Shown here: positions 1 through 64,000 of the stretch, one piece after another | Layout of the letters: the number at the start of each line of letters is the position of its first letter | How positions within the stretch are numbered: the first letter of the stretch is position 1 | Position numbers and translations under genes: made by a program | Notes under the pieces: generated by a model | What the model was told of the DNA's origin: nothing | Seen by the model: only the letters and a program-made list of their open reading frames with translations | The model's database searches: none | Assembly: GCA_019637815.1 (NCBI GenBank) | Contig: JAHBUZ010000011.1 | Span: forward strand, 18,758-82,757 | Direction of reading: 5' to 3' | DNA from: Chloroflexota bacterium | GTDB taxonomy: Bacteria > Chloroflexota > Limnocylindria > Limnocylindrales > CSP1-4 | Length of the DNA: 64,000 nucleotides

Positions 1-53
1 CGACTCGTCCCGGTCCGGCGCGCTCGTCGCGGTGAGCGACCCGGGTGCGGTCG

Positions 54-1709
54 TCACGCGGCGACCTGCGGGCTCGGATCGGCCGATGTGGCCGCCTCGC
101 CGCCGATGACCAGCTCGCCGATGCGCGTCGCAGCATCCGGCCCGTTGTCCAGGATGCCCGCGATGTGGCCGCGCGACAGGACCACGATGCGCTCCGAGAG
201 GTCGATCAGCTCATCGAGGTCCGTGGAGATGACGATGATGCCCACGCCACGCGCGGCCAGCTCCCGGATGCGCTCGCGGACCACGCCGATGGTCCGGACG
301 TCCAGGCCGTGGGTCGGCTTGTTGAACACCACGACGCGCGGCTCGAAGGAGAGCTCCCGGGCCAGCAGCGCCTTCTGGATGTTGCCGCCGCTCAGCTTGC
401 CGATGGGGGTGTGGATGGTGGGCGTCCGGATGTCGAACCGCTCGACCAGCTCGCGCGCGTTCGCGTCGATGGCGGACCGGTCGAGCGTGCCGCGACGCCA
501 GAACGGCGGGTCGCCGATGCGCTTCAGCACGAGGTTGAGGCTCACCGGATAGCGCCGCACGACCCCCTCACCGAGTCGGTCGTCGGTGACGTAGCGCAGA
601 CCGGCTCGCTGCCGCTCCGCGACGCTCGCATCATCGATGGGTCGGCCATCGAAGCGGATCGTGCCCGCGGTCGATCGGCGCTGGCCGGCGATGACCTCGG
701 CGAGCGCGTGCTGACCACTGCCGTCCATGCCGGCCACGCCCAGGATCTCCCCGGCATGCAGCTGGAACGACGCGCCTGCCAGGCTGTGCTGGCCGCGTCC
801 GCCGGATGCAGCGACACCGTCCAGCTCGAGGATGACGGGCCGATCCGCCGCGGTCGTGCTCGTCTGTGGTGCCGGCGCGTCCGCCTCGAGATCCTCGCGC
901 AGCTCGGCGATGGCGCTCACGTCCTCGGTCTCGTCGCCGAACATGATGGCCACGATGCGTCGCTGGATGACCGCCGGATCGACGCCCCGGATGTCCTCGG
1001 GCCCCAGCGATCCGACGATGCGACCCGTCTTGAGGATGGTCACCCGGTCCCCGATGGCGATCGCCTCGTGGAGCTTGTGGGTGATGAAGATGATGGCGAG
1101 ACCGGCCGCCTTGAGACCGAGCAGCACCTTCTGGAGCTCCTCGATGCCCTGGGGCGTGAGCATCGACGTGGGCTCATCGAGGATGAGCACCTGGGAGCCC
1201 TTCCAGAGCGCCTTGATGATCTCCACGTACTGCTGCTGACCGAGCGCCAGCGCACCCACCCGGACCGTGGGGTCGATGGTCACCGCGAGCGTGGCCGCGA
1301 ACTCGTCGAACCGGCGTCGTGCGGCCGCCTCATCGAGCACCATGCGTGGCTCCGAGCCCAGCATCAGGTTCTCGAGCACGGTCAGCGTGGGGATGAGGCT
1401 GAGGTGCTGGTAGACCATGCCGATGCCCAGCTCCCGACCCGCGCGCGGCGAATCGATGCGCACCTCGCGACCCTGGACGCGGATGGTCCCCTCGTCCGGC
1501 TGGTACAGCCCGGACAGGATGCTCATGAGCGTCGACTTGCCGGCGCCGTTCTCACCCAGGAGGCACAGCACCTCGCCGCCCATCACTCGCAGGCTGATGT
1601 GGTCGTTGGCAAGGACGCCCGGGAATGCCTTGGTGATGCCGGACAGCTCGACCGCGGGGACGTCGGTCCCCGCGGTCGGATACCCCCCGGTCGGGTGCAT
1701 GTCGGTCAT
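54..1709 (-). CDS. ABC transporter ATP-binding protein with two fused ABC domains (BMP/nucleoside- or sugar-type importer ATPase)
   Basis: ORF 54..2057 minus. Walker A (GENGAGKSTL) and a second ABC half are present. The plausible start is MTDMHPTGG at 1709, downstream of the BMP-family gene; the upstream part of the track ORF overlaps that neighbour in another frame. Confidence 0.8.
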   Translation of the reverse strand: MTDMHPTGGYPTAGTDVPAVELSGITKAFPGVLANDHISLRVMGGEVLCLLGENGAGKSTLMSILSGLYQPDEGTIRVQGREVRIDSPRAGRELGIGMVYQHLSLIPTLTVLENLMLGSEPRMVLDEAAARRRFDEFAATLAVTIDPTVRVGALALGQQQYVEIIKALWKGSQVLILDEPTSMLTPQGIEELQKVLLGLKAAGLAIIFITHKLHEAIAIGDRVTILKTGRIVGSLGPEDIRGVDPAVIQRRIVAIMFGDETEDVSAIAELREDLEADAPAPQTSTTAADRPVILELDGVAASGGRGQHSLAGASFQLHAGEILGVAGMDGSGQHALAEVIAGQRRSTAGTIRFDGRPIDDASVAERQRAGLRYVTDDRLGEGVVRRYPVSLNLVLKRIGDPPFWRRGTLDRSAIDANARELVERFDIRTPTIHTPIGKLSGGNIQKALLARELSFEPRVVVFNKPTHGLDVRTIGVVRERIRELAARGVGIIVISTDLDELIDLSERIVVLSRGHIAGILDNGPDAATRIGELVIGGEAATSADPSPQVAA

Positions 1710-1767
1710 GGCGTGCGAGAGCCCCACGGACGTGATGGCCCTCGCCCGCCCACTGCGTGCTGGTGCC

Positions 1768-2823
1768 TTACTGGCCGCTGATGACCGCGTCGACCTCGGC
1801 CGGGGTGGCCGTGAGCGGCACCGTGATGGAGCCATCGGCGATCCCGGCACGAGCCGCCTCCACCGCGGCCCATGCCTCGGCGGAGATCTTGTCGGTCTGG
1901 AGCAGCTTGATGCCGCCGTTCGCCGCATCGAGCGTGTAGCCCGTGCTGCCGAACGTGCCGGCCGCGAGGTCAGCGAGCGCCTGGACGTAGCCGGGCGCGA
2001 AGTCCCACACGACCGAGGAGAGCAGCACGCCCTGCTCGTCGATGGACGTCTTGTCACCGATCACGTCGATGAACCAGACCTTCTCCGCACCTGCCGGCGG
2101 GGTGGCCGTCTCGACCGCCTGGAGCATGCCGAAGGACGAGCCGTCGCCCATCCCGAAGATGACGTCCGCGCCACCCGCGATGACCGTTTCGGTGGTGGAC
2201 CTGCCACCCGCCGCGTCGCCATAGCCGGCCGGCCCGATCTGGGCCTTGAGGATCTGGATATCCGGGTTGGTCGCCTTGGCGCCGGCCGCGAAGCCGCCGG
2301 CCTGCTTGTTCCAGTTGACGTCATCCGCCGAGATGACGATACCCACGGTGCCGGTCGTGCTGGTCAGCGCCGCGAGCACGCCCGCGAGATAGCCGCCCTC
2401 CTGGCTGTGGGTCTCGAACGCCTGGACCAGGCCAGCCGTGGTCTCGTCCGGCTGGTCCCACACGATCGACGGGATGCCGTTGTCACGTGCGAACTGGGCA
2501 GCGGTGGTCGTGTAGCCGCTCGCCTGGGCGATGATGAACTGGGCACCATCCTCCCGGAGCTGGTTGAGGATGGGTGCCGGGTCGTCATAGCCCGCGGCGT
2601 CCGCCTTGAGGAGCTCCGCGCCGATGCTCGCGGCGGCAGCCTCCGCGCCGGCCAGACCCTGCTGGTTCCAGCCGAAGTCGGTGCCTGCCTCGGGCGAGAT
2701 GTAGGCGATCTTGGTGATGGGTGCCGCATCCTGCGCGAACGCGGGCACCGTGGAGCCGGCCAGCAGCGCGGCCGTCAGGCCGACGGACCAGACGCGCAGC
2801 CGTCGCTTCGTTCCTTCCGACAT
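1768..2823 (-). CDS. BMP-family (PnrA-like) ABC transporter substrate-binding lipoprotein
   Basis: Basic-membrane-protein-type binding fold with a signal peptide (LTAALLAGSTVPAFAQD). Start is MSEGTKRRL at 2823, preceded by an AGGAGG RBS. Confidence 0.8.
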   Translation of the reverse strand: MSEGTKRRLRVWSVGLTAALLAGSTVPAFAQDAAPITKIAYISPEAGTDFGWNQQGLAGAEAAAASIGAELLKADAAGYDDPAPILNQLREDGAQFIIAQASGYTTTAAQFARDNGIPSIVWDQPDETTAGLVQAFETHSQEGGYLAGVLAALTSTTGTVGIVISADDVNWNKQAGGFAAGAKATNPDIQILKAQIGPAGYGDAAGGRSTTETVIAGGADVIFGMGDGSSFGMLQAVETATPPAGAEKVWFIDVIGDKTSIDEQGVLLSSVVWDFAPGYVQALADLAAGTFGSTGYTLDAANGGIKLLQTDKISAEAWAAVEAARAGIADGSITVPLTATPAEVDAVISGQ

Positions 2824-2956
2824 GGACGTGTACCTCCTCCTTGTTGCTGGTCGGGTGTCCGCCAACGGCGGCGTACCCTCGACGCTCGAACGTGGTGCGC
2901 TCAGTGTGGGCCGTCCTCTGCTCGGGGGCCCGCGGATGCGGCCCGGGAGGGACCCG

Positions 2957-3694
2957 TCATCCGACCACGTCCGGGGTCATCGCGCCGAAGAACAACCGCT
3001 GGCCGTTCTCGCCGAGGACCGCATCGGTGACCGGATCCGGCAGACCGCTCACGCGCACCTTCGCGAGCTCCACCGACAGATGATGGAAGGGGGCGTCGGA
3101 GCCGAACAGGACCCGGTCGGGACCCACCCGTTCCACCGCCTCGCGGATCTTGGAGTGCATCGGCATGCCCGAGGTCTCCAGGTACACCCGCGGATTGCGG
3201 GCCGCGACGTCGATCGATGCGTTGATGTAGACGATGTTGCCATGTCCCATGTGGCCCAGGATCACGGACACATCCGGGAACCGGCGGATGAGCTCCTCGA
3301 TGCTCCATGGCAGCGAGAAGATGGGATGGCCGCAGTGGATGAGGACCGGCAGCCGACGCTCCCGGAGCACCTCCATGACGGGGTGCACCATCGGGTCATC
3401 GGGGTGATAGCCGTCCAGCAGCGGGTGGAGCTTCACGCCCCGGAACCGCGAGCCCGGTTCGTCCAGGAGGTCCACGAGCGTGGTCACCGCGTCCGGCATG
3501 CGGGGGTTCACCCACACGAGCCCGTACAGACCGGGGGTCCGGCCGATGATGTCCCGCACCAGCTGATGATCCGGATGGAACACCATGCCCGTGGCGACCC
3601 CATGCTCACGCATCGTGGCGACCAGGCCATCCCGATCGATGGACACACCGAAGTACGGGAAGTCGCCGACGTGCATGTGGCTGTCGAGCACCAT
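2957..3694 (-). CDS. amidohydrolase-2 family metal-dependent hydrolase (the family includes LigI-type and sugar lactonases)
   Basis: The N-terminus MVLDSHMHVGDF carries the HxH metal motif, and the sequence has TIM-barrel amidohydrolase_2 features. The ATG at 3694 gives a 246-aa protein. Confidence 0.7.
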   Translation of the reverse strand: MVLDSHMHVGDFPYFGVSIDRDGLVATMREHGVATGMVFHPDHQLVRDIIGRTPGLYGLVWVNPRMPDAVTTLVDLLDEPGSRFRGVKLHPLLDGYHPDDPMVHPVMEVLRERRLPVLIHCGHPIFSLPWSIEELIRRFPDVSVILGHMGHGNIVYINASIDVAARNPRVYLETSGMPMHSKIREAVERVGPDRVLFGSDAPFHHLSVELAKVRVSGLPDPVTDAVLGENGQRLFFGAMTPDVVG

Positions 3695-3717
3695 CGATGT
3701 AGTATGCCGTGTGGCAG

Positions 3718-3732
3718 TGTTGACAGTCAACA
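3718..3732. promoter_or_regulatory. candidate GntR-type operator, a perfect 7-1-7 palindrome TGTTGACaGTCAACA
   Basis: Perfect inverted repeat in the 109-nt divergent region between the amidohydrolase (minus) and the GntR regulator (plus). It fits the GntR/FadR consensus NyGTNxACNy. Confidence 0.35.
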
Positions 3733-3803
3733 AGTCGAACGTGTCGGTCGCGGCCTCGGGCTGCGGGTATCCTGTCGCTGGCGAACAGAGGGAAAGGCGG
3801 GCG

Positions 3804-4532
3804 GTGGACGGCTTCGACAACAAGACGCTTCGTGAGCGTGTCTACGAGCACCTGCGGGACGGCATCCTCGGTGGCCGCATCGCGCCCGGCACCGTGCTCC
3901 AGGAGGTGCCGCTCGCGGGATCGCTCGGCGTCAGCCGGGGACCCATCCGGGAAGCGCTGGGCGACCTCGCCGCCGAGGGCCTCGTGACCATCACCCCACG
4001 CCGCGGCGCCATCGTGACCACCCTCACGCGCCATGACTTCCTCGAGGCATACCAGGTCCGCGAAGGGCTCGAGGTCCTGGCGGTCCGGCTGGCGCTCCCG
4101 ATCATCACCGACGCGACGTTCGAGATGTTCGAGCGGACCCAGGCGCGCATGATGGAGTGCGCCGCGACGGATGACTTCCTGGGCTTCTACGACGCCAACG
4201 TCGAGTTCCATGAGGGGTGGGTCATCGCCTCCGGCAACGGCAAGCTGCTGGAGGTCTATCGTCGACTGATGGGCCAGCTGGTCGTGTATCGGCGGCCGTC
4301 CGCGCTCCTCCGTGGCGGCCTCGACCGCTCCATCGCCGAGCACACCGCGATCATCGAGGCGGCGAAGGCCGGCGATACCGAGTCAGCGTCGGCGCTCATG
4401 GCACGACACATCCAGGTGCCCCAGGTGCGGGTCGAGACGATGACCGAGGAGGAGTTCGCCCAGCAGGCACAGGTCGGGCTCCAGTCCCTGGCGTCGCTGG
4501 GAGCACGCGAGCCCGCTGCTCTTCGGCGCTGA
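3804..4532 (+). CDS. GntR-family transcriptional regulator (FadR/FCD subfamily)
   Basis: N-terminal winged-HTH sequence (TLRERVYEHLRDGILGGRIAPGTVLQEVPLAGSLGVSRGPIREAL) plus a C-terminal FCD-like domain. The likely start is GTG 3804, downstream of a GGAAAGG RBS. Confidence 0.8.
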   Translation: MDGFDNKTLRERVYEHLRDGILGGRIAPGTVLQEVPLAGSLGVSRGPIREALGDLAAEGLVTITPRRGAIVTTLTRHDFLEAYQVREGLEVLAVRLALPIITDATFEMFERTQARMMECAATDDFLGFYDANVEFHEGWVIASGNGKLLEVYRRLMGQLVVYRRPSALLRGGLDRSIAEHTAIIEAAKAGDTESASALMARHIQVPQVRVETMTEEEFAQQAQVGLQSLASLGAREPAALRR

Positions 4533-4566
4533 GTCCCGGCTGGCGGCGACCGCGACGAGGGGGGTC

Positions 4567-5637
4567 ATGCCAGGACCGTCGGTGATGACCGTGACCGGCT
4601 CGGTCAGCGCATCGGATCTCGGCATCGTCCTGCCCCACGAGCACCTCGTATCGGACTGCACGCCCTACTACGTCGCCTCGCCGGATCCGGAGCGCGCCCG
4701 CATCGGTGCCGGACCCGTGGACATCACCACGCTCCACCTCCTGCGCCGTGACCTGTTCGCGATCCGCGACAACCTGCTGCTCGACGATGTCGACCTCGCC
4801 GTCACGGAGGTCGCCGCGTTCCAGGCATCGGGCGGCCGGACCATCATCGACACCACGCCACCGGACGTCGGTCGCGACCCGGTGGCCCTGCGGCGGATCG
4901 CGGAGCGGTCGGGTCTCCACCTGATCATGGGCTGCGGCCACTACGTCCATCCGGTCCACCCGCCCAGCCTCGAGCACGAGCCCGTGGAGTCGATCGCGGA
5001 CCGGCTGATCGCCGAGATCGAGGGCGGGGTGGCGGACACGGGTATCCGGCCCGGCATCATCGGGGAGCTGGGGACGTGGGACCCACTCCATCCACGCGAG
5101 GAACGCGTGCTCCGCGCCGCGGCGCGCGCCCAGCGGGCCACGGGCCTGGCCATCAGCGTCCACGTCCACATCGCTGCGCGGACCGCGCTGCGGGTGCTGG
5201 ACGTCCTCGAGGACGCAGGTGCCGACCCGACCCGCGTGATCCTCGGCCATCTCGACATCGAGCTGGGTCACCTGGACACGACCGAGGCCGAGGTCATCGA
5301 GCACCATCGTGCGGTCGCAGCGCGGGGCGCCTACGTCGAATACGACACCTGGGGGACGGAGGTGTTCGCGCCGCGGTCGCCCGTCACGCCGCCGTTCTGG
5401 ACACCGAGCGACCTCACCCGTGCCCGAGCCATCGCACGGCTCGTGGAGGACGGCTACGGTGACCGGTTGCTGCTGTCCCACGACGTGTTCACGAAGAGCC
5501 AGCTGCTGCGCTACGGCGGCTTTGGCTACGGCCACATCCTGCGCGACACCCAGTACCGCTTGCGAGAGGTGGGCCTGACCGACACGGACATCGACCGGAT
5601 GCTCATCGAGTCCCCGAGGCGCGTCCTCGCTGGCTGA
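4567..5637 (+). CDS. phosphotriesterase-family protein (PTE-like lactonase/PHP homolog), paralog 1
   Basis: HEHL metal-binding motif near the N-terminus with a TIM-barrel PTE-family signature. The gene sits 35 nt after the GntR stop. Confidence 0.8.
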   Translation: MPGPSVMTVTGSVSASDLGIVLPHEHLVSDCTPYYVASPDPERARIGAGPVDITTLHLLRRDLFAIRDNLLLDDVDLAVTEVAAFQASGGRTIIDTTPPDVGRDPVALRRIAERSGLHLIMGCGHYVHPVHPPSLEHEPVESIADRLIAEIEGGVADTGIRPGIIGELGTWDPLHPREERVLRAAARAQRATGLAISVHVHIAARTALRVLDVLEDAGADPTRVILGHLDIELGHLDTTEAEVIEHHRAVAARGAYVEYDTWGTEVFAPRSPVTPPFWTPSDLTRARAIARLVEDGYGDRLLLSHDVFTKSQLLRYGGFGYGHILRDTQYRLREVGLTDTDIDRMLIESPRRVLAG

Positions 5638-5653
5638 CGAGCGGACGACCCGT

Positions 5654-6670
5654 TCAGCCCGCGGGCGGCGCGGTCGATGCGCGAACCACCAGCTCGGGGG
5701 CATCCTCGATCATCTGATCCCGGGCAGGCACGCCGGCGACGGCGTCGAGGAGCATCCGGACCGCCTCCTCGCCCATGCGCGAGTTGGGCATCCGCACGGT
5801 CGTCAGGGCGGGTGCGGTGTGCGCCGCGAACGGATGGTCGTTGAAGGCGACGATGGACACATCCTCGGGCACCCGGCGACCCGTGGCCCGCAGCTCCGCG
5901 AGCGCACCGATGGCACTCATCAGGCTCGCCACGAAGTAGGCCGTCGGCGGGTGGGCGCCGGCACTCGCCAGCACCGAGCGCATGGCGCGTCGCCCGCCGT
6001 CCTCGGTGGGAGGCGCGGCGGCCAGCCAGCCGGGTTCGATGGGGATACCCGCACCGGTCATGGCGCGGCCATAGCCCGTCAGCCGCCGGCGCGCCGTGTC
6101 GGTGTCGGCATCGATGCCCAGGAAGCCGACCCGTCGATGTCCGAGGCCGACGAGGTGCTCCACGGCCATCCGGCTGCCACGCTCGTCATCCACGACCACC
6201 GAGCCGTGGACACCACTGGTGCGCCGATTGACGAGCACGAGCGGCATGCCCCGTTCCGCGAGCTGTGCCACGAGACCATCATCCACGGACGCGAAGGCCA
6301 CGATGAGCCCGTCCACACGCCCATCGGCGACGAGCCGCTCCGAGACGTCCTGCATCGCATCGGGCACCGCGCTCGCCTCGATGACCATGACCATCCGGCG
6401 CGCTGCGGCCGCTGCGGCCTGGATCCCGTGCGTGACATCCGCGAAGCCGAGGTTGTCGAGACTCGGGATGACCAGGCCGATGGTGTCGGTGCGTCGCGTG
6501 CGCAGGCCGCGCGCGAGCGCGTTCGGTCGATAGCGCAGCTCCCGGGCCGCATCGAGGATCCGTTCCCGGGTCTCGGGTCGGACCTGCTGGTTCGGGTCGT
6601 TGCGGAGGACCCGCGACGCCGTCGACGGGTCGACGCCCGCGCGTCGTGCGACATCCTTCAGATTGGCCAC
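5654..6670 (-). CDS. LacI-family transcriptional regulator (paralog 1)
   Basis: N-terminal HTH (MANLKDVARRAGVDPSTASRVLRN) plus a periplasmic-binding-protein-like sugar-binding domain. GTG start at 6670. Confidence 0.85.
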   Translation of the reverse strand: MANLKDVARRAGVDPSTASRVLRNDPNQQVRPETRERILDAARELRYRPNALARGLRTRRTDTIGLVIPSLDNLGFADVTHGIQAAAAAARRMVMVIEASAVPDAMQDVSERLVADGRVDGLIVAFASVDDGLVAQLAERGMPLVLVNRRTSGVHGSVVVDDERGSRMAVEHLVGLGHRRVGFLGIDADTDTARRRLTGYGRAMTGAGIPIEPGWLAAAPPTEDGGRRAMRSVLASAGAHPPTAYFVASLMSAIGALAELRATGRRVPEDVSIVAFNDHPFAAHTAPALTTVRMPNSRMGEEAVRMLLDAVAGVPARDQMIEDAPELVVRASTAPPAG

Positions 6671-6807
6671 AGCGTTCGCTCCTGCTCATCGCACCGCTCC
6701 CCGATGGCGGCCCCGCCGGGTGCAGATGGTGGCAGGGTTCGGCCCGGGATGCGAGCCCTCGATGCGATCGAGGTCAGCGGCGCCTCGCCGACGGGCACGA
6801 ACGAGCG

Positions 6808-8076
6808 TCAGCCCTCGTCCGATGCCCGGTCGTCGACGGGCGCTCCCACGAGCGACGGCCCACCGATGATGCCGGCGGCCCGCAACCGCTCCAGCTCCGC
6901 CTCCGAGCGCCCCAGCTCGTCACCCAGCACCGCTCGATTGTCCTGCCCCAGGTCGCCACCCAGGTGCCGGACACGACCGGGCGTCAGGGTCAGCCGCGGG
7001 ATGGCGTTCTGCACGCGCGTCCGACCGAGCCGCGGATCATCGACGGTCGTGATGGTGTCCCGGGCGATGTACTGGGGGTCCTTGAAGATGTCCGAGATGT
7101 CATAGATCGGCCCGACCACGGCCTGCTCGCGCTCGAAGGCCTCCAGCACCTCCGCGAGGGTGTGCTGCCCGATCCAGTCACCGATGTAGCGGTTCAGCAG
7201 GTCCTGGTGCTCCACCCGTCCGGCATGGTCTCCGAACCAGGGCTCATCCACGACCTCGGGATGGCCCACGAGTCGGAGCACCCGGTCGGCGATGGACTGG
7301 GAGCTGGCGGACAGGCCCAGCCACTTGCCGTCGCTGGTCTGGAAGGCGTTGCGGGGCGCCGTCCAGTCCGTGCTGCTGCCCGTGCGGTTCTGGATGTAGC
7401 CCAGCTGGTCGTAGACCAGCGCCTGGGGCCCCAGCAGCCAGAACAGCGGCTCGTAGATGGCGAGGTCGATGACCTGGCCAGGCCCGCCGTTCACCGTCCG
7501 ATGCCACAGCGCGAACATCGTCGCGAAGGTCCCGAACATGGACGCGACACCGTCACCGAGCGCGAAGGGCGGCAGGGTGGGTGGCCCGTCCGGCTGGCCA
7601 TTGATGTGGGCATAGCCGCTGATCGACTCCGCCACCGTACCGAAGCCCGGCCGCGGGCTGTAGGGCCCGGTCTGGCCATAGCCCGAGCAGCGCACCATGA
7701 CCAGGTCCGGGTTGATGGCGTGGAGCACGTCCGGTCCCAGGCCCCACCGCTCGAAGGTGCCGGGTCGGAACGACTCGATGAGCACGTCCGCGTCCTTGAC
7801 CAGCTCCTTGAGCAGCTCGGCGCCTTCCGGCTCCCCGAAGTCGATGGACACGAGCCGCTTGTTGCGACTCACGAACGCCCACCAGAGCGAGACGCCGTCC
7901 TTCTGCCAGCCGAGCGTCCGCAGCGCATCCCCGCGCGGATGCTCCACCTTGATGACATCCGCGCCGAAGTCCGCGAGCAGGGTGCCGATGACGGGCCCCG
8001 CGAACAGGACCGCGGCGTCGATGACCTTGAGACCGGCGAGAGGGCCGGGCGAGGTCCCGGTGTCAGGGGGCGTCAC
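6808..8076 (-). CDS. family III CoA-transferase (CaiB/BaiF, formyl-CoA-transferase-like)
   Basis: The N-terminus (GLKVIDAAVLFAGPVIGTLLADFGADVIKVEHPRGD) is the classic family-III signature. GTG start at 8076. Confidence 0.85.
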   Translation of the reverse strand: MTPPDTGTSPGPLAGLKVIDAAVLFAGPVIGTLLADFGADVIKVEHPRGDALRTLGWQKDGVSLWWAFVSRNKRLVSIDFGEPEGAELLKELVKDADVLIESFRPGTFERWGLGPDVLHAINPDLVMVRCSGYGQTGPYSPRPGFGTVAESISGYAHINGQPDGPPTLPPFALGDGVASMFGTFATMFALWHRTVNGGPGQVIDLAIYEPLFWLLGPQALVYDQLGYIQNRTGSSTDWTAPRNAFQTSDGKWLGLSASSQSIADRVLRLVGHPEVVDEPWFGDHAGRVEHQDLLNRYIGDWIGQHTLAEVLEAFEREQAVVGPIYDISDIFKDPQYIARDTITTVDDPRLGRTRVQNAIPRLTLTPGRVRHLGGDLGQDNRAVLGDELGRSEAELERLRAAGIIGGPSLVGAPVDDRASDEG

Positions 8077-8149
8077 GTCGCTGCGATCTCCGATGGCCCG
8101 CTGATGCGGGTCATCCGCCCGCCAGCGACAACGCGCATCCTAGGCCATA

Positions 8150-8163
8150 GACAATCGCTTGTC
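8150..8163. promoter_or_regulatory. candidate LacI-type operator GACAATCGCTTGTC
   Basis: Inverted repeat (arms GACAA/TTGTC around a central CG) about 75 nt upstream of the CoA-transferase start. It is near-identical to the palindrome at 40615..40632. Confidence 0.35.
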
Positions 8164-8186
8164 GAGAGGGCGATCCAGCGTACCGG

Positions 8187-8888
8187 TCAGAACCCGCCGT
8201 TGGCGGTCCAGCCGCCGTCGAGCAGAACGGCCGTGCCGGTCGCGTAGCTGAACGCGCCCCCCGCCAGCGCGACGATCGACCGCGCGATCTCGTCGGGCTG
8301 GGCGAGCCGGTCCATGGGCGTGCGACCCAGGATCGCCGCCTCCGACACCCAGCCGCCCTCGATACCCGCGACCACCATCTCGGTGGCCACGAACCCCGGG
8401 CTCACCGCGAGCACCCGGATGCCATCGGTCGCCCACTCCTGGCCCAGGACCTGGGTGAGCATCACCACCCCGGCCTTGGCAGCACAGTAGTTGGCACGAC
8501 CCGCGAACGCCCGATGTCCCGCGATCGACGCCACGTTGACGACCACGCCACGGCCGGCCCGGAGCGCGGGATACAGTGCCTGGGCACAGTAGAACGTCCC
8601 GGACAGGTCGACGTCGATGACCCGGCGCCACTGCTCCACGCGCATCGTGGCCGCGGGCGCGCGGTCGGCGATGCCCGCCGCGTTGACGAGCAGCCCGACC
8701 TCGCCCACCTCGGCTGCGGCCGCGGCGACGGAATCCGGGTCGGCCACGTCCACGCGGGTCCAGGCGATCCCGTCGAGCCGAGGCGCGCCGATGTCCCAGC
8801 CGCGCACCTCCCAGCCTGCCGCGAGGAGGGCCCGGGCCGTCGCCTCGCCGATGCCCGATGAGACACCCGTGACGACCGCGAGGCTCAC
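8187..8888 (-). CDS. SDR-family oxidoreductase
   Basis: Gly-rich NAD(P)-binding motif (VVTGVSSGIGEA) and YxxxK (YCAAK). The GTG start at 8888 overlaps the stop of the upstream SDR by GTGA. Confidence 0.75.
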   Translation of the reverse strand: MSLAVVTGVSSGIGEATARALLAAGWEVRGWDIGAPRLDGIAWTRVDVADPDSVAAAAAEVGEVGLLVNAAGIADRAPAATMRVEQWRRVIDVDLSGTFYCAQALYPALRAGRGVVVNVASIAGHRAFAGRANYCAAKAGVVMLTQVLGQEWATDGIRVLAVSPGFVATEMVVAGIEGGWVSEAAILGRTPMDRLAQPDEIARSIVALAGGAFSYATGTAVLLDGGWTANGGF

Positions 8889-9682
8889 CTGGTCTCGAGG
8901 CCGTACGCCTCGATGAGCGTCGGATCCACGGGATACACGTAGCAGCGCGCCGTCGCGCCGCCGTCCACGGGGAGGCACTGCCCGGTCACGAACGAGGCGT
9001 CCTCCGAGAGCAGGAACGACGCCACGGAGCCGACCTCGGACGCCTCGCCGACCCGGTTCATGGGATGGATGGCGGCCATGTCCCGCTCCATGCGCGCCGG
9101 GTCGGGGTCGCTGTCGATGACCCGCTGGAGGAGCTCCGTGCGCATGGCGCCAGGCTCGATGGCGTTCGCCCGGATGCCCACCGGGCCGTACTCCACCGCG
9201 ATGTAGCGGGTGAGCGCGTTGATGCCGCCCTTCGCGGTGTCATAGGCGGCCCAGCCCGTGAACGCGGCGCGCGCGTGGATGCTCGAGATATTGACGATGG
9301 CTCCTGGGCTGCGCTGCGCCACGAACTGCTGGATCGCCTCCGAGCAGCCCCAGTAGTAGCCCATGAGCGAGACCCGGAACAGCCGCTCCACCTCGTCCTG
9401 GACCGGGTCATGGAGGTTGCCCGGCAGCGGCAGCGCGGCGTTGTTCACCCAGCCACCGAGCGGCGCCAGCTCGACCGCGCGATCCCGCGCCCGTCGCAGG
9501 TCCTCCCGGGAACCGGCATCACCCGTGATGACGTCACCCGCGCCCGCGACGCTCCGCGCATCGGCGGCACGGGTCTCGTCCAGCTCCAGGCCGACCACCG
9601 CCCAGCCGTCCCGGATGAGTCGCTCGAAGATCGCCCGCCCCAGCCCGGTGCCACATCCCGTGACGACCACGCTCCGTGTCAT
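8885..9682 (-). CDS. SDR-family oxidoreductase
   Basis: MTRSVVVTGCGTGLGRA and YDTAK motifs. ATG start at 9682. Confidence 0.8.
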   Translation of the reverse strand: MTRSVVVTGCGTGLGRAIFERLIRDGWAVVGLELDETRAADARSVAGAGDVITGDAGSREDLRRARDRAVELAPLGGWVNNAALPLPGNLHDPVQDEVERLFRVSLMGYYWGCSEAIQQFVAQRSPGAIVNISSIHARAAFTGWAAYDTAKGGINALTRYIAVEYGPVGIRANAIEPGAMRTELLQRVIDSDPDPARMERDMAAIHPMNRVGEASEVGSVASFLLSEDASFVTGQCLPVDGGATARCYVYPVDPTLIEAYGLETR

Positions 9683-10665
9683 GCCTGCACCTCCCTGACC
9701 TCACCGGCGCGTGTCACGCCGTCGACCGCTCGCTCCGTCGCCTGGAACACCGCACAGGTGATCCAGGTCGCGTGGCTGCCACCTGGCTCCAGCCAACGGG
9801 CCTGGCCCCGCTCGATGGCCGCCGCAAGCCCCTGGGACGGCCACGACATCTGGGGCTCGATGGCGGTGATCCTGCTCCGACCGAACCAGGGCATGCCCGG
9901 GGTCAGCACCTCCTGCCACAGCCACGCGTGCGCGAACGTGGTGGCGTCCCATGCGAGGGCGACACCGCTGCCGCTCCGTGGGTCACGGATCGCCGCCCAG
10001 CCGGGCAGGTCCTGGAGCCACACCAGGCGATGGGCACGCCGCGGCAGGATCGGCTGTCGCAGGTCGATCGGCCGACCGTCGCGGCCCGGCAGGGTCGGCC
10101 AGGCCCCGCTCGCCCCGGGCTCCAGGTCACCGTCCTCGTCCGGGAACGCGGTCGCCGCCTCGATGCGGTGGGCGGGGATGTCCAGCACGCTCGACTCGGT
10201 CACCGCGAACGCCGGGTGATGACCCCAGATGAAGGGCACCCGCAGGTCCGACTCGTTGATGGCGCGTTCCTCGATGCGCAGCGCCGCGTGCTGCGCGTCG
10301 ATGGCCATGGTCCGCTCGAGGACCAGCGGCAATCGTGTGCCGGTGCGCATCACCACCCGATCGGCCGCCTGCTCCACGACCTCCCAGCGGGCGGTGGAGA
10401 CCTCGCCGTGGAACGGCACGGGCACGCCCATGACCTCGCATGCGTCACCGCCGTTGGGGAACAGCTCCTGCCAGTCCCCTCGATACTCGGACAGCCAGTC
10501 GAGCACCGGATCACCCCAGGTCGTGGAGCGGCTCGCCCGGAGCGGTGACAGCCAGTCACCATGGAACAGGACGTTGTGCTGCTCGTCCCGCCCGACGTGG
10601 ACGATGTCCGCCCCCCGGTCCTCGTCCACCCGCACCAGCAGCCGGTCCGTCCGCAGCTCGATCAT
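9679..10665 (-). CDS. hypothetical protein, possibly galactose-mutarotase-fold (aldose-1-epimerase-like/DUF4432-like)
   Basis: Start MIELRTDRLLVRV at 10665 overlaps the lyase stop by ATGA. The assignment rests on weak resemblance to epimerase-like proteins from sugar operons and is tentative. Confidence 0.35.
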   Translation of the reverse strand: MIELRTDRLLVRVDEDRGADIVHVGRDEQHNVLFHGDWLSPLRASRSTTWGDPVLDWLSEYRGDWQELFPNGGDACEVMGVPVPFHGEVSTARWEVVEQAADRVVMRTGTRLPLVLERTMAIDAQHAALRIEERAINESDLRVPFIWGHHPAFAVTESSVLDIPAHRIEAATAFPDEDGDLEPGASGAWPTLPGRDGRPIDLRQPILPRRAHRLVWLQDLPGWAAIRDPRSGSGVALAWDATTFAHAWLWQEVLTPGMPWFGRSRITAIEPQMSWPSQGLAAAIERGQARWLEPGGSHATWITCAVFQATERAVDGVTRAGEVREVQA

Positions 10666-12053
10666 GCGACCTCCCTCGCGTGCGCCCATCCTGCGAGCGC
10701 CGCGTCCACGATGTCCTCCGCCTCGCCCACGTAGCCCGCCGGGTCGAGGAGCGTCGCCGCATCCGGCAGCCGTGCCGCCAGGTCCGTCGGCAGGTCCGCC
10801 GCCACGACCTCGCGCAGGGAACGACCCTCGACACGAGCCCGCGCGCACAGGTCGTAGACCAGCTCATGGGCGCGAGCGCGTCCGGCGACCGGTGCGAGGG
10901 CCATCATGAGCGCCTCGGCCATCACCAGCCCACCGTCCAGCTCGAGGTTCGCACGCATCCGTGCCGGGTCCACCCGCAGCCCGTCGAGCATCTCCGCGGT
11001 GAGCGAGAGGCTGCCGGCCGCGAGGGTCATCACGCCGGGCACCACGTCCCACTCGATCTGCCACTCCCCCGCTGCCCGCTCGTGGCGCACCTGCATCGCG
11101 GTCAGCGCCGCCGGCACGAGGGTGAGTGCGATGCTGCCCATGCCCACGATCGACTCACTGAGGATCGGGTTCGCCTTCTGGGGCATCGTCGAGGATGCGC
11201 CACGGCCGTGGCTGAGGGTCTCGTGGACCTCCCCGATCTCGGTCCGTGCGAGATCCACGACCTCGCGCGCGATGCGCACGCAGCTCGATGCGAGCGACGC
11301 CCCCAGGGTGACCGCCTCCGCGACGCCGTCGCGCGCCGCGTGCCACGGCACCGCGGTATCGGCGAGTCCCAGGAGACCTGCCACGGACCGTCGGACGTCC
11401 GCGGCCCGTGGCCCCATGGCGGCCGTGGTGCCACCGGCACCGAACAGCTCCACCACCGCCACGCGCGGTCGTGCCTCGCGCAGGCGCTGCTGCTGACGGG
11501 TCAGCTCGGCGAGCCAGGTGGCCACCTTGGCACCGAACGTCGTGGGCACCGCCTGCTGGCCGTGGGTGCGTGCCGCCATCACGCTCGAGCGGTGATCCCG
11601 CGCGAGCCGCGCCACGACATCGCCCAGCTCGTCCGTGAGCGCCACCAGCCGATCGAGCGCCGCTGCCAGCTGGAGCGCGAGGCCGGTGTCCATGATGTCC
11701 TGGGTCGTGGCACCCCAGTGGAGATACGCCGCCACGTCCGCCGGGGCGTCCGCACCGATCGCGCCGATCAGCCCCACGATGGGATAACCCACGTGGCGGA
11801 TGCCGGCCGTGAGCGCGCCGTCCGGGATGACGAGCGTGTCGAGCCGCGTCACGATCGCAGCGGCTGCGTCCGGGGGGATGACCCCGAGCGACGCCTGGGC
11901 CTCGGCCAGCGCACGCTCCACCCGCAGCCACGCCTCGATCGTCGCCGACTGCGAGAACAGCCCGGTCATGACCGGGTCACCGAACGTGTCCTGGAGCATC
12001 GTCCAGGGCTGACCGACCGCCGAGCCGGGTCGGTCGCGCGCAGGGTCGGTCAT
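10662..12053 (-). CDS. class-II fumarase/aspartase-family lyase (PcaB 3-carboxymuconate cycloisomerase-like or adenylosuccinate-lyase-like)
   Basis: Carries the family signature GSSTMPQKANP. Start MTDPARD at 12053 overlaps the permease stop by ATGA. The long N-terminal extension in the track overlaps the neighbouring gene and was discarded. Confidence 0.75.
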   Translation of the reverse strand: MTDPARDRPGSAVGQPWTMLQDTFGDPVMTGLFSQSATIEAWLRVERALAEAQASLGVIPPDAAAAIVTRLDTLVIPDGALTAGIRHVGYPIVGLIGAIGADAPADVAAYLHWGATTQDIMDTGLALQLAAALDRLVALTDELGDVVARLARDHRSSVMAARTHGQQAVPTTFGAKVATWLAELTRQQQRLREARPRVAVVELFGAGGTTAAMGPRAADVRRSVAGLLGLADTAVPWHAARDGVAEAVTLGASLASSCVRIAREVVDLARTEIGEVHETLSHGRGASSTMPQKANPILSESIVGMGSIALTLVPAALTAMQVRHERAAGEWQIEWDVVPGVMTLAAGSLSLTAEMLDGLRVDPARMRANLELDGGLVMAEALMMALAPVAGRARAHELVYDLCARARVEGRSLREVVAADLPTDLAARLPDAATLLDPAGYVGEAEDIVDAALAGWAHAREVA

Positions 12054-13051
12054 CGGGTACCGCGGCTGCGCAACCGGTCGAGCGAGAGCGCCACGAGGAG
12101 CACCACGCCCACGGTGATGGTCTGGTAGAAGCTGGGCACGTTCAACAGGATGAGGCCATTGGTCATCGTGGCCAGGAACACCGCACCGAGGAGCGTCCGG
12201 AGCACGTTGCCACGCCCACCATAGATGGAGGTGCCACCCAGCACGACCGCGGTCAGGATGTCGAACTCGGCACCGGTCGCGAGGGCGGGCGCGGCGGACG
12301 CGAGCCGTCCCGCGAGGACCACGCCCGCGAGCCCCGATAGCAGACCGGCGACCGCGTAGACCTCGATGCGATGCCGCGACACGCGCACGCCCGCGATGCG
12401 CGCGGCACGCTCGGCGGACCCCACGGCGTACGTGTGGAGACCCCACGTGGTGCGTGCCATCACCCATGCCGCCACGAGATACAGGACGATCATGAGCACG
12501 ACCGGCACGGGCAGCGGACCGATGAACCCGCGACCGAGCCACTTGAGCAGCTCCCCCGACTCCCCCGCGAGCCCGACGGAGCGTCCCTCCGTGTACACGA
12601 ACGCGACACCCCGGATGACCAGCGCCGTGCCCAGCGTGGCGATGAAGGCCGGGATCCGGATCGTCTCCGCGAGCACGCCGTTGGCGAGCCCGAACAGCGC
12701 CGCGAACGCGAGCGCGACCGCGATGGCCAGCACGTCCGGACCACCCATCTGCTGGATGATGATGACCGCGGCGAGCCCCGCGAACGCCATCACGGCGCCC
12801 TGGCTGATGTCGATGCCACCCGCGATGAGGACCATCGTGGCGCCGACCGCGGCGATCGCGGTCACCGCCGACTGGCGCAGGATGTTGACCAGGTTGTCCT
12901 GGGTCAGGAAGCGATCGCTCAGGAGCACGAACACCGCGGCCATCACGAGGAGCGCCAGAAGCACCCCGTAGCGCGCCCAGAAGTCACCCCCGATACGCGA
13001 CCCGACCGATGGCGCCGGTGCCTCGGCCGGAGCGGCCGCCTCGTTCGTCAC
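12050..13051 (-). CDS. ribose-type (RbsC-like) ABC sugar permease
   Basis: Multi-pass hydrophobic protein with a typical branched/ribose permease architecture. GTG start at 13051 with a GAGGGA RBS, 13 nt after the ATPase stop. Confidence 0.8.
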   Translation of the reverse strand: MTNEAAAPAEAPAPSVGSRIGGDFWARYGVLLALLVMAAVFVLLSDRFLTQDNLVNILRQSAVTAIAAVGATMVLIAGGIDISQGAVMAFAGLAAVIIIQQMGGPDVLAIAVALAFAALFGLANGVLAETIRIPAFIATLGTALVIRGVAFVYTEGRSVGLAGESGELLKWLGRGFIGPLPVPVVLMIVLYLVAAWVMARTTWGLHTYAVGSAERAARIAGVRVSRHRIEVYAVAGLLSGLAGVVLAGRLASAAPALATGAEFDILTAVVLGGTSIYGGRGNVLRTLLGAVFLATMTNGLILLNVPSFYQTITVGVVLLVALSLDRLRSRGTR

Positions 13052-13064
13052 ACCCGTCCCTCGC

Positions 13065-14675
13065 TCATGCGGCGTGCCCCCGCCCGGCCGCCGCGCCCAC
13101 CAGGCTCGTCTCGGTCGCGTCCGCGGTATCGAACTCCGCGACCACGCGACCGTTGCGGAATACCACGATGCGGTCCGCCACGGCCACCAGCTCCGCGAGC
13201 TCGGAGCTGATGAGCAGGATGCCCTTGCCCTCCGCCGCGAGGTCCCGCAGCAGGTCCAGCAGCTCGCGCTTGGCCTTGACATCGATGCCATGGGTCGGCT
13301 CGTCGAGCACCAGCACGTCGAGCCGTTCCGCGAGCAGCCGGCCGACCACCACCTTCTGCTGGTTGCCGCCGCTCAGCTGCTCGATGAGCGCTGTGTCCGT
13401 GGGCGTCTTGATGGCCAGACGATCGATGGTCCTGCGCGCGAGCGCACGCAGCCGGGCCATGTCCAGGACGCCGCCGCGCGCCGTGTCACCGGGCGCCCGC
13501 ACGCCCACGTTGATGCGGATGGACAGCCCCGGCAGGATGCTCTCCGCCTTGCGGTCCTCCGCGAGATACGCGACCCCCTCCCGATAGCCGTCCCAGGGTG
13601 AGCGCAGACGGACGGCCTCGCCCCGCACCACGACCTCCCCGGCGTCCGGCCGGAGCGATCCGGTGAGCGCACGCGCGATGGTGCTGCGACCGGCGCCCAC
13701 CAGGCCGAACACGCCCAGGATCTCTCCGCGGTGGAGCACGAGGTCCGCCGGGCCATGACGACCGACGCGCAGGCCCCGCGCCTCCAGCACCGGCTCGCCC
13801 CGCTGCCGCAGGTCGCGAGGCTCCGCTGGGGCGTCCCGATCACCGATGCCCGGGGTCATCGCCGCGACGATGGCATCCAGCTCCGCCGCAGGCGCCCCGA
13901 AGTCGCCCACGTGCATGCCGTCGCGGATGACCGTGACCCGGTCGCACAGCGCGCCGATCTCATCGAGGCGGTGCGAGATGTAGATGATGGCCACACCGCG
14001 GGTCGCGAGGCCGCGCAGCGTCGTGAACAGGCGCTCGGTCTCCCAGGGTGTGAGCGACGAGGTGGGCTCGTCGAGGAGCATCACGCTCGCGGCGTCCCGC
14101 AGCGCTCGTGCGGCGGCCACGAGCTGGCGGTCACCGATGGACAGCGCGGAGACCCGGCGTGCCGGATCGAGCCGCAGCCCGACCGCGTCGAGCAGGGGTG
14201 CCGCGGCACGCGCCATGGACGCCCGGTCGAGGCGCCAGGTGCTACCCGGGAATCGATGCTCCTCGCCCAGGAACAGGTTCTCCGCGACGGTCAGGTCCGG
14301 CACGAGGTCCAGCTCCTGGCGGACCACGCCGATGCCCAGGGCCTGGGCGTCGCGGACGCTCGTGAGGTGCACCGGCTCGCCGGCGATCCGCACCTCGCCG
14401 GCATCCGGCGCAAGGTCGCCCGTCAGGATCCGGATGAGCGTCGACTTGCCCGCGCCGTTCGCGCCCACGAGGCCGAGGATCTCGCCCCGCGCGACGGACA
14501 GCGAGACGCCCCGGAGCGCGCGCACCGCGCCGAACGACCGATGGACGTCGAGCGCGGCGAGCGCGGGCACGCCGTCCGGTGTCACCACCGGCGATGGCGT
14601 GGCCAGCACAGCGGCGACCGGGAGCGGGTCGAGCCCACTCCCGGTCAGGACCGGTCCGTTGCCGGCCAGGGTCAC
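13065..14675 (-). CDS. sugar ABC transporter ATP-binding protein with duplicated ABC domains (RbsA/MglA-like)
   Basis: Two Walker A sites (GANGAGKSTL and GLVGAGRST), a signature motif LSGGNQQKVVV and Walker B. Start at 14675 overlaps the SBP stop by ATGA. Confidence 0.85.
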   Translation of the reverse strand: MTLAGNGPVLTGSGLDPLPVAAVLATPSPVVTPDGVPALAALDVHRSFGAVRALRGVSLSVARGEILGLVGANGAGKSTLIRILTGDLAPDAGEVRIAGEPVHLTSVRDAQALGIGVVRQELDLVPDLTVAENLFLGEEHRFPGSTWRLDRASMARAAAPLLDAVGLRLDPARRVSALSIGDRQLVAAARALRDAASVMLLDEPTSSLTPWETERLFTTLRGLATRGVAIIYISHRLDEIGALCDRVTVIRDGMHVGDFGAPAAELDAIVAAMTPGIGDRDAPAEPRDLRQRGEPVLEARGLRVGRHGPADLVLHRGEILGVFGLVGAGRSTIARALTGSLRPDAGEVVVRGEAVRLRSPWDGYREGVAYLAEDRKAESILPGLSIRINVGVRAPGDTARGGVLDMARLRALARRTIDRLAIKTPTDTALIEQLSGGNQQKVVVGRLLAERLDVLVLDEPTHGIDVKAKRELLDLLRDLAAEGKGILLISSELAELVAVADRIVVFRNGRVVAEFDTADATETSLVGAAAGRGHAA

Positions 14676-15664
14676 TGGGCGGGATACAGCAGGTCGATGT
14701 AGGCCTGCGCGTTCTCCTGCGTGATGAGCACCGGCGGGACGTCGATCTGCGTCTCGACCGTGCCACCGCTGGCGAGCGTGATGAGCGCCTGCGCGATCAT
14801 CCGACCCGTGTTCACCGGCTCCGGGCTCACCGAGGCCGGGAAGTCACCGCTGAGCACGCCCTCGAGGACGCGTCGATCGATGCCCAGGCCGCCCACGATG
14901 ACGTCCGTGTTGAGGGCCTTGCCGGCCGACTGGACCGCTGACCGCGCACCCAGCGACCCCGGGTCGTTGACGGTCATGATGAGGTCCAGGTCAGGATGCC
15001 CCTGGAGGATGGTCTCCACCGCGGACAGCGCGGTGTCCTCCGCCCATGCCTCGACATCCGAGACGATCTCGTAGTTGGTCACCGACTCCTGGAGACCGTC
15101 GATGAGCCCCTGCTTGCGGTCGAGCAGCCCCGAGCCCAGCGAATCGGCGTTGAGGACCGCGACCTTGTAGGTCTCCACGCCCGGCTTGAGCGCCAGCAGC
15201 GCCTGGCCGTTCGCCTGGCCCTGGAGCCGGCCGAACTCGTGCTCCGGGAGACCGACGTACGCGTCGGCACCCTCGAACGTCGAGACCTGGGAGACGACCG
15301 GGATGCTCGCGGCGTGGGCCGCCTCGACGGCGGTCGTGATGGCGATCGGGTCGATGGACACGATGCCCACCCCCTGGACGCCCGCGGTGATGAGGTTCTC
15401 GATGCCCGACACCTGGGCCGCCGCATCGTTGTTGGGATCATCGATGACCAGCTCGATGCCGCAGGCGTCCGTGATCTCGCGCATGCCCTGCGCCGTGAAC
15501 TGGAAGTAGTCGAAGCCCATCAGCAGCGGCGAGTAGCCCAGCTTCTGGATGTCGGTGCCGCAATCGACACCCTCGGGGGTCGACGGGGACTGTGCGAGGG
15601 CCGCCGAGCCCAGGACCAGGGCGCCCACCACGGCACCCAGCGATGCGACGCGCATCGACCTCAT
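14672..15664 (-). CDS. ribose-type sugar ABC transporter substrate-binding protein
   Basis: Periplasmic-binding-protein type I fold with a signal peptide (MRVASLGAVVGALVLGSAALAQ). Start ATG around 15664 (alternates at 15670 and 15655), with a GAGGAGG RBS. Confidence 0.8.
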   Translation of the reverse strand: MRSMRVASLGAVVGALVLGSAALAQSPSTPEGVDCGTDIQKLGYSPLLMGFDYFQFTAQGMREITDACGIELVIDDPNNDAAAQVSGIENLITAGVQGVGIVSIDPIAITTAVEAAHAASIPVVSQVSTFEGADAYVGLPEHEFGRLQGQANGQALLALKPGVETYKVAVLNADSLGSGLLDRKQGLIDGLQESVTNYEIVSDVEAWAEDTALSAVETILQGHPDLDLIMTVNDPGSLGARSAVQSAGKALNTDVIVGGLGIDRRVLEGVLSGDFPASVSPEPVNTGRMIAQALITLASGGTVETQIDVPPVLITQENAQAYIDLLYPAQ

Positions 15665-15763
15665 GACCATCCTCCTCGTCCATCCGCGGCAGCAGTCAAA
15701 CGATTTCCTGCCTGCCCTGTCGGGCAGTGTGGCGCGCTGGCACCGTCGGTGTCAAGTGGGCAG

Positions 15764-15781
15764 CGGACCGGTAGCGGTCCG
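15764..15781. other. hairpin-forming inverted repeat CGGACCG-gtag-CGGTCCG between LacI-2 and the SBP
   Basis: 7-bp perfect arms with a 4-nt loop, in the 162-nt gap between the LacI stop and the SBP start. It could be an attenuator/terminator or a protein-binding site. Confidence 0.25.
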
Positions 15782-15826
15782 GTGGCAGAAGTCGCGCGCG
15801 TGGCGGGGTCATCGCCGCACGACCGG

Positions 15827-16954
15827 TCATCGCCGACGGGCGGGTGCCTCGACGAGCGGACGCGTGGAGCCGCGGACCAGGAGCCGGGGCGGGTCCGCGA
15901 GCAGCACGTCGCGGGGCGCGCCACCGCCAAGGCGTTCCAGCACCAGCTCCACGGACGCCCGACCCAACGCCTCCAGGGGCAGCTGCACGGTGGTCAGCGG
16001 CGGCTCGAAGAACTCGGCCACCGGGGAATCGTGGAGCGCCACCACGGACAGGTCCTCGGGGACACGACGACCACGCTCGCGGGCGGCCCGGATGACCCCG
16101 ATCGCGGCCATGATGTTGGCCACGAACAGGGCCGTCGTGGCACGCTCCCGGAGCGCCTGTGCTGCCACCGCATGACCCGAGGTGGCATCCCAGCCACGCC
16201 CCGCCACGATGCGCGGCGACAGACCCGCCTCGGTCATGGCCGCCTCGTACCCCGCCTGGCGACGCGCGGTGGTATCCATGGCCGGCGGGCCCGAGACGTG
16301 GACGATCCGACGATGCCCCAGCTCGATGAGATGCCGGGTCGCGAGATGGGCGCCGGCCGCGTCATCGACCACGATGGAGCCCACGGCGCCCGCGATGCGC
16401 CGATTGACCGCGATGACCGGGGCGGCACCCCGGGAGAGCGTGCGCAGCAGCTCGTCCTCGACCGTGGCGGAGGCGACGAGCAGTGCATCCACGCGGCCCT
16501 CATGGAGCAGCCGGGCGAACGACGCCTCGGTGGTCGCGGCATCCGAGCCGCTGCCCAGGATGAGCACATAGCCCGCCTCCGCCGCGCGGCGCTCGGCACC
16601 CACGACGATGGGCCCATACACGGGGTTGGAGACCTCCGGCAGCACCAGGCCGAGGGCGGATGTGGTGGCCATCCGCAGACCTCGCGCGAGCGCGTTGGGG
16701 CGGTATCCCAGCTGCTGGACCACGGCGAGCACCCGTTCCCGGGTCGCGTCGGTGATCTTGAGCGTGGGGTCGGCGTTGAGCACCCGCGACACGACGCTCG
16801 GGTCCACACCGACCCGCGCCGCCACGTCCCGGAGCGTGGGCGGGCGCGTCCCATCGGTCGACCGGCGCGAGCTCACGGATGGCTGACGCGTCGCGATGCC
16901 GGACCCAGCGGGTCCCCGGTCACGCGGGCAGGGTCGGATAGTGGAGTGGCGCAC
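15827..16954 (-). CDS. LacI-family transcriptional regulator (paralog 2)
   Basis: HTH sequence TLRDVAARVGVDPSVVSRVLN plus a sugar-binding domain. It has an N-terminal extension similar to LacI paralog 3. The start is uncertain, between 16954 and about 16876. Confidence 0.8.
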   Translation of the reverse strand: MRHSTIRPCPRDRGPAGSGIATRQPSVSSRRSTDGTRPPTLRDVAARVGVDPSVVSRVLNADPTLKITDATRERVLAVVQQLGYRPNALARGLRMATTSALGLVLPEVSNPVYGPIVVGAERRAAEAGYVLILGSGSDAATTEASFARLLHEGRVDALLVASATVEDELLRTLSRGAAPVIAVNRRIAGAVGSIVVDDAAGAHLATRHLIELGHRRIVHVSGPPAMDTTARRQAGYEAAMTEAGLSPRIVAGRGWDATSGHAVAAQALRERATTALFVANIMAAIGVIRAARERGRRVPEDLSVVALHDSPVAEFFEPPLTTVQLPLEALGRASVELVLERLGGGAPRDVLLADPPRLLVRGSTRPLVEAPARRR

Positions 16955-17762
16955 CTGCGGGCGCGCCCTCGATCTCCGCGAGATGCTGGAATCCGATGTT
17001 GGCGGTCGCCAGGCGGGTCAGGGCCTCGCCGAAGAACGCGATGTTGGTCGGGGCACAGAGGGTGAGCCCGGTCCAGTCGTCGATGAGCGTGGTGACCTCG
17101 TGGCCGTCCCACACCAGCACCGCGTCCGGCCGGAAGCAGGAGATGAGCAGGCGACCATCGGCCGTGAACGCGAGGCCGTCGGGCACCGTGCGAGGCAGCT
17201 CCGTGACGAGCTCCCGGGGACCCAGCGAGCCGTCGGCCAGGATGGGCAGTCGCGCCAGCGCCGGCCCGGATGTCTCGGCGACGTACAGGTACCCGCCCGC
17301 AGCGTCGATGGCGACGCCGTTCGCGAAGTCACGCGTCTCGGTCGAGCCGACATGCGTCGTGCCGTCCGGCTCGATGATGAACAGCGCGCCGTCGCGATCC
17401 GGCCACGACCCCGACTCCGACACGTACAGTCGACCCTGGGCATCGAACACGAGGGCGTTGGGGACGCGCATGGGCGTGTCCGGCGCGCCCCGACTCCATG
17501 CGTCATGGATCCCGGTGGCGGGGTCATAGCGCATGACCGCGTGGTGGACCTGGTCGCACCAGAAGATGCGTCCGCGAGCGTCGATGGCGATGCCCAGCAC
17601 GAAGCCACCCGTCTGGGCGATGGTCGTGAGGGTGCCCGTCGTGATGTCCACCCGGTACAGCTGGCCGGCCTCGCCACCTGCCACGATGGTGCCCGTCGTC
17701 GGGTCCCACGCAAGGCCCTCCGGGTGGTCCAGCCCACCCGCCAGCACGCGTCCGCTCGCCAT
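16920..17762 (-). CDS. SMP-30/gluconolactonase/LRE-family protein (six-bladed beta-propeller lactonase), paralog 1
   Basis: SGL-family repeats. Strong RBS GAGGAGG 5 nt before the ATG at 17762. Confidence 0.8.
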   Translation of the reverse strand: MASGRVLAGGLDHPEGLAWDPTTGTIVAGGEAGQLYRVDITTGTLTTIAQTGGFVLGIAIDARGRIFWCDQVHHAVMRYDPATGIHDAWSRGAPDTPMRVPNALVFDAQGRLYVSESGSWPDRDGALFIIEPDGTTHVGSTETRDFANGVAIDAAGGYLYVAETSGPALARLPILADGSLGPRELVTELPRTVPDGLAFTADGRLLISCFRPDAVLVWDGHEVTTLIDDWTGLTLCAPTNIAFFGEALTRLATANIGFQHLAEIEGAPAGAPLHYPTLPA

Positions 17763-17853
17763 GTCCGCCTCCTCGTCCCATCAGGAAATCGTGTGTCCAC
17801 GGGAGGCTAGAGGGCCCAGGCCCACCCCGTCAACGTCGGGTCCCGATCGTGGG

Positions 17854-18930
17854 TCAGCCCGGGGTCAGGGTCAGGATGCGCGCCGGCGTGTCGGTCGTGA
17901 TGGTCCGGATGGCCGCCTCGTCGAGACCACGCTCGCGGAGGAGCGGCACCATGTGGCTCAGCACGTGCCCGTAGCCCCAGCCGCCGTAGCGGACGTAGTC
18001 GGTCTTGAGCGCGGTGTCCATGGACAGGATGATCCGGTCGCCGTGGCCCTCCGCGACGAGCGTCGCCACCGCGTCGGCGGTCTCCCAGTCGCGGGCGGGG
18101 AAGCGGCCCGGCCGCTGGACGATGTCATAGCCGCACAGGTCGTACCCCAGCACGGCGCCACGCTCGGCGATGGCGCGGTGGTAGGCCACGTCCGGCAGGG
18201 TCGGGTTGAGGTGACCGATGACCACCCGTGACAGGTCCGCACCGGCGTCCTCGAGGATGTCCACGACATCGAGGCCCGCCGTCGCCCATGGGTCGGTATG
18301 GACCATGAGGCCCATGCCCGTCGCACGCATCGCGATCACGCTCGCGCGGAGCGAGCGCTCCTCGAAGGGCATCACGGGCGCGCTGGTGCCCACCTCCCCC
18401 AGGAAGCCGGCGCGCACCCCGCTCGTGCCGAGACCCTCGCGGTGCTCACGGATGAGCACCTCCGCGAGCTCGTCGACGCTGCGCTCGAGATGCTCCGCCG
18501 CGGTGAGCGCCTCCACGAAGAACGCCGTGCTGGCCACGATGTGGACACCCGACCGTCGTGACAGCTCCAGCAGCTCCCGCGCGTCGTGGCGCAGTCCGAT
18601 CGCCGAGACCTCGGCGATGGTGCCACCGCCGACCTCCCGGTAGCGCGCCAGCTCCTCCGCGCGCAGCTCGATCGGCCCCTGGTCGATGTTGTCCTTCGAG
18701 AGCATCCCCTCGCGGGACCAGAGGATCTCGCCCAGGTGCTCCAGGGTCACCGGCTGGTGGTACAGCCGACGGGCCTCGGGGTCCTCGGGCTCCGGGACCA
18801 TGCGCTCGATGTCATTGAGCAGGTGCTCGTGCAGCAGCGCGGGTCCCGCCTCGGCGGGGTCGATGGGACCCAGGACCGTGAGGATCCGCCCGGCCAGGTC
18901 CTGCGTGTCGTTCGTGCCCGTGTCGGTCAT
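17854..18930 (-). CDS. phosphotriesterase-family protein (PTE-like lactonase), paralog 2
   Basis: PALLHEHLL metal motif and a PTE-family C-terminus (GYGHVLS). The ATG at 18930 overlaps the stop of the upstream isomerase-like gene by ATGA. Confidence 0.8.
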   Translation of the reverse strand: MTDTGTNDTQDLAGRILTVLGPIDPAEAGPALLHEHLLNDIERMVPEPEDPEARRLYHQPVTLEHLGEILWSREGMLSKDNIDQGPIELRAEELARYREVGGGTIAEVSAIGLRHDARELLELSRRSGVHIVASTAFFVEALTAAEHLERSVDELAEVLIREHREGLGTSGVRAGFLGEVGTSAPVMPFEERSLRASVIAMRATGMGLMVHTDPWATAGLDVVDILEDAGADLSRVVIGHLNPTLPDVAYHRAIAERGAVLGYDLCGYDIVQRPGRFPARDWETADAVATLVAEGHGDRIILSMDTALKTDYVRYGGWGYGHVLSHMVPLLRERGLDEAAIRTITTDTPARILTLTPG

Positions 18931-20357
18931 GCCACCCTCCCCTGCGGTCCGATCTCGAGGTACTCGATGCCCAGGAACCGGCTCGCGGCACGCAGCTCGG
19001 GGCGCCGGTCGCCCCGCATGAGCGCGAGGTGGTGCGCCGGCGCCGCGTCGATCCAGGCCGCGCTCGCGCCGGGCATCAGCGGGTCATCGAAGTCGACGGT
19101 GCCACTCGGCCCGTTGAGGTGCTCGAATCCCCGCCCGCTCAGGGCGCCCGCGGAGACCACCAGCCGATGCGGCATCGTCGACGTGCCGGGGCCGAACGCG
19201 GCGATGGTCGCGGGACCCGCGGCGAAGTCGAAGCGGGTCGCGATGCCCATCCCGTGACGCCCGGGGTAGAGCTCGTTGGGGCACAGGCGCGCTGGTGCCG
19301 AGCCGGCCAGCGACAGGTCCGCCATGCCGCACGAGGACACCACCAGCTCGCCCGTGGCGCTCTCCACGAGGTAGCCCTCGCTGTACTGCGCCGCGCCCGC
19401 GACCCGCGCCCCGAGCATCAGCGCGATGGCCGTGACACCGTCGCCGGTGCACGCCACGGGGACGCCCGATGACCATAGCAACGACGACCCGAGACACGCC
19501 ACGACCCCGAGATGCTCGCCCCAGCGGAGCACGTCCGAGTGGCAGTTCAGGGCGATCGCATCCAGCTCCGTCTCCGCCGCGACGGCTTCCAGGAAGCGGT
19601 GGGTGCGCAGGCTGCGCTCCAGCAGCGGCGCCACGCCGTCCATCAGCCGGACACCGGCGGGCAGGCTCGCGAGGGGGACGCCGGACGCCCGCTCGAGCGC
19701 CACGTCCACGACGGGACCATCGATGGTCACGAGCTCGACGCCCAGCGCCTCCGCGTGGGACGGCTCGAGGATGACATCGCCGTACCCCGCGACCGCACCA
19801 CCCAGGAGACCGAGTCGTGCGCCCCGCACGGCATCCGCGGCCGCCGCGCCCCGGACCGCGCGGACCACCGGCTCCGCGTCACCATCCGTGGTCACGGTCA
19901 GGGATCGCCGGCCCTCCCGGGACAGGACGTTCGTGAGCATCACCGAGCCGAGCATGCTCGAGGCACGGGTCGCCTCCACCTCGTCGACGTCCGTGGCGAG
20001 ATGGGCGGTCCGCCGGTCATCCCAGACCACGATGGGCCCCCGGAAGTCGGCGAGCGCGGACGCGCCGAAGGTGGGTGGCGCGGCCATCGTCGCGGCAACG
20101 ACCACGACCCGAACGTCGGCATCCGCGAAGCGCTGGCGCGCGATCGCGGCCGCGGGCTCGCCGTCCAGCAACCCCGAGCGGGTCACCTCGAGACCGTGTG
20201 CCTCCAGGGCCGCCGCGAGCCGCCCGGTGTATGCCTCCTGGGAGGGTCGGTAGTCGGCCGGGAAGTGATCATCGAAGAACGCCCAGTAGGGCGTCAGGAG
20301 GCCGACGCGGATGGGACCCGTGAAGCGCGTGGTGCGCTCGGTGGGTCGACCGGTCAC
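18927..20357 (-). CDS. L-fucose/L-arabinose isomerase-family protein
   Basis: About 476 aa from GTG 20357, overlapping the RidA stop by GTGA. Overall resemblance to the L-arabinose/L-fucose isomerase family. The 5' 170 codons of the track ORF overlap RidA in another frame and were trimmed. Confidence 0.5.
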   Translation of the reverse strand: MTGRPTERTTRFTGPIRVGLLTPYWAFFDDHFPADYRPSQEAYTGRLAAALEAHGLEVTRSGLLDGEPAAAIARQRFADADVRVVVVAATMAAPPTFGASALADFRGPIVVWDDRRTAHLATDVDEVEATRASSMLGSVMLTNVLSREGRRSLTVTTDGDAEPVVRAVRGAAAADAVRGARLGLLGGAVAGYGDVILEPSHAEALGVELVTIDGPVVDVALERASGVPLASLPAGVRLMDGVAPLLERSLRTHRFLEAVAAETELDAIALNCHSDVLRWGEHLGVVACLGSSLLWSSGVPVACTGDGVTAIALMLGARVAGAAQYSEGYLVESATGELVVSSCGMADLSLAGSAPARLCPNELYPGRHGMGIATRFDFAAGPATIAAFGPGTSTMPHRLVVSAGALSGRGFEHLNGPSGTVDFDDPLMPGASAAWIDAAPAHHLALMRGDRRPELRAASRFLGIEYLEIGPQGRVA

Positions 20358-20689
20358 GCGGCGGATGCCTCGACCTCGATCTCGATGAGCATGCCCGGCT
20401 CCACGAGCGCGGTGATGCCCACCGCGGTCGATGGCGGGCAGTGCTCGCCGAAGAACGCGTCGATCTCCTCGCGAGCCTCGGGCCACTGGCGCATGTCGGT
20501 GAGGAAGAAGCGGCAGCGCACGATGTGCGAGCGGTCCCGACCCTCGCCGGCGAGGACCTCCTCGATGCGCTCGAGACAGCGGCGTGTCTGCGGACGGATG
20601 CCGCCCTCCACCACCGGACCCTCGGGCGTGCGCCCGACCATCCCGTTGACGAACAGCAGGTCGCCGGCGCGCCGGACCATGTCGAACAT
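20354..20689 (-). CDS. RidA/YjgF-family enamine/imine deaminase
   Basis: 111 aa with the typical RidA length and motifs (VNGMVGRTPEG, ITALVEPGMLIEIEV). Confidence 0.8.
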   Translation of the reverse strand: MFDMVRRAGDLLFVNGMVGRTPEGPVVEGGIRPQTRRCLERIEEVLAGEGRDRSHIVRCRFFLTDMRQWPEAREEIDAFFGEHCPPSTAVGITALVEPGMLIEIEVEASAA

Positions 20690-20727
20690 GTGCGGACCTC
20701 CGTGGCGCCGGGCCGCCCGGCGCCGGC

Positions 20728-21525
20728 TCAGGGGTTGTAGGAGAACGCCTTGTTGAGGCAGTACATGCCGCCATCGACGAGCAGGTCGGTGCCCGTGATG
20801 AAGGATGCCTTGGACGAGGCCAGGAACACGACCGCGTTCGCGATCTCCTCGGGCCTGCCGAGACGACGCAGCGGCATCCGCTCATCGTAGGCGCCCAGCT
20901 CCTCCTTGCGTCGCTCGGGCGTCAACGCGTCGAGGTAGACCTGGACCACCGGCGTGGCCGTGAAGCCGGGCGACACCGAGCAGACGCGGATGCCCATCGG
21001 TCCCAGCTCCAGGGCGAAGCCCCGGGTGAGTGCCACGACCGCGGCCTTGGCCGCCGAGTACGCCGCGTTCTGGGGGATGGTCACGTATGCGTTGAGCGAT
21101 GCGATGCTCACGATGACCCCGCCGCCCAGGCGCTGCATGCCGGGCAGCGCGGCCTTCATCGTGTGGAACATCGCGGTGACGTCGACGTTGAAGTTCCGCT
21201 CGAAGCTCTCGACGGTCTGCTGGCTCGGGTTGATGAACTCGTACCACGCGGCGTTGTTGACGACGACGCCCACGGTGCCGAGCTCCGCCTCCGCCCGCGC
21301 GAACATCGCCTCCACCTGCGCCCTGACGCCGATGTCGGCGCCGATGCCGATGGCCGTGCCACCGGCCGCGCGCACGGCCTCCACGGTCTCGGCGGTCTTC
21401 GCCTCATCCAGGTCGTTCACCACGACCTGGTCGCCCTCGGCCGCGAAGCCGAGACAGATCGCCCGACCGATGCCGTGGGCGGCGCCCGTCACGAGGACGG
21501 TGCGAGGGGACGGGGGTTCAGCCAT
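20728..21525 (-). CDS. SDR-family oxidoreductase
   Basis: VLVTGAAHGIGRA Rossmann motif, NNAA and YSAAK motifs. Confidence 0.8.
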   Translation of the reverse strand: MAEPPSPRTVLVTGAAHGIGRAICLGFAAEGDQVVVNDLDEAKTAETVEAVRAAGGTAIGIGADIGVRAQVEAMFARAEAELGTVGVVVNNAAWYEFINPSQQTVESFERNFNVDVTAMFHTMKAALPGMQRLGGGVIVSIASLNAYVTIPQNAAYSAAKAAVVALTRGFALELGPMGIRVCSVSPGFTATPVVQVYLDALTPERRKEELGAYDERMPLRRLGRPEEIANAVVFLASSKASFITGTDLLVDGGMYCLNKAFSYNP

Positions 21526-21594
21526 GGTTCCAGCTCCAGTGATGGGTGGCGCGATCGCGGCAGCTGCCGCGATCGCCCCGGTTCGGGTCCGGGA

Positions 21595-22629
21595 TCAGCC
21601 CTGGACCTCGCAATCGAACGCGTTGAAGTACTTGGAGACCTCCGGGTCGTCCATGTTCTCCTGGGTCACGACCACGAACGGGTCCGCGATGACGGTCCGC
21701 TCGTCGGACTTCTCGCGGGTGCCCGCGAGGAACTCGAGGATGCTGGTCACGCCCTGGTAGCCCAGCTCGTAGGGCTTCTGCCCGACCAGCGCGTAGACAT
21801 CACCGTTGCGCAGCCACTCGATCTCGTTGGGCAGCGTGTCCGGCGCCATGACGGTCACCTGGTCGGAGAGCCCGGCCTCCTTGAGCGCCGTGATGACACC
21901 CTGGACGCCGTACAGGTTGGTCCCCCAGACACCCTTGAGGTCCGGATGGGCCTGGAGCACGCCCGAGAACACCTGGGCTGCTGCTGCCGGGTCGTCGCCC
22001 GTGTAATCGGAACCCACGAACTCGATGTTCGGATGGTCGGCGAGGACCTCCCGGAAGCCCGTCAGACGGCCGTCCGTGCTGGGCACGCCGGCCTGGAAGT
22101 CGATGACATAGACCTTGCCGGCGTCACCGATGCGCTCGAACAGGATCTCCGCGGCCATGCGGCCCATGGCCACCTGGTCGGACATCAGCGTGGCGATCTG
22201 GCCGGTGGTCTCCAGCGGCTCCTCGATGATGGACACCGGGATGCCCGCGTCGATGAGCTCCTGGACGATGGGCCCGGCCTCCACCGCGAACACGGCGTCG
22301 ATGACCAGGCCGTCCGGCCCGACCGCGGCCGCCGCCTGGATGACCTGGTTCTGGAGGGTCGCGTCGAACTGGGCTGGTGCCTGGATGTCGATGGTGGCAC
22401 CGGTGTCGCGCCCGGCCACACGTGCGCCGCACTCCATGGAGGCGAAGTAGGGGTTGTTCTGGACACCGCTCACGAGCGTGATGTGCTTGCCCGTGCCGTC
22501 CACGCCGGTCCCCCCGGATGTGTCGGGCGAGGCGGCCGGGGACTGCGCGAGCGCGGCCGGGGCGGCGAGCAGGGTGGCCGCCAGGGCGACGGCTCCTGTG
22601 CCGATGAACGAACGTTTGACCAGATGCAT
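21595..22629 (-). CDS. ribose-type sugar ABC transporter substrate-binding protein
   Basis: Start MHLVKRSFIG at 22629 with a GAGGAGG RBS. Signal peptide ending AALAQS and a PBP type I fold. The track ORF 21595..23916 fuses this gene with the out-of-frame 5' region. Confidence 0.8.
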   Translation of the reverse strand: MHLVKRSFIGTGAVALAATLLAAPAALAQSPAASPDTSGGTGVDGTGKHITLVSGVQNNPYFASMECGARVAGRDTGATIDIQAPAQFDATLQNQVIQAAAAVGPDGLVIDAVFAVEAGPIVQELIDAGIPVSIIEEPLETTGQIATLMSDQVAMGRMAAEILFERIGDAGKVYVIDFQAGVPSTDGRLTGFREVLADHPNIEFVGSDYTGDDPAAAAQVFSGVLQAHPDLKGVWGTNLYGVQGVITALKEAGLSDQVTVMAPDTLPNEIEWLRNGDVYALVGQKPYELGYQGVTSILEFLAGTREKSDERTVIADPFVVVTQENMDDPEVSKYFNAFDCEVQG

Positions 22630-22655
22630 CGGTGCCTCCTCTGCGTGATGCTGGA

Positions 22656-23795
22656 TCAGTCTGGACCGGGCCCGCCGGCAGGCGCCGACGACTCCCCGGG
22701 GATCCCTGGATCGGTGGGTGGTGTCGGCTCGGGAGCCGGACCACCGGTCAGCCCGCGGGAGATGCGCTCCCGCTGGAGCTGGTCGAAGGCGACCGCGACG
22801 ATCAGCATCGTCCCGATCACGATGTTCTGCCAGAAGGGGTCGACGCGGAGGATCACCAGGCCGCTCAGGAGCACCACCGGGATGCTGGTACCGACCACGG
22901 TGCCCGTGATCGTCCCCCGACCGCCGAACAGGCTGGTGCCGCCGATGATCACCGCGGCGATGGCGGCAAGCGCGGTGTTCGTGTATCCCGCGACCGACAC
23001 GGTCGTGAAGCGGGACATGTCGATGATGGCCGCGATGCCCGCGCAGACCCCCACGATCGCGAACACGAGGATCATGAGGCGCCCGATGGGCAGGCCCGCT
23101 CGCCGCGCGGCCTCCCGGTTGGAGCCGACCGCGTAGCAGGCGAGGCCGAGGGTCGTCTGCGACAGCACCACCCAGCCCACGAACGCCACGCTGATGGCGA
23201 TCACGGCCGGCCACGGCACGATGCCCAGCAACGCACCGCGGCCGATGGTGTCGTTCATGGCGCCCGGGACCTGCTGAGACAGCGGGCCGACCGAGATGAG
23301 CTGGGCGATGCCCAGCGCGATGCTGAGCGTGCCCAGGGTCACGATGAACGACGGGATCCGGAGACGGACGGTGATGAGACCGTTGACGACGCCGCACGCG
23401 AGCCCGACGAGCAGCACCACGAGGCAGCCCACGGCGATGGCGACCGCGTCCCCGAGACCCGCATCCACGAGGCTGGTCATGACCTTGATGCCCACGACCC
23501 CCGAGAGCACCAGCACCGAGCCGATGGACAGGTCGAGCTGTCCCGCGATGAGCACGAACGTGACGCCGACCGCCACGACCAGCACGCTCGATGCGGCGAG
23601 GATCATCGCGCGCACGTTCAGGGACGACAGGAAGGCACCGTTGGGTGAGGCGAGCCAGAACGCCACGATGAGCACCACGAGCGCGACGAAGATGGCGCCG
23701 TTGGAGCCGATGAGGAACCGGTCGAGCAGGGCGCGCACGCTTCGGGGCGCCTGCGTGGCGGTCGGGCGGCCCACGGGCACGGCGGGTCCGGTCAT
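22656..23795 (-). CDS. ABC sugar permease (ribose/branched type)
   Basis: Multi-pass membrane protein. The ATG at 23795 overlaps the ATPase stop by ATGA. Confidence 0.8.
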   Translation of the reverse strand: MTGPAVPVGRPTATQAPRSVRALLDRFLIGSNGAIFVALVVLIVAFWLASPNGAFLSSLNVRAMILAASSVLVVAVGVTFVLIAGQLDLSIGSVLVLSGVVGIKVMTSLVDAGLGDAVAIAVGCLVVLLVGLACGVVNGLITVRLRIPSFIVTLGTLSIALGIAQLISVGPLSQQVPGAMNDTIGRGALLGIVPWPAVIAISVAFVGWVVLSQTTLGLACYAVGSNREAARRAGLPIGRLMILVFAIVGVCAGIAAIIDMSRFTTVSVAGYTNTALAAIAAVIIGGTSLFGGRGTITGTVVGTSIPVVLLSGLVILRVDPFWQNIVIGTMLIVAVAFDQLQRERISRGLTGGPAPEPTPPTDPGIPGESSAPAGGPGPD

Positions 23796-24553
23796 GCGGC
23801 GCGGGAGCCGGTGATGGCAGCGACCAGGTCGTCTGCCGTGGCCTCGGCGGTGTGGAAGGTGGCGGCGACGGACCCGAGCCGCATCGCGACCACGCGGTCG
23901 GTGAGCGCGAGGACATCCGCCATGTTGTGGCTGATGAGGACCACGGTCACGCCCTGGTCCCGCACCCGTCGGATGACGTCGTGGACCATCCGCGACTGAC
24001 GCACACCCAGCGCGGCGGTGGGCTCGTCGAGCAGCAGCAGGCGACGCGCCCAGATGAGCGCGCGGGCGATGGCCACCGCCTGCCGCTGACCGCCGGACAG
24101 GTACGAGACCGGGCGGTCGAGACGGGGCAGGTCGATGCCCAGCTGGGTCAGTCGGGTCGCGGCCTCCCGGCGCATGGCGCCCCGGTCCGCGAATCGGAGC
24201 CGGCCGAGGATGCCCGGGCGCACGATCTCGCGTCCCAGGTACAGGTTGATGGCGGGCTCCAGGTCGGGCGCCAGGGCCAGGTCCTGGTACACCGTCTCGA
24301 TGCCATGCGCGCGGGCGTCGTGGGGCCCCTCGAACGTCACGTCCTGCCCATCGACGATGATGGAGCCCGTGTCGGGTCGGATGACCCCGCTTAGGCAGCC
24401 GATGAGGGTGGACTTGCCAGCGCCGTTGTCACCGATGAGGCCGAGGATCTCCCCTTCGTGGATCCGGAGGTCCACGCCCCGCAGCGCCTGGACGTGGCCG
24501 AACGCCTTGCGAAGACCCGTGGCCGTCAGCAGGGTCGCCTCGTGCACATCCAT
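23792..24553 (-). CDS. ABC transporter ATP-binding protein (single ABC domain)
   Basis: Walker A GDNGAGKST, signature LSGGQRQ and Walker B LLLDEPT. Confidence 0.85.
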   Translation of the reverse strand: MDVHEATLLTATGLRKAFGHVQALRGVDLRIHEGEILGLIGDNGAGKSTLIGCLSGVIRPDTGSIIVDGQDVTFEGPHDARAHGIETVYQDLALAPDLEPAINLYLGREIVRPGILGRLRFADRGAMRREAATRLTQLGIDLPRLDRPVSYLSGGQRQAVAIARALIWARRLLLLDEPTAALGVRQSRMVHDVIRRVRDQGVTVVLISHNMADVLALTDRVVAMRLGSVAATFHTAEATADDLVAAITGSRAA

Positions 24554-24575
24554 CCTCTACACTGCGGATCGGGGA

Positions 24576-24593
24576 TGACCAAACGTTTGACCA
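24576..24593. promoter_or_regulatory. candidate LacI operator containing the perfect palindrome CAAACGTTTG
   Basis: The sequence TGACCAAACGTTTGACCA lies in the 57-nt divergent region between the ABC ATPase (minus) and LacI-3 (plus). The central CG palindrome is typical of LacI/GalR operators. Confidence 0.4.
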
Positions 24594-24610
24594 AGGCTAC
24601 GAGGTCGAGT

Positions 24611-25762
24611 ATGGCGCCGTCAAGAGGAAAGACGGGTCAGACCAGTGTCGATCAGGATGCCAGCGTGTCCTCGACCGGCGGATCGCGTCCCGCCACGCTG
24701 CGGGACGTGGCAGCCCATGCGGACGTGGACGTGAGCGTCGTGTCACGGGTCGTCAACGGCGACCCTCGGCTGCGCGTCTCGGACGCGACGAGGGAGCGGG
24801 TCGAACGGTCCCTGCGGATCCTCGACTATCGGCCCAACGTCCAGGCCCGGGGTCTGCGCCTTGCGCGCACCTGGACCATCGGCTTCGTCCTGCCCGACCT
24901 GATGAACCCCTTCTACGCACCGATCGTGGAGGGCGCGGAGCAACGGGCCTCCGAGCTCGGCTACATGGTGGTCATCGTGCGCGAGCTCGATCGGGCGCGG
25001 GCGGACGACCCGGAGCTGGCCTTCGCGCGCCTGCTCCACGAGGACCGCGTGGATGGGCTGCTCGTGGCGTCGGGGCGTGTGGATGACGACGTCCTGCGGA
25101 CGCTCGACCGGGGTCGGCGACCGCTCGTCATCGTCAACCGGCGGGTGCCGGGGGTGGCCGGCAGCGTGGTCGTCGATGACCAGGCCGCCGCAGAGGTCGC
25201 CACGTCGCATCTCATCGACCTCGGCCATCGGCGCCTCGGACATGTGGCCGGACCGTCGGGCATCGACAACACGCTCCGGCGGCACGCAGGGGTGGCTGCC
25301 GCAGCGGCGCGGGGCGGGGCGATGCTCGTCACGGCCCATGGCGAGGGATGGGACCCGGAGTCCGGCCACACCGCGGCACTGCGACTCCTCGCCACACACG
25401 ATGTCACGGGTGTCGTCGCCACCAACATCATCGTGGCCGCCGGCGTCGTCGGCGCGGCGCAGGAGCTCGGTCGACGCGTGCCGGAGGACCTGAGCGTGGT
25501 GGCACTCCACGACTTCCCGGTCGCACCGTTCCTGCGACCATCGCTCACCACCGTCGTCCTGCCCCTGGAGGAGCTGGGACGCCAAGCCGTGGACGAGCTG
25601 ATGTGGCGCCTCGCGGGGAATGCCCGCCGCGAGATCACGATCGCCGGCAGACCGCGACTCGTGCTGCGCGACTCGGCCGGGCCGCCACGCGACGAGGGCG
25701 TCCCGGCGCGCGACCCAGGCGCACGAGCCCTCGATGGCCGACGGGTCAGACCGCGGGGATGA
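24611..25762 (+). CDS. LacI-family transcriptional regulator (paralog 3)
   Basis: HTH sequence TLRDVAAHADVDVSVVSRVVNG plus a sugar-binding domain. ATG at 24611. It converges on the PTE-3 gene with a 17-nt 3' overlap. Confidence 0.8.
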   Translation: MAPSRGKTGQTSVDQDASVSSTGGSRPATLRDVAAHADVDVSVVSRVVNGDPRLRVSDATRERVERSLRILDYRPNVQARGLRLARTWTIGFVLPDLMNPFYAPIVEGAEQRASELGYMVVIVRELDRARADDPELAFARLLHEDRVDGLLVASGRVDDDVLRTLDRGRRPLVIVNRRVPGVAGSVVVDDQAAAEVATSHLIDLGHRRLGHVAGPSGIDNTLRRHAGVAAAAARGGAMLVTAHGEGWDPESGHTAALRLLATHDVTGVVATNIIVAAGVVGAAQELGRRVPEDLSVVALHDFPVAPFLRPSLTTVVLPLEELGRQAVDELMWRLAGNARREITIAGRPRLVLRDSAGPPRDEGVPARDPGARALDGRRVRPRG

Positions 25763-26699
25763 TCGCCCGTCGCGGCTGCTCGATGACGAGGCCGCGCAGC
25801 TCCTCGTCCGTGAGACCGCGCTCCCGGAGCATGCCCATGAAGTCCCGCGGCAGGTAGTCGTAGCCGGTGCCGCCGTAGGCGCGCAGCATCGACAGGGCGC
25901 ACACGTCGTGGGACAGCAGCACCCGGTCCAGGAATCCCCGCCGTCGCGCCTCCAGCAGGTAGCGTACCCGGCGCTCGGGGACGAGCGGCACCCGACCCCG
26001 GATGCAGTCGTACTGGACCCACGCGCCGCGGCGGGCGATCGCCTCGTGGTAGTCCAGGTCGGGATCGGTGTCCGTGTGGCCCACGATGATGCGCTCGGGC
26101 CGGACACCGGCATCCTCGAGGATGTCCAGCTGCGCGATGCCGACCTGGCCGAACCGGGCGTGGAGCGTGATGGGCAGTCCGGTCCGGGCGTGCGCGATGG
26201 CCGCCGCCCGGAGCGTGCGCTCCTCGGCCGGGCTCACGAAGTCGCGGTCCGCGCCCAGCTCCCCGATGATGCCCGGTCGGATGCCGGTGCCATCGACCCC
26301 CTGCTCGATCTCCGCGGTCAGCAGCTCGGCCAGCCCGCGCGTGCTGCGCTCCGCGAACCCCGGCTCGTACCACGGCTCGCGATACCGGCCGCAACCCATG
26401 ACCACGGGCAGGTCGAGCGACTCGGAGACCCGTCGCAGGAACAGCGGGTCCCGGCCCATCCGTGCATCGGTGGTGACATCCACGATCCAGGGACTGCCGG
26501 GCCACCCGGCAGCCTGGACCGCGTCCCGGAACAGGCGCACCTCATCGGTCTGGAGCTCCTCGTCGATGAGCTGGAAGTCGAACGCGAGCATCGCGGCCGG
26601 GAAGACGCTGATGAGGTCGATGCGCAGGTGCTCGTGGGGCAGGCCGAAGCCCAGGGTCGAAGCATCGACGGGCCCCCGGACCGTCATGACCTGGTCCAT
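25746..26699 (-). CDS. phosphotriesterase-family protein (PTE-like lactonase), paralog 3
   Basis: GFGLPHEHL metal motif with a PTE-family core (GIIGELG and others). Confidence 0.8.
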   Translation of the reverse strand: MDQVMTVRGPVDASTLGFGLPHEHLRIDLISVFPAAMLAFDFQLIDEELQTDEVRLFRDAVQAAGWPGSPWIVDVTTDARMGRDPLFLRRVSESLDLPVVMGCGRYREPWYEPGFAERSTRGLAELLTAEIEQGVDGTGIRPGIIGELGADRDFVSPAEERTLRAAAIAHARTGLPITLHARFGQVGIAQLDILEDAGVRPERIIVGHTDTDPDLDYHEAIARRGAWVQYDCIRGRVPLVPERRVRYLLEARRRGFLDRVLLSHDVCALSMLRAYGGTGYDYLPRDFMGMLRERGLTDEELRGLVIEQPRRAIIPAV

Positions 26700-26708
26700 G
26701 GTGCTGCC

Positions 26709-27185
26709 CTACTCGTTGGGCGTGCCGTCGAAGGCCTGCTTCGACGTGATGAACTCCACCCGGATGCCGTCAGGGTCGATCATGTACACCGCGCGGCCAC
26801 CGGTGTTGGGCCCGATGGTCGGCGTGACGGGCGGGTTGACCGATCGGACGCCCTTGGCCACGAGCTCCTCGTACAGGGCGTCACAGTCATCCGTGAAGAA
26901 CGCGAGATGCGCGGTGCCGGGGTTCGCGGTCCGGGTGTCGACGGGCGTCTTCTCGACGTTGCGGTATTCGAGGATCTCCAGGAACACGCCGGTGTCCGCG
27001 GGCATCCGCAGGACCGCCGCGTGGATGTCCGCGTCGGGGTAGCCCACGATGGTCCGGATGTACTCCGCCTGCGGGTTCCACTGGAACACCACCTCGAAGC
27101 CGAGGATGTCGCGATAGAAGGCCAGCGACCGTTCGAGGTCGGCGACCTGGATACCCATGTGATGCGGGCGCGTGATGGTGGGCAT
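26709..27185 (-). CDS. VOC-family protein (glyoxalase/bleomycin-resistance/dioxygenase fold)
   Basis: Start MPTITRPHHMGIQVADLERSLAFYRDILGFEV at 27185 with a GGAGG RBS. The N-terminal 92 codons in the track are out-of-context extension. Confidence 0.7.
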   Translation of the reverse strand: MPTITRPHHMGIQVADLERSLAFYRDILGFEVVFQWNPQAEYIRTIVGYPDADIHAAVLRMPADTGVFLEILEYRNVEKTPVDTRTANPGTAHLAFFTDDCDALYEELVAKGVRSVNPPVTPTIGPNTGGRAVYMIDPDGIRVEFITSKQAFDGTPNE

Positions 27186-27249
27186 CGGGAACCTCCGGAG
27201 TGACGCGACAAGGATGGGAGCGGGAGCGGCGACTGCGGTCGAGGGTGGG

Positions 27250-28398
27250 CTACAGGTCGTCCAGCAGGCCCTGGGTATCGGTGACCTGCGACTGCCGGGC
27301 GATCCACGCAGGGTCGACCAGCACGCCGAAGCCGGGCAGGTCCGGCAGCGGGTCCATGAGGCCATCGCGCACGACGGGCTGCACGAGCGGATCGTCCATG
27401 GGGTGGACGCCCGTGTACGGCACGCCCCATTCGATGGGCACGTCGGTGTGCCCGAGGGCACCCATCACCTGGCTGTGGATGTGGGGATACATGTGGGTCG
27501 AGAGCTGGTTGCCGTGCGCCTTGACCTGCTGGGCGATGCCCCGCAGCCGGGTGATGCCACCGTTGGTGGTGGCGTCCACCCGATTGACGTCCACGGCATC
27601 GAACCTCAGCAGCGCCTGGGGATGGTAGGAACCACCCTGCTCGTCACCCATGGCGACGGGGGTGCTGATGCCCTCGCGGATCTCGCGCACCATCTGGGCG
27701 TCCCCGGGGGGCACGATGTCCTCGAACCAGCCGATGTCCAGCCCGTCCAGCCGCTTCCCGAACTCGATGGCATCCGCGGACGTCTTGTGCAGGAAGTTGG
27801 CGTCGATGCCCAGCCACGCCTCCGGGTACGCCTCGCGGGCCGCCTGGAGCCGGGCGATCGATTCGTCACGCGTGGGCCCGATGGGCAGCTTGAAGCGCCG
27901 CCATCCCTGGTCCCAGAGCGCTGTGATCTGGTCCACGGTCGCCTGCGGGCTGATGCTCGGGGGATAGCCCACGATGCCCGTCACGGGCATGCGCTCCCGA
28001 CCACCCCCCAGATACGCGGTGATGTTCTGACCCGCTGCCTTCGCGGCGAGGTCCCAGGCAGCGCAATCCACGACCGACAGGGCGCGCATGCCGATGCCCG
28101 CCGCGTGGACCGAGTTGTTCGACCAGAGGGCCTTGTGGAACACGGCCTCCGGGTCGGTGATCGGCTCGCCGACGTACTGGGGCGCGATGGTGCGCTCCAC
28201 GATCGCGGCGATGGGGCCATCCCGGGTCAGACCGTAGGCGAAGCCCGTGAGCCCGCTCTCGGCGTCGATGCGCACGAGGAAGAACTCGCGGTGGCGCATG
28301 ATCCAGGTGCCGAAGACGATGGGCACCTCGAGCTCATGCAGGATGGTGACAGCGCGGACACGGACGATGCGATCGACGTCGGGCAACGGGACCTCCAC
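27250..28398 (-). CDS. enolase-superfamily protein (mandelate racemase/muconate-lactonizing-enzyme family; probable sugar-acid dehydratase), paralog 1
   Basis: MR/MLE architecture (N-terminal capping domain, KLPIG motif, metal-binding D/E residues). GTG start at 28398. It is co-linear with paralog 2. Confidence 0.8.
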   Translation of the reverse strand: MEVPLPDVDRIVRVRAVTILHELEVPIVFGTWIMRHREFFLVRIDAESGLTGFAYGLTRDGPIAAIVERTIAPQYVGEPITDPEAVFHKALWSNNSVHAAGIGMRALSVVDCAAWDLAAKAAGQNITAYLGGGRERMPVTGIVGYPPSISPQATVDQITALWDQGWRRFKLPIGPTRDESIARLQAAREAYPEAWLGIDANFLHKTSADAIEFGKRLDGLDIGWFEDIVPPGDAQMVREIREGISTPVAMGDEQGGSYHPQALLRFDAVDVNRVDATTNGGITRLRGIAQQVKAHGNQLSTHMYPHIHSQVMGALGHTDVPIEWGVPYTGVHPMDDPLVQPVVRDGLMDPLPDLPGFGVLVDPAWIARQSQVTDTQGLLDDL

Positions 28399-28439
28399 TT
28401 CACTGGCCTGACCAGTCTAACGACCGGCGGCACCGAGGG

Positions 28440-29258
28440 TCATGCGACGAGATAGCCGTCGTCGCACATGAGCGTATGACCGGTCACCAGCTCCGCGGCA
28501 TCGCTCGCCAGGAAGATCGCGGCGCCCACGAGCTCCCGGGGCAGCCCCAGACGTGGCCGGAGCATCCGCGCCTTGATCCAGTCCGCGGTGATGGAGCTGC
28601 GCTGTGCGGCGGCACGCGTGAGCGGCGAGTCCATGAGCGTGGGGCCGATGCCGTTGACCCGCACCCCACGGTCGCGCCACTCGAGCGCCAGCGCCCGGGT
28701 GACGCCCAGGACCCCGCCCTTCGAGGCGAGATAGGCGCTCGCCCAGGGGTAGGCGATGAACGAGCCGATGGATGCGAGGTTGATGATGCTGCCCTTGCCC
28801 TGGGCAAGCATCTGGCGACCGAATCCCTGGCAGCACAGATAGGTGCCCTTGAGGTTGAGGTCGAGGATGAAGTCGAAGCGATCCTCCGGGAAGTCCTCGG
28901 CCGGGGAGCGGAACGCCGAGCCCGCCGAGTTCACGAGGATGTCCACGCGGCCGTGGTCCTGCACCACGCGGTCGGCGAGTGCGTCCACCTGCTCCTTCGA
29001 GGTGACGTCCAGATGGCTCGCGATCGCGCTGCCACCCTGGGCGGCGATGGTCGCGACCGTCTCCGCGACGCCGTCATCGTTCACATCGGCAACGATGACC
29101 GTGACACCCGCTTGGGCATACCCGACGGAGATGGCCCTGCCGAGCCCGGAGCCACCGCCCGTGACGACCGCCACGCGACCGGCCAGGTCGAACAGGCCCT
29201 GGACATAGCCCGCCGGGATGGTCAGCTCCTCGTCATCCACCGGGCGTTGCTCGGTCAC
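28440..29258 (-). CDS. SDR-family oxidoreductase
   Basis: VAVVTGGGSGLGRA and YLASK motifs. GTG start at 29258 with an AGGAGG RBS 7 nt upstream. Confidence 0.8.
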   Translation of the reverse strand: MTEQRPVDDEELTIPAGYVQGLFDLAGRVAVVTGGGSGLGRAISVGYAQAGVTVIVADVNDDGVAETVATIAAQGGSAIASHLDVTSKEQVDALADRVVQDHGRVDILVNSAGSAFRSPAEDFPEDRFDFILDLNLKGTYLCCQGFGRQMLAQGKGSIINLASIGSFIAYPWASAYLASKGGVLGVTRALALEWRDRGVRVNGIGPTLMDSPLTRAAAQRSSITADWIKARMLRPRLGLPRELVGAAIFLASDAAELVTGHTLMCDDGYLVA

Positions 29259-29560
29259 CGCGACACCTCCTGGTCGGCCCAGCTGGCGGGGTCGTTGGGA
29301 TGGGCGGCGAGCGGATGCACCGTCGCCACGAGATGCGGGAACATGGGCAGCGAGGCGAGCGCGGTGTGCAGCTCGGTCGCGTCCGCCGCGTGCCAGATGC
29401 CCCAGTTGGCGCGCTGGCCGGGGATACGCCAGAGACGCTTGAGCGTGCCGCTCGCGCCGAGCTCGCGGGCGCGCTGACCCTCCGCGGCGATCAGCCGCTG
29501 CTGCTCCTCGGGCGTGATGCCCGCCGGCCAGGTGAACGTGATGTGCACCAGGAAGTCCAT
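29255..29560 (-). CDS. muconolactone delta-isomerase-like small protein
   Basis: About 101 aa. The sequence MDFLVHITFTW...ATELHTALASLPMFPHLVATVHPLAAHP resembles the CatC/MIase fold. ATG at 29560 with a GAGGAG RBS. It overlaps the SDR start by GTGA. Confidence 0.5.
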   Translation of the reverse strand: MDFLVHITFTWPAGITPEEQQRLIAAEGQRARELGASGTLKRLWRIPGQRANWGIWHAADATELHTALASLPMFPHLVATVHPLAAHPNDPASWADQEVSR

Positions 29561-29585
29561 CGATCGTGCTCCTCGTTCGTCGTCG

Positions 29586-30485
29586 TCAGCCGATGCGACC
29601 GGTCCAGGTCGGCAGGCCCGGCTCGCCCAGGGGGATCCGCCACACCTGGCCACCGTAGGATGCGTCCGATGAGTCGGCCAGGACACCCGCATCGGTCATG
29701 ATCAGGTCGGTGCCCTGGAACACGCAGTTGGTGGGGATGACCCCGGCCTTGATGAAGCGGTCATAGCGACCGTCCGGGTGCAGGACATCGATACCGCCGC
29801 CGTTGACGGTCGTCACATACAGCCGGCCGTCCGCGCCCACGGCCAGGCCATCCGCGACGGGCTGCTCACCGGGCAGTCGCGCGATGTCCTCGATGACGCC
29901 CGTGTCGAGGCGCAGCCTGCGGACCATGCCCGTGTACGACTCGGCCCACACCACGCTGCCGTCCGCCTCGATGGCGATGCCGTTCGGGAAGGTCGGCGGA
30001 TCGAGCTCTGCGAGGAGGCTGCCGGACCCATCGGCCTCCAGCACGAACAGGTACGAGGGCTCGGGGTCCGCGGGTCGGTAGGTGCCCGGATCGGTGAAGT
30101 AGAGCCGACCGTCCGGCCCGAACACCAGGTCGTTGGGGCCATGGAACCGCTTGCCATCCAGCTCCGTGGCGATGATGCGTGCCGGGCCACCTTCCGCCTC
30201 GATGACCTGGATCGAGGGCACCGACATCTCCTCCGCACGCCACGGCCCCACCGTGCCCCCGTTCTGGCACACGTACATCGTGCTGCCATCGCCCCGGACG
30301 CACGAGTTGGGTCCGCCGGCCGTGTACGCGTAGCGACTGACGCCCCGACCGCGCTCCCAGACGGAGACCTGGCTGCGATAGCTCTCCACGAAGCAGATCC
30401 GGCCGTCCGGCAGGACGGTCGGGCCCTCCGCCCAGCCGAGCCCCTCGGCGAGCAGCTCATGGGTGACGGGATCGGGTTCGCTCAT
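29586..30485 (-). CDS. SMP-30/gluconolactonase/LRE-family protein, paralog 2
   Basis: Start MSEPDPVTHELLAEGLGWAEGP at 30485, overlapping the permease stop by ATGA. Beta-propeller SGL repeats. Confidence 0.8.
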   Translation of the reverse strand: MSEPDPVTHELLAEGLGWAEGPTVLPDGRICFVESYRSQVSVWERGRGVSRYAYTAGGPNSCVRGDGSTMYVCQNGGTVGPWRAEEMSVPSIQVIEAEGGPARIIATELDGKRFHGPNDLVFGPDGRLYFTDPGTYRPADPEPSYLFVLEADGSGSLLAELDPPTFPNGIAIEADGSVVWAESYTGMVRRLRLDTGVIEDIARLPGEQPVADGLAVGADGRLYVTTVNGGGIDVLHPDGRYDRFIKAGVIPTNCVFQGTDLIMTDAGVLADSSDASYGGQVWRIPLGEPGLPTWTGRIG

Positions 30486-31315
30486 TTCACGGCTCCTGCG
30501 GTGATGCCACGCACGATGTAGCGCTGCACGAACAGCGAGAACACGAAGATGGGGATGATGGTCACGACGCCCACCGTGGCGGCCACGTTCCAGTCGATGG
30601 GTCGCTGCGCGGAGATGAGCCCGGCGGCGCCGAGCGGGATCGTCTTGAGGCTCTGCGAGTTGACGATGTACATGCCGACCAGGAACTCGTTCCAGATGAA
30701 GATGGCCGCGAAGATCGAGGACACGATGAGCCCCGGCCGCACGAGCGGCAGCATGACCGAGGTGAGGACACGGAAGCGGCTGCACCCGTCCACCATCGCG
30801 GCATCATCCAGCTCCCGGGGGATCTCGTCGAAGAAGCCGATGAGGATCCAGATCACGAGCGGCAGGCTGAACGCCACGTACGGGATCACGAGGCCCGGCA
30901 GGGTGTCGTCGAGGTCCAGGAACCGCATCATCAGCAGGATCGGGATGGCCACGGCCACCGCGGGCATGAAGCGCAGGCTCAGGACCGTGTTCGCCCAGCC
31001 GTCCCGACGTCGGAACGGGATGCGCGAGAAGGCATAGGCGGCCGGGGTCGCGACCAGGAGCGCCACGATGACCGTGAGCGTCGTCACCACGATGGAGTTC
31101 AGGGTGTACCCCAGGAATCCCCGGTCGATGAGCACGTTCCGGTAGTTCGAGACGATCTGGTCGATGTCGAAGTCCAGGGTGGGCGGCACCTGGAGGATCT
31201 CGATGCGCGCCTTGGTGGAGAGCAGCAGGATGACCACGAACGGTGCGAACCCGATGATGCCGATGAGCACGAGGAGCAGGTACGCGAACGCCCGCTCGAT
31301 GCGACGCGTGATCAT
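30482..31315 (-). CDS. CUT1-type ABC sugar permease (MalG/UgpE-like)
   Basis: EAA-loop-type permease with six TM helices. The ATG at 31315 overlaps the upstream permease stop by ATGA. The track ORF's 146 N-terminal codons lie in the neighbour gene's other frame. Confidence 0.8.
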   Translation of the reverse strand: MITRRIERAFAYLLLVLIGIIGFAPFVVILLLSTKARIEILQVPPTLDFDIDQIVSNYRNVLIDRGFLGYTLNSIVVTTLTVIVALLVATPAAYAFSRIPFRRRDGWANTVLSLRFMPAVAVAIPILLMMRFLDLDDTLPGLVIPYVAFSLPLVIWILIGFFDEIPRELDDAAMVDGCSRFRVLTSVMLPLVRPGLIVSSIFAAIFIWNEFLVGMYIVNSQSLKTIPLGAAGLISAQRPIDWNVAATVGVVTIIPIFVFSLFVQRYIVRGITAGAVK

Positions 31316-32220
31316 CGAGCGTCCGCCCGGCGCAGCGCGAGACGTGCCGCGAGGACCATGAACGCGACCGTCGCCACGATGACCATCACGTACGAGATCG
31401 CCGACGCGTAGCCGTAGCGCGTGAAGCTGAAGCCGGTCTCCCAGGCGTAGAAGCTGAGCGTGGTGGTGAGCCGGCCCGGACCGCCGTACGTGAGTCCGAA
31501 CACCACGTCGAACGAGCGGAACGCATCGATGGAGCGGAACACGGCCGCGAACGCGATGGCCGGCGCCAGCAGCGGCAGGGTCACCTGGCGCAGGGTCGCG
31601 ATGCGTCCTGCGCCGTCCACGGCGGACGCCTCGAACACGTCGCGGGGCAGCGCCTGGAGTCGTGCGAACACGATGACCATGATGAATGGCGTCCACTGCC
31701 ACGAATCCACGAGGACCAGCGTGACGAGGGCCAGCTTCGGGTCCGCGGTCCACAGTGGCTTGGGCAGGCCCAGCTCGCCCAGCAGCCAGTTGACCATGCC
31801 CCAGTCAGGGTTGAGCAGCGCCCGCCACATGAGCCCCACCACGACCGGGGTCAGCAGCATCGGCAGGATGAGCACGCCCCGCACGAACCACGATCCGCGC
31901 AGGTGGAGGTCGAAGAACAGCGCGAGCGCCGTGCCCAGGACCACCTGGATGGCGATGGACGCGACGACGAGGATGCCGGTGTTGACCGCGGCCTGCCAGA
32001 ACACCGCGTCGCGGGCGAGCATCGCGTAGTTGTCCAGCCCCACGAACGTGAACGAGCTCGTGGTCGGGCTCCAGTCGAAGAAGCTGATGCCCAGGCTGTA
32101 GACGAGCGGGAAGACGGAGAACAGGACGAGATAGGCCGCGGCCGGCGAGATGAGCAGCAGGATGTCCCGCCGCGTGTGCAGCGGGTGCGCGGTGCGCATC
32201 GGTGGGGTCGTGGTCGTCAC
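31312..32220 (-). CDS. CUT1-type ABC sugar permease (MalF/UgpA-like)
   Basis: Typical MalF-type topology and motifs (ALPRDVFEASAVDGAG). Confidence 0.8.
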   Translation of the reverse strand: MTTTTPPMRTAHPLHTRRDILLLISPAAAYLVLFSVFPLVYSLGISFFDWSPTTSSFTFVGLDNYAMLARDAVFWQAAVNTGILVVASIAIQVVLGTALALFFDLHLRGSWFVRGVLILPMLLTPVVVGLMWRALLNPDWGMVNWLLGELGLPKPLWTADPKLALVTLVLVDSWQWTPFIMVIVFARLQALPRDVFEASAVDGAGRIATLRQVTLPLLAPAIAFAAVFRSIDAFRSFDVVFGLTYGGPGRLTTTLSFYAWETGFSFTRYGYASAISYVMVIVATVAFMVLAARLALRRADAR

Positions 32221-32307
32221 GGTCCTGTCGTGCCGGCTCGGTCGACGTGTGAGGCGGTGGCCGCGTGGGCCACCGCCTCGTGAAGGTCCGCTATCGGTGG
32301 TCCCTGG

Positions 32308-33777
32308 TCACTCGGCCAGGTGGCCACCCGCCTTGAGGATCGTCTCGGCCGCGGCCTGGGCGTTGGCCATCGCCGTCTCGGCGTCCTGGGCACCCGTGAG
32401 CGCGAGGTTGATCTCCCGGGCCACGGCACCCACGACCTCGAAGGCCTCGGGGATGGTCGCGACCTCCAGGATCTGGGCGCTCTCGATGGCACCGACGGCC
32501 GCGGGGATGTACGGCAGCGCCGCGACGATCTCCGGGTCCGAGCCGGTGGAGATGCGGTTCGGGTCCGTCTGGTAGGTCATGACCTGGTACTTCTCGAACT
32601 CCTTCGAGGTGATCTGGGTCAGGAGCAGCCAGGCGCAGTCCTTGTTCTCCTGGGGCAGGTTCTTCGCGATGCCCAGGCCCCAGCCACCGCGGACACCCCG
32701 CGGGTTGCCGTCCTCGGCAGGCATCGGCGCCACCGCGACGGTGTCCTTGACCGGGGAGTCGGGACCGTACAGCGCGCCTGCGATGGTCGCCCACGCCGGC
32801 CACATCGCGACACGACCGGTCATGAACGCGTCCATGGCCTCCGTGAAGCCGTAGCTGGTCACCGCGGCCGGCGAGGACGGCAGCAGGTCGATCATGTTCT
32901 GGAGCGCCGCGACGGCCTCCGGGCTGGTGAGGTTGGTGTTGAGCGTCTGGTCCGCCTTGCTGCCCGTGGTCAGCTGGCCGCCCATGGTGATGAAGCGGCT
33001 GTACCAGTCCACCAGGAAGCCGGAGACATCGTTGGCGCCCACCATGGCGCTGCCGGCGACGTCATCGGTCGTCAGCTGCTGCGCGGTCGCGAGGTACTCC
33101 GCCCAGGTCGTGGGCACGGGCGGCTGGCCCTCACCACCCAGCAGGTCGCTGCGATAGAACAGCAGCACGGAGCCGCTGTGGATGCCCGGGATGAGGTACA
33201 GCTGGTCACCGCCGAACTCACCGGACTCGACATCGAAGTAGCCGGTGTACTCCAGCTGGCCGGCCGGGAAGTCCGCGAAGTCGTAGTCCGCGGGGGTCTT
33301 GGACGCGTCGTTCAGGTACGGCGTCAGCTCCTCGAGGAGCCCGGCGCCCGCCGTCCCCGCCACGTTGAAGCCGATGGTGTGGATGATGTCGAACGCCGAC
33401 TCCGGCGCACGCAGGTTCTGGGCGAGCGACTCGTTCAGCTGGCCGAGCGCCATCGTGGTGAGCTGGATGTCGATGCCGGTCGCGGCCTCGATCTCCGCCT
33501 CCTTGTCGCGCAGGCCGAAGTCGTCCCGCTCGCCATCCACGAGGGCGATACGCACGACCTTGCCGGCGCACGCCATGGGGTCGAACGTGCCACCGGACTG
33601 GGCGCTCACGGTGGCGAACGACAGGCTGGAAGCGGCCACGACGCCGCCGATGCCCAGCGCGCTCAACCGTGCCACGGAGGAACGGCGACGCCGTCCCCCC
33701 GACACCCGATGGCGAGCTGGCGAGCGTCCGGCCCCGCTGGCCGGGGTCACGTGATCCACGACGAGTTCCTCCTCCAT
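32308..33777 (-). CDS. CUT1 extracellular solute-binding protein (family 1)
   Basis: Twin-arginine/Sec-type signal (RRRRSSVARLSALGIGGVVAASSLSFATVSAQS) followed by SBP_bac_1-like domains. Start at ATG 33777 is uncertain. Confidence 0.75.
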   Translation of the reverse strand: MEEELVVDHVTPASGAGRSPARHRVSGGRRRRSSVARLSALGIGGVVAASSLSFATVSAQSGGTFDPMACAGKVVRIALVDGERDDFGLRDKEAEIEAATGIDIQLTTMALGQLNESLAQNLRAPESAFDIIHTIGFNVAGTAGAGLLEELTPYLNDASKTPADYDFADFPAGQLEYTGYFDVESGEFGGDQLYLIPGIHSGSVLLFYRSDLLGGEGQPPVPTTWAEYLATAQQLTTDDVAGSAMVGANDVSGFLVDWYSRFITMGGQLTTGSKADQTLNTNLTSPEAVAALQNMIDLLPSSPAAVTSYGFTEAMDAFMTGRVAMWPAWATIAGALYGPDSPVKDTVAVAPMPAEDGNPRGVRGGWGLGIAKNLPQENKDCAWLLLTQITSKEFEKYQVMTYQTDPNRISTGSDPEIVAALPYIPAAVGAIESAQILEVATIPEAFEVVGAVAREINLALTGAQDAETAMANAQAAAETILKAGGHLAE

Positions 33778-33852
33778 GGGATCGCGCGGCGGTCGAGGGT
33801 GCATCACCCGACCGCGTCGATGGCGCGACCGTACCGCAACGATCGGGCCCAT

Positions 33853-33869
33853 GTCAACAATCGGTTGCG
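33853..33869. promoter_or_regulatory. imperfect palindrome TGTCAACAATCGGTTGC related to the GACAATCGATTGTC motif
   Basis: Arms CAAC/GTTG around an AATCG core, about 80 nt upstream of the SBP start at 33777. It matches 10 of 14 positions with the 40615 palindrome. Confidence 0.25.
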
Positions 33870-33921
33870 CGATGTCGCGGACCCCGGACCATCCCGGCCG
33901 ATGCCAGCCGCGCGCGTGGCG

Positions 33922-34431
33922 TCAGGGTGCGCCGATCCTCGCGGGTCGGCGCGCGACCGGGCGATCCACCTCGTCGACGACCGCGACCACGCGCCCGGTC
34001 TGATCGAGGCCGGTGATGGTCCGCGTCACCAGCCCGACGTCCGCCCGGGGGCCCTCGCGGACCACCTCGATGCGCGACTCGGCGACCAGGGTGTCGCCCG
34101 CCACCACGGGACCCGTCAGTCGGATCGATCGCCAGCCCGTGGCCCGCGTCGCGGCGGCCACCGATGGCGGCGGCACGGCGGGCTCGGCGAGCCCGATGAC
34201 GATCGCGGCGGTCAGCGCACCCAGCACGAGCGGCTCCCCGAACGCTCCCTGCGCGGCGGCATGCCGGTCGCCGTGGACGTCGCTCACGTTGTGGGTGACC
34301 CAGGCGAGCCAGACATGCTCCGAGTCATCGAGCGTCCGGCCATGCGCATGACGGATGACCACCCCCGGGACGGCGTCCTCGAACCACCAGCCGGTGTCGG
34401 CGCCCGCGATCACACGAGTCCCTGGCGCCAT
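33922..34431 (-). CDS. MaoC-like (hot-dog fold) dehydratase/hydratase, paralog 2
   Basis: Clear paralog of the MaoC protein at 43103..43669 (shared blocks GWWFEDAV..., VAGDTLVAESRIEVV). Start at ATG 34431 (alternative TTG 34455). Confidence 0.7.
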   Translation of the reverse strand: MAPGTRVIAGADTGWWFEDAVPGVVIRHAHGRTLDDSEHVWLAWVTHNVSDVHGDRHAAAQGAFGEPLVLGALTAAIVIGLAEPAVPPPSVAAATRATGWRSIRLTGPVVAGDTLVAESRIEVVREGPRADVGLVTRTITGLDQTGRVVAVVDEVDRPVARRPARIGAP

Positions 34432-34447
34432 CGCCGACCCGTCCGGG

Positions 34448-35587
34448 TCAGCCAAGGTCCGCGAGGATCCCGACCGGGTCGTCGTGGGGCTGGCTGCGCA
34501 CCCAGTCGATATCGACCATGTGACCGAAGCCCGGCAGCTCGGGGAGTGGCGCCATCAGCCCGCCATCGAGGATCACGGGCTGGGGCAAGGGGTCGTCCAT
34601 CGGGTGGACACCCGTGTCCGGGATACCCCACTCGATGGGTCGGTCGGCGTATCCCAGCGCAGCGAGGACCTGGCTGTGGACGTGCGGGAACATGTGGGGC
34701 GCGAAATCGAGACCCGCAGCGAGCGCCTGGTCGATGACCCGCCGACCGCGCGTCAGACCGCCCATGCAGGTGAGGTCGACCCGCACGACATCCACGGCGC
34801 CGGCCGCGATGAGGGCCTCCGGGAAGTAGCTGCCGCCCTGCTCATCGCCCATCGCGATGGGCACCTCGATGCGGTCGCGGAGCTGTCGCAGGATCCCCGC
34901 GTCCCCGGGCGGGAAGATGTCCTCGAACCAGCCCAGGCCCACGTCCGGGATGGACTCGATGAAGCTGGCCGCCGTCTCCACGTCCTCGTAGACCCACGCG
35001 GCGTCCATGCCCAGCCACGCGTCGGGTGCTGCGGCACGTGCCGCCCGCAGGCGCGCGGCGCTCCGCTCGGCGGCACCACCGATGGGTGCCTTGAAGCGGC
35101 GCCAGCCGGCCGCATACAGCACCGCGGTCTGGGCGCCGGTCTCCTCGGGCCCCATGGTGCCCGGCGGGTAGCCGATGATCGCGGTCGCTGGCATCGGCTC
35201 GTTGTGACCGCCGAGCAGGCCCGCGATGGACAGGTCACGCAGCTTCGCAGCGGCATCCCAGCAGGCGAGGTCCACGATGGACAGGGCACGCAGCCCGATG
35301 CCCGCCGCGTGCGATGCCAGGCTCCGACGCCATGCGACCGTGAACGTCCGCTCCCGGTCATCGATGGTCGTGCCCACGTACAGCGCCGCGATCGTCTTGC
35401 GGATCTGCTCCGCGACCGCGCCGTCACGGGTGAGCGTGTACATCAGGCCATCGACGCCCCGGTCGGTGCGCACCCGCACGAGCGCGAACTCGCGAGAGCG
35501 CATGATCCACTCGCCGAAGATGACCGGCGCGGGGAGCTGGGCCTGGATGGTCATCACGTCCACGGACGTGATGGTCGCGCTGGTCAT
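34448..35587 (-). CDS. enolase-superfamily protein (MR/MLE family; probable sugar-acid dehydratase), paralog 2
   Basis: Start MTSATITSVDVMT at 35587 with a GGAGGA RBS. Co-linear with paralog 1 (FGEWIMRSREF, KAPIG, MGDEQGGSY). Confidence 0.8.
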   Translation of the reverse strand: MTSATITSVDVMTIQAQLPAPVIFGEWIMRSREFALVRVRTDRGVDGLMYTLTRDGAVAEQIRKTIAALYVGTTIDDRERTFTVAWRRSLASHAAGIGLRALSIVDLACWDAAAKLRDLSIAGLLGGHNEPMPATAIIGYPPGTMGPEETGAQTAVLYAAGWRRFKAPIGGAAERSAARLRAARAAAPDAWLGMDAAWVYEDVETAASFIESIPDVGLGWFEDIFPPGDAGILRQLRDRIEVPIAMGDEQGGSYFPEALIAAGAVDVVRVDLTCMGGLTRGRRVIDQALAAGLDFAPHMFPHVHSQVLAALGYADRPIEWGIPDTGVHPMDDPLPQPVILDGGLMAPLPELPGFGHMVDIDWVRSQPHDDPVGILADLG

Positions 35588-35621
35588 GGGTCCTCCGGAG
35601 ACAGCGGGTGACGGAGCGCGC

Positions 35622-36449
35622 TCAGGCGCCCTCGTGGATCTGGGTCGAGCCGGCGCTGCTGGCCCAGGCGCCCTGGGCCAGGAAGCCACCATCGACGGCG
35701 AGATAGCCGCCGGTCATGAAGCTGGAGCGGTCGCTGGCCAGGAACAGCGTGGCCTGCGCGATGTCCTCCGGCAGGCCGAGACGGCCGAGCGGGTGGAAGG
35801 CGCCATAGCGTGCGAGCGTCGCATCGAGGTCGCCGCCCTCCGCGCGCGCCGCGGTCCGGACCATCTCCGAGTCCATGGTGCCCGGACAGATGGCGTTCAC
35901 ACGGATGCCGTCCCGCGCATAGTCGAGGGCCATGTTGCGGGTGAGCGAGAGCACGCCGCCCTTGCTCGCCGCGTACGAGGGGACGCCGGGCATCGACTGG
36001 ACACCCTGGACGCTCGCCATATTGATGACCGAGCCACCCGGTCCCTGCGCCCGGATGTGGGGCAGGGCGTACTTGGACATCAGGAACTGGCCCTTCAGGT
36101 TGACCCCCAGGATGCGATCCCAGACCTCCTCGGGGGTGTCCTCGACGCGGAAGTACCAGTCGACGGGCTGGATGCCCGCGTTGTTGACGAGCACGTCGAG
36201 CCGACCGAAGGCGGTGACCGTCTCGGCCACCATCCGCTGGGCATCCCCGGACGACGAGACATCGCCGATGGTCGCGATGGCTCGCACGCCGCCCGCTGCC
36301 AGCTCTGCCGCCAGGCGCTCCGCGGCGGCCCGGTCCACGTCCGCGATGGCGACCGACGCGCCTTCGCGCGCGAACGCTCGCACGATGCCCTGGCCGATGC
36401 CCAGGGCTCCACCGGTCACCAGGACGGCCCGGCCGTCGAACTCTCCCAT
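35622..36449 (-). CDS. SDR-family oxidoreductase
   Basis: AVLVTGGALGIGQG and YAASK motifs. ATG at 36449 with a GGAGG RBS. Confidence 0.8.
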   Translation of the reverse strand: MGEFDGRAVLVTGGALGIGQGIVRAFAREGASVAIADVDRAAAERLAAELAAGGVRAIATIGDVSSSGDAQRMVAETVTAFGRLDVLVNNAGIQPVDWYFRVEDTPEEVWDRILGVNLKGQFLMSKYALPHIRAQGPGGSVINMASVQGVQSMPGVPSYAASKGGVLSLTRNMALDYARDGIRVNAICPGTMDSEMVRTAARAEGGDLDATLARYGAFHPLGRLGLPEDIAQATLFLASDRSSFMTGGYLAVDGGFLAQGAWASSAGSTQIHEGA

Positions 36450-36469
36450 GTCAGCCTCCGGCGCCATGT

Positions 36470-37411
36470 TCAGTCTCCGATCTCGTCACGGGTGGGGTGG
36501 AAGAGCGGCTTGCCGACGAGCCCGGGGACCCGGAACCGGGTCACGTGCCAGCGCCCGATGTTGGGGGTCAGGATGACGTCCCGGTCGGGACCTGCGAACA
36601 CCACGTTGGTGGGTGCGGCCAGTGCGGTCCCCTCGGGGTCGTGGGCCAGCACCTGGAGCCCCAGGTCCGCACGCCAGCGATACACGACATCGGGCCGGTA
36701 GCACGCGATGACCACCGAGCCGTCCGTGGCGAAGGCGACGCCGTCGGGCACCGTGCCCGGCAGCTCCACCAGGAGCCGCCGTGGCCCCGCCGAGCCATCG
36801 GGCAGGATGTCGAACGCGACCAGCGCCCCGGGCGTGGACTCGAGGACCCATATCTCCTGGCCGTTCGGGTGGACCGCGAGACCGTTCGGGAAGTCCCGGC
36901 TCTCCCGGGTCCAGACGCTGGTGCGCTCCGTGGCAGGGCCGGCACCCGGCCGCACCACGATCACGCTGCCGTCCGGCTGCTTCCAGTGACCGGAGTCGGT
37001 GACATAGAAGCTGCCATCGGGCCCGAACGCGCCCCAGTTGGGTGTCACGAACGGGATGCCGGGTGCGCCGCTGGTCCAGGGAACGGGGTCCCCGCCACCG
37101 GGTGTCCAGCGCATGACCGCGCCGCGCTTGGGGTCACAGGCGTAGACACGCCCCTCCCCGTCCGTGGCGAGGCCCAGGGTCCAGCCGCCGGTCGTGGTCA
37201 CCTCGTGCGCGGTGCCGTCCTCGTCCACCCGGTAGATCTGGCCCTGCTCGCCGCTGACGTAGATGGTGCCGTCGGGCGCGACGCAGATCCCCTCCGCATG
37301 GTCGATACCCGCGGCGATCTGCTCCAGTGCGTCGAGCGCGATGATCGGCTCCATGGCTCCTCCCACCCGCCACCCGGGCTCGGCTGCGCGGTCCACGACG
37401 TGGCGACTCAT
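36470..37411 (-). CDS. SMP-30/gluconolactonase/LRE-family protein, paralog 3
   Basis: SGL beta-propeller repeats. The ATG at 37411 overlaps the permease stop by ATGA (alternative start MEPIIALD at 37354). Confidence 0.8.
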   Translation of the reverse strand: MSRHVVDRAAEPGWRVGGAMEPIIALDALEQIAAGIDHAEGICVAPDGTIYVSGEQGQIYRVDEDGTAHEVTTTGGWTLGLATDGEGRVYACDPKRGAVMRWTPGGGDPVPWTSGAPGIPFVTPNWGAFGPDGSFYVTDSGHWKQPDGSVIVVRPGAGPATERTSVWTRESRDFPNGLAVHPNGQEIWVLESTPGALVAFDILPDGSAGPRRLLVELPGTVPDGVAFATDGSVVIACYRPDVVYRWRADLGLQVLAHDPEGTALAAPTNVVFAGPDRDVILTPNIGRWHVTRFRVPGLVGKPLFHPTRDEIGD

Positions 37412-38241
37412 TGCTTGACCGCCCCCTCCGCCACGCCACGCTCGAACTGGCGGTGGAGCACCAGGTACAGGATGAACACAGGCACGGCCGCCATCAACAC
37501 CGCAGCGGCCACCAACTCGTGGGGCGTGCTGTACTGACCGATGAACTGGGCGATGCCGACCGGCAGGGTATACGTGCCCGCATCACGGAGCAGCACCAGC
37601 GCCAGGAAGTAGTCGTTCCAGCAGAACAGGAACGTCAGGATCGCGACCGTCGCGATCGGTGCCTTCGCGAGCGGCACGACGACGCCCAGGAGGATCCAGC
37701 GCTCCGAGGCCCCATCGATGCGGGCCGCCTCCAGGAGCTCCCGTGGGATCCCCGCGAAGAAGCTCCGCAGGATGAGGATGGACAGCGGCAGGCCGAACGC
37801 GACATAGACCAGGGACAGGCCGACGTGCGTGTCGTAGAGGCCCATCGTCCGGATCTCCACGAACAGCGGGATGATGACCGCCGCGGGCGGGATCATGAGC
37901 CCCAGGAGGATGAGCAGGAACAGCACCTCCGACCCCCGGAACCGGAGCCGGGCGAAGCCGTAGGCGGCGAGGACGCTCAGGGTGACCACGACGGCGACGG
38001 AGAGGCCCGTCACGACGATGCTGTTGAGGAACAGGCGCGCGAGACCGAACTGGCCCCATGCATCGGAGAAGTTCTCCGGCCGGAACGTGCCCGGGATGAC
38101 CGCCCGTGAGTAGACGTCCGCGCCGGTCCGGAGGGCGAGGCCCACGATCCACAGGATGGGCGCCATCGCCACCATCGCCGAAGCCAGCAGGAACGCGGAG
38201 ACACCGACCCGCCACGCCGGGTGCGTATAGCGGTCGATCAT
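37408..38241 (-). CDS. CUT1-type ABC sugar permease (MalG-like)
   Basis: EAA loop (RIDGASERW) with six TM helices. Confidence 0.8.
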   Translation of the reverse strand: MIDRYTHPAWRVGVSAFLLASAMVAMAPILWIVGLALRTGADVYSRAVIPGTFRPENFSDAWGQFGLARLFLNSIVVTGLSVAVVVTLSVLAAYGFARLRFRGSEVLFLLILLGLMIPPAAVIIPLFVEIRTMGLYDTHVGLSLVYVAFGLPLSILILRSFFAGIPRELLEAARIDGASERWILLGVVVPLAKAPIATVAILTFLFCWNDYFLALVLLRDAGTYTLPVGIAQFIGQYSTPHELVAAAVLMAAVPVFILYLVLHRQFERGVAEGAVKQ

Positions 38242-38283
38242 GGGTGGATCTCCGGCGGTTCGGCACGGCCACCCACGCGATGG

Positions 38284-39210
38284 TCATTCATGGAGACGCG
38301 ACCCCCAGCGGATGCGCAGCACGGCCGCGCCCACCGACAACGCCACGATGACCAGCGCGATGGCCGATGCGTAGCCCATGTCGCTGAACTTGAAGGCCTG
38401 CTCGTACATGTAGGTCGCCAGCACCTCCGTGCTCCGGTTGGGTCCGCCGCGGGTCATGACGTACACCAGGTCGAACACGCGCAGACCACCGATGACGTTG
38501 AGCAGGATTGCGGTGCCGATGACCGGATACAGACCGGGCACGACCACGTGGCGGATGCTGGCACGGGCGCCCGCCCCGTCGATGGATGCCGCCTCGAGCT
38601 GGTCGCGTGGCAGGTTCTGGAGACCGGCGTAATAGAGCAGCATGTTGTAGCCCGTGAACTGCCACACCGTGGCCACGATCACGGACGTCAGCGCGAGGTC
38701 AGGGTCACCCAGGAACAGCGTCGGTCGGGCCGTGGGGCTCACGAGCGAGATGAGCTGGTTGACGGCCCCGAACGCATCCAGGATGCGGGTCCACATGAGC
38801 GCCACGATCACGGGTGACAGGAGGACCGGCAGGAACAGCACGGACTTCACCAGGCCGCTGCCACGCACCCGCGACGCGATGAGCAGCGCGTAGAGGAAGC
38901 CCGTGATGTTCAGGAGCACCGTGGTCGCCACGGTGAACAGGATCGTGTGTGTGAACGAGCGCCAGAACACCGGGTCCGCGGCGGCCTTCTGGAACTTGGC
39001 GAGGCCCACGAAGGTCCAGTCGCCGATGCGGAAGCCCGCCCACTCCAGGAACGCGATGCCCGCTACCGCGAACACCGGCACCATCAGGAACAGGCAGAAG
39101 ATGATGACGCTGGGCAGCACGAAGGCGAGCCCGAGCCGGCCGGGTGTGACCGACCGACGAGGACTCGCGATCGACGCGGTCACGGATGGTCGCGGTGATG
39201 CGGCTGCCAT
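38284..39210 (-). CDS. CUT1-type ABC sugar permease (MalF-like)
   Basis: MalF-type topology (NLPRDQLEAASIDGAG). Confidence 0.8.
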   Translation of the reverse strand: MAAASPRPSVTASIASPRRSVTPGRLGLAFVLPSVIIFCLFLMVPVFAVAGIAFLEWAGFRIGDWTFVGLAKFQKAAADPVFWRSFTHTILFTVATTVLLNITGFLYALLIASRVRGSGLVKSVLFLPVLLSPVIVALMWTRILDAFGAVNQLISLVSPTARPTLFLGDPDLALTSVIVATVWQFTGYNMLLYYAGLQNLPRDQLEAASIDGAGARASIRHVVVPGLYPVIGTAILLNVIGGLRVFDLVYVMTRGGPNRSTEVLATYMYEQAFKFSDMGYASAIALVIVALSVGAAVLRIRWGSRLHE

Positions 39211-39243
39211 CCGGATACCGGTGTGGTGGTCGGTGGCGGATGC

Positions 39244-40539
39244 CTACTGCGCGCCGGCCGAGACCATCGCCTCGATGACCGTGCTGCCGGGCTGTCCGTC
39301 CATGACGCCCTGCATCGCGTTCAGCAGCTCCGCGTAGACCTGCGTCGTGTAGATGACGCGGCTGTTGGCGGTGGCCTGCGCGGTCACCATGTTGTTGTAC
39401 AGCTCGCTCTTGTCCGCGGGCACCGGGAAGTCCCAGGACGGGATGAAGTCGTTGGCGACGAGCGCGGCGCCGCCGCCATCGTCCACGAGGTAGCGCAGGA
39501 ACTCGATCGCCTCCTCCTGGTGGGCGCAGTCAGCCGTGACCACGAACATCTCGGCGATGCCGCCCGTGGCCCGGTTGTCGAGCGTGCTGCCGTCCGGCTT
39601 GGGGAACGGGAACAGACTCCACTCGAAGGCATCGCCCACCTTGTCCGCGACGCCCGCCGTGACGAAGTTGCCGACCGGGTACATCATCCCGGCGGCTCCG
39701 CTTGCGAACAGGTCGAGGTTGCCCACGAACGCGTCCATGGAGTTGGCGCCGGGCGCGAAGATGCCACTCGCGACCATGGCGGCCACGTTGTCCGCCGCGG
39801 CAGCGAAGGCCGGGTCATCCCAGCCGACCTCGCCGGCATCCGCCTGCGCGAGCTTGCTGTTGGTGCCGTCCGTGTAGGCCACCTGGGCGAAGAACAGGTC
39901 GCCCGCGGACCACCGGTCCCGGGTGCCCATGGCGATGCCGAACAGGCCCTGCTCACCCAGCGCATCCACGGCGGCCTGGAGCTCACCCTGTGTCTGGGGG
40001 ACCTCCAGGCCCAGCTCGTCGAACCGGGTCTTGTTGTAGGCGATCTGGAGCGTGTTCACGTCCAGGGGGATCGCCCAGACCTCGCCGCCGATGCTCACCG
40101 CGTCCACGATGGGCTCGAAGAACGCCGGGAAACCGGTGGTGATCGCCTGGGTCAACGGGATCAGCTCGCCACTGTTCACGAAGTCCCGGAACTCGCCGGC
40201 CCACGGGATCTGGGCGATGCAGGGTGGCTCATCCGCCGCGATCGCGGCTCGGAACCGCGTCAGGTAGTCGGTGAAGCTCAGGTAGATGACGCCGCATGCG
40301 TCACCACAGTTCGACTGGCCACGCTTCACCGTGACGCCCGGATGGTCCGCCTCGAAACGCACGATGGCGTCCTCGTGGACCAGGGGGTACGCGCCTTCGT
40401 TGTTCCAGGACCACATCTCCAGCTCGATGGGGTCCTGCGCGTTCGCCGCGGGGGTCACGGCCAAGGTCCCCACCAGGACCGTGCCCATGACGAATGCCGA
40501 CCGCCGCCGGGTCGTACTGCCGTGTGTCCGCCTTGCCAT
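39244..40539 (-). CDS. CUT1 extracellular solute-binding protein (family 1)
   Basis: Start MARRTHGSTTRRRSAFVMGTVLVGTLAVTPAANAQD at 40539 with a GAGGAGG RBS 7 nt upstream. Signal peptide plus an SBP_bac_1-like domain. Confidence 0.8.
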   Translation of the reverse strand: MARRTHGSTTRRRSAFVMGTVLVGTLAVTPAANAQDPIELEMWSWNNEGAYPLVHEDAIVRFEADHPGVTVKRGQSNCGDACGVIYLSFTDYLTRFRAAIAADEPPCIAQIPWAGEFRDFVNSGELIPLTQAITTGFPAFFEPIVDAVSIGGEVWAIPLDVNTLQIAYNKTRFDELGLEVPQTQGELQAAVDALGEQGLFGIAMGTRDRWSAGDLFFAQVAYTDGTNSKLAQADAGEVGWDDPAFAAAADNVAAMVASGIFAPGANSMDAFVGNLDLFASGAAGMMYPVGNFVTAGVADKVGDAFEWSLFPFPKPDGSTLDNRATGGIAEMFVVTADCAHQEEAIEFLRYLVDDGGGAALVANDFIPSWDFPVPADKSELYNNMVTAQATANSRVIYTTQVYAELLNAMQGVMDGQPGSTVIEAMVSAGAQ

Positions 40540-40614
40540 CCGGCGTCCTCCTCGGTGCCCGTCCGCGGCGCGCCAAGGGCCGCCGTCAGCGGGTTCGGGC
40601 AGGAGGTTGATCCC

Positions 40615-40632
40615 TTGACAATCGATTGTCAA
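40615..40632. promoter_or_regulatory. perfect 18-bp palindrome TTGACAATCGATTGTCAA (candidate LacI-type operator)
   Basis: Perfect inverted repeat with a central CG, 76 nt upstream of the CUT1 SBP start (minus strand) and about 177 nt upstream of the plus-strand lipoyl gene. The same core occurs at 8150..8163. Confidence 0.4.
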
Positions 40633-40808
40633 TATGGGATCGTTCGCCCGGGACGGCATCGACGGCTCGGCGAGCGGGAACGATCCCGGCCTGGCAGCCG
40701 CATGCCCGATCCGGGTCGGAGGCGACGCCGGTATCATCCGGGAACGCGTGCTCCGATGGTGCGACACGCGCCCGCGACGACCCCACCCGAGGCCCACAGG
40801 AGGTTCCC

Positions 40809-41054
40809 ATGGCACGTATCCCGATCGAGATGCCCCGCATGGGCTACGACATGGAGACCGGCACCATCGCCGCCTGGGTGAAGCAGGTCGGTGACAGCGT
40901 GTCGCGCGGCGATGTGCTCGCGGAGATCGAGACCGAGAAGTCCACCGTGGAGATGGAGGCGCTCGCCGCCGGCACCCTCGTGGAGCAGACGCTGGCCCCC
41001 GGCCAGGAGGTCCCGGTGGGCACGGTCATCGGCTATCTCGACGACGGCCAGTAG
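40809..41054 (+). CDS. stand-alone lipoyl-attachment domain protein (81 aa)
   Basis: Sequence MARIPIEMPRMGYDMETGTIAAWVKQVGDSVSRGDVLAEIETEKSTVEMEA is a canonical lipoyl domain with the lipoyl-lysine in ETEKS. It ends at a TAG stop. A CAGGAGG RBS precedes the ATG. Confidence 0.75.
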   Translation: MARIPIEMPRMGYDMETGTIAAWVKQVGDSVSRGDVLAEIETEKSTVEMEALAAGTLVEQTLAPGQEVPVGTVIGYLDDGQ

Positions 41055-41070
41055 GATCCACGAACCGACG

Positions 41071-41808
41071 ATGGCGGACGGACGACACCCGGTCACCTTC
41101 TCCCGGATGCGCGAGGCGATCGCGCGACGGATGGTCCAGAGCAAGACCCAGGCACCCCACTTCTATGTCTCCCGCGATCTGGCGATGGACGCGGCGCTCG
41201 ATGCGCTCGCGACCCTCAACGCTGACCGACCGAAGGAGCAGCGGGCGAGCGTCACCGCGCTGCTGTTGCGGGCCATGGCCTCGACGCTCGCCGCGGCGCC
41301 CGCGTTCAACGCGGTCTGGGAGGGCGACACGCTGGTGCGCGTGGATGCCATCAACCTGGGGGTCGCGATCGACCTCGGCGAGGGCGGCCTGATCGCACCC
41401 GCGCTGCTCGATTGCGGCAGCAAGTCGGTGGACCAGCTGGGCAGCGAGCTGCGGGACCTCGCGGAGCGGGCTCGCGCGGGCAAGCTGCGCGCCCCGGAGA
41501 TCGCCGAGGGCACGTTCACGCTCACCAACCTGGGCATGTTCGGGGTGACCAGCTTCACGGCCATCATCACGCCGCCCCAGGTGGCCACGCTCGCCACGGG
41601 CGCCACGGAGGCACGCCCGGTGGTCCGGGATGGCGCCGTGGTGGTCCGCTGGATGATGACCGCGACGCTCTCCGCCGACCATCGCGCGGTGGACGGCGCC
41701 GGGGCTGCGCGGCTGCTCGCCGATCTCCAGGCACGCCTCGATGACGCGGCCGGCTGGGTGGGCGCGACCTCGGACGCCTTCGCCGCGGATGCGGCGGGGC
41801 CGACGTGA
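41071..41808 (+). CDS. stand-alone 2-oxoacid dehydrogenase acyltransferase (E2) catalytic-domain protein
   Basis: Start MADGRHPVTFSRMREAIARRM, 16 nt after the lipoyl gene stop. E2 catalytic core with the active-site DHRAVDG. No peripheral subunit-binding domain is encoded between or within the two genes. Confidence 0.75.
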   Translation: MADGRHPVTFSRMREAIARRMVQSKTQAPHFYVSRDLAMDAALDALATLNADRPKEQRASVTALLLRAMASTLAAAPAFNAVWEGDTLVRVDAINLGVAIDLGEGGLIAPALLDCGSKSVDQLGSELRDLAERARAGKLRAPEIAEGTFTLTNLGMFGVTSFTAIITPPQVATLATGATEARPVVRDGAVVVRWMMTATLSADHRAVDGAGAARLLADLQARLDDAAGWVGATSDAFAADAAGPT

Positions 41809-43106
41809 GCAGCGCGGACGGACGCCCGCTGCCGGACCTCGACGCCGCGGTCGCGCTCGCTGACGCACGCAACCGGGCCCTGCGCGAGGAGCTGGCACCC
41901 CGCCAGGCACGTCTGCCGCTCCGCTACTGGCGACAGCAGGCGCATTTCACGACGCCTGCGGAGGCCGCCATGGCCCGCAAGGCCGTGGAGGGCGGCACCG
42001 CGCCCATGGCGCGCATCCTCGAGCGCTTCGAGGTCGGTCCGGCGATGCTCGCCGACCGGCTCGGCGTGGGCGTGGACGCGATCGAGCGGCTGCTGGCGGC
42101 TCCCCGGCGCGCGCCCATGGTGATGCTCGATGCGGAGGACGCCCTCGCGCTCACGGACGCGGCTGCCGCCCAGGCGCGTCTGGATGCCGCGGATATCCTC
42201 GCGACGGCCGACTGGAGTGGCGGCGGACCACCCAGCCTGCGCTTCTACCGGCCACCGGGCCTGGCGCTGGGCTCCACGGCCCGCGAGCTGTACGGGCTCC
42301 TGTGGCGGCTCGTGGAGGCATCTCCGGACGGTCGGATCCCGCTCGACGGCATCGTGTTCCCCAAGATCGAGCATCCCGAGGAGGTGGACCTGGTCCACGG
42401 CATGCTCACGGAGGCCGAGCGCTCGCTGGGGCTGCCGGTCGGCGGCATCCGGGTCGCGTACCTGGTGGAGTCGGGATGGGCGGCGGCCCAGCTGGCGGAC
42501 CTCGCGCAGCGCGCCGCCGATCGGCTGTGTGCCCTCGTCTTCGGGCTCGCGGACTACTCCGCGGACGTCGGCCTGCCGTCCATCGCCAACGAGCATCCGC
42601 TCGCGGACTGGGCCCGCGCCACGATCGTGGACGTCGCCGGCGCGGTGGGCGTGCCCGCCATCGATGGCATGACCCTCGACTACCCGGTCGCCGACCCGGC
42701 ACTCGATGGTCCGGCCAATCGTGTCCGGTTCCTCGATCGGATGCAGCTCGTCTACCGCGATGCCGTCCGGGCCCGGGACTTCGGCATGCTCGGCAAGTGG
42801 GTGGGTCATCCGGCCCAGCTGTTCGCGGTGCTGCTGGCGTACGAGACGGGCTTCACGGACGCTGCGCTGGAGGCGGAGGCGGCCAAGCTGGCCGCGTACG
42901 ACACCGCGGTCCACCAGGAGGGCAGGGGCGCCACGATGATCGCGGGTGTCATGTCCGACCGGGCGACCGACCGCCACGCGCGGGTGGTCCTCCGCCAGGC
43001 GACGGCGCTGGGGCGGTTCGACCCGGCCCGGGCGCTCGCCCTCGGGGTCATCGATGCCGATGAGCTGGCCGACGCACAGGACGCATGGCGAGGTGGACCC
43101 GCATGA
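41805..43106 (+). CDS. HpcH/HpaI-aldolase/CitE-family acyl-CoA lyase (malyl-CoA/citramalyl-CoA-lyase-like)
   Basis: GTG start overlaps the E2 stop by GTGA. Carries the CitE-family MLDAEDA motif and is about 430 aa long. Confidence 0.8.
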   Translation: MSSADGRPLPDLDAAVALADARNRALREELAPRQARLPLRYWRQQAHFTTPAEAAMARKAVEGGTAPMARILERFEVGPAMLADRLGVGVDAIERLLAAPRRAPMVMLDAEDALALTDAAAAQARLDAADILATADWSGGGPPSLRFYRPPGLALGSTARELYGLLWRLVEASPDGRIPLDGIVFPKIEHPEEVDLVHGMLTEAERSLGLPVGGIRVAYLVESGWAAAQLADLAQRAADRLCALVFGLADYSADVGLPSIANEHPLADWARATIVDVAGAVGVPAIDGMTLDYPVADPALDGPANRVRFLDRMQLVYRDAVRARDFGMLGKWVGHPAQLFAVLLAYETGFTDAALEAEAAKLAAYDTAVHQEGRGATMIAGVMSDRATDRHARVVLRQATALGRFDPARALALGVIDADELADAQDAWRGGPA

Positions 43107-43669
43107 CCGACGAGCCCGGGGCGGACGTCCCGACCACCCAGGACGGCGCCGCGGCATCGGACGGTCCCACCGCCCCGGATGCCCCGGCGACCCGGCGTGT
43201 GGTCGGCTGGGAGGGCCGCTTCCTCGATGACTTCCAGGTCGGCGACGTGTACCGCCACTCGCACGGCCGGACCATCACCCAGACGGACAACACCTGGTTC
43301 ACGCTGCTCACCAACAACACCCACGACGTCCACTACAACGTGGACTACGCATCCCGGACCGAGTTCGGCAAGCCGCTCGTGGTGTCCACCCTGACACTGG
43401 CCATCGTCACGGGTCTGTCCGTGGAGGACGTCAGCCGCAACGCGGTCGCCAACCTCGGCTGGGAGCAGGTCCGCTGCCCGGCACCCGTATTCGCCGGTGA
43501 CACCCTGTATGCCGAGACGGAGGTCCTGGACGTCCGACCGTCGCGGTCCCGGCCCGGCCAGGGCATCGTGCGGGTGCGCACCCGAGGGCTCAACCAGGAC
43601 GGCACGGTCGTCATGGAGTTCGAGCGGAGCGTCCTCGTCTACAGCCGGGCGTCCCGGCCCGGCGCCTGA
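43103..43669 (+). CDS. MaoC-like enoyl-CoA hydratase/dehydratase (hot-dog fold), paralog 1
   Basis: ATG overlaps the CitE stop by ATGA. MaoC-dehydratase fold blocks (AGDTLYAETEVLDVRPS). Confidence 0.8.
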   Translation: MTDEPGADVPTTQDGAAASDGPTAPDAPATRRVVGWEGRFLDDFQVGDVYRHSHGRTITQTDNTWFTLLTNNTHDVHYNVDYASRTEFGKPLVVSTLTLAIVTGLSVEDVSRNAVANLGWEQVRCPAPVFAGDTLYAETEVLDVRPSRSRPGQGIVRVRTRGLNQDGTVVMEFERSVLVYSRASRPGA

Positions 43670-43678
43670 CCTCCGGCG

Positions 43679-44611
43679 ATGGGCGGGCGCATCGTCGTCG
43701 GCGGTGAGAGCCTCGTCGATCGCATCCGGACCGTCGACGGGAGCGTCCGGGACGTGCCCGGGGGCGGGCCCTACAACACCGCTCGGGCCCTTGGTCGCCT
43801 GGGGCTCGGGACGGCGTTCCTGGGCTGCATCTCGACCGATGCGCTGGGTGGGACGCTGCTCACGGGTCTCATCGATGACGGCGTGATCACGGACCTGGTG
43901 ACCCGGACGGATGCGCCGACCACGCTCGCCCTCGCCGACCTCGATGCGTCGGGCACGGCGCGCTACACCTTCCTCGTGGACGGCACGGCGGCACCCCGGG
44001 TGACCCGGGAGGACGCCCTCCGGGCGCTGGATGGCGAGGTCGCGGCGATCCACGTGGGGACCCTGGGGCTCGTGTTCCAGCCCGTGTCGGACAGCCTCGA
44101 GGCGCTCGTCGCGGCGGCACCCCCGGACACGCTCGTGATGCTCGACCCGAACGCCCGACCGTCGGCGACCCCGGATCTCGCCGCGTGGCGCGCACGCGTC
44201 GGCCGACTCGCTCGCCGGGCGGACATCATCCGCGCGAGCACCGACGACCTCACCACCCTCGACGACCGCCGGGACCCCGTCGCCGTCGCTCGCGGCCTCG
44301 CCATGGATGGAGCGCTGGTGCTCCTCACGGACGGCGGGCGACCCATCAGGCTCGTGTCGCGGGCGTTCCCGCCGACGGAGCTGCCACTCCTGGGGGGCCC
44401 CGTCGTGGACACGGTCGGGGCGGGGGATTCGTTCGGCGCCGCGTTCCTCGGCTGGCTGCTGGACCACGGCCTCGATCGTGGCGCCCTCGAGGACCCGGGC
44501 CCGGTCCACGGCGCGGCTCGCGTGGCGCTCGCTGCCGCCGCGATCACCTGTTCCCGACGCGGCGCCGACCCGCCGACCCGCGCCGAGCTCGACGCGGCGT
44601 GGCACGCCTGA
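43679..44611 (+). CDS. PfkB-family carbohydrate kinase (fructokinase/2-keto-3-deoxygluconate-kinase-like)
   Basis: Ribokinase-superfamily motifs including the C-terminal DTVGAGDSF anion-hole. Confidence 0.8.
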   Translation: MGGRIVVGGESLVDRIRTVDGSVRDVPGGGPYNTARALGRLGLGTAFLGCISTDALGGTLLTGLIDDGVITDLVTRTDAPTTLALADLDASGTARYTFLVDGTAAPRVTREDALRALDGEVAAIHVGTLGLVFQPVSDSLEALVAAAPPDTLVMLDPNARPSATPDLAAWRARVGRLARRADIIRASTDDLTTLDDRRDPVAVARGLAMDGALVLLTDGGRPIRLVSRAFPPTELPLLGGPVVDTVGAGDSFGAAFLGWLLDHGLDRGALEDPGPVHGAARVALAAAAITCSRRGADPPTRAELDAAWHA

Positions 44612-44635
44612 GGCGGACGGACCCCAGCCCTCGCG

Positions 44636-47038
44636 TCAGGCGGCCGCCGTTGCGCGTCCCTGGCCCAGCTCCTCGTGGGGCACCACCCGTGTCCCGATGC
44701 CCAGCAGGCGCTCGACCGCCGTCGGATCGATGGGCGGCGAGAACAGATAGCCCTGCCCGTGCCCGCAGCCCATCGCCCGGAGCTGGTGGAGCTGCCCGGG
44801 TCGCTCGATCCCCTCCGCGATGACCTGGAGGCCGAGACCATCCGCCATGCCCACGATGGCCCGGGTGAGCACCCACCCGGGATCATCGGCATCACCCGAC
44901 ACGAACGCGCGGTCGATCTTGAGGGCGTCGACCGGGAATCGCTGGAGATAGCTGAGCGAGCTGTAGCCGGTGCCGAAGTCATCGATGGCGACGCTCACGC
45001 CCGACGCGCGCAGCTCCGCCAGGACATCGATGGTCCGCTGCGTGTGCTGCATCAGGACGCTCTCGGTGATCTCGACCTGGAGCGCGCCCGGCGCGATCCG
45101 GGTGCGACCGAGCGTCTGGGCGAGCGTGCGACCCAGCGCAGGATCCTGGAACTGGCGTGCGGACAGATTGACGCTGATCCGCAGGTCCGGGCGGTCTGCC
45201 GCCTCCTGCCATTCGCGGAGCTGCCGACAGGCCTCCTCGATGACCCACCGACCGATGGACACGATGGCACCGTTCTCCTCGGACATCGCGATGAAGTCCG
45301 AGGGCATTCGCCGCTGGACACCGGGGGCGTCCCAGCGGACGAGCGCCTCCAGCCCGGTCACGACGCCGTCCCGGAAGCGCACGATGGGCTGGTACTGGAG
45401 TCGCAGCTCATCGCGCGCGGCGGCCCCCCGCAGCGATCGCTTGAGGACACGCCGTTCCTGGACGCTGCGTCGGAGCGCGGGGTCGAAGACGACGACCCGT
45501 GCCTTCCCGGTCGCCTTGGCGCGATACATCGCGGTGTCCGCGTCCCGCAGCAACACGTCCGCGGTCGCGGCGTCCGCGCTGCTGAACGCGATGCCGATGC
45601 TGATGCCGACCGTCACCTGGGTCTCGCCGAGCAGGATCGGCTCCCGGACGGCCTCCACGACGCGTCGCGCCACGTGCTCCGCCTCTGCGGGGTCGAGCTG
45701 GTCCTCCAGGAGCACCGCGAACTCGTCACCACCCAGCCGAGCCACGGTGTCCGCGGCGCGCACACAGCCACCGATCCGCTCGGCCACGGCGATCAGCACC
45801 TGGTCGCCCCGCACGTGGCCCAGCTGGTCGTTGACGGCCTTGAGGCCATCGATGTCGAGGAACAGCACGGCCACGCGGCCCGGTCCACGGCCGGCACGGG
45901 TCAGCGCATGACCTAGACGGTCGGTGAACAGGGCCCGGTTGGCGAGGCGGGTGAGCCCGTCCTCGAACGCCTGGCGACGCAGCTCCTGGTGGAGGCGCGC
46001 GTTCTCAAGCGCCATGACCGCCTCCGCAGCGATGCTGCTCGCGAGCGTCACGGCGTCCGCATCGAACGGCGCGCCGGTCCGGCTGATCTCGGCGATGCCC
46101 ATGGTCTGGCCACGCACCACCAGCGGCACCATGAGCAGCGAGTCCACGCCATGGGCGCGCAGGATGGCGACCTCTGCGGCATCCGCGGTCGGGTCGGCCA
46201 CGGAGACCGTCGTGGGTCGTTGCGCCACCACGACCTCGCGGGTCAGGGGGTAGTCGTCGAGCGCGTATCCCTCCTCGTGCCTCGATGATGCCTCGGGCGG
46301 CCACGCGGCGAAGGTGATGACCTGGTCCCGGTCCGGGAGGTACGCCAGGACGACGCACGCATCCGCGCGGGTCGCCTCCTGCAGGTGTCGCGCGAGTCGT
46401 CCAGCCACCTGGGTCAGGTCCAGCGATCCGGAGAGGTCCCGCGAGAGATCGACGAGACGCGCCATCTCGCGACTCGACGAGACGAGGCGGGTCCGGACGT
46501 CCGCGAGGAGATACAGCAGCACCGCCATGATGAGGCCGGTGTCGATGAGCAGCAGCAGGTCCGCAAGGTCCAGACCGCCAACGGGACGCCCCGCCAGCGT
46601 GCCCATGGTGACGATGCTGACCGAGGCGAGCCAGCAGGCGACCGCCAGACGACGCATCGCGGTATCGGGCAGGCTGGGCAGCGCGAGCAGCAAGGCGACC
46701 ATGGGCGCCACGATGAGGACGCCTGCGGACGCGGGTGCCACGAACACCAGGCCGAAGATCACGCACAGGGTGACGATGACGAGGCGACTGGCCACCCATG
46801 TGCCGCTGCCCCCGGGGATCCGACGACGCGCCCACTCGGTCCAGATGGCCACGCCCAGGAAGAGGGCGGTGGGGAGCAGCAACTGCGGTCGGCCGGCGAG
46901 CAGCGCGACCGCGAGCGCCTCGGCCGCCAGGCCGAGCGTCAGCCACGTGATGACTCGGATGACCCGGGACAGCCGCCCGCCGTCGACGGACGACGGGACC
47001 CCGGGGCTGGATGGTGAGGGATGGAGGATGCGCCCCAC
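44636..47038 (-). CDS. membrane-anchored GAF-GGDEF-EAL signalling protein (c-di-GMP cyclase/phosphodiesterase)
   Basis: N-terminal TM segments, a GAF-like region, GGDEF (RLGGDEFAV) and EAL (EALVRW...) domains. GTG start near 47038 is uncertain. Confidence 0.8.
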   Translation of the reverse strand: MGRILHPSPSSPGVPSSVDGGRLSRVIRVITWLTLGLAAEALAVALLAGRPQLLLPTALFLGVAIWTEWARRRIPGGSGTWVASRLVIVTLCVIFGLVFVAPASAGVLIVAPMVALLLALPSLPDTAMRRLAVACWLASVSIVTMGTLAGRPVGGLDLADLLLLIDTGLIMAVLLYLLADVRTRLVSSSREMARLVDLSRDLSGSLDLTQVAGRLARHLQEATRADACVVLAYLPDRDQVITFAAWPPEASSRHEEGYALDDYPLTREVVVAQRPTTVSVADPTADAAEVAILRAHGVDSLLMVPLVVRGQTMGIAEISRTGAPFDADAVTLASSIAAEAVMALENARLHQELRRQAFEDGLTRLANRALFTDRLGHALTRAGRGPGRVAVLFLDIDGLKAVNDQLGHVRGDQVLIAVAERIGGCVRAADTVARLGGDEFAVLLEDQLDPAEAEHVARRVVEAVREPILLGETQVTVGISIGIAFSSADAATADVLLRDADTAMYRAKATGKARVVVFDPALRRSVQERRVLKRSLRGAAARDELRLQYQPIVRFRDGVVTGLEALVRWDAPGVQRRMPSDFIAMSEENGAIVSIGRWVIEEACRQLREWQEAADRPDLRISVNLSARQFQDPALGRTLAQTLGRTRIAPGALQVEITESVLMQHTQRTIDVLAELRASGVSVAIDDFGTGYSSLSYLQRFPVDALKIDRAFVSGDADDPGWVLTRAIVGMADGLGLQVIAEGIERPGQLHQLRAMGCGHGQGYLFSPPIDPTAVERLLGIGTRVVPHEELGQGRATAAA

Positions 47039-47135
47039 GCTGCCTCATCTGGCTGCCGCGGTCTTGGCCCCATGTGCGACAGGGCGTGCATGGTGCGCGC
47101 CCGCGCCACCCACTGGACACCCGACGAAAGTACCG

Positions 47136-49904
47136 TCAGCCGGTGCTCTGGACCCCCGCCGCGACCCCGCTCACGGTGAGGAACACGAGGCGCTCCAGCT
47201 CGCGTCGCTCGGGCGCCTCCGGGGGCAGCGCCCGGGCGCGTGCAAGGAGCCGGACCTGGAGCTCGGAGAGCGAGTCGACATAGGGATTGCGCAGCTCGAT
47301 GGAGCGCTGGAGCACGGGCATCGCGTCCATGATCCGGGGTCGCCCCGTGACCGCGAGGATGCCATCCCGCGTGAGTCGGTACTCGCGCCGGATGCGCCGC
47401 CACACACGCCTCGACTCCGGCGTCGGGGCGAGACCGGCGTATCGCCGGGCCACCTGCATGTCCGCCTTGGCGAGGCTCATCTCCGCCGTGTCGATGACAC
47501 CCGCCAGGAAGGGCCACGTCCGATACAGAACGCGGAGTCGCTCCAGCCCTGCCTCGCCGTGTGCCGCCACGTGGTCCGCGATGGCGCTGCCCACGCCGTA
47601 CCAGCCGGGCAGGTTGGCACGCGACTGTGACCACGCGAAGACCCATGGGATAGCCCGCAGCTGCTCGAGGGTGCGGGGTGCGCCGCCGGCGGCACGGGCG
47701 GATGGGCGGGAGCCGATGGCCATGCCCGCGAGCTCGTCGATGGGCGTGGCCGCCCGGAAGTACTCCTCGAACCGGGGGTCTTCCCAGACCAGCGAGCGGT
47801 ACGCGCGACGGGAGCTCGCCGCGAGCGCATCCATGACCGCCGCACCCTCCGCGCCCACGGCGCGGGTCCGTTCCGCGTGCGCGGGGGCCGATGCCAGCAG
47901 GACCGCGCTCGTGAGCTGCTCCAGGTGACGCTGCGCGATGACCGGGTTGGCATAGCGATCGGCGATCACCTCGCCCTGCTCGGTGAGCTTGAGGCGTCCG
48001 TCGACCGACCCCGGTGGGCCAGCCAGGATGGCCTGGCTCATGGGCCCGCCACCCCGGCCGATGGCACCACCCCGGCCGTGGAACAGGGTGAGCGTCACGC
48101 CATGGCGCCGACCGGCTGCGGTCAGCTGCTCCTGGGCGCGGTACAGCATCCAGGCCGCCGCGAGCGGTCCGGACTCCTTGGTGGAATCGGAATAGCCGAG
48201 CATCACCTCCTGCCGGTCGCCCCGGGTGGCGAGGTGGGCGCGATATGCCGGGTCGGTGAGCAGGGCATCGACGATGGCACCGCTCCCCTCGAGCGCGTCG
48301 GCCGACTCGAACAGGGGCACCACGTCCAGCGCGACCCCACCCGCCCGGTCCGCGAGCGCCAGCACGTCGAGGATGTCCTGGGCGCCACGTGTGAAGCTGA
48401 TGACATAGCGATGACAGGCACGCTCCCCGAACGATACCTGGATGTGCGCGATGGCCCGGAACGTGTCCAGGACCTCCACCGCGACACCGCTGGATGGGAC
48501 GAGGGCACCCGGCTCATCGCGGGCCAGCTCCGCGAGCGCGCGGGCATGCACCTCGCTGTGCTGCCGGACCTCCAGCCCGAGAGCGTGGAAGCCGAAGGTC
48601 TCGACCTGCCACCGGAAGTCCTGGAGGTCACCCCACGCGACCCGCGCCATGCCCTGCGCCAGGAGCGCCTCACGCAGGGTGTCGAGCGCGGCCAGCAGCT
48701 CACCCGGATGTCGATAGCCGACCGGGTCGTCCAGCCCGTCCACGAGTCGCGCCCGGGTCCGTCGAAGTCGCTCACCCATCGCCGTGAACGCCTGTCGCCA
48801 GGGCTCGCCCGGGAACCGTCGCTGTGCCTCGGCCATGGTGGCCGGCAGCTCTCGCGCATCGAGGGACAGCTGCGCGCGGAGCGCGCCGGGCAGCTCGTCC
48901 GTCGGCGTCGTCGCCGCGATGGTCTGGGCGAGACGTGACGCGACGGCCTCGTAGCCGTGGAGCACGTGGTCGGCGTGGATACGCATCGCCTCGCGGGTGA
49001 CGGCGGCGGTCACGGAGGGATGCCCGTCCCGGTCACCACCGACCCACGAGCCCCATTCGAGGTACGCGGTCACGCGTGGTGGCCGGGTGCCCGTGCGACC
49101 CGTGTCACGAGCCGCGCCCAGGGCCACCTCGGGCATGTCATCGAGCGCCCCGTCGAGCGCACGGTAGAGCCGCGGCGCGACCACGAACAGCGATTCATCG
49201 AAGAACGCCATCACGCTCCGCACCTCGTCGAGGGGCGAGGGCGCCTGCACCCGGAGTGGCGAGGTGTGCCAGAGCAGGGTGATCTCCTGCCGCAGACGAC
49301 GCCGGATGGCGGCGTCCTCGTCGGGTGTCAGGCGGGGATCGTCCAGCTGGTCGAGCGCGCGGTAGCACCGACGGAGCGCGATGAGCATGGTCCGGCGCCG
49401 GGCCTCGGTCGGGTGCGCCGTGAGGACGAGGCCCACGGACAGCCGCTCGATCGTGGCACGCCACCGGCTGCGGGGCACCCCGGCACGACGCAGCCGGTCC
49501 ACGGCATCCGCGACCGAGCCGTCCACGACGCCTCGTGGCGATGTCCTGGCCCGTCGTCGTAGCCGACGCACCCGCTCCTTCTCCTCGGCGAGGTTGGCGA
49601 GCTGGAAGTACAGGCCGAACGCCCGGATGAGCACCTCGGCACGCGGCGCGTCGATGCCGTCCAGCTCCGCGGCGAGCGCCCGACGCTCATCCACGCTGTC
49701 GGTCCGACGGAGCGCGATGGCGGCGCGTCGGATGCGCTCCACCAGGTCGAGCAGCTCCTCCCCCTCCTGCTCCACGATGACCTCGCCCAGCAGCGCGCCG
49801 AGCAGCTTGACCTCGCGGGCCAGCGGATCGCGCGCGCCGGACGTACCGATGCCCCGCGGCTCGGCGCGGACGGCGGCGTTGGGACGGGGATCACGGGCGG
49901 CCAT
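47136..49904 (-). CDS. ppc: phosphoenolpyruvate carboxylase
   Basis: PEPC signatures VLTAHPTE and GYSDSTKESG at about 920 aa. Start at ATG 49904 is uncertain. Confidence 0.85.
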   Translation of the reverse strand: MAARDPRPNAAVRAEPRGIGTSGARDPLAREVKLLGALLGEVIVEQEGEELLDLVERIRRAAIALRRTDSVDERRALAAELDGIDAPRAEVLIRAFGLYFQLANLAEEKERVRRLRRRARTSPRGVVDGSVADAVDRLRRAGVPRSRWRATIERLSVGLVLTAHPTEARRRTMLIALRRCYRALDQLDDPRLTPDEDAAIRRRLRQEITLLWHTSPLRVQAPSPLDEVRSVMAFFDESLFVVAPRLYRALDGALDDMPEVALGAARDTGRTGTRPPRVTAYLEWGSWVGGDRDGHPSVTAAVTREAMRIHADHVLHGYEAVASRLAQTIAATTPTDELPGALRAQLSLDARELPATMAEAQRRFPGEPWRQAFTAMGERLRRTRARLVDGLDDPVGYRHPGELLAALDTLREALLAQGMARVAWGDLQDFRWQVETFGFHALGLEVRQHSEVHARALAELARDEPGALVPSSGVAVEVLDTFRAIAHIQVSFGERACHRYVISFTRGAQDILDVLALADRAGGVALDVVPLFESADALEGSGAIVDALLTDPAYRAHLATRGDRQEVMLGYSDSTKESGPLAAAWMLYRAQEQLTAAGRRHGVTLTLFHGRGGAIGRGGGPMSQAILAGPPGSVDGRLKLTEQGEVIADRYANPVIAQRHLEQLTSAVLLASAPAHAERTRAVGAEGAAVMDALAASSRRAYRSLVWEDPRFEEYFRAATPIDELAGMAIGSRPSARAAGGAPRTLEQLRAIPWVFAWSQSRANLPGWYGVGSAIADHVAAHGEAGLERLRVLYRTWPFLAGVIDTAEMSLAKADMQVARRYAGLAPTPESRRVWRRIRREYRLTRDGILAVTGRPRIMDAMPVLQRSIELRNPYVDSLSELQVRLLARARALPPEAPERRELERLVFLTVSGVAAGVQSTG

Positions 49905-49999
49905 CGGGGTGCAGGCTACCCTGCCACGCCGCGTGGCGGGGCCCATCGCGTGCAGGATGGCAACCATCTGGGACATCATGCGCATCCACCGACGACGCG

Positions 50000-50584
50000 A
50001 TGTGGAGGATCCTGGGCGTGATGACACCATCCCCGCGCTGGGTGCGACCCCTGGCTGCTGCTGGCTCCATCCTGCTGCTGGCAGGATGTGTCCGACTCTC
50101 GTCGGTCGGCTCCAGCCCCGTCCCCACGAGCGATCCCAGCGTGGTGCCCGTGCCGAGCGTCACGGTCCCGGTGCCGACCCCCAGCCCCACGCCTCGCATC
50201 ACGCTCGCGCCCACCCCGTCGCCGACGCCGGCACCCACACCGACCCCGGACGACGGCGCCCAGGTGGTGGAGGTCTCGCTCCTCGACACGCTGGTCATCG
50301 AGCCCACGCGGATCACGGTGCGGTCGGGCACGCCGGTCCGTTTCGTGGTCACCAACGACGGGGGTCTGCCGCATGACTTCTTCATCGGCACCGACCGGGA
50401 GCAGAAGCAGCGCGAGAGCGCCGAGGCCGAGCCGGGTCCCGATCGGTACATCGAGGTGCCGCCGGGTGAGACGCGGACCCTCACGATGACCTTCCCGGAG
50501 GCGACCCGGACCATCGCGGGATGTGTCGTGCCCGGCCACTACAGCGCGGGCATGCGCTCCACGGTCGTCGTCCGGGAGCCGTAG
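50000..50584 (+). CDS. cupredoxin-domain lipoprotein (type-1 copper site H-C-H-M)
   Basis: Lipobox (LLAGC), a Pro/Thr-rich linker, then a cupredoxin fold with ligands LPHDFFI...CVVPGHYSAGM. Confidence 0.6.
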   Translation: MWRILGVMTPSPRWVRPLAAAGSILLLAGCVRLSSVGSSPVPTSDPSVVPVPSVTVPVPTPSPTPRITLAPTPSPTPAPTPTPDDGAQVVEVSLLDTLVIEPTRITVRSGTPVRFVVTNDGGLPHDFFIGTDREQKQRESAEAEPGPDRYIEVPPGETRTLTMTFPEATRTIAGCVVPGHYSAGMRSTVVVREP

Positions 50585-50707
50585 GCCATGGCACGGAACG
50601 GCCCACCGTCACCGAGCGGCTCGCCCACGTCACGAACGGGTGCCTCGCGGCACCGGAGGGGTGATCCGGGGGATGACCCCCGGTACCTTCGGTCGTATGC
50701 TGCGCAC

Positions 50708-51181
50708 ATGTCACGCATCGCCTCGCCCCTGCTGAGCCTGCTGGCCGTCCTCGGCCTCGTCCTCGTGCTGCCGGTCGCCGCGGTGGCCGCCGACGCCTGC
50801 ACCGTGACCGTGTCGCCGCGCACCGGTGAGCCCGGCACCCGGTTCGTGATCCGGGGACAGGGCTTCACGCCCAGCACCATCACGCTCACCCGGGGTGACG
50901 AGGAGCCACGGACCATCGACGTCTCGGGTGACCAGGACTCGTTCCGGGTGGGCCTCATCGCCGCCGAGGCGGACACGGGTCGCTGGCGCGTCCGCGCCGA
51001 GGGGTGCTCCGACACCGCCAGCCTCCGGGTCACGCTGCCGCCGACGGCCACCGAGAGCGTCGTCACGGGCGAGCAGGACCGCACCACCGAGCTCGCCGCA
51101 GCCGTCCTCCTGGCCGTGCTGTTCCTGGGCTCCACGGCACTCCTGCTGCCTCGCCTGACGAGAGCCGCCCGCTCGCGTTAG
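50708..51181 (+). CDS. hypothetical secreted protein with a C-terminal membrane anchor
   Basis: Start MSRIASPLLSLLAVLGLVLVLPVAAVAADA is a signal peptide. The C-terminal hydrophobic segment LAAAVLLAVLFLGSTALLLP is followed by basic residues. Function unknown. Confidence 0.4.
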   Translation: MSRIASPLLSLLAVLGLVLVLPVAAVAADACTVTVSPRTGEPGTRFVIRGQGFTPSTITLTRGDEEPRTIDVSGDQDSFRVGLIAAEADTGRWRVRAEGCSDTASLRVTLPPTATESVVTGEQDRTTELAAAVLLAVLFLGSTALLLPRLTRAARSR

Positions 51182-51193
51182 CCTGAGGGGGAG

Positions 51194-52897
51194 GTGCAGA
51201 CCCAGCTCCCTGTCATCCGCACGTACACCGGGCCGGACCGCGCGTCCGCCCAGGAGGCCTATCGCCGCGACGCGCAGCAGGCGCGCCAGACCGGCTGGCA
51301 TGCGGTCGCCCATCGTTGGCGCGTGGTCGATGGTCAGCAGGAGCTGGCCGTCGTGTTCCAGCCGGCAGCCTCCACGGTCGACGAGCCCGAGACGGTCGAC
51401 GCACCGTTCGCTGCTGTGCCCGAGGCGCCCCTCGAGGCGACCATGAACGAGGCGGATGTCGGAGCCGAGGCGGAGGCCGAGACGCCCGTGGGCGCCGTCG
51501 AGGCCGAGGCGGCGGATGTCGGAGCCGAGGCGGAGGCCGAGACGCCCGTGGGCGCCGTCGAGGCCGAGGCGGCGGATGCGGCCGAGGCGGAGGCCGAGAC
51601 GCCCGTGGGCGCCGTCGAGGCCGAGGCGGCGGATGCGGCCGAGGAGGAGGCCGTCAGCGCCGAGGAGGCCGTCGGGGCGGATGCGGAGCCTGTCGGGGCC
51701 GGGGAGCCCAGTGCGGCCGCCGTCGACGACGACCCACCGGCTGCGACATCCCCCACGGTCGACGAGCCCGACACGGCCGCGGAGCCGGAGCCCAGGGAGC
51801 GCCCGACCACGCCCAGCCAGCCCGCGAGCGGCGCCCGCGCCCATGCCCGGATGGTCATCGAGACCATCGACCTGCATGCCGGCGGTGAACCGCTCCGGCT
51901 CATCCGCTCGGGCTATCCGCGGGTCCCCAGCGCGCCCATCCTGGAGCGACGACGCTGGGTGCGGGAGCACGCGGACGCCGTGCGTCGGGCGATCATCCAC
52001 GAGCCGCGCGGCCACCGGGACATGTATGGCGCGGTGCTCCTGCCGGCACACCGACCAGATGCGGATATCGCGGTGCTGTTCCTCCACAACGAGGGATACA
52101 GCACGATGTGCGGGCACGGCATCATCGCGCTCGCCACGGGACTCCTGGAGGAGGGCCTGTATCCGGCCACGGCCCCCACCACGACCATCCGCTGGGAGAC
52201 GCCGGCTGGCCTGGTCACGTCCACCAGCGAGGTGTCGCTCGGCCCGGGCGGGCGCGTCGCGGTGTCCGGTGTCCGGTTCCGCAACGTGCCGGGCTATCTC
52301 CACGCCCGAGACCTGCTGGTGCCACTCGGCACGCTCGGTCCGCCGGGTGTCGCGGCGGCACGAGCCCACCTGGCCTTCGGTGGCGCGTACTACGGCATCG
52401 TGGATGCCGCGGATCTCGGCGTGCGCGTGACGCGTGACGCGGTGCCTGCGCTCCGCACCCTGGGCACCACCCTCACGGCACGGCTCCGCGAGGACCACGC
52501 GCCGACCCACCCCACCGATCCGGACCTCGGCTTCGTGTACGGCACGATCATCGTGGATCACGATCCGGCGAGCCTCTCGGATGGCCTGGCGCCGGATGCC
52601 GATCTGCGCTCCATCACGGTGTTCGCGGACGCGGAGGTCGATCGATCGCCCTGCGGCTCGGGGACGAGCGCCCTGCTCGCGTGGCTGCACGCGACCGGCC
52701 GACGTGCCGTCGGCGACCACGTGCGGAACGCGAGCGTGACCGGGGCCGTGTTCGACGGACGGATCGAGGAGACCGCGACCGTCGGCGACCGGGACGGCGT
52801 CGTGACGAGCATCGCGGGCACGGGCTACGTGACGGGCTACCACACGTTCGTGGTGGATGAGCGCGATCCGCTGGGAGACGGCTTCCTGCTGGCCTGA
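51194..52897 (+). CDS. proline-racemase-family enzyme (4-hydroxyproline epimerase/proline racemase type, both catalytic Cys present) fused to an N-terminal domain and an acidic tandem-repeat linker
   Basis: The C-terminal roughly 350 aa (from MVIETIDLHAGGEPLRLIRSG at 51851) carry MCGHG and SPCGSGTSA. The N-terminal 219 codons are continuous in frame with strongly GC-rich third positions. GTG start at 51194 after a GGGGGAGG RBS. The enzyme could alternatively initiate at 51851. Confidence 0.65.
   Translation: MQTQLPVIRTYTGPDRASAQEAYRRDAQQARQTGWHAVAHRWRVVDGQQELAVVFQPAASTVDEPETVDAPFAAVPEAPLEATMNEADVGAEAEAETPVGAVEAEAADVGAEAEAETPVGAVEAEAADAAEAEAETPVGAVEAEAADAAEEEAVSAEEAVGADAEPVGAGEPSAAAVDDDPPAATSPTVDEPDTAAEPEPRERPTTPSQPASGARAHARMVIETIDLHAGGEPLRLIRSGYPRVPSAPILERRRWVREHADAVRRAIIHEPRGHRDMYGAVLLPAHRPDADIAVLFLHNEGYSTMCGHGIIALATGLLEEGLYPATAPTTTIRWETPAGLVTSTSEVSLGPGGRVAVSGVRFRNVPGYLHARDLLVPLGTLGPPGVAAARAHLAFGGAYYGIVDAADLGVRVTRDAVPALRTLGTTLTARLREDHAPTHPTDPDLGFVYGTIIVDHDPASLSDGLAPDADLRSITVFADAEVDRSPCGSGTSALLAWLHATGRRAVGDHVRNASVTGAVFDGRIEETATVGDRDGVVTSIAGTGYVTGYHTFVVDERDPLGDGFLLA
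51455..51631 (+). repeat. three tandem direct repeats (60, 60 and 57 bp) encoding the acidic peptide repeat D(V/A)(G/A)AEAEAETPVGAVEAEAA
   Basis: Unit GATGTCGGAGCCGAGGCGGAGGCCGAGACGCCCGTGGGCGCCGTCGAGGCCGAGGCGGCG is repeated exactly at 51455 and 51515. A 57-bp variant follows at 51575, and degenerate copies come after that. Confidence 0.75.
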
Positions 52898-52962
52898 GCC
52901 GGTCTGCGGCCGACCGACGGGACGGCTGCAACCGCTGGGCCCCGGGCCGTGTTCCTGTCAGC

Positions 52963-53532
52963 GTGTGCATCGAATGCCCCGCCGCGCTGGCGACCGACCC
53001 CCGGGCCGCGTTCCCGACGTTCGTGCGTCATCACCAGGACCTGGTCTACGGGCTCGCCCGGCGGTGGACCCGTGACGCCGCCGATGCCGAGGACGTGGCC
53101 CAGGATTCGTTCCTGCGCGCCTGGCGAGCCATCGAGCGCTATCCGCCGGAACGCATCCGGGAGCTCCACACACGAGGCTGGCTGGCACGCATCGTGCGCA
53201 ACGTCGCCCACAACCGTGCCCGGGACGCCGCACCGGCACACGCGACCCTCGAGGATGCCCCCGAGCCGGTCGATCCGGAGGCCCGCACGCCCGTGGCGAC
53301 GCTGATGCGTCGCGAATCGGCACGTACCTGGGCGGCACGCCTGGCGCAGCTGCCGGACCGGCAACGGATCGCCGTGGAGCTGCGCCATGTGCACGGCCTG
53401 TCCTACGCGGAGATGACGGAGGCGCTGGAGCGTCCCGTCAACACCATCAAGTCGGATGTCCACCGGGGCATCCGCACGCTCCGTGCCTCGATGGAGGCCG
53501 CGGACGACCTGGAGCTGGAGGTGGCGCGGTGA
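52963..53532 (+). CDS. ECF (sigma-70 family) RNA polymerase sigma factor
   Basis: Region 2 (DAEDVAQDSFLRAWRAIERY) and region 4 (LPDRQRIAVELRHVHGLSYAEMTEALERPVNTIKSDVHRG). GTG start at 52963. Confidence 0.75.
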   Translation: MCIECPAALATDPRAAFPTFVRHHQDLVYGLARRWTRDAADAEDVAQDSFLRAWRAIERYPPERIRELHTRGWLARIVRNVAHNRARDAAPAHATLEDAPEPVDPEARTPVATLMRRESARTWAARLAQLPDRQRIAVELRHVHGLSYAEMTEALERPVNTIKSDVHRGIRTLRASMEAADDLELEVAR

Positions 53533-54344
53533 ACCGGCCACGGACCCTGGAGGAGGCACGCACCATGGTGAAGGCGATGCGCGAGACGGCGGAGCGGGCA
53601 CCCGATGGTCTCGCGGACGCGGTGCTCGCGGAGCTGGGCATGGCCGATGGCTATGCGGAGGTGGACGGGCCGGTCGACCGGCTGTACGTCGCGTGGGGCC
53701 CCGACGGCGTCACGGCAGTGGAGCGCGTGGGCGATCCCATGGGCTTCGAGACGGAGGTCCAGCTGCGCACCGGTCGACCCGTCCGGCGCATGGAGCGACT
53801 GCCGGCGCGCCTGGCGCGACAGGTCGACCGCCAGCTCGCCGGTGACCGGCAGCGGGACCTGCCCGTGGACCTCGGCACGCTCACCTCGTTCGAGCAGCAG
53901 GTGCTCCGGACGGTCATGGGCATCCCGTGGGGCGAGGTCCGCTCCTACGCGTGGGTGGCTCGGGAGATCGGTCGGCCACGGGCGGTGCGGGCCGTGGGCT
54001 CGGCGCTCGCCGGCAACCCCATCCCGTTCGTCATCCCCTGCCACCGGGTGGTCCGCACGGACGGCCACATCGGTGAGTACGGGGCCGGTGGCCCGGAGGC
54101 GAAGCGGGAGGTGCTGCGCACGGAGGGCATCGACCCTGACGAGCTGGAGGCGCTCGCCGACCGGGGCATCCGCTATCTGGGCAGCGACACCACGGGCATC
54201 TATTGCTGGCCCTCGTGCCACCACGCGCGCCGCATCACCGACGCCCATCGCGTGACCTTCCGGACCGCGGAGCAGGCACGCGTCTCGGGGTTCCGGCCAT
54301 GCACCGCGTGTCGGCCCCTGGAAGGGGCCGTGTTCGCGGCCTGA
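53529..54344 (+). CDS. O6-alkylguanine-DNA alkyltransferase (Ogt/MGMT) fused to a C-terminal Ada-type zinc-finger (methylphosphotriester-sensing) domain
   Basis: The ATG overlaps the sigma-factor stop by ATGA. The MGMT DNA-binding domain has the PCHRV active site (NPIPFVIPCHRVV). The C-terminus TGIYCWPSC...GFRPCTACRP matches the Ada N-terminal Zn-binding Cys4 motif. Confidence 0.7.
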   Translation: MNRPRTLEEARTMVKAMRETAERAPDGLADAVLAELGMADGYAEVDGPVDRLYVAWGPDGVTAVERVGDPMGFETEVQLRTGRPVRRMERLPARLARQVDRQLAGDRQRDLPVDLGTLTSFEQQVLRTVMGIPWGEVRSYAWVAREIGRPRAVRAVGSALAGNPIPFVIPCHRVVRTDGHIGEYGAGGPEAKREVLRTEGIDPDELEALADRGIRYLGSDTTGIYCWPSCHHARRITDAHRVTFRTAEQARVSGFRPCTACRPLEGAVFAA

Positions 54345-54412
54345 TCCGTCCGTCGAGCCCAGCGATCGGCCGGGCGATCGGCCGACCACCGTCGGTCGAC
54401 CGATGCCGTCGG

Positions 54413-55264
54413 TCAGGCGGGTCGCCGGGCGACCACCGAGACGAGCGGTGTGCGCCAGTGGAAGGCCTCGGGAGGCAACGCTGACAGGCGACGCTGGGCG
54501 ATGTCCACGAGTCGATGGGCGTCCTCGTCGGACAGCCATCGGAAGAGCGCCGTCTCGTCGTAGCGGATCTTGAACGCCAGGTAGCTCGCCAGCGTCCAGT
54601 CGAACGCGAGCGTGGTCTCGCGGGCGCTCACGCGCACGAACCCGGCGCGTCGGACCTCGTCCGCGGCGCTCCGGACGCTCCGCAGGTCACCCGCGACCGG
54701 CGCCTCGTCCTCGGCTGGCTCCGGCTCCTCGACACCCAGGTCCAGGACCGCCTCATCGAACTCCTCGGCGGGCGGGAACGGCTCGCCCCGGTCGAGCCAT
54801 GTGATGAACGCGAGCTGGCCACCCGGTCGGAGGACGCGCCGCGCCTCGGCGAGCGCGGCAGGTCGGTCGGGCACCAGCTGGAGCGCGAAGGAGCTGACCA
54901 CGAGGTCGACGGACGCGTCCGGGATCGGCATCGCCGCGGCGGGGGCCGTGATCCAGCGCACCCGGTCGTCATCCAGGGCCGCACGCTCGGCGCGCCGCGC
55001 CGCCATCCCCAGCATGCCCCGCGACGGGTCGACGCCCAGCACGAGGGCGTCGGGCCAGCGCGCCGCGGCATCGATGGCCAGCACCCCCGAGCCGGTCCCC
55101 ACGTCCGCGACGATGGGTCGTGTCGACGGGTGGCTCGCGATCGGCGCGCCGACCCGGTCGAGCAGCCCGCGGGCGCTCGCATCGAGCACCGGCGCCCACC
55201 AAGTCTCGTAGTCCTCGGCATCGTGGTCGTATCGCTCGACGAGCGTGCACACGGTCGTATCCAT
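54413..55264 (-). CDS. class I SAM-dependent methyltransferase
   Basis: Motif I (VADVGTGSGVLA), post-I acidic residue and motif II (LRPGGQLAF). Confidence 0.75.
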   Translation of the reverse strand: MDTTVCTLVERYDHDAEDYETWWAPVLDASARGLLDRVGAPIASHPSTRPIVADVGTGSGVLAIDAAARWPDALVLGVDPSRGMLGMAARRAERAALDDDRVRWITAPAAAMPIPDASVDLVVSSFALQLVPDRPAALAEARRVLRPGGQLAFITWLDRGEPFPPAEEFDEAVLDLGVEEPEPAEDEAPVAGDLRSVRSAADEVRRAGFVRVSARETTLAFDWTLASYLAFKIRYDETALFRWLSDEDAHRLVDIAQRRLSALPPEAFHWRTPLVSVVARRPA

Positions 55265-55296
55265 GGATCCGGACCCGGACGGCCGAGCCGGGACGA

Positions 55297-57681
55297 CTAC
55301 TTCTTCGGCCTGCCCACGAGGTGGTAGATACCGCCACCCTGCGAGAGCACGTACAGCTCGCCCTCGTCATCCTCGCCCATGGACACGAACAGTGAGTCGT
55401 TCTTGCGGATCAGGCGCTTGATGGGGAGGTTCGCGCCCGGCTTGGCCTTGCTCGCGTCGATGGCATAGATGCTCTTGGAGCAGTAGTCGGTGAACAGGTA
55501 GGCGCCCTCGAGGAGCGGTGACTGGGTGCCACGGTAGACGTAGCCGCCGATCACCGAGCAGCCCTTCGCGCCGTGCTGGTACTCCGCGACGGGCATGGTC
55601 ATGCCCCTCGTGGAGCAGTTGGCGTTCCGATGACAACGCGATCCTTCCAGCACGGACCAGCCGAAGTTGGCACCGCCCTTGCCGGCACGCTGGATGTCGA
55701 TCTCCTCGATGCGGTCCTGGCCGACATCGCCGATCCAGAGGTCACCCGTCTTGCGGTCGAAGCTCGCTCGCCACGGGTTGCGCAGGCCATAGTTCCAGAG
55801 CTCCTTGCGGCCGCCGCCGTCCCGGAACGGGTTGTCCCGCGGGATCGAATAGGGGTTCCCCCGGTCGACGTCGATGCGCAGGATGCTGCCGAACAGGTCG
55901 TTGCGGTCCTGGCCGTTGCCGAACGGGTCCCCCGGTGAGTTGCCACCACCATCACCCGATGCGATGTACAGGTAGCCGTCCGGCCCGAACCCGATCCAGC
56001 CGCCGTTGTGGTTCCACTCCGGCCGCGCGAAGTCGAGCAGCGTCCGGCCCGATCCCGCCCCGACCTCTCGACCGACCCTGCGCTGCCGGTACTCCACGAT
56101 GCGCGTGTTGCCGGCAGGCGTGTTGTAGTGGACGTAGAACTTGCCGTTCCGCGCGAACCTGGGATGGAACGCCAGGCCCAGGAGACCCCGTTCACTGCGC
56201 TCCTGCATGCCCACCCGACCCCGCAGGTCCAGGAGGGTGCCGCGCGTCCGGCCCCGCTTGTCCATGATCCGGATGAGACCGTTCCGCTGGACCACGTACA
56301 GCCGTCCCTCGCCCGTGCCGTCACCGGTCAGGTAGATGGGGAACGCGTTGAGGCCCAGGTCGGCCACCGGCTCGAGTCGCAGCCTGACCTTGCCGGCGCG
56401 GAAGCCGGTCGACCCCGTGCCCGGCGATCGCGTGGGCGCAGGGCTCGTCGCCGGGGAAACGGATGGTTCGGGCGATGCCGGCGGCTCGGTCGGCTCGACC
56501 CCGGTGATGGTGGCCGTGACCCGCAGGATCCGCCCGCCGAGATCCACCGCGTACAGCTCGCCCGCCTCGTCCTCGCCGAAGGCGGACAGGCTCCCCTCCA
56601 TCTGCCCCACGAGCTCCGGGGTGGCCGTCCCGCTCGCCACCGCGTCCGCGGCGGACAGCAGCCACAGCTTGCCGGAGCAGTAGTCACCGTAGATGTAGGC
56701 GCCATCCAGACCCGGCAGGGCCGTGCCGCGATAGACATGGCCACCCACGATGGTGCAGTCATCCCCGCTCGCATGGCTGTAGGCGGCGACCGGCAGCGTG
56801 AGCCCGGTGCGGTCGCACTCGCTCGCCTCGTAGCAGTCGGGGCCCTCCATGATCGACCAGCCGAAGTCCAGGCCCCCCTGGCCTGCCGGCAGCACGTCCA
56901 CCTCTTCCCAGGCGCCCTGGCCGACGTCCCCGATGAACACATCGCCGGTCGTCCGGTCCACGCTGAAGCGCCACGGGTTGCGCAGGCCGGAGGCCCGGAT
57001 CTCGGGGCGCGCGTCGGGGCCCAGGCGCGCCTCCGGGTCGTTCACGGGGATGCCGTAGGGGTCGCCGCTGTCCACGTCGATGCGCAGCAGCTTGCCCAGC
57101 AGCTGGGTGTCGTCCTGGCCGTTGCCCTGCGGGTCGCCGCCACCGCCGCCGTCACCGGTGCCGATGAGCAGCATCCCCTCATGGTCGAAGGCGAGCATGC
57201 CCCCGTTGTGGTTGCCCGCGAAGTCCGGCATCTCGAGCAGGATCCGCTCCGACGCGGGATCGGCGACGCCATCCGCGGCATGGAGCTCACTGACCACCTG
57301 GACGGCGCCGCCCTGGCCGGTGTAGTAGGCGAACAGGCGGCCGTTGGTGGCATGGTCTGGGTGGAAGGCGAGGCCCAGCAGACCCTGCTCGCCACCCGAG
57401 GTGACACGATCGGTGATGTCCAGGAAGGGCGTCGGTGACACGCTGCCGTCAGGCGCGATCGCCCGGATCGTGCCGCCCTGCTCCACCGCGTACAGGGTGC
57501 CCGATCCCGTCCCGTCCGGCACCAGCGCGACCGGGGCCGCGAGGCCCTCCGCGAACGGCTCGAGACCCAGGGTCACGGTGCCCGGCACATAGCCGGGGGT
57601 GGTGTCCGGTGTCTGCGCGGTGGCCGCCACCGCGGGCAGGCTCAGGACGACGGCGATGAGGAGCGAGATGGTTCGGCGCAC
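55297..57681 (-). CDS. secreted tandem-duplicated PQQ-dependent soluble sugar (glucose/sorbosone) dehydrogenase-like beta-propeller protein
   Basis: Two GSDH-like halves (repeated blocks GLLGLAFHP, NHNGG, GDGG, GLRNPWR, DVGQ) separated by a Pro/Ser/Thr linker. The GTG start at 57681 gives an ideal signal peptide (RRTISLLIAVVLSLPAVAATAQT). The longer track ORF would overlap aceE. Confidence 0.7.
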   Translation of the reverse strand: MRRTISLLIAVVLSLPAVAATAQTPDTTPGYVPGTVTLGLEPFAEGLAAPVALVPDGTGSGTLYAVEQGGTIRAIAPDGSVSPTPFLDITDRVTSGGEQGLLGLAFHPDHATNGRLFAYYTGQGGAVQVVSELHAADGVADPASERILLEMPDFAGNHNGGMLAFDHEGMLLIGTGDGGGGGDPQGNGQDDTQLLGKLLRIDVDSGDPYGIPVNDPEARLGPDARPEIRASGLRNPWRFSVDRTTGDVFIGDVGQGAWEEVDVLPAGQGGLDFGWSIMEGPDCYEASECDRTGLTLPVAAYSHASGDDCTIVGGHVYRGTALPGLDGAYIYGDYCSGKLWLLSAADAVASGTATPELVGQMEGSLSAFGEDEAGELYAVDLGGRILRVTATITGVEPTEPPASPEPSVSPATSPAPTRSPGTGSTGFRAGKVRLRLEPVADLGLNAFPIYLTGDGTGEGRLYVVQRNGLIRIMDKRGRTRGTLLDLRGRVGMQERSERGLLGLAFHPRFARNGKFYVHYNTPAGNTRIVEYRQRRVGREVGAGSGRTLLDFARPEWNHNGGWIGFGPDGYLYIASGDGGGNSPGDPFGNGQDRNDLFGSILRIDVDRGNPYSIPRDNPFRDGGGRKELWNYGLRNPWRASFDRKTGDLWIGDVGQDRIEEIDIQRAGKGGANFGWSVLEGSRCHRNANCSTRGMTMPVAEYQHGAKGCSVIGGYVYRGTQSPLLEGAYLFTDYCSKSIYAIDASKAKPGANLPIKRLIRKNDSLFVSMGEDDEGELYVLSQGGGIYHLVGRPKK

Positions 57682-57742
57682 CGCGACAGGATAGCCCAGG
57701 ACCGGCCGGGGACCCCGGACGGGACCTGCGTGGGAGGGGTCG

Positions 57743-60448
57743 TCAGTGCTCCAGCGCGAAGGGCGCATCCGGGTCCACACCGAGCGTCCGGATGGCATCC
57801 CGTGCCTCCTCCGCCGGCAGCCCGCCGCAACGTGCGAGGCCCGCCAGGGTGGCGGCCACGATGTGCTCCGTATCGACGCCGAAGAAGCGTCGGAGCGCCT
57901 CGCGCGTGTCGCTGCGCCCGAACCCATCGGTGCCCAGGCTGGTCCATGCCTCCGGCGCGACCCAGCGGCTGACCATGTCCGGCCACGCCCGGATCCAGTC
58001 GCTGACCGCGATCACGGGACCGCGCCCGGCCGGCTCGGCGAGGAGCTGCGCGACCACCGGGACGCGCCGCGGCTCACCCGGATGGAGCAGGTTCCAGTGC
58101 TCCGCCGCGAGCGCCTCGTTGCGCAGCAGCTGGTAGGACGTGGCGCTCCAGATGTCCGCCGCGACGCCGAAGCGCTCGGCCAGGACGGTCTGGGCACGCA
58201 GCGCCTGCTGCATGATCGACCCACCCGACAGGATGGTGGCGCGAGGTGCGTTGGCGGGCAGCCCGCTCGCCTCGCGGAAGCGGTAGAGACCACGCACGAT
58301 GTCCGCGTCCGTGACCCCGTCGGGCCGGGCGGGCATCACGTGGTTCTCGTTGTACAGCGCGAGGTAGTACAGCAGGTCCTCCGGCTGGTCCCCGTACATC
58401 CGCTCGATGCCGTCGTGGATGATGGCCGCGGTCTCGTACGCGAAGGCCGGGTCATAGGCGCGCATCGTGGGGATGGTCGAGGCGAGGACCAGGCTGTGAC
58501 CGTCCTCGTGCTGGAGCCCTTCCCCATTGAGCGTCGTGCGACCGGCCGTCCCGCCAAGCAGGAAGCCACGGGCACGTGCGTCCGCCAGCAACCAGATCTG
58601 GTCGCCCGTCCGCTGGAAGCCGAACATGGAATAGAAGATGTAGAACGGGATCATCGGTTCCGCGTGGGTCGCGTACGAGGTGCTGGCGGCCTGGAGCGAT
58701 GCGGTGGATCCCGCCTCGGTGATGCCCTCCTCGAGCACCTGGCCGTCGGTCGCCTCCCGGTAGGACAGCACCAGGTTGGAGTCCACGGGCTCGTAGCGCT
58801 GCCCCAGCGGCGCGTAGATGCCCACCTCCTTGAACAGGGGGTCGAGGCCGAACGTGCGTGCCTCGTCCGGGATGATGGGCACCACGCGCTTGCCCACGCC
58901 CGGGTCGCGGATGAGATCACGCAGGAGCCGTGCGAAGGCCATCGTGGTGGACGCCTCCTGCGTCCCCGACCCGGCGTCGAAGGCACCGAACACCTTGGCG
59001 GGCGGCAACTCCAGCGGGCTGGACACCACCACCCGACGGGGGGTCGGGCCACCAAGGGCGGCGCGCCGCTCCAGCAGGTAGCGGATCTCCGGGGCGTCGT
59101 CGGCGGGCCGGTAGTACGGCGCCTCCTTGAGCTGCGCATCGGGGATGGGCAGCTGGAGCCGATCGCGGAAGACGCGCAGCTCCTGCTCGTTGAGCTTCTT
59201 GGCCTGGTGGGTGATGTTGCGTGCCTCGATGCCCGGACCGAGCATCCAGCCCTTGACGGTCTGGGCGAGGATCACCGTCGGTCGACCCTGTTCCTGGGTC
59301 GCCGCCCGATACGCCGCGTACAGCTTCCGGTAGTCGTGGCCGCCCCGCCGGAGCGACTTGATCTGGTCGTCCGTGAGATCCTCGACGAGCGACAGCAGCC
59401 GCGGGTCCCGGCCGAAGAAGTGCTCCCGGATGTACGCCCCCGATTCGACGGTGTACTTCTGGGATTCGCCATCGAGGACGTCACCCATGCGCTGCACGAG
59501 CACGCCGTCCACGTCCCGCGCCAGGAGCGCATCCCACTCGCGACCCCAGATCACCTTGATGACGTTCCAGCCGGCGCCCCGGAAGATCGACTCCAGCTCC
59601 TGGACGATCTTGCCGTTGCCGCGGACCGGGCCATCGAGCCGCTGGAGGTTGCAGTTGACGACGAAGGTCAGGTTGTCCAGCTGGTCGCGGGCCGCCAGCG
59701 AGAGCGCGCCGGTCGACTCCGGCTCGTCCATCTCGCCATCGCCCAGGAACGCCCAGACCCGGCTGCCACTGGTGTCCTTGATGCCCCGCTGGTGGAGATA
59801 GCGGTTGAAGCGTGCTTGGTAGATGGCCGCCAGGGGCCCGAGCCCCATCGAGACCGTGGGGAACTCCCAGAAGTCGGGCATGAGGCGGGGGTGCGGGTAC
59901 GAGCTGAGCCCTTCGCCCGGCACCACCTCCTGGCGGAAGTGGTCGAGCTGGTCCTCCGTGAGCCGACCCTCCAGGAAGGCGCGCGCATAGATGCCGGGTG
60001 CTGCGTGGCCCTGGAAGAAGACCTGGTCGCCCATGCCGGGTGCGTCCTTGCCCCGGAAAAAGTGGTTGAAACCGACCTCGTACAGGCTCGCCGCGCTCGC
60101 GTAGGTCGCGAGGTGGCCACCGATGCCCGGCGAGACCGCGTTGGCCCGCAGGACCATGGCCACCGCGTTCCAGCGGACCATGCGTCGGATGCGCAGCTCC
60201 ATCTCCTCGTCACCCGGGAACAGTGGCTCCTGCTCGGGCGAGATGGTGTTGATGTAGCGCGTCTGGGTGAGCGCGGGCAGGCCGATGTCCAGCTGTCGCG
60301 CCCGCTTGAGCAGGCGGTACAGCACGAACCGGGCACGGCCGATGCCGTCGTTCTGGACGAGGGACTCGAGCGAGGCGATCCAGTCCTCGGTCTCGGCAGG
60401 GTCGCGGTCAGGGAGCTGCCGCTTGAAGTCGGCGTCGTGGTCGATCAT
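57743..60448 (-). CDS. aceE: pyruvate dehydrogenase E1 component, homodimeric type
   Basis: About 900 aa with strong similarity to AceE throughout (MIDHDADFKRQLPDRDPAETEDWIASLESL...). ATG at 60448. Confidence 0.9.
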   Translation of the reverse strand: MIDHDADFKRQLPDRDPAETEDWIASLESLVQNDGIGRARFVLYRLLKRARQLDIGLPALTQTRYINTISPEQEPLFPGDEEMELRIRRMVRWNAVAMVLRANAVSPGIGGHLATYASAASLYEVGFNHFFRGKDAPGMGDQVFFQGHAAPGIYARAFLEGRLTEDQLDHFRQEVVPGEGLSSYPHPRLMPDFWEFPTVSMGLGPLAAIYQARFNRYLHQRGIKDTSGSRVWAFLGDGEMDEPESTGALSLAARDQLDNLTFVVNCNLQRLDGPVRGNGKIVQELESIFRGAGWNVIKVIWGREWDALLARDVDGVLVQRMGDVLDGESQKYTVESGAYIREHFFGRDPRLLSLVEDLTDDQIKSLRRGGHDYRKLYAAYRAATQEQGRPTVILAQTVKGWMLGPGIEARNITHQAKKLNEQELRVFRDRLQLPIPDAQLKEAPYYRPADDAPEIRYLLERRAALGGPTPRRVVVSSPLELPPAKVFGAFDAGSGTQEASTTMAFARLLRDLIRDPGVGKRVVPIIPDEARTFGLDPLFKEVGIYAPLGQRYEPVDSNLVLSYREATDGQVLEEGITEAGSTASLQAASTSYATHAEPMIPFYIFYSMFGFQRTGDQIWLLADARARGFLLGGTAGRTTLNGEGLQHEDGHSLVLASTIPTMRAYDPAFAYETAAIIHDGIERMYGDQPEDLLYYLALYNENHVMPARPDGVTDADIVRGLYRFREASGLPANAPRATILSGGSIMQQALRAQTVLAERFGVAADIWSATSYQLLRNEALAAEHWNLLHPGEPRRVPVVAQLLAEPAGRGPVIAVSDWIRAWPDMVSRWVAPEAWTSLGTDGFGRSDTREALRRFFGVDTEHIVAATLAGLARCGGLPAEEARDAIRTLGVDPDAPFALEH

Positions 60449-60491
60449 GTCGGCCGATAGTCTAGGGCCGAGGCGCGTTGCGGGCTGGTTT

Positions 60492-60506
60492 CGATCACGG
60501 TGATCG
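60492..60506. promoter_or_regulatory. perfect 15-bp palindrome CGATCACgGTGATCG in the aceE-ppgK divergent region
   Basis: Lies within the 155-nt divergent intergenic region. Additional CGATC repeats follow downstream. Confidence 0.3.
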
Positions 60507-60603
60507 ACGGGACCGATCGCAACGCCATGCCTCGATCGGCGGAGGACCAGCCTGGCGCGGCTGGCGGACGACGCCACCCGGTCCACGTCGTATCCTCCGC
60601 GCC

Positions 60604-61542
60604 ATGGCTGATGCAGGAGCGGAACGCAAGCGGACACGTCGTCGGGTGGTGGCCCTGGACCCGAACGCCGACCCCGGCGCGGACCCGGCCATGCCCGACC
60701 CGGACCAGCGACTCTCCGGCCTGGCCATCGGCATCGACGTGGGCGGCACGGGTGTCAAGGCGGCGCTCGTCGACCTCGCGACGGCGAAGCTCGTGAGTCC
60801 GCGGGTGCGTGAGAAGACGCCCCAGCCATCGACCCCGGAGGCGGTGGCCGTGACCATCGCGTCGGTCGTGCGCCGGACGCTGGAGGGCATCGAGGTGCCC
60901 GAGGTGGTGCCGGTGGGCTGCGGCCTGCCGGGCATCGTCAAGGCGGGACGTCTCGCGAGCGCCGCGAACATCGACCCGGGCTGGGTCGGCTGGCCGGCGA
61001 CGGAGAACATCGGCGCGGCGGTCGGCCGGCCGGTCCACATCGTCAACGACGCCGACGCGGCCGGGCTCGCCGAGCTGGCCTTCGGGGCGGCACGAGGCCG
61101 GGACGGCACGGTGCTGCTCCTGACCCTGGGCACGGGCATCGGCAGCGCCCTGTTCGTGGACGGTCGGCTGGTCCCCAACACCGAGTTCGGGCACCTGGAG
61201 TTCCACGGCCAGGATGCCGAGACCCTCATCAGCGGGGCGGCGCGGGAGCGACGCGGACTCGGCTGGAAGGCGTGGGCGAAGCAGTTCAACCTGTATCTCG
61301 CTCGGGTCGAGCTCTACTTCTCGCCGGACCTCATCATCTTCGGCGGGGGGGTCAGCAAGGAGTGGGCCAAGTGGGGCAAGCTCATCAAGACCCGCTGTGA
61401 GGTCGTGACCGCGACCTTCCTCAACACCTCGGGCATCATCGGCGCGGCATACGCGGCGGGCGCACAGGCTCGCACCGAGGCACAGGTCCGTCCCGAGGCC
61501 CCGGTCCGCCCCGAGGCCCCGGCCATCGACCAGGGCGCCTGA
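60604..61542 (+). CDS. ppgK: ROK-family polyphosphate/ATP glucokinase
   Basis: Motifs GIDVGGTGVKAALVDL and KTPQPSTP, with a ROK-family core. Start is ATG 60604 (alternative 60682). The earlier part of the track ORF is a likely noncoding extension. Confidence 0.75.
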   Translation: MADAGAERKRTRRRVVALDPNADPGADPAMPDPDQRLSGLAIGIDVGGTGVKAALVDLATAKLVSPRVREKTPQPSTPEAVAVTIASVVRRTLEGIEVPEVVPVGCGLPGIVKAGRLASAANIDPGWVGWPATENIGAAVGRPVHIVNDADAAGLAELAFGAARGRDGTVLLLTLGTGIGSALFVDGRLVPNTEFGHLEFHGQDAETLISGAARERRGLGWKAWAKQFNLYLARVELYFSPDLIIFGGGVSKEWAKWGKLIKTRCEVVTATFLNTSGIIGAAYAAGAQARTEAQVRPEAPVRPEAPAIDQGA

Positions 61543-61550
61543 GCTCGCGC

Positions 61551-62438
61551 ATGGGCGTCCAGCTCCATCTCCTGGACGCCACGTACGAGTTGTTCCGCGC
61601 GCACTTCGGCCGGCCGCCCCATGCCGCCGCGGACGGCACTCCCGTGGGAGCCACGGTGGGGGTCATCGAGAGCACCCTGTCACTGCTGCGCGAGGACGGC
61701 GTCACGCACCTCGGCTGTGCCACGGACCACGTCATCCGCTCGTGGCGCAACGACCGGTTCGCCGGGTACAAGACGGACGAAGGCATGCCACCAGAGCTGC
61801 TCGCCCAGTTCCCCCTCGCGGAGGAGGCGCTCGCCGCGCTGGGTGTGGTGCTGTGGCCGATGGTCGAGTTCGAGGCCGATGACGCGCTGGGGGCCGCAGC
61901 GGCACGGTTCGCTGACGATCCCGCGGTCGAGCGGGTGGTCATCCTGTCACCGGACAAGGACATGGCCCAGTGCGTGCGCGAGGATGGCCGGGTGGTGACC
62001 TACGACCGGCGCAAGCGGGCGTTCATGGACGCGGACGGCGTGCGTGCCAAGTTCGGCGTGTCGCCAGCGAGCATTCCCGACTTCCTGGCCCTCGTAGGCG
62101 ACTCCTCCGATGGCTATCCCGGGGTGCCCGGCTGGGGTGCCGTGTCCACGGCCGCGGTCCTGCATCGATATCCGCATCTCGAGGACATCCCGGACACGAT
62201 CGCGCGCTGGGACGTCACGGTGCGGGGTGGTGCCAGCCTCGCGACCTCGTTGCGCGAACGACGCGACGAGGCGCTGCTCTACCGGGAGTTGGCACGGCTC
62301 AGCCTGGACGCACCGATCCCCCAGCGGTCCGTGGAGGAGCTGCGCTGGCAGGGTGTGCCACGCGGACCGTTCGAGGCGCTGGTGGAGCGGCTCGCGGCAC
62401 CGTCGCTGCTGGGTCGCGTGCCCCGCTGGCGCGACTGA
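61551..62438 (+). CDS. 5'-3' exonuclease (FEN/Pol I N-terminal-domain family)
   Basis: Motifs LLDATYELFRAHF, FEADDALG and VGDSSDGYPGVPGWG (the H3TH motif). Confidence 0.75.
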   Translation: MGVQLHLLDATYELFRAHFGRPPHAAADGTPVGATVGVIESTLSLLREDGVTHLGCATDHVIRSWRNDRFAGYKTDEGMPPELLAQFPLAEEALAALGVVLWPMVEFEADDALGAAAARFADDPAVERVVILSPDKDMAQCVREDGRVVTYDRRKRAFMDADGVRAKFGVSPASIPDFLALVGDSSDGYPGVPGWGAVSTAAVLHRYPHLEDIPDTIARWDVTVRGGASLATSLRERRDEALLYRELARLSLDAPIPQRSVEELRWQGVPRGPFEALVERLAAPSLLGRVPRWRD

Positions 62439-62468
62439 TCGGGCCGGTCCAGCCCGATCGACACGCGG

Positions 62469-63335
62469 TCAGGCGCGCAAGAGCGCCGACAGCGTCGCAT
62501 GATGGGGAGGTGGCGCTGCCACGATGCCCGTCGCGCGCGTCGGCCGGGTGAGATCGAACCAGGGACCGCCATCCACGGCGGTCACGGTCGCGCCTCCCTC
62601 CTGCGCGATGAGCCCGGCGGCGGCGATGTCCCAGAGCGACAGGCCCCGCCACTGGACGAAGGCACCGAACCGACCACTGGCGACCCACGTCAGACCGAGG
62701 GCGGCCGAGCCCATCGAGCGGGGCACACGGACCGCCTTCCGGATGGCCAGCTCCCGTCGCGCGAACCCGGAGGGTGGCAACGCCAGCGAGATGACGGCGT
62801 CCCCGAGGTCCGCCCCTGGGGCGTGGATAGGTCGACCGTCCAGATGCGCGCCGTGTCCGGCGACCGCGCTGAAGACCTCGTCCCGCATCGGGTCGAGGAC
62901 CACGCCCACGGCGGGGCGACCTCCGACGATGAGTCCGATGGACACGCAGAAGTGGGGGATGCCCGCCGCGTAGTTGACGGTGCCATCGAGCGGGTCGATG
63001 ACCCAGATCCGATGGTCGGCAGCGACCGGCGCACGCGCCCCGGCGCCATCCTGCGGCCCATCGGCCCGCTGCGCGTCCGAGTGCCCTGACTCCTCGGCGA
63101 GCACCGAGTCTGCCGGGAACGCGGCACGGAGCGCCACGATGATCGCCTCCTCGGACCGATGGTCGGCCTCGGTCACGACGTCGCGGGCGCTCTTCTTGAC
63201 GACGTGCTCGAGCCGCTCGTAGCGCTCGACCTGGATGGCCGCCGCCGCGCGGGCGGCCGCGATGGCGACCTCCAGCTCGCGGGCGTGGCTGGGCGCGCGG
63301 GACGCGCTGGACGGATGGGCGACGGACGTGGACAC
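62469..63335 (-). CDS. inositol monophosphatase-family protein (SuhB/ImpA-like)
   Basis: Motifs WVIDPLDGT and ASGRFGAF. GTG start at 63335. Confidence 0.8.
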   Translation of the reverse strand: MSTSVAHPSSASRAPSHARELEVAIAAARAAAAIQVERYERLEHVVKKSARDVVTEADHRSEEAIIVALRAAFPADSVLAEESGHSDAQRADGPQDGAGARAPVAADHRIWVIDPLDGTVNYAAGIPHFCVSIGLIVGGRPAVGVVLDPMRDEVFSAVAGHGAHLDGRPIHAPGADLGDAVISLALPPSGFARRELAIRKAVRVPRSMGSAALGLTWVASGRFGAFVQWRGLSLWDIAAAGLIAQEGGATVTAVDGGPWFDLTRPTRATGIVAAPPPHHATLSALLRA

Positions 63336-63382
63336 GCACCCGATGCTACCGGGACCGGGCGGGTGGCGCGTACCATCGGTCG

Positions 63383-64000
63383 ATGCCCAGCGCCTCCGGG
63401 ACGTCCGCTCGCTGGATCCTGGTCGCGGTCGTGCTCGCGTCCGGGATCGTGTTCCTGGACTCGACCGTGGTCAACGTGGCGCTGCCACGCATCGGACAGG
63501 AGCTGCCGTCGTCGGTCCTCGGCACGCTCGAGGCACAGGCGTACATCACGAGCGGCTATCTCGCGATGCTGTCCGCGTCGCTCATCATCGCGGGGGCGCT
63601 CGCGGACCGGTACGGCCGACGGCGCATCTTCATCATCGGTCTGGTGGCCTTCGGGGCCACGTCCGCGCTGTGCGGCATCGCCCCGACCATGGAGCTGCTG
63701 GTCGTGGCGCGGCTCCTCCAGGGCGCCGCGGGTGCGCTCCTCGTGCCCGGCCCGCTGTCCATCATCACGGCCAGCTTCGAGGGTTCCGCGCGCGCCCGGG
63801 CGATCGGCATCTGGTCCGCCGCCACATCGGCGCTCACCATCCTCGGCCCGCTCGTGGGCGGTCTGCTGGTGGACTCGTTCAGCTGGCGCATCGCGTTCCT
63901 CGTGAACGTGCCGCTCGTCCTGGTCGGTCTCTACGCGGCGATCCGCCATGTGCCCGAGTCGCGCGATCCCGATGCGCCGCGCCGGCTCGACTGGCTGGGC
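63383..64000 (+). CDS. MFS transporter (DHA2/EmrB-like), 5' portion; gene runs off the window end
   Basis: ATG at 63383, then MPSASGTSARWILVAVVLASGIVFLDSTVVNVALPRIGQELP... with motif A (ADRYGRRR) and successive TM helices. It is not in the ORF track because no stop falls within the window. Confidence 0.7.
   Translation, partial: MPSASGTSARWILVAVVLASGIVFLDSTVVNVALPRIGQELPSSVLGTLEAQAYITSGYLAMLSASLIIAGALADRYGRRRIFIIGLVAFGATSALCGIAPTMELLVVARLLQGAAGALLVPGPLSIITASFEGSARARAIGIWSAATSALTILGPLVGGLLVDSFSWRIAFLVNVPLVLVGLYAAIRHVPESRDPDAPRRLDWLG

Follow-up and report, generated by a model that had tools for sequence, protein, structure and literature searches.

Seven putative hydrolases of three families in a Chloroflexota catabolic island probably do not share one function

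Gene content and density

Seven intact hydrolase genes belonging to three protein families lie within 35 kb of a Chloroflexota genome, and, real and active-looking as they are, they rather likely have no one common job: three propellers would serve as lactonases, three PTE-family proteins as accessory hydrolases, and one Amidohydro_2 protein (AH2) within a vitamin-B6-type operon. The 35-kb stretch is part of a catabolic island of ~44 kb in a metagenome-assembled genome (MAG) of ~70% G+C. At least six transcription units are pieced together in this region, so the sequence-only reading, which had taken all seven genes for candidate lactonases and seen in their contexts the signature of oxidative sugar routes, was only partly right. 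[quoted passage not shown]

All seven reading frames were found where that reading had placed them, with the corresponding Pfam domains (three PTE, PF02126; three SMP-30/gluconolactonase SGL, PF08450; one Amidohydro_2, PF04909; Table 1), and the catalytic residues were retained in all of them. They represent real genes, because their GC3 was 0.85-0.93, database records of a Chloroflexota MAG contain exact or near-exact copies of the proteins, and dN/dS was low (0.107 for PTE3, 0.150 for PTE2, and 0.142 for SGL1) against a syntenic second MAG displaying 82-99% amino-acid identity across 20 genes. Purifying selection thus acts on PTE2, PTE3, and SGL1, the three genes that could be tested.

The hydrolase density exceeds chance. 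Seven genes in 35 gave a Poisson P of ~1e-8, or ~3e-4 with a fivefold higher background, in a test which relied on a rough background (published counts for SAR202 strain JH545, 11 COG3386 plus 9 COG3618 in ~2,860 CDS) and presumed independence of genes, whereas catabolic operons in fact cluster. None of the ~20 genes in the remaining 27 kb of the window (the whole 64,000-nucleotide stretch analyzed) belonged to the PTE, SGL, or Amidohydro_2 families, and among 41 PTE-centred loci of ~21 kb from other genomes a second PTE occurred in two and an SGL in one. Sugar ABC transporter, SDR, and dehydratase contexts, which had been claimed for all seven, did not apply to the AH2 gene and PTE1. Unit B (5654..16876, minus strand), whose gene order is shared with locus L004, contained no candidate lactonase by Pfam/NCBIfam, and a CoA-ester/kinase unit adjoining operon E forms the island's end. 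Protein families, folds, catalytic residues, selection, and the conservation of operons are observed directly; since not one of the enzymes scores above an NCBIfam equivalog cutoff (the B6-type binding protein being the only protein that passes one), we infer every substrate, and likewise the reaction steps.

Table 1. Features of the island, with positions in the window. Ends within 54..2823 were mapped by comparison with locus L052; the start of the 476-aa protein was set by orthologue alignment.
Unit	Feature	Position	Strand	Basis
B6-type	Double-domain ATPase	54-1727	-	Pfam ABC_tran x2
B6-type	Bmp-family binding protein	1768-2823	-	Pfam Bmp
B6-type	AH2, Amidohydro_2, 245 aa	2957..3694	-	Pfam E 7e-32
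	GntR/FCD regulator, divergent from AH2	3717..4532	+	Pfam GntR + FCD
	PTE1, Rsp3690-like PTE-family hydrolase	4567..5637	+	Pfam PF02126 E 2e-64
B	LacI	5654-6670	-	Pfam/NCBIfam
B	CoA-transferase III	6808-8076	-	Pfam/NCBIfam
B	Two SDRs	8187-8888, 8885-9682	-	Pfam/NCBIfam
B	DUF4432/aldose-epimerase-like	9679-10665	-	Pfam/NCBIfam
B	Lyase_1/ADSL_C	10662-12053	-	Pfam/NCBIfam
B	Permease	12050-~13063	-	Pfam/NCBIfam
B	ATPase	13065-14675	-	Pfam/NCBIfam
B	Peripla_BP_4 binding protein	14672-15670	-	Pfam/NCBIfam
B	LacI	15827-~16876	-	Pfam/NCBIfam
C	SGL1, six-bladed SMP-30/lactonase-type propeller, last gene	16920..17762	-	Pfam SGL E 3e-19
C	PTE2, PTE-family hydrolase	17854..18930	-	Pfam E 2e-54
C	476-aa L-arabinose-isomerase-fold protein	18927..20357	-	Fold
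C	RidA-family protein, 111 aa	20354..20689	-	NCBIfam TIGR00004 E 6e-14
C	SDR	20728-21525	-	Pfam; NF005559
C	Peripla_BP_4 binding protein	21595-22629	-	Pfam
C	Permease	22656-23795	-	Pfam
C	ATPase	23792-24553	-	Pfam
C	LacI regulator, divergent	24611-25762	+	Pfam
D	PTE3, PHP-like PTE-family hydrolase, last gene	25746..26699	-	Pfam E 7.5e-57
D	VOC/glyoxalase	26709-27158	-	Pfam
D	Enolase-superfamily dehydratase	27250-28386	-	Pfam
D	SDR	28440-29258	-	Pfam
D	Muconolactone-isomerase-family protein	29255-29560	-	Pfam
D	SGL2, SMP-30/lactonase-type propeller, 299 aa	29586..30485	-	Pfam SGL E 8.5e-28
D	BPD_transp_1 permeases	30482-31315, 31312-32220	-	Pfam, starts refined
D	SBP_bac_1 binding protein	32308-33852, start uncertain	-	Pfam
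E	MaoC-like hydratase	33922-34455	-	Pfam
E	Enolase-superfamily dehydratase	34448-35587	-	Pfam
E	SDR	35622-36449/36467	-	Pfam
E	SGL3, SMP-30/lactonase-type propeller	36470..37411	-	Pfam SGL E 8e-20 + NHL
E	BPD_transp_1 permeases	37408-38241, 38284-39210	-	Pfam
E	SBP_bac_1 binding protein	39244-40815, start uncertain	-	Pfam
End unit	E2-like acyltransferase, CitE/malyl-CoA-lyase-like, RipB/Ich-like MaoC hydratase, PfkB kinase	40891..44611	+	Pfam, NCBIfam

Propellers and their operons

Only the three propellers, among the seven hydrolases, look like sugar-lactone hydrolases. The metal-site residues E/N/N/D were kept in all of them (E15, N102, N148, and D195, invariant among the three paralogues), and their nearest solved relative was in each case Rpa3624 (E 5e-19 for SGL2), which was also the best PDB match of the SGL1 model (pLDDT 88; TM 0.87, compared with 0.81-0.83 for SMP30 and XC5397). 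SGL2, SGL3, and probably SGL1 would therefore be read as metal-dependent propeller lactonases, and for these three the proposed place in oxidative sugar routes was supported by the metal site, by the TM scores of the SGL1 model to solved propeller lactonases (0.81-0.87), and by the operons of SGL2 and SGL3.

The SGL2 and SGL3 operons (D and E) share the order SBP-permease-permease-SGL-SDR-enolase-superfamily dehydratase and fit oxidative sugar routes, in which the SGL step would fall between conversion of the imported sugar to a lactone by the SDR and dehydration of the aldonic acid by the enolase-superfamily enzyme. SGL2, with a refined ATG start preceded by a ribosome-binding site, directly follows the operon D permeases; the start of SGL3 overlaps a permease stop, and the protein is 43% identical to SGL1, which closes a third sugar-type operon (C). 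The enolase proteins of operons D and E, 52% identical to each other, find their best scores among acid-sugar dehydratase families (for operon D those for talarate/galactarate, mannonate, and rhamnonate, all far below cutoff). Against the 215-bit cutoff of the NF005559 "glucose 1-dehydrogenase" subfamily, the operon C and E SDRs reach 225.5 and 248 bits, that of operon D lying just under it (201.9 bits). The operon D core is conserved in the same gene order in locus L008. Operons D and E would be old paralogous copies of one module; their binding proteins showed no significant similarity to each other, so the two operons would take different substrates. Two points speak against the sugar-route reading. 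Neither a 2-keto-3-deoxy-acid aldolase nor a dehydrogenase with an FAH-type hydrolase, the known non-phosphorylative downstream steps, was found in operons D and E, which carry VOC, muconolactone-isomerase-family, and MaoC proteins instead; and Rpa3624, the closest solved protein to every SGL, is inactive on gluconolactone.

PTE-family proteins

As judged from bit scores, PTE1, PTE2, and PTE3 group with Rsp3690 or E. coli PHP and not with the PLL, phospho-sugar lactonase, or PTER clades. Their nearest solved relatives were Rsp3690 (3k2g), Pmi1525 (3rhg), PTER (9efa), and PHP (1bf6), with 250 bits to 3k2g for PTE1, 211 bits to 3k2g and 200 bits to 9efa for PTE2, and 161 bits to PHP (1bf6/4lef) for PTE3; scores were ~100-116 bits against PLL/PTE structures and 55-71 bits against the phospho-furanose lactonase model (cutoff 630 bits). 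The ligand set HxH/E/H/H/D was intact; where PLLs have a carboxylated Lys, Glu bridges the metals in all three. The PTE family does contain lactonases (Dr0930, PLLs, Lmo2620), so that a lactonase role, as originally suggested, may still apply, although the placement lies outside the known lactonase clades; their most likely target is a lactone or carboxylic ester bond.

The gene contexts of the three differ. PTE1 starts 35 nt downstream of the GntR gene and is strain-variable, window positions 4533-5650 being missing in L052, an otherwise 99.7–99.97% identical strain. The start of PTE2 overlaps the stop of the isomerase-like gene, its conserved partner, and that same gene lies upstream of the PTE2 orthologues in L001, L002, and L004; linkage to the RidA and AraA-fold genes was seen in three lineages. 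The partner had no Pfam match (distant homologues carry PF11762), and its AF2 model (pLDDT 95.4) matched AraA in Foldseek with TM 0.75-0.81 at ~15% identity. The L004 RidA was 93% identical by tblastn, and the remainder of operon C (20728..25762) is syntenic with L001, L002, and L004. PTE3 is present in L004 and absent from the orthologous operon of L008.

Co-occurrence of PTE2 and PTE3 with an SGL in one operon argues against simple redundancy; since each shares its operon with an SGL, they probably perform a different step. All three would be binuclear-metal, Glu-bridged hydrolases of the Rsp3690/PHP type, accessory or pathway-specific and not duplicates of the SGL step: PTE2 would act with the RidA protein and the L-arabinose-isomerase-fold enzyme, PTE3 would be an add-on at the end of operon D, and PTE1 a strain-variable gene behind a GntR regulator.

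The AH2 operon

The true AH2 start is MVLDSHMH (245 aa) and not that of the 288-aa reading frame, an exact 245-aa protein being present in the database. Its family profile matched decarboxylase/hydrolase-branch structures only, with no LigI- or fuconolactonase-type match among structures even at E<=1, which places AH2, as far as profiles can tell, in the decarboxylase branch of Amidohydro_2. Together with a conserved vitamin-B6-type operon, of which AH2 is the first gene, this leaves its assignment as a sugar lactonase unsupported.

With 413.7 bits against a cutoff of 400 (391-423 bits across B6-type operons), the Bmp binding protein passes the NCBIfam equivalog NF047927, "putative B6 ABC transporter substrate-binding protein". 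The divergent GntR/AH2 arrangement also occurs in L006, L007, and L052, and the order AH2-Bmp-ATPase-permease-permease-COXG-aminotransferase-FAD subunit, with the GntR gene divergent, is conserved in L006 and L007. In these two the aminotransferase scored 453-463 bits as NF046070 pyridoxamine-pyruvate transaminase, as against 209 bits for the second-best family, though short of the equivalog cutoff of 600 bits. The permeases and remaining genes lie to the left of the window, which ends inside the transporter, and the downstream genes are for this reason known from relatives only. The operon would take up and break down a vitamin-B6-type compound by means of this binding protein, an enzyme resembling pyridoxamine-pyruvate transaminase, and an oxidoreductase of the molybdenum aldehyde/xanthine type, where "this binding protein" is the Bmp protein.

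Alternative interpretations

That all seven are lactonases, together covering a very wide range of sugar lactones in oxidative non-phosphorylative sugar catabolism, is quite unlikely. Known lactonases occur in all three families, the region is rich in SDRs, enolase dehydratases, and sugar-type ABC transporters, and SAR202 offers a precedent; nevertheless, AH2 is a decarboxylase-branch protein of a B6-type operon, PTE1 is strain-variable and outside any sugar operon, PTE2 and PTE3 each share one operon with an SGL, and no PTE protein falls in any characterised lactonase clade tested. It also seems unlikely that the island deals mainly with carboxylic acids and with lactones other than those of sugars, channelled via CoA esters, for example hydrophobic lactones of plants or microbes, muconolactone-type intermediates, or Baeyer-Villiger lactones of alicyclic matter. 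The resemblance of the SGLs, among solved structures, to the hydrophobic-substrate lactonase Rpa3624 points that way, as do the muconolactone-isomerase-family protein, CoA-transferase III, two MaoC hydratases, and CitE-like lyase in the island, a Lyase_1 protein resembling 3-carboxymuconate cycloisomerase (379 bits vs. a cutoff of 595), and the monooxygenase-derived lactone intermediates proposed in the SAR202 literature. However, the island has no monooxygenase or ring-cleavage dioxygenase, the transporters are of CUT1/CUT2 sugar types, the enolase proteins score 116 bits as acid-sugar dehydratases vs. 45 as muconate cycloisomerases, the partner of PTE2 has an aldose-ketose isomerase fold, and identity to Rpa3624 (~25%) is too low for its specificity to be transferred to the SGLs.

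The PTE proteins might instead be amidohydrolases like animal PTER (N-acetyltaurine hydrolase), removing acyl groups from amino sugars or N-acyl amino compounds, while RidA would deal with an imine formed later. Scores of 189-200 bits do link PTE1 and PTE2 to the PTER-type structure 9efa, whose helical insertion they have, and RidA is present in operon C, but this is improbable: none of the four residues of PTER that contact the taurine sulfonate is retained, and its proposed proton donor is replaced as well (R209P, R238P, Y268R, H305A, and Y131F in PTE2; R209I, R238I, Y268P, and H305F in PTE1), as read from alignments against PMC12873775 with 9efa chain numbering taken as the paper's plus 2. 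Both proteins also score higher to the esterase Rsp3690. Quenching of quorum sensing by PTE or SGL proteins is extremely unlikely. PLLs and some propeller enzymes are known to hydrolyse acyl-homoserine lactones (AHLs), but PTE1-3 have the Glu bridge instead of carboxylated Lys and score ~100-116 bits to PLL/PTE vs. 161-250 to Rsp3690/PHP, Rpa3624 has no AHL activity, and the genes are all in nutrient-uptake operons; this suggestion of the sequence-only reading is therefore unsupported.

Comparison with known systems

Vitamin B6 degradation pathway I of Mesorhizobium loti comprises pyridoxamine-pyruvate aminotransferase, pyridoxal 4-dehydrogenase, 4-pyridoxolactonase, and a pyridine-dicarboxylate decarboxylase. 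The AH2 operon resembles it in the equivalog-level binding protein and in the relatives' aminotransferase, by far best scored as pyridoxamine-pyruvate transaminase, and differs in having a molybdenum-hydroxylase-type oxidoreductase and an Amidohydro_2 protein instead of the M. loti enzymes; no later ring-opening genes of the M. loti type were seen in the available DNA of this operon and its relatives.

Rsp3690 and Pmi1525 are reportedly promiscuous PTE-family carboxylesterases, according to work of the Raushel laboratory, and to our knowledge no natural substrate has been established for either. These best solved relatives of PTE1 and PTE2 share with them the HxH/E/H/H/D ligands and an insertion after strand 1, PTE1 having also the "SHDVF.K" motif; in contrast, the genes described here lie inside, or are appended to, transporter operons, and PTE2 has Phe for the conserved Tyr of the "GYY" motif. 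PTE3 is, like E. coli PHP, a short Glu-bridged form without most of the helical insertion, but attains 185 bits vs. an equivalog cutoff of 486; we know of no established physiological substrate of PHP.

Rpa3624 (7ris/8djf) from Rhodopseudomonas palustris is a broad-specificity beta-propeller lactonase with calcium ligands E15/N123/N172/D229, acting preferentially on hydrophobic lactones and inactive on gluconolactone (PMC9843451). The SGLs share this E/N/N/D pattern, whereas they are only ~25% identical and are located in sugar-type operons beside SDR and acid-sugar-dehydratase-like genes.

Parallel non-phosphorylative pathways for sugars and sugar acids have been described in SAR202 group I Chloroflexota (Lim et al., 2023, PMC10444878; Saw et al., 2020, PMC6946804), so that side-by-side modules for oxidising sugars, with enlarged complements of lactonases, SDRs, and enolases, have a published precedent in this group, where 11 COG3386 and 9 COG3618 lactonases occur per genome. 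Unlike SAR202, the present MAG has ~70% G+C and its closest relatives come from soil-type metagenomes; the lactonase step would be taken by SGL propellers and not by the COG3618 enzymes of the SAR202 scheme, uptake would proceed via ABC systems, and PTE-family genes are interleaved, COG1735 being absent from the lists of abundant COGs that the supplementary text files give for SAR202. Common to both are the phylum, the level at which kinship is stated here, repeated modules of dehydrogenase (COG1028), lactonase, and enolase-superfamily dehydratase (COG4948), and strongly divergent enolase paralogues, none reaching a characterised family. Because only the propellers look like sugar-lactone hydrolases and the other four hydrolases occur in different contexts, the island is an ordinary example of the multi-pathway nutrient-scavenging islands known from Chloroflexota.

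Gene content and clustering

The G+C content of the window was around 70%, so genes were called by third-position G+C and frame plots and checked against Pfam. A catabolic island of 44 genes was delimited at 54-44611; the 39 genes up to 40815 were almost all on the reverse strand and the last five (40891-44611) on the forward strand. The remaining 20 kb contained mainly housekeeping genes (PEP carboxylase, PDH E1, a sigma factor, Ada, and a 5'-3' exonuclease). Exact protein matches in NCBI (MBX3030466, -477, -478, and -486) belonged to a Chloroflexota MAG; an exact search with the PTE1 protein retrieved no contig. The seven ORFs that a sequence-only reading had described within 35 kb, namely three genes of the PTE family (PTE1-3), three SMP-30/gluconolactonase propellers (SGL1-3), and one Amidohydro_2 gene (AH2), were all recovered at those positions with the Pfam domains attributed to them. 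A second syntenic MAG (L004) presented 20 island genes in conserved order, with amino acid identities of 82-99% and dN/dS values of 0.02-0.16 for every gene tested, including PTE2, PTE3, and SGL1. This conservation, together with the dN/dS values, indicated that the island genes are real and functional.

Features of the island and the rest of the window, with equivalent loci in other genomes
Feature	Position	Strand	Assignment
AH2 operon	54-3694	-	window ends inside the transporter
AH2 operon in a distant genome	L006:8001-16741		
AH2 operon in a distant genome	L007:2636-11397		
AH2	2957-3694	-	Amidohydro_2 domain
PTE1 segment	4533-5650		1,118 bp with flanks
PTE1	4567-5637	+	PF02126, 218 bits (cutoff 22.4)
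SGL1	16920-17762	-	PF08450, 70 bits (cutoff 26.3)
PTE2	17854-18930	-	PF02126, 185 bits (cutoff 22.4)
476-aa protein	18927-20357	-	no Pfam match
RidA-family gene	20354-20689	-	111 aa
Operon C equivalent	L002:4445-10047		SDR-PTE-SDR-RidA-isomerase-PTE
Operon C equivalent	L001:4712-10047		SDR-PTE-SDR-RidA-isomerase-PTE
PTE3	25746-26699	-	PF02126, 193 bits (cutoff 22.4)
Muconolactone-isomerase-family protein	29255-29560	-	PF02426, 100 bits
SGL2	29586-30485	-	PF08450, 98 bits (cutoff 26.3)
SGL3	36470-37411	-	PF08450, 72 bits (cutoff 26.3)
CoA-ester module, forward-strand part	40891-44611	+	
CoA-ester module, other parts	6808-8076; 33922-34455	-	
Proline-racemase-family ORF	51194-52897	+	567 aa, domain at residues 225-564 only
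876-aa protein	55297-57927	-	PQQ-type glucose/sorbosone dehydrogenase domain, two stretches

The clustering of the seven genes exceeds chance. Pfam searches found no members of the PTE, SGL, or Amidohydro_2 families in the rest of the window, and only 3 out of 41 PTE-centred loci of other genomes contained a second PTE or SGL gene. A rough Poisson estimate gave P ~1e-8 (3e-4 with a five-fold higher background), taking published SAR202 copy numbers as background and assuming independent placement, which is not how catabolic operons are placed. The counts obtained (2 MR_MLE, 6 SDR, 3 SGL, and 3 PTE genes) refer to these 64 kb of the MAG only.

A CoA-ester module within the island recalls the breakdown of itaconate or C5-dicarboxylates. 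Encoded in it are a CitE/malyl-CoA-lyase-like protein, a RipB/Ich-like MaoC hydratase (207 bits, cutoff 340), a family III CoA-transferase, a PfkB kinase, and an E2-type acyltransferase of 305 aa consisting of the catalytic domain only. In the proline-racemase-family ORF outside the island, either the start was over-called or an N-terminal extension is present.

Organization in transcription units

The region is a mosaic of separate units and not one system, and unit B contained no candidate lactonase among its genes. Overlaps of 4 nt between start and stop codons occurred at RidA/476-aa protein, 476-aa protein/PTE2, permease/SGL2, and permease/SGL3, and are compatible with co-translation inside the operons; the RidA-family gene, which overlaps in this way the start of the gene for the isomerase-like 476-aa protein, was concealed beneath a longer spurious ORF. 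Operons D and E shared 28-52% identity per component and their binding proteins were unrelated, on which grounds a recent tandem duplication was rejected; they are old paralogous modules, presumably with different substrates.

Gene content of the transcription units of the island
Unit	Genes	Regulator
A1 (-)	AH2, Bmp-type binding protein, ATPase, running past the window start	GntR/FCD, divergent
A2	PTE1, 35 nt downstream of the regulator	same GntR/FCD
B	LacI, ribose-type ABC transporter, 3-carboxymuconate-cycloisomerase-like Lyase_1, DUF4432, two SDRs, CoA-transferase III, second LacI	
C	ATPase, permease, binding protein, SDR, RidA, 476-aa protein, PTE2, SGL1	LacI, divergent
D	binding protein, two permeases, SGL2, MIase-family protein, SDR, enolase-superfamily protein, VOC protein, PTE3	
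E	binding protein, two permeases, SGL3, SDR, enolase-superfamily protein, MaoC	

SGL propellers and a putative sugar oxidation route

SGL1, the sole SGL modelled (AlphaFold, pLDDT 88), displayed the six-bladed propeller fold, with 24 strands and a TM of 0.87 to the lactonase Rpa3624; superposition on SMP30, DFPase, XC5397, and Drp35 gave TM values of about 0.8, the range over Rpa3624, SMP30, DFPase, and XC5397 being 0.81-0.87. A Glu/Asn/Asn/Asp metal site (E15, N102, N148, and D195 in SGL1), assigned by motif and spacing and not by structure-based residue alignment, was invariant and similarly spaced in the three paralogues and is the counterpart of the calcium ligands E15/N123/N172/D229 of Rpa3624, where E15 and D229 are needed for activity and conserved in all solved propeller lactonases (PMC9843451). 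By sequence, the closest solved relative of SGL2 was Rpa3624 (E 5e-19), and the sequence matches of SGL1 and SGL3 were weak and NHL-like. The nearest solved relative of the SGLs is of the hydrophobic-lactone type (Rpa3624, ~25% identity), with XC5397 and SMP30 little behind; Rpa3624 itself does not hydrolyse gluconolactone.

The sequence-only reading had seen in the set the signature of oxidative, non-phosphorylative sugar routes. The best-supported part of that idea concerns operons D and E, which encode an SDR, an SGL, and an MR_MLE protein together behind a CUT1 transporter, with the SGL gene between the permeases and the SDR/enolase genes. From these family assignments, the SDR would convert a sugar to its lactone, the SGL would yield the aldonic acid, and the enolase-superfamily protein would form the 2-keto-3-deoxy acid. 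The "glucose 1-dehydrogenase" subfamily cutoff was exceeded by the SDRs from operons C and E and narrowly missed by that from operon D (201.9 vs. 215 bits). Both enolases obtained their best scores as talarate/galactarate, mannonate, and rhamnonate dehydratases and not as muconate cycloisomerase, all far below cutoff, in this respect like the divergent SAR202 paralogues of COG4948. A third Chloroflexota MAG (L008) retained the operon D core. The usual downstream part of the route, which takes the form of a 2-keto-3-deoxy-acid aldolase, of a 4-dehydrogenase with an FAH-type hydrolase, or of a dehydratase with a semialdehyde dehydrogenase, was missing from these operons: no DHDPS/HpcH-type aldolase, FAH, or aldehyde dehydrogenase was found in operons C-E, and an HpcH-like gene at 41805 scored as CitE/malyl-CoA lyase type with NCBIfam. 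The genes for these steps may be located elsewhere in the genome.

The pairing of MR_MLE and MIase proteins in operon D could also be read as a muconate/beta-ketoadipate pathway; this was rejected as the principal interpretation, given the acid-sugar dehydratase scores of the enolases and a transporter of the CUT1 sugar type. The muconolactone-isomerase-family protein, encoded between SGL2 and the SDR and likewise in the third MAG, remained below the NCBIfam equivalog cutoff and might be a mutarotase-like enzyme or a lactone isomerase; our literature search returned nothing usable on a mutarotase role for MIase-family proteins or on DUF4432. Outside the island, the 876-aa protein is a further propeller enzyme which, judging from its domain, would be a candidate producer of aldonolactones.

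PTE-family proteins

The metal ligands of the family were present in PTE1-3 (HEH, IGE(L/V)G, VH, GH, and S(H/M)D), corresponding to HxH in strand 1, the bridging residue in strand 4, His in strands 5 and 6, and Asp in strand 8, with the register confirmed by alignment to 3k2g and 9efa. Retention of this set makes it probable that the three proteins are active binuclear metallohydrolases. In all three the metals are bridged by Glu, a feature shared with PHP and Rsp3690, and not by a carboxylated Lys as in phosphotriesterase and the PLL lactonases. PTE1 and PTE2 were closest to Rsp3690 (3k2g; 250 and 211 bits, respectively), then to the PTER-type 9efa and to Pmi1525 (3rhg), and PTE3 had its best score with E. 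coli PHP (161 bits).

Several assignments were considered for these proteins. Membership in the PLLs (SsoPox, AhlA, PPH, or Dr0930 type), which would make them lactonases, is contradicted by the Glu bridge in place of the carboxylated lysine; PLLs, Dr0930, and true phosphotriesterases all scored about 100-130 bits against PTE1-3, and Dr0930, Geobacillus PLLs, and M. tuberculosis PPH reached 104-116 bits vs. 161-250 for Rsp3690/PHP. The phospho-furanose lactonase family (NF045706; Lmo2620/MS53_0025 type) has a cutoff of 630 bits and the three proteins scored 70.9, 56.3, and 54.8 bits; operons C and D contained no sugar kinase. The PHP equivalog (NF007373, cutoff 486 bits) was not reached either (185.4 bits for PTE3, 123.4 for PTE1, and 108 for PTE2), and none came near the OPH NCBIfam cutoff. 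A PTER-like amidase activity of PTE1 and PTE2 was also weighed. In PTER, the N-acetyltaurine hydrolase (sponge), His206, Arg209, Arg238, and Tyr268 bind the sulfonate and roles are also assigned to Tyr131 and His305 (PMC12873775). His206, a metal ligand, was retained in PTE1 and PTE2, and Tyr131 in PTE1 (Phe in PTE2), but substitutions were present at Arg209, at Arg238, at Tyr268, and at His305, the putative proton donor, and the reading was discarded; residues were read from the 3k2g/9efa alignments and depend on an inferred +2 offset between the 9efa chain and the numbering of the paper. By homology, PTE1-3 belong to a clade without assigned natural substrates; nothing usable on sugar-lactonase work with PHP was found in the literature.

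It is unlikely that the PTE and SGL families catalyse the same step, because operons C and D each encode both. L008 lacked PTE3, although its operon D was conserved in other respects. The PTE1 segment was absent from the contig L052, where 9 nt replaced it and both sides were 99.7-99.97% identical, and another contig (L053) broke exactly at the PTE1 junction, ending at 4532; the segment had no flanking direct repeats and a native-like G+C of 70.7%. In the orthologous clusters of three lineages (L001, L002/L003, and L004), the gene upstream of PTE2 was in every case that of the 476-aa protein. The operon C equivalents of the soil-metagenome relatives contained two PTE paralogues and two SDRs but no SGL; multiple PTE genes are thus characteristic of the lineage.

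Beyond these orthologues, GTDB species representatives were scanned with the narrower PTE alignment A3, the broad alignment A2 being too diverse. The scan yielded 42 PTE loci, mostly from Dehalococcoidia, SAR202, and other Chloroflexota; none exceeded 39% identity, so the lineage of the MAG itself is not represented. An SDR was found in 12 of 41 neighbourhoods, a second PTE in two, and an SGL in one. No consistent neighbourhood was observed for the clade at 30-40% identity, and context evidence is valid only inside close orthologue groups. PTE3-like proteins at ~43% identity, with unrelated TetR/MMPL surroundings, were set aside.

The model of the 476-aa protein (pLDDT 95) presented the full L-arabinose isomerase fold (TM 0.75-0.81 at ~15% identity), and distant homologues bear the AraA C-terminal domain; by sequence, the only match was a weak one to the sulfoquinovose isomerase SftI. 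Relatives of this protein were located beside RidA, VOC, DUF4432, SDR, and CoA-transferase genes in a distant genome (L006) and after operon D in L008, contexts that suggest a functional link among units B, C, and D.

AH2 and a vitamin-B6-type locus

AH2 (245 aa) belongs to a large and tightly conserved family (1,873 matches, the best 120 of them at 66-100% identity). Searched against the PDB at E<=1, the family profile matched the decarboxylase/hydrolase branch in 33 of 33 cases (3cjp, LigW, gamma-resorcylate, salicylate, and 2,3-DHB decarboxylases, ACMSD, IDCase, and LigY); COG3618-type lactonases (LigI, L-fucono-1,5-lactonase, and L-rhamnono-1,4-lactonase) were not among these matches.

The AH2 locus was kept in two distant genomes (L006 and L007), with a divergent GntR gene followed by AH2, Bmp, ATPase, two permeases, COXG, a class-V aminotransferase, and a molybdenum-hydroxylase FAD subunit. 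The Bmp binding protein of the window scored above the equivalog cutoff of the NCBIfam "putative B6 ABC transporter substrate-binding protein" (413.7 vs. 400), a family name on whose origin the literature gave nothing usable. In L006 and L007 the aminotransferase obtained 453-463 bits as pyridoxamine-pyruvate transaminase vs. 209 for the next family, and the FAD subunit scored best as aldehyde/xanthine dehydrogenase type. The binding protein and these scores place AH2 in a vitamin-B6-type uptake/catabolism locus. The earlier proposal that AH2 is a lactone hydrolase in a sugar context was not supported, given this locus and its exclusively decarboxylase/hydrolase-branch matches. Considering its branch, our preferred guess is that AH2 decarboxylates an ortho-hydroxy pyridine carboxylate; a role as pyridoxolactonase is the alternative.

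Implications and comparison with known systems

The observation of the sequence-only reading was confirmed and its interpretation partly supported. Three "lactonase-capable" superfamilies adjoining one another do not amount to seven lactonases, which calls for caution in annotation. Operons D and E provide concrete gene sets for biochemistry (transporter, SDR, SGL, and dehydratase), and the orphan PTE enzymes are now found in defined operons, where the binding proteins and adjacent enzymes allow a guess at their substrates.

A joint reading of the PTE2 triad and the AH2 operon as new pathway variants seems to us rather improbable. According to it, PTE2, RidA, and the divergent L-arabinose-isomerase-fold enzyme, found in at least three Chloroflexota lineages, would constitute a new route for the catabolism of sugars or amino sugars, where PTE2 would open an ester or lactone beyond the reach of the propeller lactonases. 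AH2, the B6-type transporter, the pyridoxamine-pyruvate-transaminase-like enzyme, and the molybdenum oxidoreductase would form a new Chloroflexota route of vitamin-B6 degradation, with AH2 as hydroxypyridine-carboxylate decarboxylase or pyridoxolactonase and the strain-variable PTE1 as an optional pyridoxolactone hydrolase. If true, two orphan enzyme clades would gain their first physiological roles, and the Rsp3690/PHP-type PTE clade its first physiological substrate in a natural setting.

Dehalococcoidia/SAR202-type Chloroflexota are thought to use dilute, chemically diverse carbohydrate-like matter via many parallel oxidation pathways. Parallel non-phosphorylative pathways for sugars and sugar acids, with expanded sets of SDR, lactonase, and enolase paralogues, have been described in SAR202 (Lim et al. 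2023, PMC10444878; Saw et al. 2020, PMC6946804). The SAR202 literature, as far as found, contained no interleaved Rsp3690/PHP-type PTE genes, RidA/AraA-fold/PTE triad, or AH2-headed B6-type operon. Compared with those systems, the island is a compact, well-assembled new example of the same kind, conserved in a second MAG, from a high-G+C and probably soil-related lineage with relatives from soil-type metagenomes.

Follow-up and report, generated by a model that had tools for sequence, protein, structure and literature searches.

The region at 25746-40539 of the window (the whole 64 kb stretch of DNA analyzed, from a Chloroflexota (Ca. Limnocylindria) metagenome-assembled genome (MAG) with 70% GC) is probably part of a mosaic carbohydrate/lactone catabolic island of ~40 kb, with two parallel upper-pathway modules based on anciently diverged enolase paralogs. 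The neighboring gene sets amount to an unexceptional mosaic catabolic island rather than a tandem operon duplication because, of all the paired genes, only those for the enolase-type dehydratases are true, albeit very ancient, paralogs. The region encompasses 16 co-directional genes, all on the minus strand, with intergenic gaps of at most 140 nt. Gene content and order are those given in an earlier note, and all its family assignments are confirmed by Pfam, including the additional genes of module B, a muconolactone isomerase-like insertion, a VOC protein and a PTE-like protein, which match the MIase, VOC and PTE families. The genes assigned to module A are indeed found at 34448-40539 except for that of the MaoC hydratase (33922-34455), which falls outside this span. 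A LacI-family regulator gene (24593..25762, plus strand; frame plot, translation, Pfam domains LacI and Peripla_BP_3) is convergent with the PTE-like gene and is located between module B and a CUT2 operon. Promoter and terminator scans of the region gave no signal.

The two enolases, A_ENO (34448..35590; Pfam MR_MLE_N and MR_MLE_C) and B_ENO (27250..28386; Pfam MR_MLE), are MR-like and are the only ones in the window. They are 52% identical (405 bits), and the motifs FG.WIMR.REF and MGDEQGGSY, quoted in the earlier note as an example of paralogy, are present in both. Alignments to 5olc and 4ggb, together with subfamily conservation, show that the same full catalytic set is retained in both proteins, namely the His298-Asp271 dyad, Lys166 and D195/E222/D248 as Mg2+ ligands; in either protein, Pro168 takes the place of the second Lys in the KxK motif. 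In the PDB, the best matches reach E around 1e-25, and the cycloisomerases 5olc, 4ggb and 5xd7 are among the top ones; the NCBIfam equivalogs all score far under their cut-offs (116 vs 500, 62 vs 393, 60 vs 311). Each enolase has more than 120 database clusters at 73-94% identity. B_ENO matches a Chloroflexi MAG protein at 100% and Acidimicrobiia homologs at 63-67%; identity to Actinomycetota homologs is 55-62% for B_ENO and 50-70% for A_ENO. In a neighbor-joining tree of 102 subfamily members, a limited sample from loci picked via the enolase itself, the core A and core B clades (93/100 bootstrap each) are sisters, each with Chloroflexota and Actinomycetota members inside, and the two types group against the outgroups at 83/100; adding basal Acidimicrobiales and Gaiellales sequences leaves the whole A clade with only 55/100. 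Both types are encoded within at most 21 kb in 27 loci (10 Chloroflexota, 17 Actinomycetota). As judged by these sequence comparisons, the two enolases are genuine paralogs within one narrow subfamily and, because each clade spans both phyla and the 27 loci with both types come from both phyla as well, their duplication is ancient and took place before the cluster came to be shared by Chloroflexota and Actinomycetota. Since then, the two copies have traveled together in one gene neighborhood.

The short-chain dehydrogenase (SDR) gene upstream of the enolase was probably duplicated along with it as one cassette. B_SDR (28440..29258), which is GolD/DthD-, KduD- or Gno-like according to Pfam and NCBIfam, is always encoded directly upstream of the B-type enolase, is 67-76% identical to Actinomycetota proteins, and clusters at 100/100 with Actinomycetota SDRs that adjoin A-type enolases. 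The A-module SDR of Limnocylindria is not a co-duplicate of B_SDR. This protein (A_SDR, 35622..36467; adh_short_C2) is glucose-1-dehydrogenase-like, passing the cut-off of NCBIfam NF005559 ("glucose 1-dehydrogenase"; 248 bits, cut-off 215), and belongs to a Limnocylindria-only clade (100/100) in the SDR tree, built by neighbor joining on a similarly limited, enolase-selected sample; it shows 41% identity and 147 bits to B_SDR as compared to 203 bits with PDB 4dqx. No cross-phylum ortholog of A_SDR closer than B_SDR was found.

For the transporters and lactonases, similarity between the modules is uneven as well. The CUT1 solute-binding proteins (SBPs), A_SBP (39244..40539; SBP_bac_1 E=1e-21; start uncertain, with the reading frame open to 40815) and B_SBP (32308..33777; SBP_bac_1 E=4e-27; start uncertain, open to 33852), do not match each other in phmmer even at E<10, and the PDB entries they match are disjoint sets, the best being the oligosaccharide binders 4g68/3vxb (87/57 bits) for A_SBP and MalE3/TMBP (90-100 bits) for B_SBP. 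Orthologs of A_SBP in Acidimicrobiales (locus L074) and of B_SBP in Actinomycetota are 55% and 48-61% identical, respectively. The permeases all have BPD_transp_1 domains. The MalF-like proteins (A, 38284..39210; B, 31312..32220) are 38% identical (171 bits), and the MalG-like proteins (A, 37408..38241; B, 30482..31330) are 36% identical (114 bits), within the 99-137 bits obtained with unrelated CUT1 permeases from other loci. Database clusters at 49-100% identity to A_MalF number at least 120, with Gemmatimonas and Gaiellales among them; identity to Actinomycetota is 53% for A_MalF, 56% for A_MalG, 54-60% for B_MalF (acI and Ilumatobacteraceae) and 59-63% for B_MalG. The beta-propeller lactonase-like A_SMP30 (36470..37411; SGL PF08450, 72 bits) and the gluconolactonase-like B_SMP30 (29586..30485; SGL, 99 bits) share 28% identity (33-38 bits); the closest paralog of A_SMP30 in the window is a third SMP-30 protein, C_SMP30 (16920..17762, minus strand; SGL), with 42% identity and 204 bits. 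The PDB matches of A_SMP30 are designed propellers only, and B_SMP30 scores higher with the PDB lactonases 8djf/7ris (77 bits) than with A_SMP30. B_SMP30 is 75% identical to its acI homolog, and A_SMP30 is 50-56% identical to Actinomycetota proteins. The identities between modules for SMP-30, SDR, MalF and MalG are ordinary for unrelated members of large families. The CUT1 transporters and SMP-30 lactonases appear to represent different subfamilies that are not co-duplicates and were gained, replaced or lost independently.

The DNA comparison proposed in the earlier note revealed no repeat beyond patches of 55-143 nt at 74-78% identity inside the enolase genes. For every pair, the two proteins turned out to be no more similar to each other than to homologs from unrelated genomes and, with the exception of A_SDR, all genes have an Actinomycetota homolog closer than the partner in the window. 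The claim that the paired proteins are clearly paralogous holds for the enolases only, and not for the SBP, SMP-30, SDR, MalF and MalG pairs; what survives of the suggested duplication and divergence toward distinct substrates is an ancient duplication of the enolase, probably with the SDR, rather than a copy of the whole operon. The gene composition of related loci is mosaic, and the number of CUT1 transporters beside the enolase cassettes varies from none to two: L004 and L012 have neither the B transporter nor the B lactonase, and the A transporter is missing in L003, L052, L065 and L076; L001 contains the core of module B but lacks module A, and in the nearest relative (L068/L028) eight additional genes separate the modules. 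The SBP-MalF-MalG order, half of the common layout, is canonical in every CUT1 operon. The identical gene order of the modules partly reflects such canonical operon grammar and partly convergence. Fast evolution of SBPs and lactonases could, in principle, conceal a common origin, and an ancient duplication of the whole module (transporter, lactonase, SDR and enolase) prior to inter-phylum spread, with the SBP and SMP-30 signal erased by extreme divergence and piecemeal replacement, would fit the conserved order of both SMP30-SDR-ENO cassette types in Actinomycetota (L059, L074, L033), the sister relationship of the enolases and of the actinobacterial partner SDRs, and the MalF score, slightly over those of a few unrelated CUT1 permeases (116-139 bits). 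Nevertheless, this scenario seems unlikely given that B_SMP30 resembles PDB gluconolactonases more than it does A_SMP30, the SBPs match disjoint PDB subfamilies, MalG similarity is at the family background, and acI-type clusters combine both enolases with one CUT1 system.

Several accessory genes recur with the enolases. The gene for a MaoC hot-dog hydratase (33922..34455; MaoC_dehydratas), with RipB/Ich enoyl-CoA hydratase as the best NCBIfam match (76 bits, under the cut-off), follows the A-type enolase gene in most Limnocylindria relatives (L003, L004, L005, L008, L009, L012 and others). The small MIase-family protein (29255..29560; PF02426 over the full length, 101.6 bits, E=2.8e-29) does not reach the cut-off of TIGR03221 (68 bits vs 130.6), and its gene is found close to B-type enolases in both phyla. 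The VOC/glyoxalase-fold protein (26709..27164; PF00903) is a near-universal downstream neighbor of the B-type enolase, and the ENO_B-VOC(-CoA transferase) arrangement is kept in most loci; a family III CoA-transferase (PF02515, E=4e-109), which in most relatives directly follows ENO_B-VOC, is encoded here at 6808..8076 (minus strand). The lactonase-like phosphotriesterase-family protein (B_PTE, 25746..26699; PF02126, 193 bits) is present in L001, L009 and L028 and absent from L003, L004, L008 and L012. A divergent operon on the plus strand (40626..44611), repeated in this arrangement in L001, L004, L052, L065 and L076, encodes, by Pfam, a lipoyl-domain protein, an E2 acyltransferase catalytic domain, a CitE/HpcH-like lyase, a MaoC hydratase and a PfkB kinase, and is a candidate for a shared lower pathway.

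Most likely, the two modules act in parallel as upper pathways that oxidize related sugars or lactones without phosphorylation and converge on a shared CoA-dependent lower pathway. Each CUT1 system would import a sugar or lactone, with the ATPase encoded elsewhere; the SDR would convert the sugar to a lactone, the SMP-30 (or PTE) lactonase would then open the ring, and the MR-type enolase would dehydrate the resulting sugar acid to a 2-keto-3-deoxy acid. Alternatively, B_SDR may oxidize the keto-deoxy product because it is similar to KduD and gluconate 5-dehydrogenase. The products would feed the lower pathway, for which the VOC protein, the family III CoA-transferase, the MaoC hydratases, the CitE/HpcH-like lyase, the split E2 with the lipoyl protein and PfkB are candidates; how the MIase, VOC, PTE, MaoC and CoA-linked genes would contribute to sugar breakdown is guesswork. 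Two different but related aldoses or aldonolactones are the probable substrates. The original suggestion of sugar-acid or lactone substrates that are related yet distinct stays the most plausible functional reading.

Rather than being redundant and parallel, the two enolases might serve a single pathway for a single imported compound, for instance in succession (an epimerase or cycloisomerase, then a dehydratase) or joined in a hetero-oligomer. Such cooperation would account for their linkage across phyla, in the 27 loci described above, and is in line with the acI clusters, where both enolases and two lactonases accompany only one transporter, and with the three sugar-acid/lactone cycloisomerases among the top PDB matches. 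However, many loci and large contigs, for example L001, L018, L024-L031 and L070-L077, contain a single type, either the B core (SDR_B-ENO_B-VOC-CoA transferase) or an A-type cassette, and the full catalytic sets are identical, which makes this possibility quite improbable. A further alternative is a beta-ketoadipate-like route for a non-sugar lactone or ring-cleavage product, in which a cycloisomerase, the MIase, an SMP-30/PTE lactone hydrolase, the CoA-transferase, a hydratase and a lyase would cooperate. The genuine MIase-family protein, the three SMP-30 and two PTE lactonase-type genes, the VOC protein, the CoA-transferase and a P450 in the A module of some relatives are compatible with such a route, but the His-Asp dyad of the enolases is of the MR type and the beta6 Lys of the MLE type is missing, they score 41-45 bits with the muconate cycloisomerase model (cut-off 335), the transporters are of the carbohydrate types CUT1 and CUT2, the regulators belong to the LacI family, and A_SDR passes the glucose-1-dehydrogenase subfamily model; it is very unlikely.

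It is hardly credible that a lineage-specific single tandem duplication of the full SBP-MalF-MalG-SMP30-SDR-enolase operon, followed by divergence and later addition of the MIase, VOC, PTE and MaoC genes, produced the six gene families in identical order, the 52% enolase identity and the short DNA patches, all offset by ~7.2 kb, considering the SBPs without detectable similarity, the proximity of A_SMP30 to the third copy, the closer homologs in another phylum for all genes but A_SDR, the two phyla in each enolase clade and the relatives without one or both transporters. The modules resemble textbook tandem operon duplications in being adjacent, co-directional and collinear; unlike in recent ones, there is no DNA-level repeat, the divergence of the pairs is uneven and the partners are not mutual closest relatives.

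Other close counterparts of the island are known sugar-acid pathways and their enzymes. The enolases share the two-domain MR_MLE fold, three acidic metal ligands, the His-Asp dyad and the dehydrogenase and lactonase context with enzymes of the MR subgroup, such as L-talarate/galactarate dehydratase (2pp0), 3,6-anhydro-galactonate cycloisomerases (5olc, 5xd7), galactarolactone cycloisomerase (4ggb), and L-rhamnonate and L-fuconate dehydratases, but differ from these in the Pro at the second KxK position and match solved structures only at E around 1e-25. The succession of a dehydrogenase, an SMP-30-type lactonase (such as XylC) and a dehydratase, next to an ABC importer and not far from a PfkB kinase, follows the upper-pathway logic of oxidative De Ley-Doudoroff and Weimberg-Dahms operons; of the components of these pathways, IlvD/EDD dehydratase, KDPG-type aldolase, KdxD and KGSADH were not identified here, and the MIase, VOC, PTE, MaoC and CoA-transferase genes are foreign to them. 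In SAR202 Chloroflexota, parallel non-phosphorylative pathways for sugars, lactones and sugar acids have been described from enolase (COG4948) and SDR (COG1028) paralogs (Lim et al. 2023, PMC10444878). The present system comes from the same phylum and shares the pairing of MR-type enolases with SDRs, ancient, deeply branching paralogs, and the proposed non-phosphorylative oxidation of sugars, lactones and acids. It differs in belonging to the class Limnocylindria, with isolate labels of related MAGs that suggest freshwater or soil, in comprising two enolases in a 64 kb window rather than a genome-wide expansion, in the SMP-30 and PTE types of its lactonases, and in its ties to CoA-transferase, MaoC, CitE-like and E2 genes, which are outside the SAR202 scheme. 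Two parallel modules of this kind in Limnocylindria would match the enolase/SDR paralog expansions already known in SAR202 Chloroflexota.

The two adjacent modules belong to an unbroken run of minus-strand genes that, by third-position GC analysis, extends from about 20.3 to 40.5 kb of the window (70% GC), with gaps between genes of at most 140 nt and several overlaps of 4-8 nt. All the family assignments made by the earlier note are borne out by Pfam in both modules. Module A encodes, in order, an SBP_bac_1 substrate-binding protein (SBP; 39244-40539), two BPD_transp_1 permeases (MalF and MalG), an SGL/SMP-30 protein, an SDR, an MR_MLE enolase (34448-35590) and a MaoC protein (33922-34455); the gene content is as previously described, with MaoC falling just outside the span then given to the module. 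The order in module B is SBP_bac_1 (32308-33777), two BPD_transp_1 permeases, SGL (29586-30485), MIase, SDR, MR_MLE enolase (27250-28386), VOC and PTE. The six shared families are indeed collinear and on one strand; three of them, SBP-MalF-MalG, follow the canonical order of any CUT1 operon. Scans for consensus promoters and terminators returned background-level matches, none of them at the module junction. The module B enolase has a 100% identical match in a 'Chloroflexi bacterium' MAG, and Candidatus Limnocylindria/Limnocylindrales MAGs are the source of its close homologues.

The observation of two parallel modules is real, but their interpretation as a tandem segmental duplication of a CUT1-transporter/lactonase/dehydratase operon is, in this form, unsupported. 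There is good support for an ancient duplication of the enolase, together with the SDR, followed by mosaic assembly. In BLASTP and phmmer comparisons between the modules, the similarity ranges from 52% identity and 405 phmmer bits for the enolases, through the SDRs (41%, 147 bits), MalF (38%, 171 bits) and MalG (36%, 114 bits), to the SMP-30 proteins (28%, 33-38 bits), and the SBPs show no phmmer match at E<10. The description of the partners as clearly paralogous holds for the enolases only; the score of the MalG pair is at the level of unrelated CUT1 permeases from other loci (99-137 bits). At the DNA level, a dot-plot and repeat search of the 25-41 kb region revealed no segmental repeat, only patches of 55-143 nt with 74-78% identity, all within the enolase genes and at a constant offset of 7.2 kb. 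Neither even similarity over all the paired genes nor DNA similarity along the whole segment was found. A shared operon layout combined with similarity at the family level can give the appearance of a segmental duplication.

The relationships of the individual genes were traced by scanning GTDB species representatives, which yielded 70 loci whose ORFs were classified by phmmer with the window proteins as seeds. For none of the pairs are the partners mutual closest relatives, as closer homologues are present in other genomes. Every gene of both modules except the module A SDR is closer to its counterpart in Actinomycetota than to its partner in the window. For module B, identity to the actinobacterial counterparts is 65-75% for SMP-30, 66-76% for the SDR, 54-60% for MalF, 59-63% for MalG, 48-61% for the SBP and 55-62% for the enolase; for module A, the respective values are 50-56% for SMP-30, 53% for MalF, 56% for MalG, 55% for the SBP and 50-70% for the enolase, with no orthologue of the SDR (best 41-44%). 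Closer homologues of this kind are what the earlier note itself had named as refuting a duplication. Furthermore, each enolase has more than 120 clusters (at 90% identity) of homologues that are 73-94% identical in other MAGs, and at least 120 clusters in the database, Gemmatimonas and Gaiellales proteins among them, are 49% or more identical to module A MalF and closer to it than module B MalF is. The module B SMP-30 protein is 75% identical to its counterpart in an acI-type actinobacterial locus (L045, 14524-15411) and the adjoining enolase only 55%; such uneven divergence within one cluster is a hint of transfer between the phyla or of genes being replaced one by one. Three loci labelled as Bifidobacterium breve, Betaproteobacteria and Alphaproteobacteria MAGs (L043, L046 and L053, respectively) contain clusters of the same actinobacterial type. 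The latter two reproduce, gene for gene, the Nanopelagicales/acI layout of L045 and L047, and L043 is arranged otherwise; all three are probably mis-binned or mislabelled contigs.

In the neighbor-joining tree of 102 enolase subfamily sequences and outgroups, the core A and core B clades are each recovered with 93/100 support as two sister groups, and are jointly separated from the outgroups with 83/100. Each of the two clades includes Chloroflexota, Nanopelagicales-type Actinomycetota and Acidimicrobiia, and both enolase types are encoded within 21 kb of each other in 27 loci (Chloroflexota, 10; Actinomycetota, 17). This makes the two enolases genuine paralogs, and their duplication is older than the spread of the cluster over the two phyla rather than specific to this lineage. 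A first tree, built from representatives of 50%-identity clusters, did not place A and B as sisters (0/100); the interleaved representatives proved to be actinobacterial sequences that themselves belong to clade A or clade B, and this tree was replaced by the larger, genome-based one.

The SDR that is encoded directly upstream of every B-type enolase forms a clade (100/100) with the SDRs that adjoin the A-type enolases of Acidimicrobiales, Gaiellales and Solirubrobacterales. The module A SDRs of Limnocylindria comprise a separate clade (100/100) whose link to the clade containing the module B SDR is unsupported (13/100). The module A SDR scores higher against PDB 4dqx and 5itv (203 and 200 bits, respectively) than against its module B partner. 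The best NCBIfam families of the two SDRs differ as well: the module B protein is GolD/DthD-, KduD- or Gno-like, and the module A protein passes a generic 'glucose 1-dehydrogenase' subfamily model, the only model to be passed in the search for function against NCBIfam equivalogs. Read most simply, the SDR sequences point to an ancient duplication in which SDR and enolase were copied as one cassette, and to a later replacement of the A-cassette SDR in Limnocylindria.

The gene order in relatives varies considerably. The usual Limnocylindria arrangement, seen in ten loci (L008, L009, L013, L017, L019, L023, L029, L040, L052 and L058), is (SMP30_A)-SDR_A-ENO_A-MaoC followed by SBP_B-MalF-MalG-SMP30_B-(MIase)-SDR_B-ENO_B-VOC-(PTE)-CoA-transferase-LacI, where the suffixes denote A- and B-type genes. 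In L003, L052, L065 and L076, the A cassette is not preceded by an A-type transporter; in L004 and L012, MaoC is directly followed by MIase-SDR_B-ENO_B, and the B transporter and B lactonase are missing; in L001, the B core is present without the A module. The acI-type clusters combine two enolases with one transporter, in the order CoA-transferase<MaoC< ENO_A> LacI-VOC-MIase-E1beta-E1alpha-SDR_B-ENO_B-SBP_B-MalF-MalG-SMP30_B-SMP30_A-SDR. The nearest relative (L068, 1-11585, and L028, 1-6066, contig CAZYTQ010000001.1), with 96% identity of the B-type and 94% of the A-type enolase, carries eight extra genes between the A-type MaoC and the B-type SBP, including an opposite-strand CUT1 system, an SDR, an SMP-30 protein of the third (C) type, two further SDRs and a VOC protein. 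The junction between the modules is an insertion hot spot. Given these varied layouts, the collinear, two-transporter appearance of the window is one configuration among many. Loci with a single enolase type speak for either cassette being able to function without the other. An extra pair of genes for an SDR and a cytochrome P450 is located between the CUT1 permeases and the A-type SMP-30 gene in L004 (6158-8178), L055 and L071; the presence of such a pair in some A-type modules is not what a simple sugar pathway would lead one to expect.

Both enolases consist of an MR_MLE_N capping domain and an MR_MLE_C barrel domain, and match the best solved structures at E ~1e-25. The predicted metal ligands D195, E222 and D248 (with E249 next to it) align with the ligand positions of 5olc and 4ggb, as expected for the three carboxylates at the ends of beta3, beta4 and beta5, and are invariant in the subfamily, as are H298 and D271, which are predicted, by alignment, to form the His-Asp dyad of beta7/beta6; the residues were also mapped to mandelate racemase numbering. 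The KxK motif at the end of beta2, present in 5olc and 4ggb, is absent from both enolases, which contain K166-L/A-P168 instead, with Pro168 nearly invariant in the subfamily. Among the NCBIfam equivalogs (TalrD/GalrD, RhamD, GalD, ManD, AraD and muconate cycloisomerase), none even approaches its curated cut-off, the best scores being 116 against 500 for TalrD/GalrD, 62 against 393 for RhamD, 60 against 311 for GalD and 45 against 335 for muconate cycloisomerase. An MLE/beta-ketoadipate role, which the combination of an enolase with MIase might bring to mind, was down-weighted because the catalytic residues are of the MR type.

Both modules have the CUT1 make-up of SBP_bac_1 and two BPD_transp_1 proteins, and an ABC_tran gene is present in neither; within the part of the window that was surveyed, ATPases are encoded only by the two CUT2 systems. 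The cognate ATPase is presumably shared and encoded elsewhere, as in MsiK-type systems. The PDB matches of the two SBPs are almost disjoint: the module A protein resembles xylo- or chito-oligosaccharide binders (4g68, 3vxb) and the module B protein maltose/trehalose binders (MalE3, TMBP), at scores (87-100 bits) too distant to name a ligand. The module A SMP-30 protein is closer to the third SMP-30 protein of the window (16920-17762, minus strand; 204 bits, 42% identity) than to its module B partner (33 bits), and its PDB matches are designed propellers only; the module B protein matches the lactonases 8djf and 7ris (77 bits) better than it matches its module A partner. Both exceed the PF08450 gathering cut-off (72 and 99 bits for A and B, respectively, against 26.3), and their lactonase activity is putative. 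The MIase protein scores 101.6 against the PF02426 cut-off of 26.7 and 68.3 against the 130.6 of the equivalog TIGR03221; it is a member of the family but probably not a muconolactone isomerase in function. The module B PTE scores 193.5 for PF02126 (cut-off 22.4), 185 for the PHP equivalog NF007373 (cut-off 486) and 105 for OPH (cut-off 500). A second PTE gene (17854-18930, minus strand) shows 35-40% identity (112 bits) to it.

The modules are embedded in a wider island. Downstream of module B, a LacI-family regulator (24593-25762, plus strand) is convergent with the PTE gene, with whose 3' end it shares about 16 nt, and divergent from a CUT2 ABC operon; an antisense ORF is open as well, so that a simple GC3 filter does not pick up the regulator. 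Beyond it follow the CUT2 ABC system, an SDR, RidA, a 474-aa protein without a Pfam match (18927-20351, minus strand), the second PTE, the third SMP-30, a further LacI and the other CUT2 system. In many relatives, a conserved counterpart of the 474-aa protein (seed 'U480') follows RidA or VOC, with 620-1030 bits in L001, L013, L014, L015 and L028. Further downstream are a DUF4432-like ORF, located between about 9.7 and 12 kb, a pair of SDRs, a family III CoA-transferase (6808-8076) and a LacI. Upstream, divergent from the module A SBP gene, a lipoyl-domain ORF (40626-41054, plus strand) overlaps, in a different frame, an ORF for the 2-oxoacid-dehydrogenase E2 catalytic domain (40891-41808, plus strand). 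A frameshifted E2 gene (40626-41808) was considered; a naturally split E2 is more likely because a relative (L004) also has separate lipoyl and catalytic genes. No E1 subunits were detected by phmmer in the 64 kb window; E1alpha/beta are encoded in actinobacterial and some Limnocylindria clusters. The divergent operon continues (41805-44611, plus strand) with a CitE/HpcH-like lyase that also matches DUF6986 and the malate-synthase TIM barrel, a second MaoC protein similar to mesaconyl-CoA hydratase, and a PfkB sugar/keto-deoxy-acid kinase. In combination with the CoA-transferase, this operon is reminiscent of chemistry of the itaconate or citramalyl-CoA type.

The interpretation that suits the modules best, on the model of known oxidative sugar pathways, is that of two upper pathways running in parallel, each of which would comprise import, oxidation to a lactone, lactone hydrolysis and dehydration, with products that would feed shared downstream genes. 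SAR202 Chloroflexota, with their sets of enolase/SDR paralogs, have been proposed to follow the same upper-pathway logic (PMC10444878). The pattern fits a known Chloroflexota theme. The recurrent trio of B-type enolase, VOC and CoA-transferase, along with the MaoC and CitE-like genes, suggests a possible CoA-dependent lower pathway. The gene set of the two enolases and accessory genes is maintained in Limnocylindria, Nanopelagicales (acI-type), Acidimicrobiia and Gaiellales/Solirubrobacterales. It is conceivable, if rather improbable, that the enolases together with VOC, MIase, the family III CoA-transferase, MaoC, the CitE-like lyase and the 2-oxoacid-dehydrogenase parts make up an undescribed sugar-acid or lactone route, in which a 2-keto-3-deoxy acid produced by the KxP-type MR enolase would be processed via CoA thioesters rather than by aldolase or Weimberg steps, and both enolases might be required for a single substrate class. 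Literature searches on Limnocylindria with lactonase and on clusters of enolase, MIase and lactonase yielded nothing specific.

As a duplication story, the two modules carry little weight. Their cassettes are ancient and were assembled piecemeal. The more useful by-product is the delimitation of a narrow, uncharacterised enolase subfamily that consists of two sister clades and has KxP in place of KxK. Its conserved neighbourhood is found in Limnocylindria and several groups of Actinomycetota, some of them labelled as freshwater lineages. Knowing the substrates of this subfamily would add to the compounds consumed by these mostly uncultured bacteria and to the functions of the enolase superfamily.

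Follow-up and report, generated by a model that had tools for sequence, protein, structure and literature searches.

In the Chloroflexota contig considered here, a perfect 18-bp palindrome lies ahead of an operon that begins with the gene of a CUT1 solute-binding protein (SBP), and the question it raises is whether it is one of a set of operators read by a common regulator. The original prediction, made on the same stretch of 64,000 nucleotides (referred to below as the window), placed three copies of the palindrome before minus-strand operons and attributed them to one of three LacI paralogs. The sequence facts, their conservation in related genomes, the co-localisation of the motif with lacI-1 orthologs and its promoter-like layout are directly observed, and the motif itself is likely to be the operator of a local LacI-family repressor, LacI-1, in a Limnocylindrales-like Chloroflexota.

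Three sites in the window

Because the window is 71% G+C, its genes were called by the G+C bias of third codon positions and named with Pfam, and distances were taken from the most plausible start codons. The three sites (Table 1) are all intergenic and stand ahead of minus-strand units, at a spacing from the first start codon of 73-75 nt, where 74-80 nt had been claimed.

Site 1 is found before the CUT1 SBP operon exactly as predicted, in the 270 bp that separate the minus-strand SBP-A gene from the divergent lipoyl-protein operon on the plus strand. It is 75 nt from the ATG at 40539, a start with a GGAGGA ribosome-binding site. The 18-mer is the second-longest perfect palindrome of the window and, at 67% A+T, far richer in A+T than any of the others. 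A search of the plus-strand side of the site-1 region in the window found neither a second operator nor a conserved promoter. The same side carries a 10-bp inverted repeat, GGGATCGTTC/GAACGATCCC, with 32 nt between its arms (40636-40687), which is not conserved in relatives. The window's longest perfect palindrome, 26 bp and G+C-rich (GCGATCGCGGCAGCTGCCGCGATCGC, 21551-21576), lies between two minus-strand genes, one for a binding protein and one for an SDR, and could be an intergenic hairpin.

Site 2 occupies the 110-bp gap between an SDR gene (ending at 8187) and the CoA-transferase gene (starting at 8076), 73 nt from the GTG at 8076. In Markov-1 random sequence a window would contain 0.003 copies of the 14-mer with at most one mismatch; two are observed, the reference included, so that site 2 is a genuine second copy and this part of the prediction holds. 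No site is found in the 137 nt that separate the CoA-transferase gene of the window from lacI-1.

Site 3 was correctly located before the second CUT1 SBP gene, 75 nt from the ATG at 33777, which is also the start in an independent gene call (protein P0121, 489 aa, 100% identical). Its claimed likeness to the 14-mer did not survive: the four mismatches in 14 positions are at chance level (20 observed against 15.6 expected), scans of the window with the 14-mer at up to 3-4 mismatches do not separate signal from noise and leave site 3 unsupported, and a position weight matrix built from the strong sites gives it less than 10 bits. The site is singled out solely by a core defined from relatives. 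The motif has the consensus TTGACAATCGATTGTC, with the constrained core ACAA-N-CG-N-TTGT, and a scan of the window with the core ACAANCGNTTGT yields two perfect matches, sites 1 and 2, and one match with a single mismatch, site 3, where 0.015 perfect and 0.31 one-mismatch matches are expected per 64-kb window. Read in the direction of transcription, site 3 is CGCAACCGATTGTT, with a perfect promoter-proximal half and a decayed distal half.

Table 1. Sites, predicted promoters and genes discussed in the text (window positions unless a related locus is named)
Feature	Position	Strand	Basis	Remarks
Site 1	40615-40632			Perfect 18-bp palindrome TTGACAATCGATTGTCAA; 14-bp core 40617-40630
Site 2	8148-8165			TAGACAATCGCTTGTCGA; 14-bp core GACAATCGCTTGTC at 8150-8163
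Site 3	33853-33869			TGTCAACAATCGGTTGC; diverged operator AACAATCGGTTGCG at 33856-33869
Predicted SBP-A promoter	40604-40632	minus		-35 TTGACA (40632-40627), 17-nt spacer, -10-like CAACCT (40609-40604)
Predicted CoA-transferase/LacI-1 promoter	8137-8165	minus		-35 TCGACA (8165-8160), 17-nt spacer, -10 TAGGAT (8142-8137)
Predicted SBP-B promoter	33828-33857	minus		-35 TTGACA (33857-33852), 18-nt spacer, -10 TACGGT (33833-33828)
LacI-1	5654-6670	minus		338 aa; LacI helix-turn-helix and periplasmic-binding-protein-like effector domain
LacI-2	15827 to ~16840	minus	tblastn
LacI-3	~24623-25762	plus	tblastn
Family III CoA-transferase	6808-8076	minus	Pfam CoA_transf_3, 3.6e-109	First gene of the site-2 unit
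Cluster A	33922-40539	minus	Pfam	Proposed target of site 1
SBP-A	39244-40539	minus		CUT1 solute-binding protein
Cluster B	25746-33777	minus	Pfam	Proposed target of site 3; paralog of cluster A; predicted operon, downstream extent approximate
SBP-B	32308-33777	minus		CUT1 solute-binding protein
Divergent operon	40809-44611	plus	Pfam and NCBIfam	Possible regulon member
Element (T/G)(G/C)AAGCGTTTCCAGCC	L012 4900-4945; L050 11920-11965; L051 9190-9215; L049 3475-3500

Conservation of the motif and layout of the promoters

When species-representative genomes were scanned with SBP-A, five close loci came up, with 76-88% protein identity; all are from Chloroflexota MAGs labelled Limnocylindrales or Chloroflexota and have a conserved gene order. 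The window itself reads as a Limnocylindrales-like Chloroflexota genome. In all five relatives TTGACAATCG(A/T)TTGTC is present upstream of the orthologous SBP-A gene as the only conserved block, while the flanks diverge. The alignment contains a run of 16 columns, 15 of them invariant, at a mean identity of 59% overall, and the block is a classical phylogenetic footprint. Symmetry over all 18 bp of site 1 is confined to the window genome, the relatives having CC or CT in place of AA, and outside the 14-bp core only the upstream TT is kept among them. The GATCCC...GGGATC flanks of site 1 (40606-40641) likewise belong to this genome only. Where the window has a single site shared by SBP-A and the divergent operon, three relatives possess an extra operator copy on the divergent-operon side (L003 9784-9797, L006 983-996 and L001 9325-9338).

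The motif is also found in the promoter of the unit that contains the LacI-1 ortholog at 11 loci, the window and 10 others. It lies directly upstream of lacI-1 in L012, L013, L014 and L049, and upstream of the CoA-transferase-lacI-1 pair in the window, L015, L019, L022, L024, L046 and L050. The neighbour upstream of these sites varies among the loci (SDR, lyase, DUF4432, SGL, glyoxalase or acyltransferase), which indicates that the motif travels with lacI-1, a signature of autoregulation. Six loci, L020, L021, L023, L025, L028 and L051, were left out of this count, the locus being incomplete or the operon start lying off the contig. The 135-nt gap before lacI-1 in L016-L018, which are closely related and nearly identical in arrangement, holds no site; there lacI-1 is the last gene of an SBP/permease/lactonase/SDR operon.

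Over 333 kb of related DNA the core has 18 perfect and 6 one-mismatch matches, all in promoter regions and none in coding sequence, an enrichment to be read with the origin of the sample, which consists of loci fetched for carrying these genes and is thus no unbiased genome-wide test. The promoters that hold the 24 matches are those of SBP-A (or its divergent partner), SBP-B, the CoA-transferase-lacI-1 pair and lacI-1. The central CG, to which the original prediction had drawn attention as typical of LacI operators, is present in every one of these sites.

At the position orthologous to site 3, AACAAACGTTTGTT is found in L003 and L046, and GAAAAACG(T/A)TTGTT in L001, L047 and L048. The former is a good palindrome, of which the distal arm has decayed in the window. 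Position +/-2 is T, A or G among undoubted sites of the LacI-1 type, as in GACAAACGTTTGTC upstream of the CoA-transferase-lacI-1 pair of L050, so the SBP-B sites fall within the range of the LacI-1 motif. Site 3 is probably a weaker, half-decayed variant that LacI-1 would bind at lower affinity. Given its divergence and its different promoter geometry, binding by the same protein as at sites 1 and 2 is less certain.

The predicted promoters are arranged around the operator in a regular manner. The six orthologous SBP-A promoters all have TTGACA, a spacer of 17-18 nt and CA(A/C)(C/G)CT. At site 2 the operator covers the -35 hexamer and the spacer, a layout repeated in all 11 related promoters. 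Taken together, the promoters of the SBP-A, CoA-transferase-lacI-1 and lacI-1 classes (17 of 17) have an operator that starts with a -35-like hexamer, followed after 17-18 nt by nAnnnT; the hexamer is mostly TTGACA, with TCGACA at site 2 and in L019, and TTGCCA and GTGACA at one locus each. The SBP-B promoters have TTGAC(A/T), 18 nt and (T/C)AnnnT (6/6), and here the palindrome is placed upstream of TTGACA, with a 2-nt overlap and a centre at about -42 (6/6). Overall, the operator overlaps or abuts a -35-like hexamer in 23 of 23 promoters. A generic sigma-70 scan of the site regions of the window called a promoter at site 2 (TCGACA/17 nt/TAGGAT, with 0.0 expected in shuffles) and none at sites 1 and 3. 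We infer from this layout that the left arm of the operator would double as the -35 element and the right arm would fill the spacer, the former explaining why, of the positions flanking the 14-bp core, the upstream TT alone is conserved.

LacI-1 as the predicted regulator and the rival readings

LacI-1 shows the full LacI architecture (PF00356, PF13377 and PF00532) of the LacI/PurR family, with a helix-turn-helix, a leucine hinge helix and a type I periplasmic-binding-protein-like domain. It matches the structures of PurR, CcpA and LacI end to end, that of PurR with an E value of 5e-46 over residues 2-334. Its orthologs are many, with 63-95% identity, and the recognition helix and hinge (YRPNALARGLRTRRTD, ALARGL) are conserved in 108 of them. 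When compared with the named NCBIfam equivalogs (RbsR, PurR, GalS, CcpA, GntR and others), LacI-1 scored above the curated cut-off of none; the best was RbsR, with 199 bits against a cut-off of 382, and PurR gave 185 against 501. LacI-1 thus represents an unnamed orthologous group.

The proposed mechanism is that a LacI-1 dimer binds the CG-centred palindrome. In the SBP-A and CoA-transferase/lacI-1 promoters the operator extends from the -35 hexamer through the spacer, with its centre at about -27, and bound LacI-1 would therefore exclude RNA polymerase by promoter occlusion. As lacI-1 lies within one of the controlled units, the regulator would be autoregulated. Release would be brought about by a small-molecule effector, which is probably either the imported compound (a sugar, sugar acid or lactone) or one of its catabolic intermediates, and would co-induce CUT1 ABC uptake, the enzymes of oxidation, lactone opening and dehydration (SDR, SGL lactonase and the enolase-superfamily enzyme) and the CoA-transferase step. 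Binding, its repressive sign, the identity of the regulator and its effector are what we infer here. The attribution to one of the three LacI paralogs in the original prediction is supported by the footprint and by the motif in the lacI-1 promoters, and it can be narrowed to LacI-1 as the most likely regulator, since different palindromes adjoin the other paralogs; site 3 is the less certain member.

The closest solved full-length relative of LacI-1 is PurR of E. coli. The PurR operator, of the ACGCAAACGTTTGCGT type, is an even palindrome of 16 bp; leucines of the hinge helix insert into its central CG, and PurR is autoregulated. LacI-1 keeps an ARGL hinge corresponding to that of PurR, while the arms of the operators differ, GACAAT in the LacI-1 motif as opposed to GCAAAC. 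PurR needs a corepressor, whereas most members of the LacI family are released by an inducer. The operators of CcpA (cre) and of the RbsR type (TGNAANCGNTTNCA) have the AA-N-CG-N-TT centre in common with the LacI-1 motif but differ in the outer positions, which are TGNAA/TTNCA in them and ACAA/TTGT here; there is no sign for LacI-1 of a global role as in CcpA/cre.

Operators of the LacI family are even palindromes, inverted repeats of 16-22 bp; 1173 of 1303 motifs have a central CG, more than 75% of the sites lie between -140 and -30 from the start codon, and 72% of the regulators are autoregulated (Ravcheev et al. 2014, PMC4052901). In line with this, site 1 and the conserved block are palindromes of 18 bp and of 14-16 bp, CG is central in 24/24 sites, the window sites lie 73-75 nt upstream, three ortholog alignments show a footprint, and a site is present in the promoter of the lacI-1 unit. 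The same logic governs the local sugar-catabolic LacI regulons of RegPrecise, which include KojR and Caur_3448 of Chloroflexus (PMC4052901): few operons, an even CG palindrome 30-140 nt upstream, autoregulation, and an ABC transporter together with catabolic enzymes. The present regulon differs from them in belonging to an uncultured Limnocylindrales-like lineage and in combining sugar-acid-type enzymes with a CoA-transferase, hydratase and lyase set.

The only serious rival to LacI-1 comes from its own paralogs. According to tblastn, the window encodes three LacI proteins, all full-length, and the recognition helix and hinge of LacI-1 differ from those of LacI-2 and LacI-3 at a few positions. 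The sites could then be LacI-type operators bound by LacI-2 or LacI-3, or cross-bound by several paralogs, especially at site 3, a reading that is unlikely but deserves weight. The hinge YRPNALARGLR is common to the three paralogs and their recognition helices are similar; lacI-3 abuts the end of cluster B; the site-3 orthologs AACAAACGTTTGTT resemble ACCAAACGTTTGAC, which is associated with LacI-3; and a CAAACGTTTG core is common to the SBP-B orthologous sites and the lacI-3 region. However, the GACAAT-CG-ATTGTC form follows the lacI-1 orthologs at the 11 loci and is absent from the lacI-2 and lacI-3 promoter regions of the window, and the variation at position +/-2 brings the SBP-B sites within reach of LacI-1.

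The other LacI paralogs adjoin different CG-centred palindromes, ACCAAACGTTTGAC, TGACAACGTTGTCT and TGAAAGCGCTTTCA, the first beside lacI-3 in the window and the last beside another LacI gene in L047. TGACAACGTTGTCT adjoins a LacI-3-like gene (L012 744-757 and L014 389-402) and shares the GACAA/TTGTC arms of the LacI-1 operator, but each arm stands one base closer to the central CG; half-site spacing is a possible means of telling the paralogs apart. Two CG-centred motifs of the window are probably LacI-3 operators: TGACCAAACGTTTGACCA (24576-24593), between lacI-3 and a divergently oriented ABC ATPase gene, and TGAACGAACGTTTGACCA (22605-22622), which overlaps the first codons of the ribose-type binding-protein gene 21595-22650. 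Weak CG-centred pseudo-palindromes are found in the intergenic regions upstream of the ribose-type SBP gene 14672-15670 (GTCAAACGATTTCC, 15695-15708) and of the SGL-lacI-2 unit (GGAAATCGTGTGTC, 17784-17797), and are statistically unsupported candidates for LacI-2 sites.

In several relatives another conserved element, (T/G)(G/C)AAGCGTTTCCAGCC, occupies the interval between the lipoyl-protein and MIase genes; in some cases ATGATAGCG follows it, in some it is tandemly duplicated, and it looks like a LacI operator of the TGGAAACGCTT type. If that resemblance holds, part of the same gene set would be under another LacI paralog in those genomes. A distant homolog of SBP-A (51%) is encoded in a Gemmatimonas MAG (L005), divergently to a set of MaoC, CoA-transferase, LacI and MR_MLE genes, and there the motif (G/A)TCAA(T/A)CG(A/T)TTGA(C/T) occurs at 3-4 places (6006-6023, 9352-9369 and ~9828-9845). 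This locus was considered as a CoA-transferase-lacI-1 ortholog beside an SBP gene and rejected: the LacI protein encoded there has 45% identity to LacI-2 and 40% to LacI-1, and the motif of the locus reads TCAATCGATTGA. The same regulatory architecture thus appears in another phylum, with a LacI protein that is not orthologous to LacI-1, and L005 serves here as a parallel only and does not count in favour of LacI-1.

A GntR/FCD regulator gene (~3834-4532, plus strand) adjoins lacI-1 in the window, L012, L014, L049 and JGI contig 3300048101, and its product, not a LacI protein, might bind the palindrome. This is very improbable, as the motif is even and centred on CG, as LacI operators are, and lacks the central GT...AC arrangement of typical FadR-type GntR sites; it is also present where a GntR gene is not nearby (L015, L019, L022, L024 and L050).

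TTGACA is the canonical -35 hexamer and is followed in every case by a -10-like hexamer at 17-18 nt, so that the conserved block could be a strong promoter only, with no dedicated regulator and with incidental palindromy. The spacer of a promoter is normally unconstrained in sequence, whereas the spacer ATCGATTGTC is invariant and mirrors the left arm. Moreover, the extra copies on the divergent-operon side in L003, L006 and L001 do not have TTGACA, and the SBP-B palindrome is upstream of the -35 hexamer and not within the core promoter, which leaves the promoter-only reading less probable still.

Least probable of all is an RNA or DNA hairpin acting as terminator, attenuator or processing site: palindromes can fold, the 121-nt region has a z-score of -2.8 and the flanks of site 1 are complementary in the window, but that complementarity is absent in relatives, the A+T-rich stem has no loop and no T-run, no terminator is called there, the variants ATCGTT and AGCGAT break perfect pairing while keeping the half-site pattern, and the predicted transcription start is downstream of the palindrome. 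A restriction or methylation site, suggested by the ATCGAT centre, which matches the ClaI recognition sequence, was dismissed because of the functional-looking variants ATCGTT, AGCGAT and AACGTT.

Genes under the sites and their meaning

Cluster A comprises the genes of the CUT1 SBP, two permeases, an SGL-type lactonase, an SDR, an enolase-superfamily (MR_MLE) enzyme and a MaoC-like hydratase, in an order that is the same in L001-L004 and L046. Cluster B encodes its own CUT1 SBP with two permeases, an SGL lactonase, an MIase-like protein, an SDR, an MR_MLE enzyme, a glyoxalase-fold protein and a PTE-family hydrolase, and its order is retained in L003, L046, L047 and the JGI contig. The two clusters are tandem paralogs. 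The CoA-transferase, which is below all NCBIfam equivalog cut-offs, is co-oriented with lacI-1, and this pairing is kept in L015, L019-L024, L028, L050 and L051.

The original prediction regarded the units as otherwise separate, and this view does not quite hold. Cluster A, cluster B, the CoA-transferase gene and lacI-1 are contiguous in the JGI contig (by gene order only) and in L046, so that what appear as separate units in the window are parts of a single conserved supercluster, interrupted there by ~17 kb in which LacI-2, LacI-3 and a pair of ribose-type ABC systems are encoded.

The divergent operon on the other side of site 1 is possibly part of the regulon. It encodes an 81-aa lipoyl-domain protein, an E2-like acyltransferase, an HpcH/CitE-like lyase, a RipB/Ich-like hydratase and a PfkB kinase. 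The lipoyl-domain ORF (40809-41054) overlaps, in another frame, the ORF 40891-41808, which contains only the catalytic domain of a 2-oxoacid dehydrogenase E2. L003 and L006 have the lipoyl ORF by itself, with the HpcH-like lyase directly after it, so that a free-standing lipoyl protein seems to be real and not a frameshift artefact.

The enzyme set suggests an oxidative catabolism of a sugar or sugar acid feeding a CoA-dependent hydratase and lyase branch; no substrate is named, because all NCBIfam matches are below the cut-offs. Enzymes of the lactone and sugar-acid type are unusually concentrated in the 64 kb of the window, with three PTE-family (lactonase-like) genes (4567-5637, 17854-18930 and 25746-26699), four for SGL-type lactonases and at least seven for SDRs.

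A more far-reaching reading, offered tentatively, is that these genes would constitute an undescribed catabolic route of Limnocylindrales, in which a sugar-like compound is oxidised, delactonised and dehydrated before entering a RipABC-like branch, with LacI-1 as a dual regulator. The branch may consist of the CoA-transferase, the enoyl-CoA hydratase and the C-C lyase together with the free-standing lipoyl-domain protein. LacI-1 might act as a repressor where its site is inside the core promoter and possibly as an activator at SBP-B, where the site is centred at about -42.

As far as it can be read from sequence, the finding is one of known LacI-family biology and involves no new mechanism; what is new is a predicted autoregulated LacI-1 regulon in a little-studied lineage. 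The motif string is absent from the literature searched, the search returning only an unrelated paper on a plant retrotransposon, and a comparative-genomics paper on Limnocylindria from 2026 makes no mention of LacI regulators.

The predicted regulon is a concrete one for this Limnocylindrales-like Chloroflexota lineage, which to our knowledge is represented by metagenomes only; we know of no transcription factor site described for these uncultured but widespread bacteria. It links a family III CoA-transferase, and possibly the operon of the lyase, hydratase and lipoyl protein, to two transport and catabolic clusters of the sugar-acid type, a link that offers a clue to the pathway and its substrate. 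In addition, it provides 23 promoter-like sequences (TTGACA, 17-18 nt, nAnnnT) from a phylum whose promoters are poorly documented.
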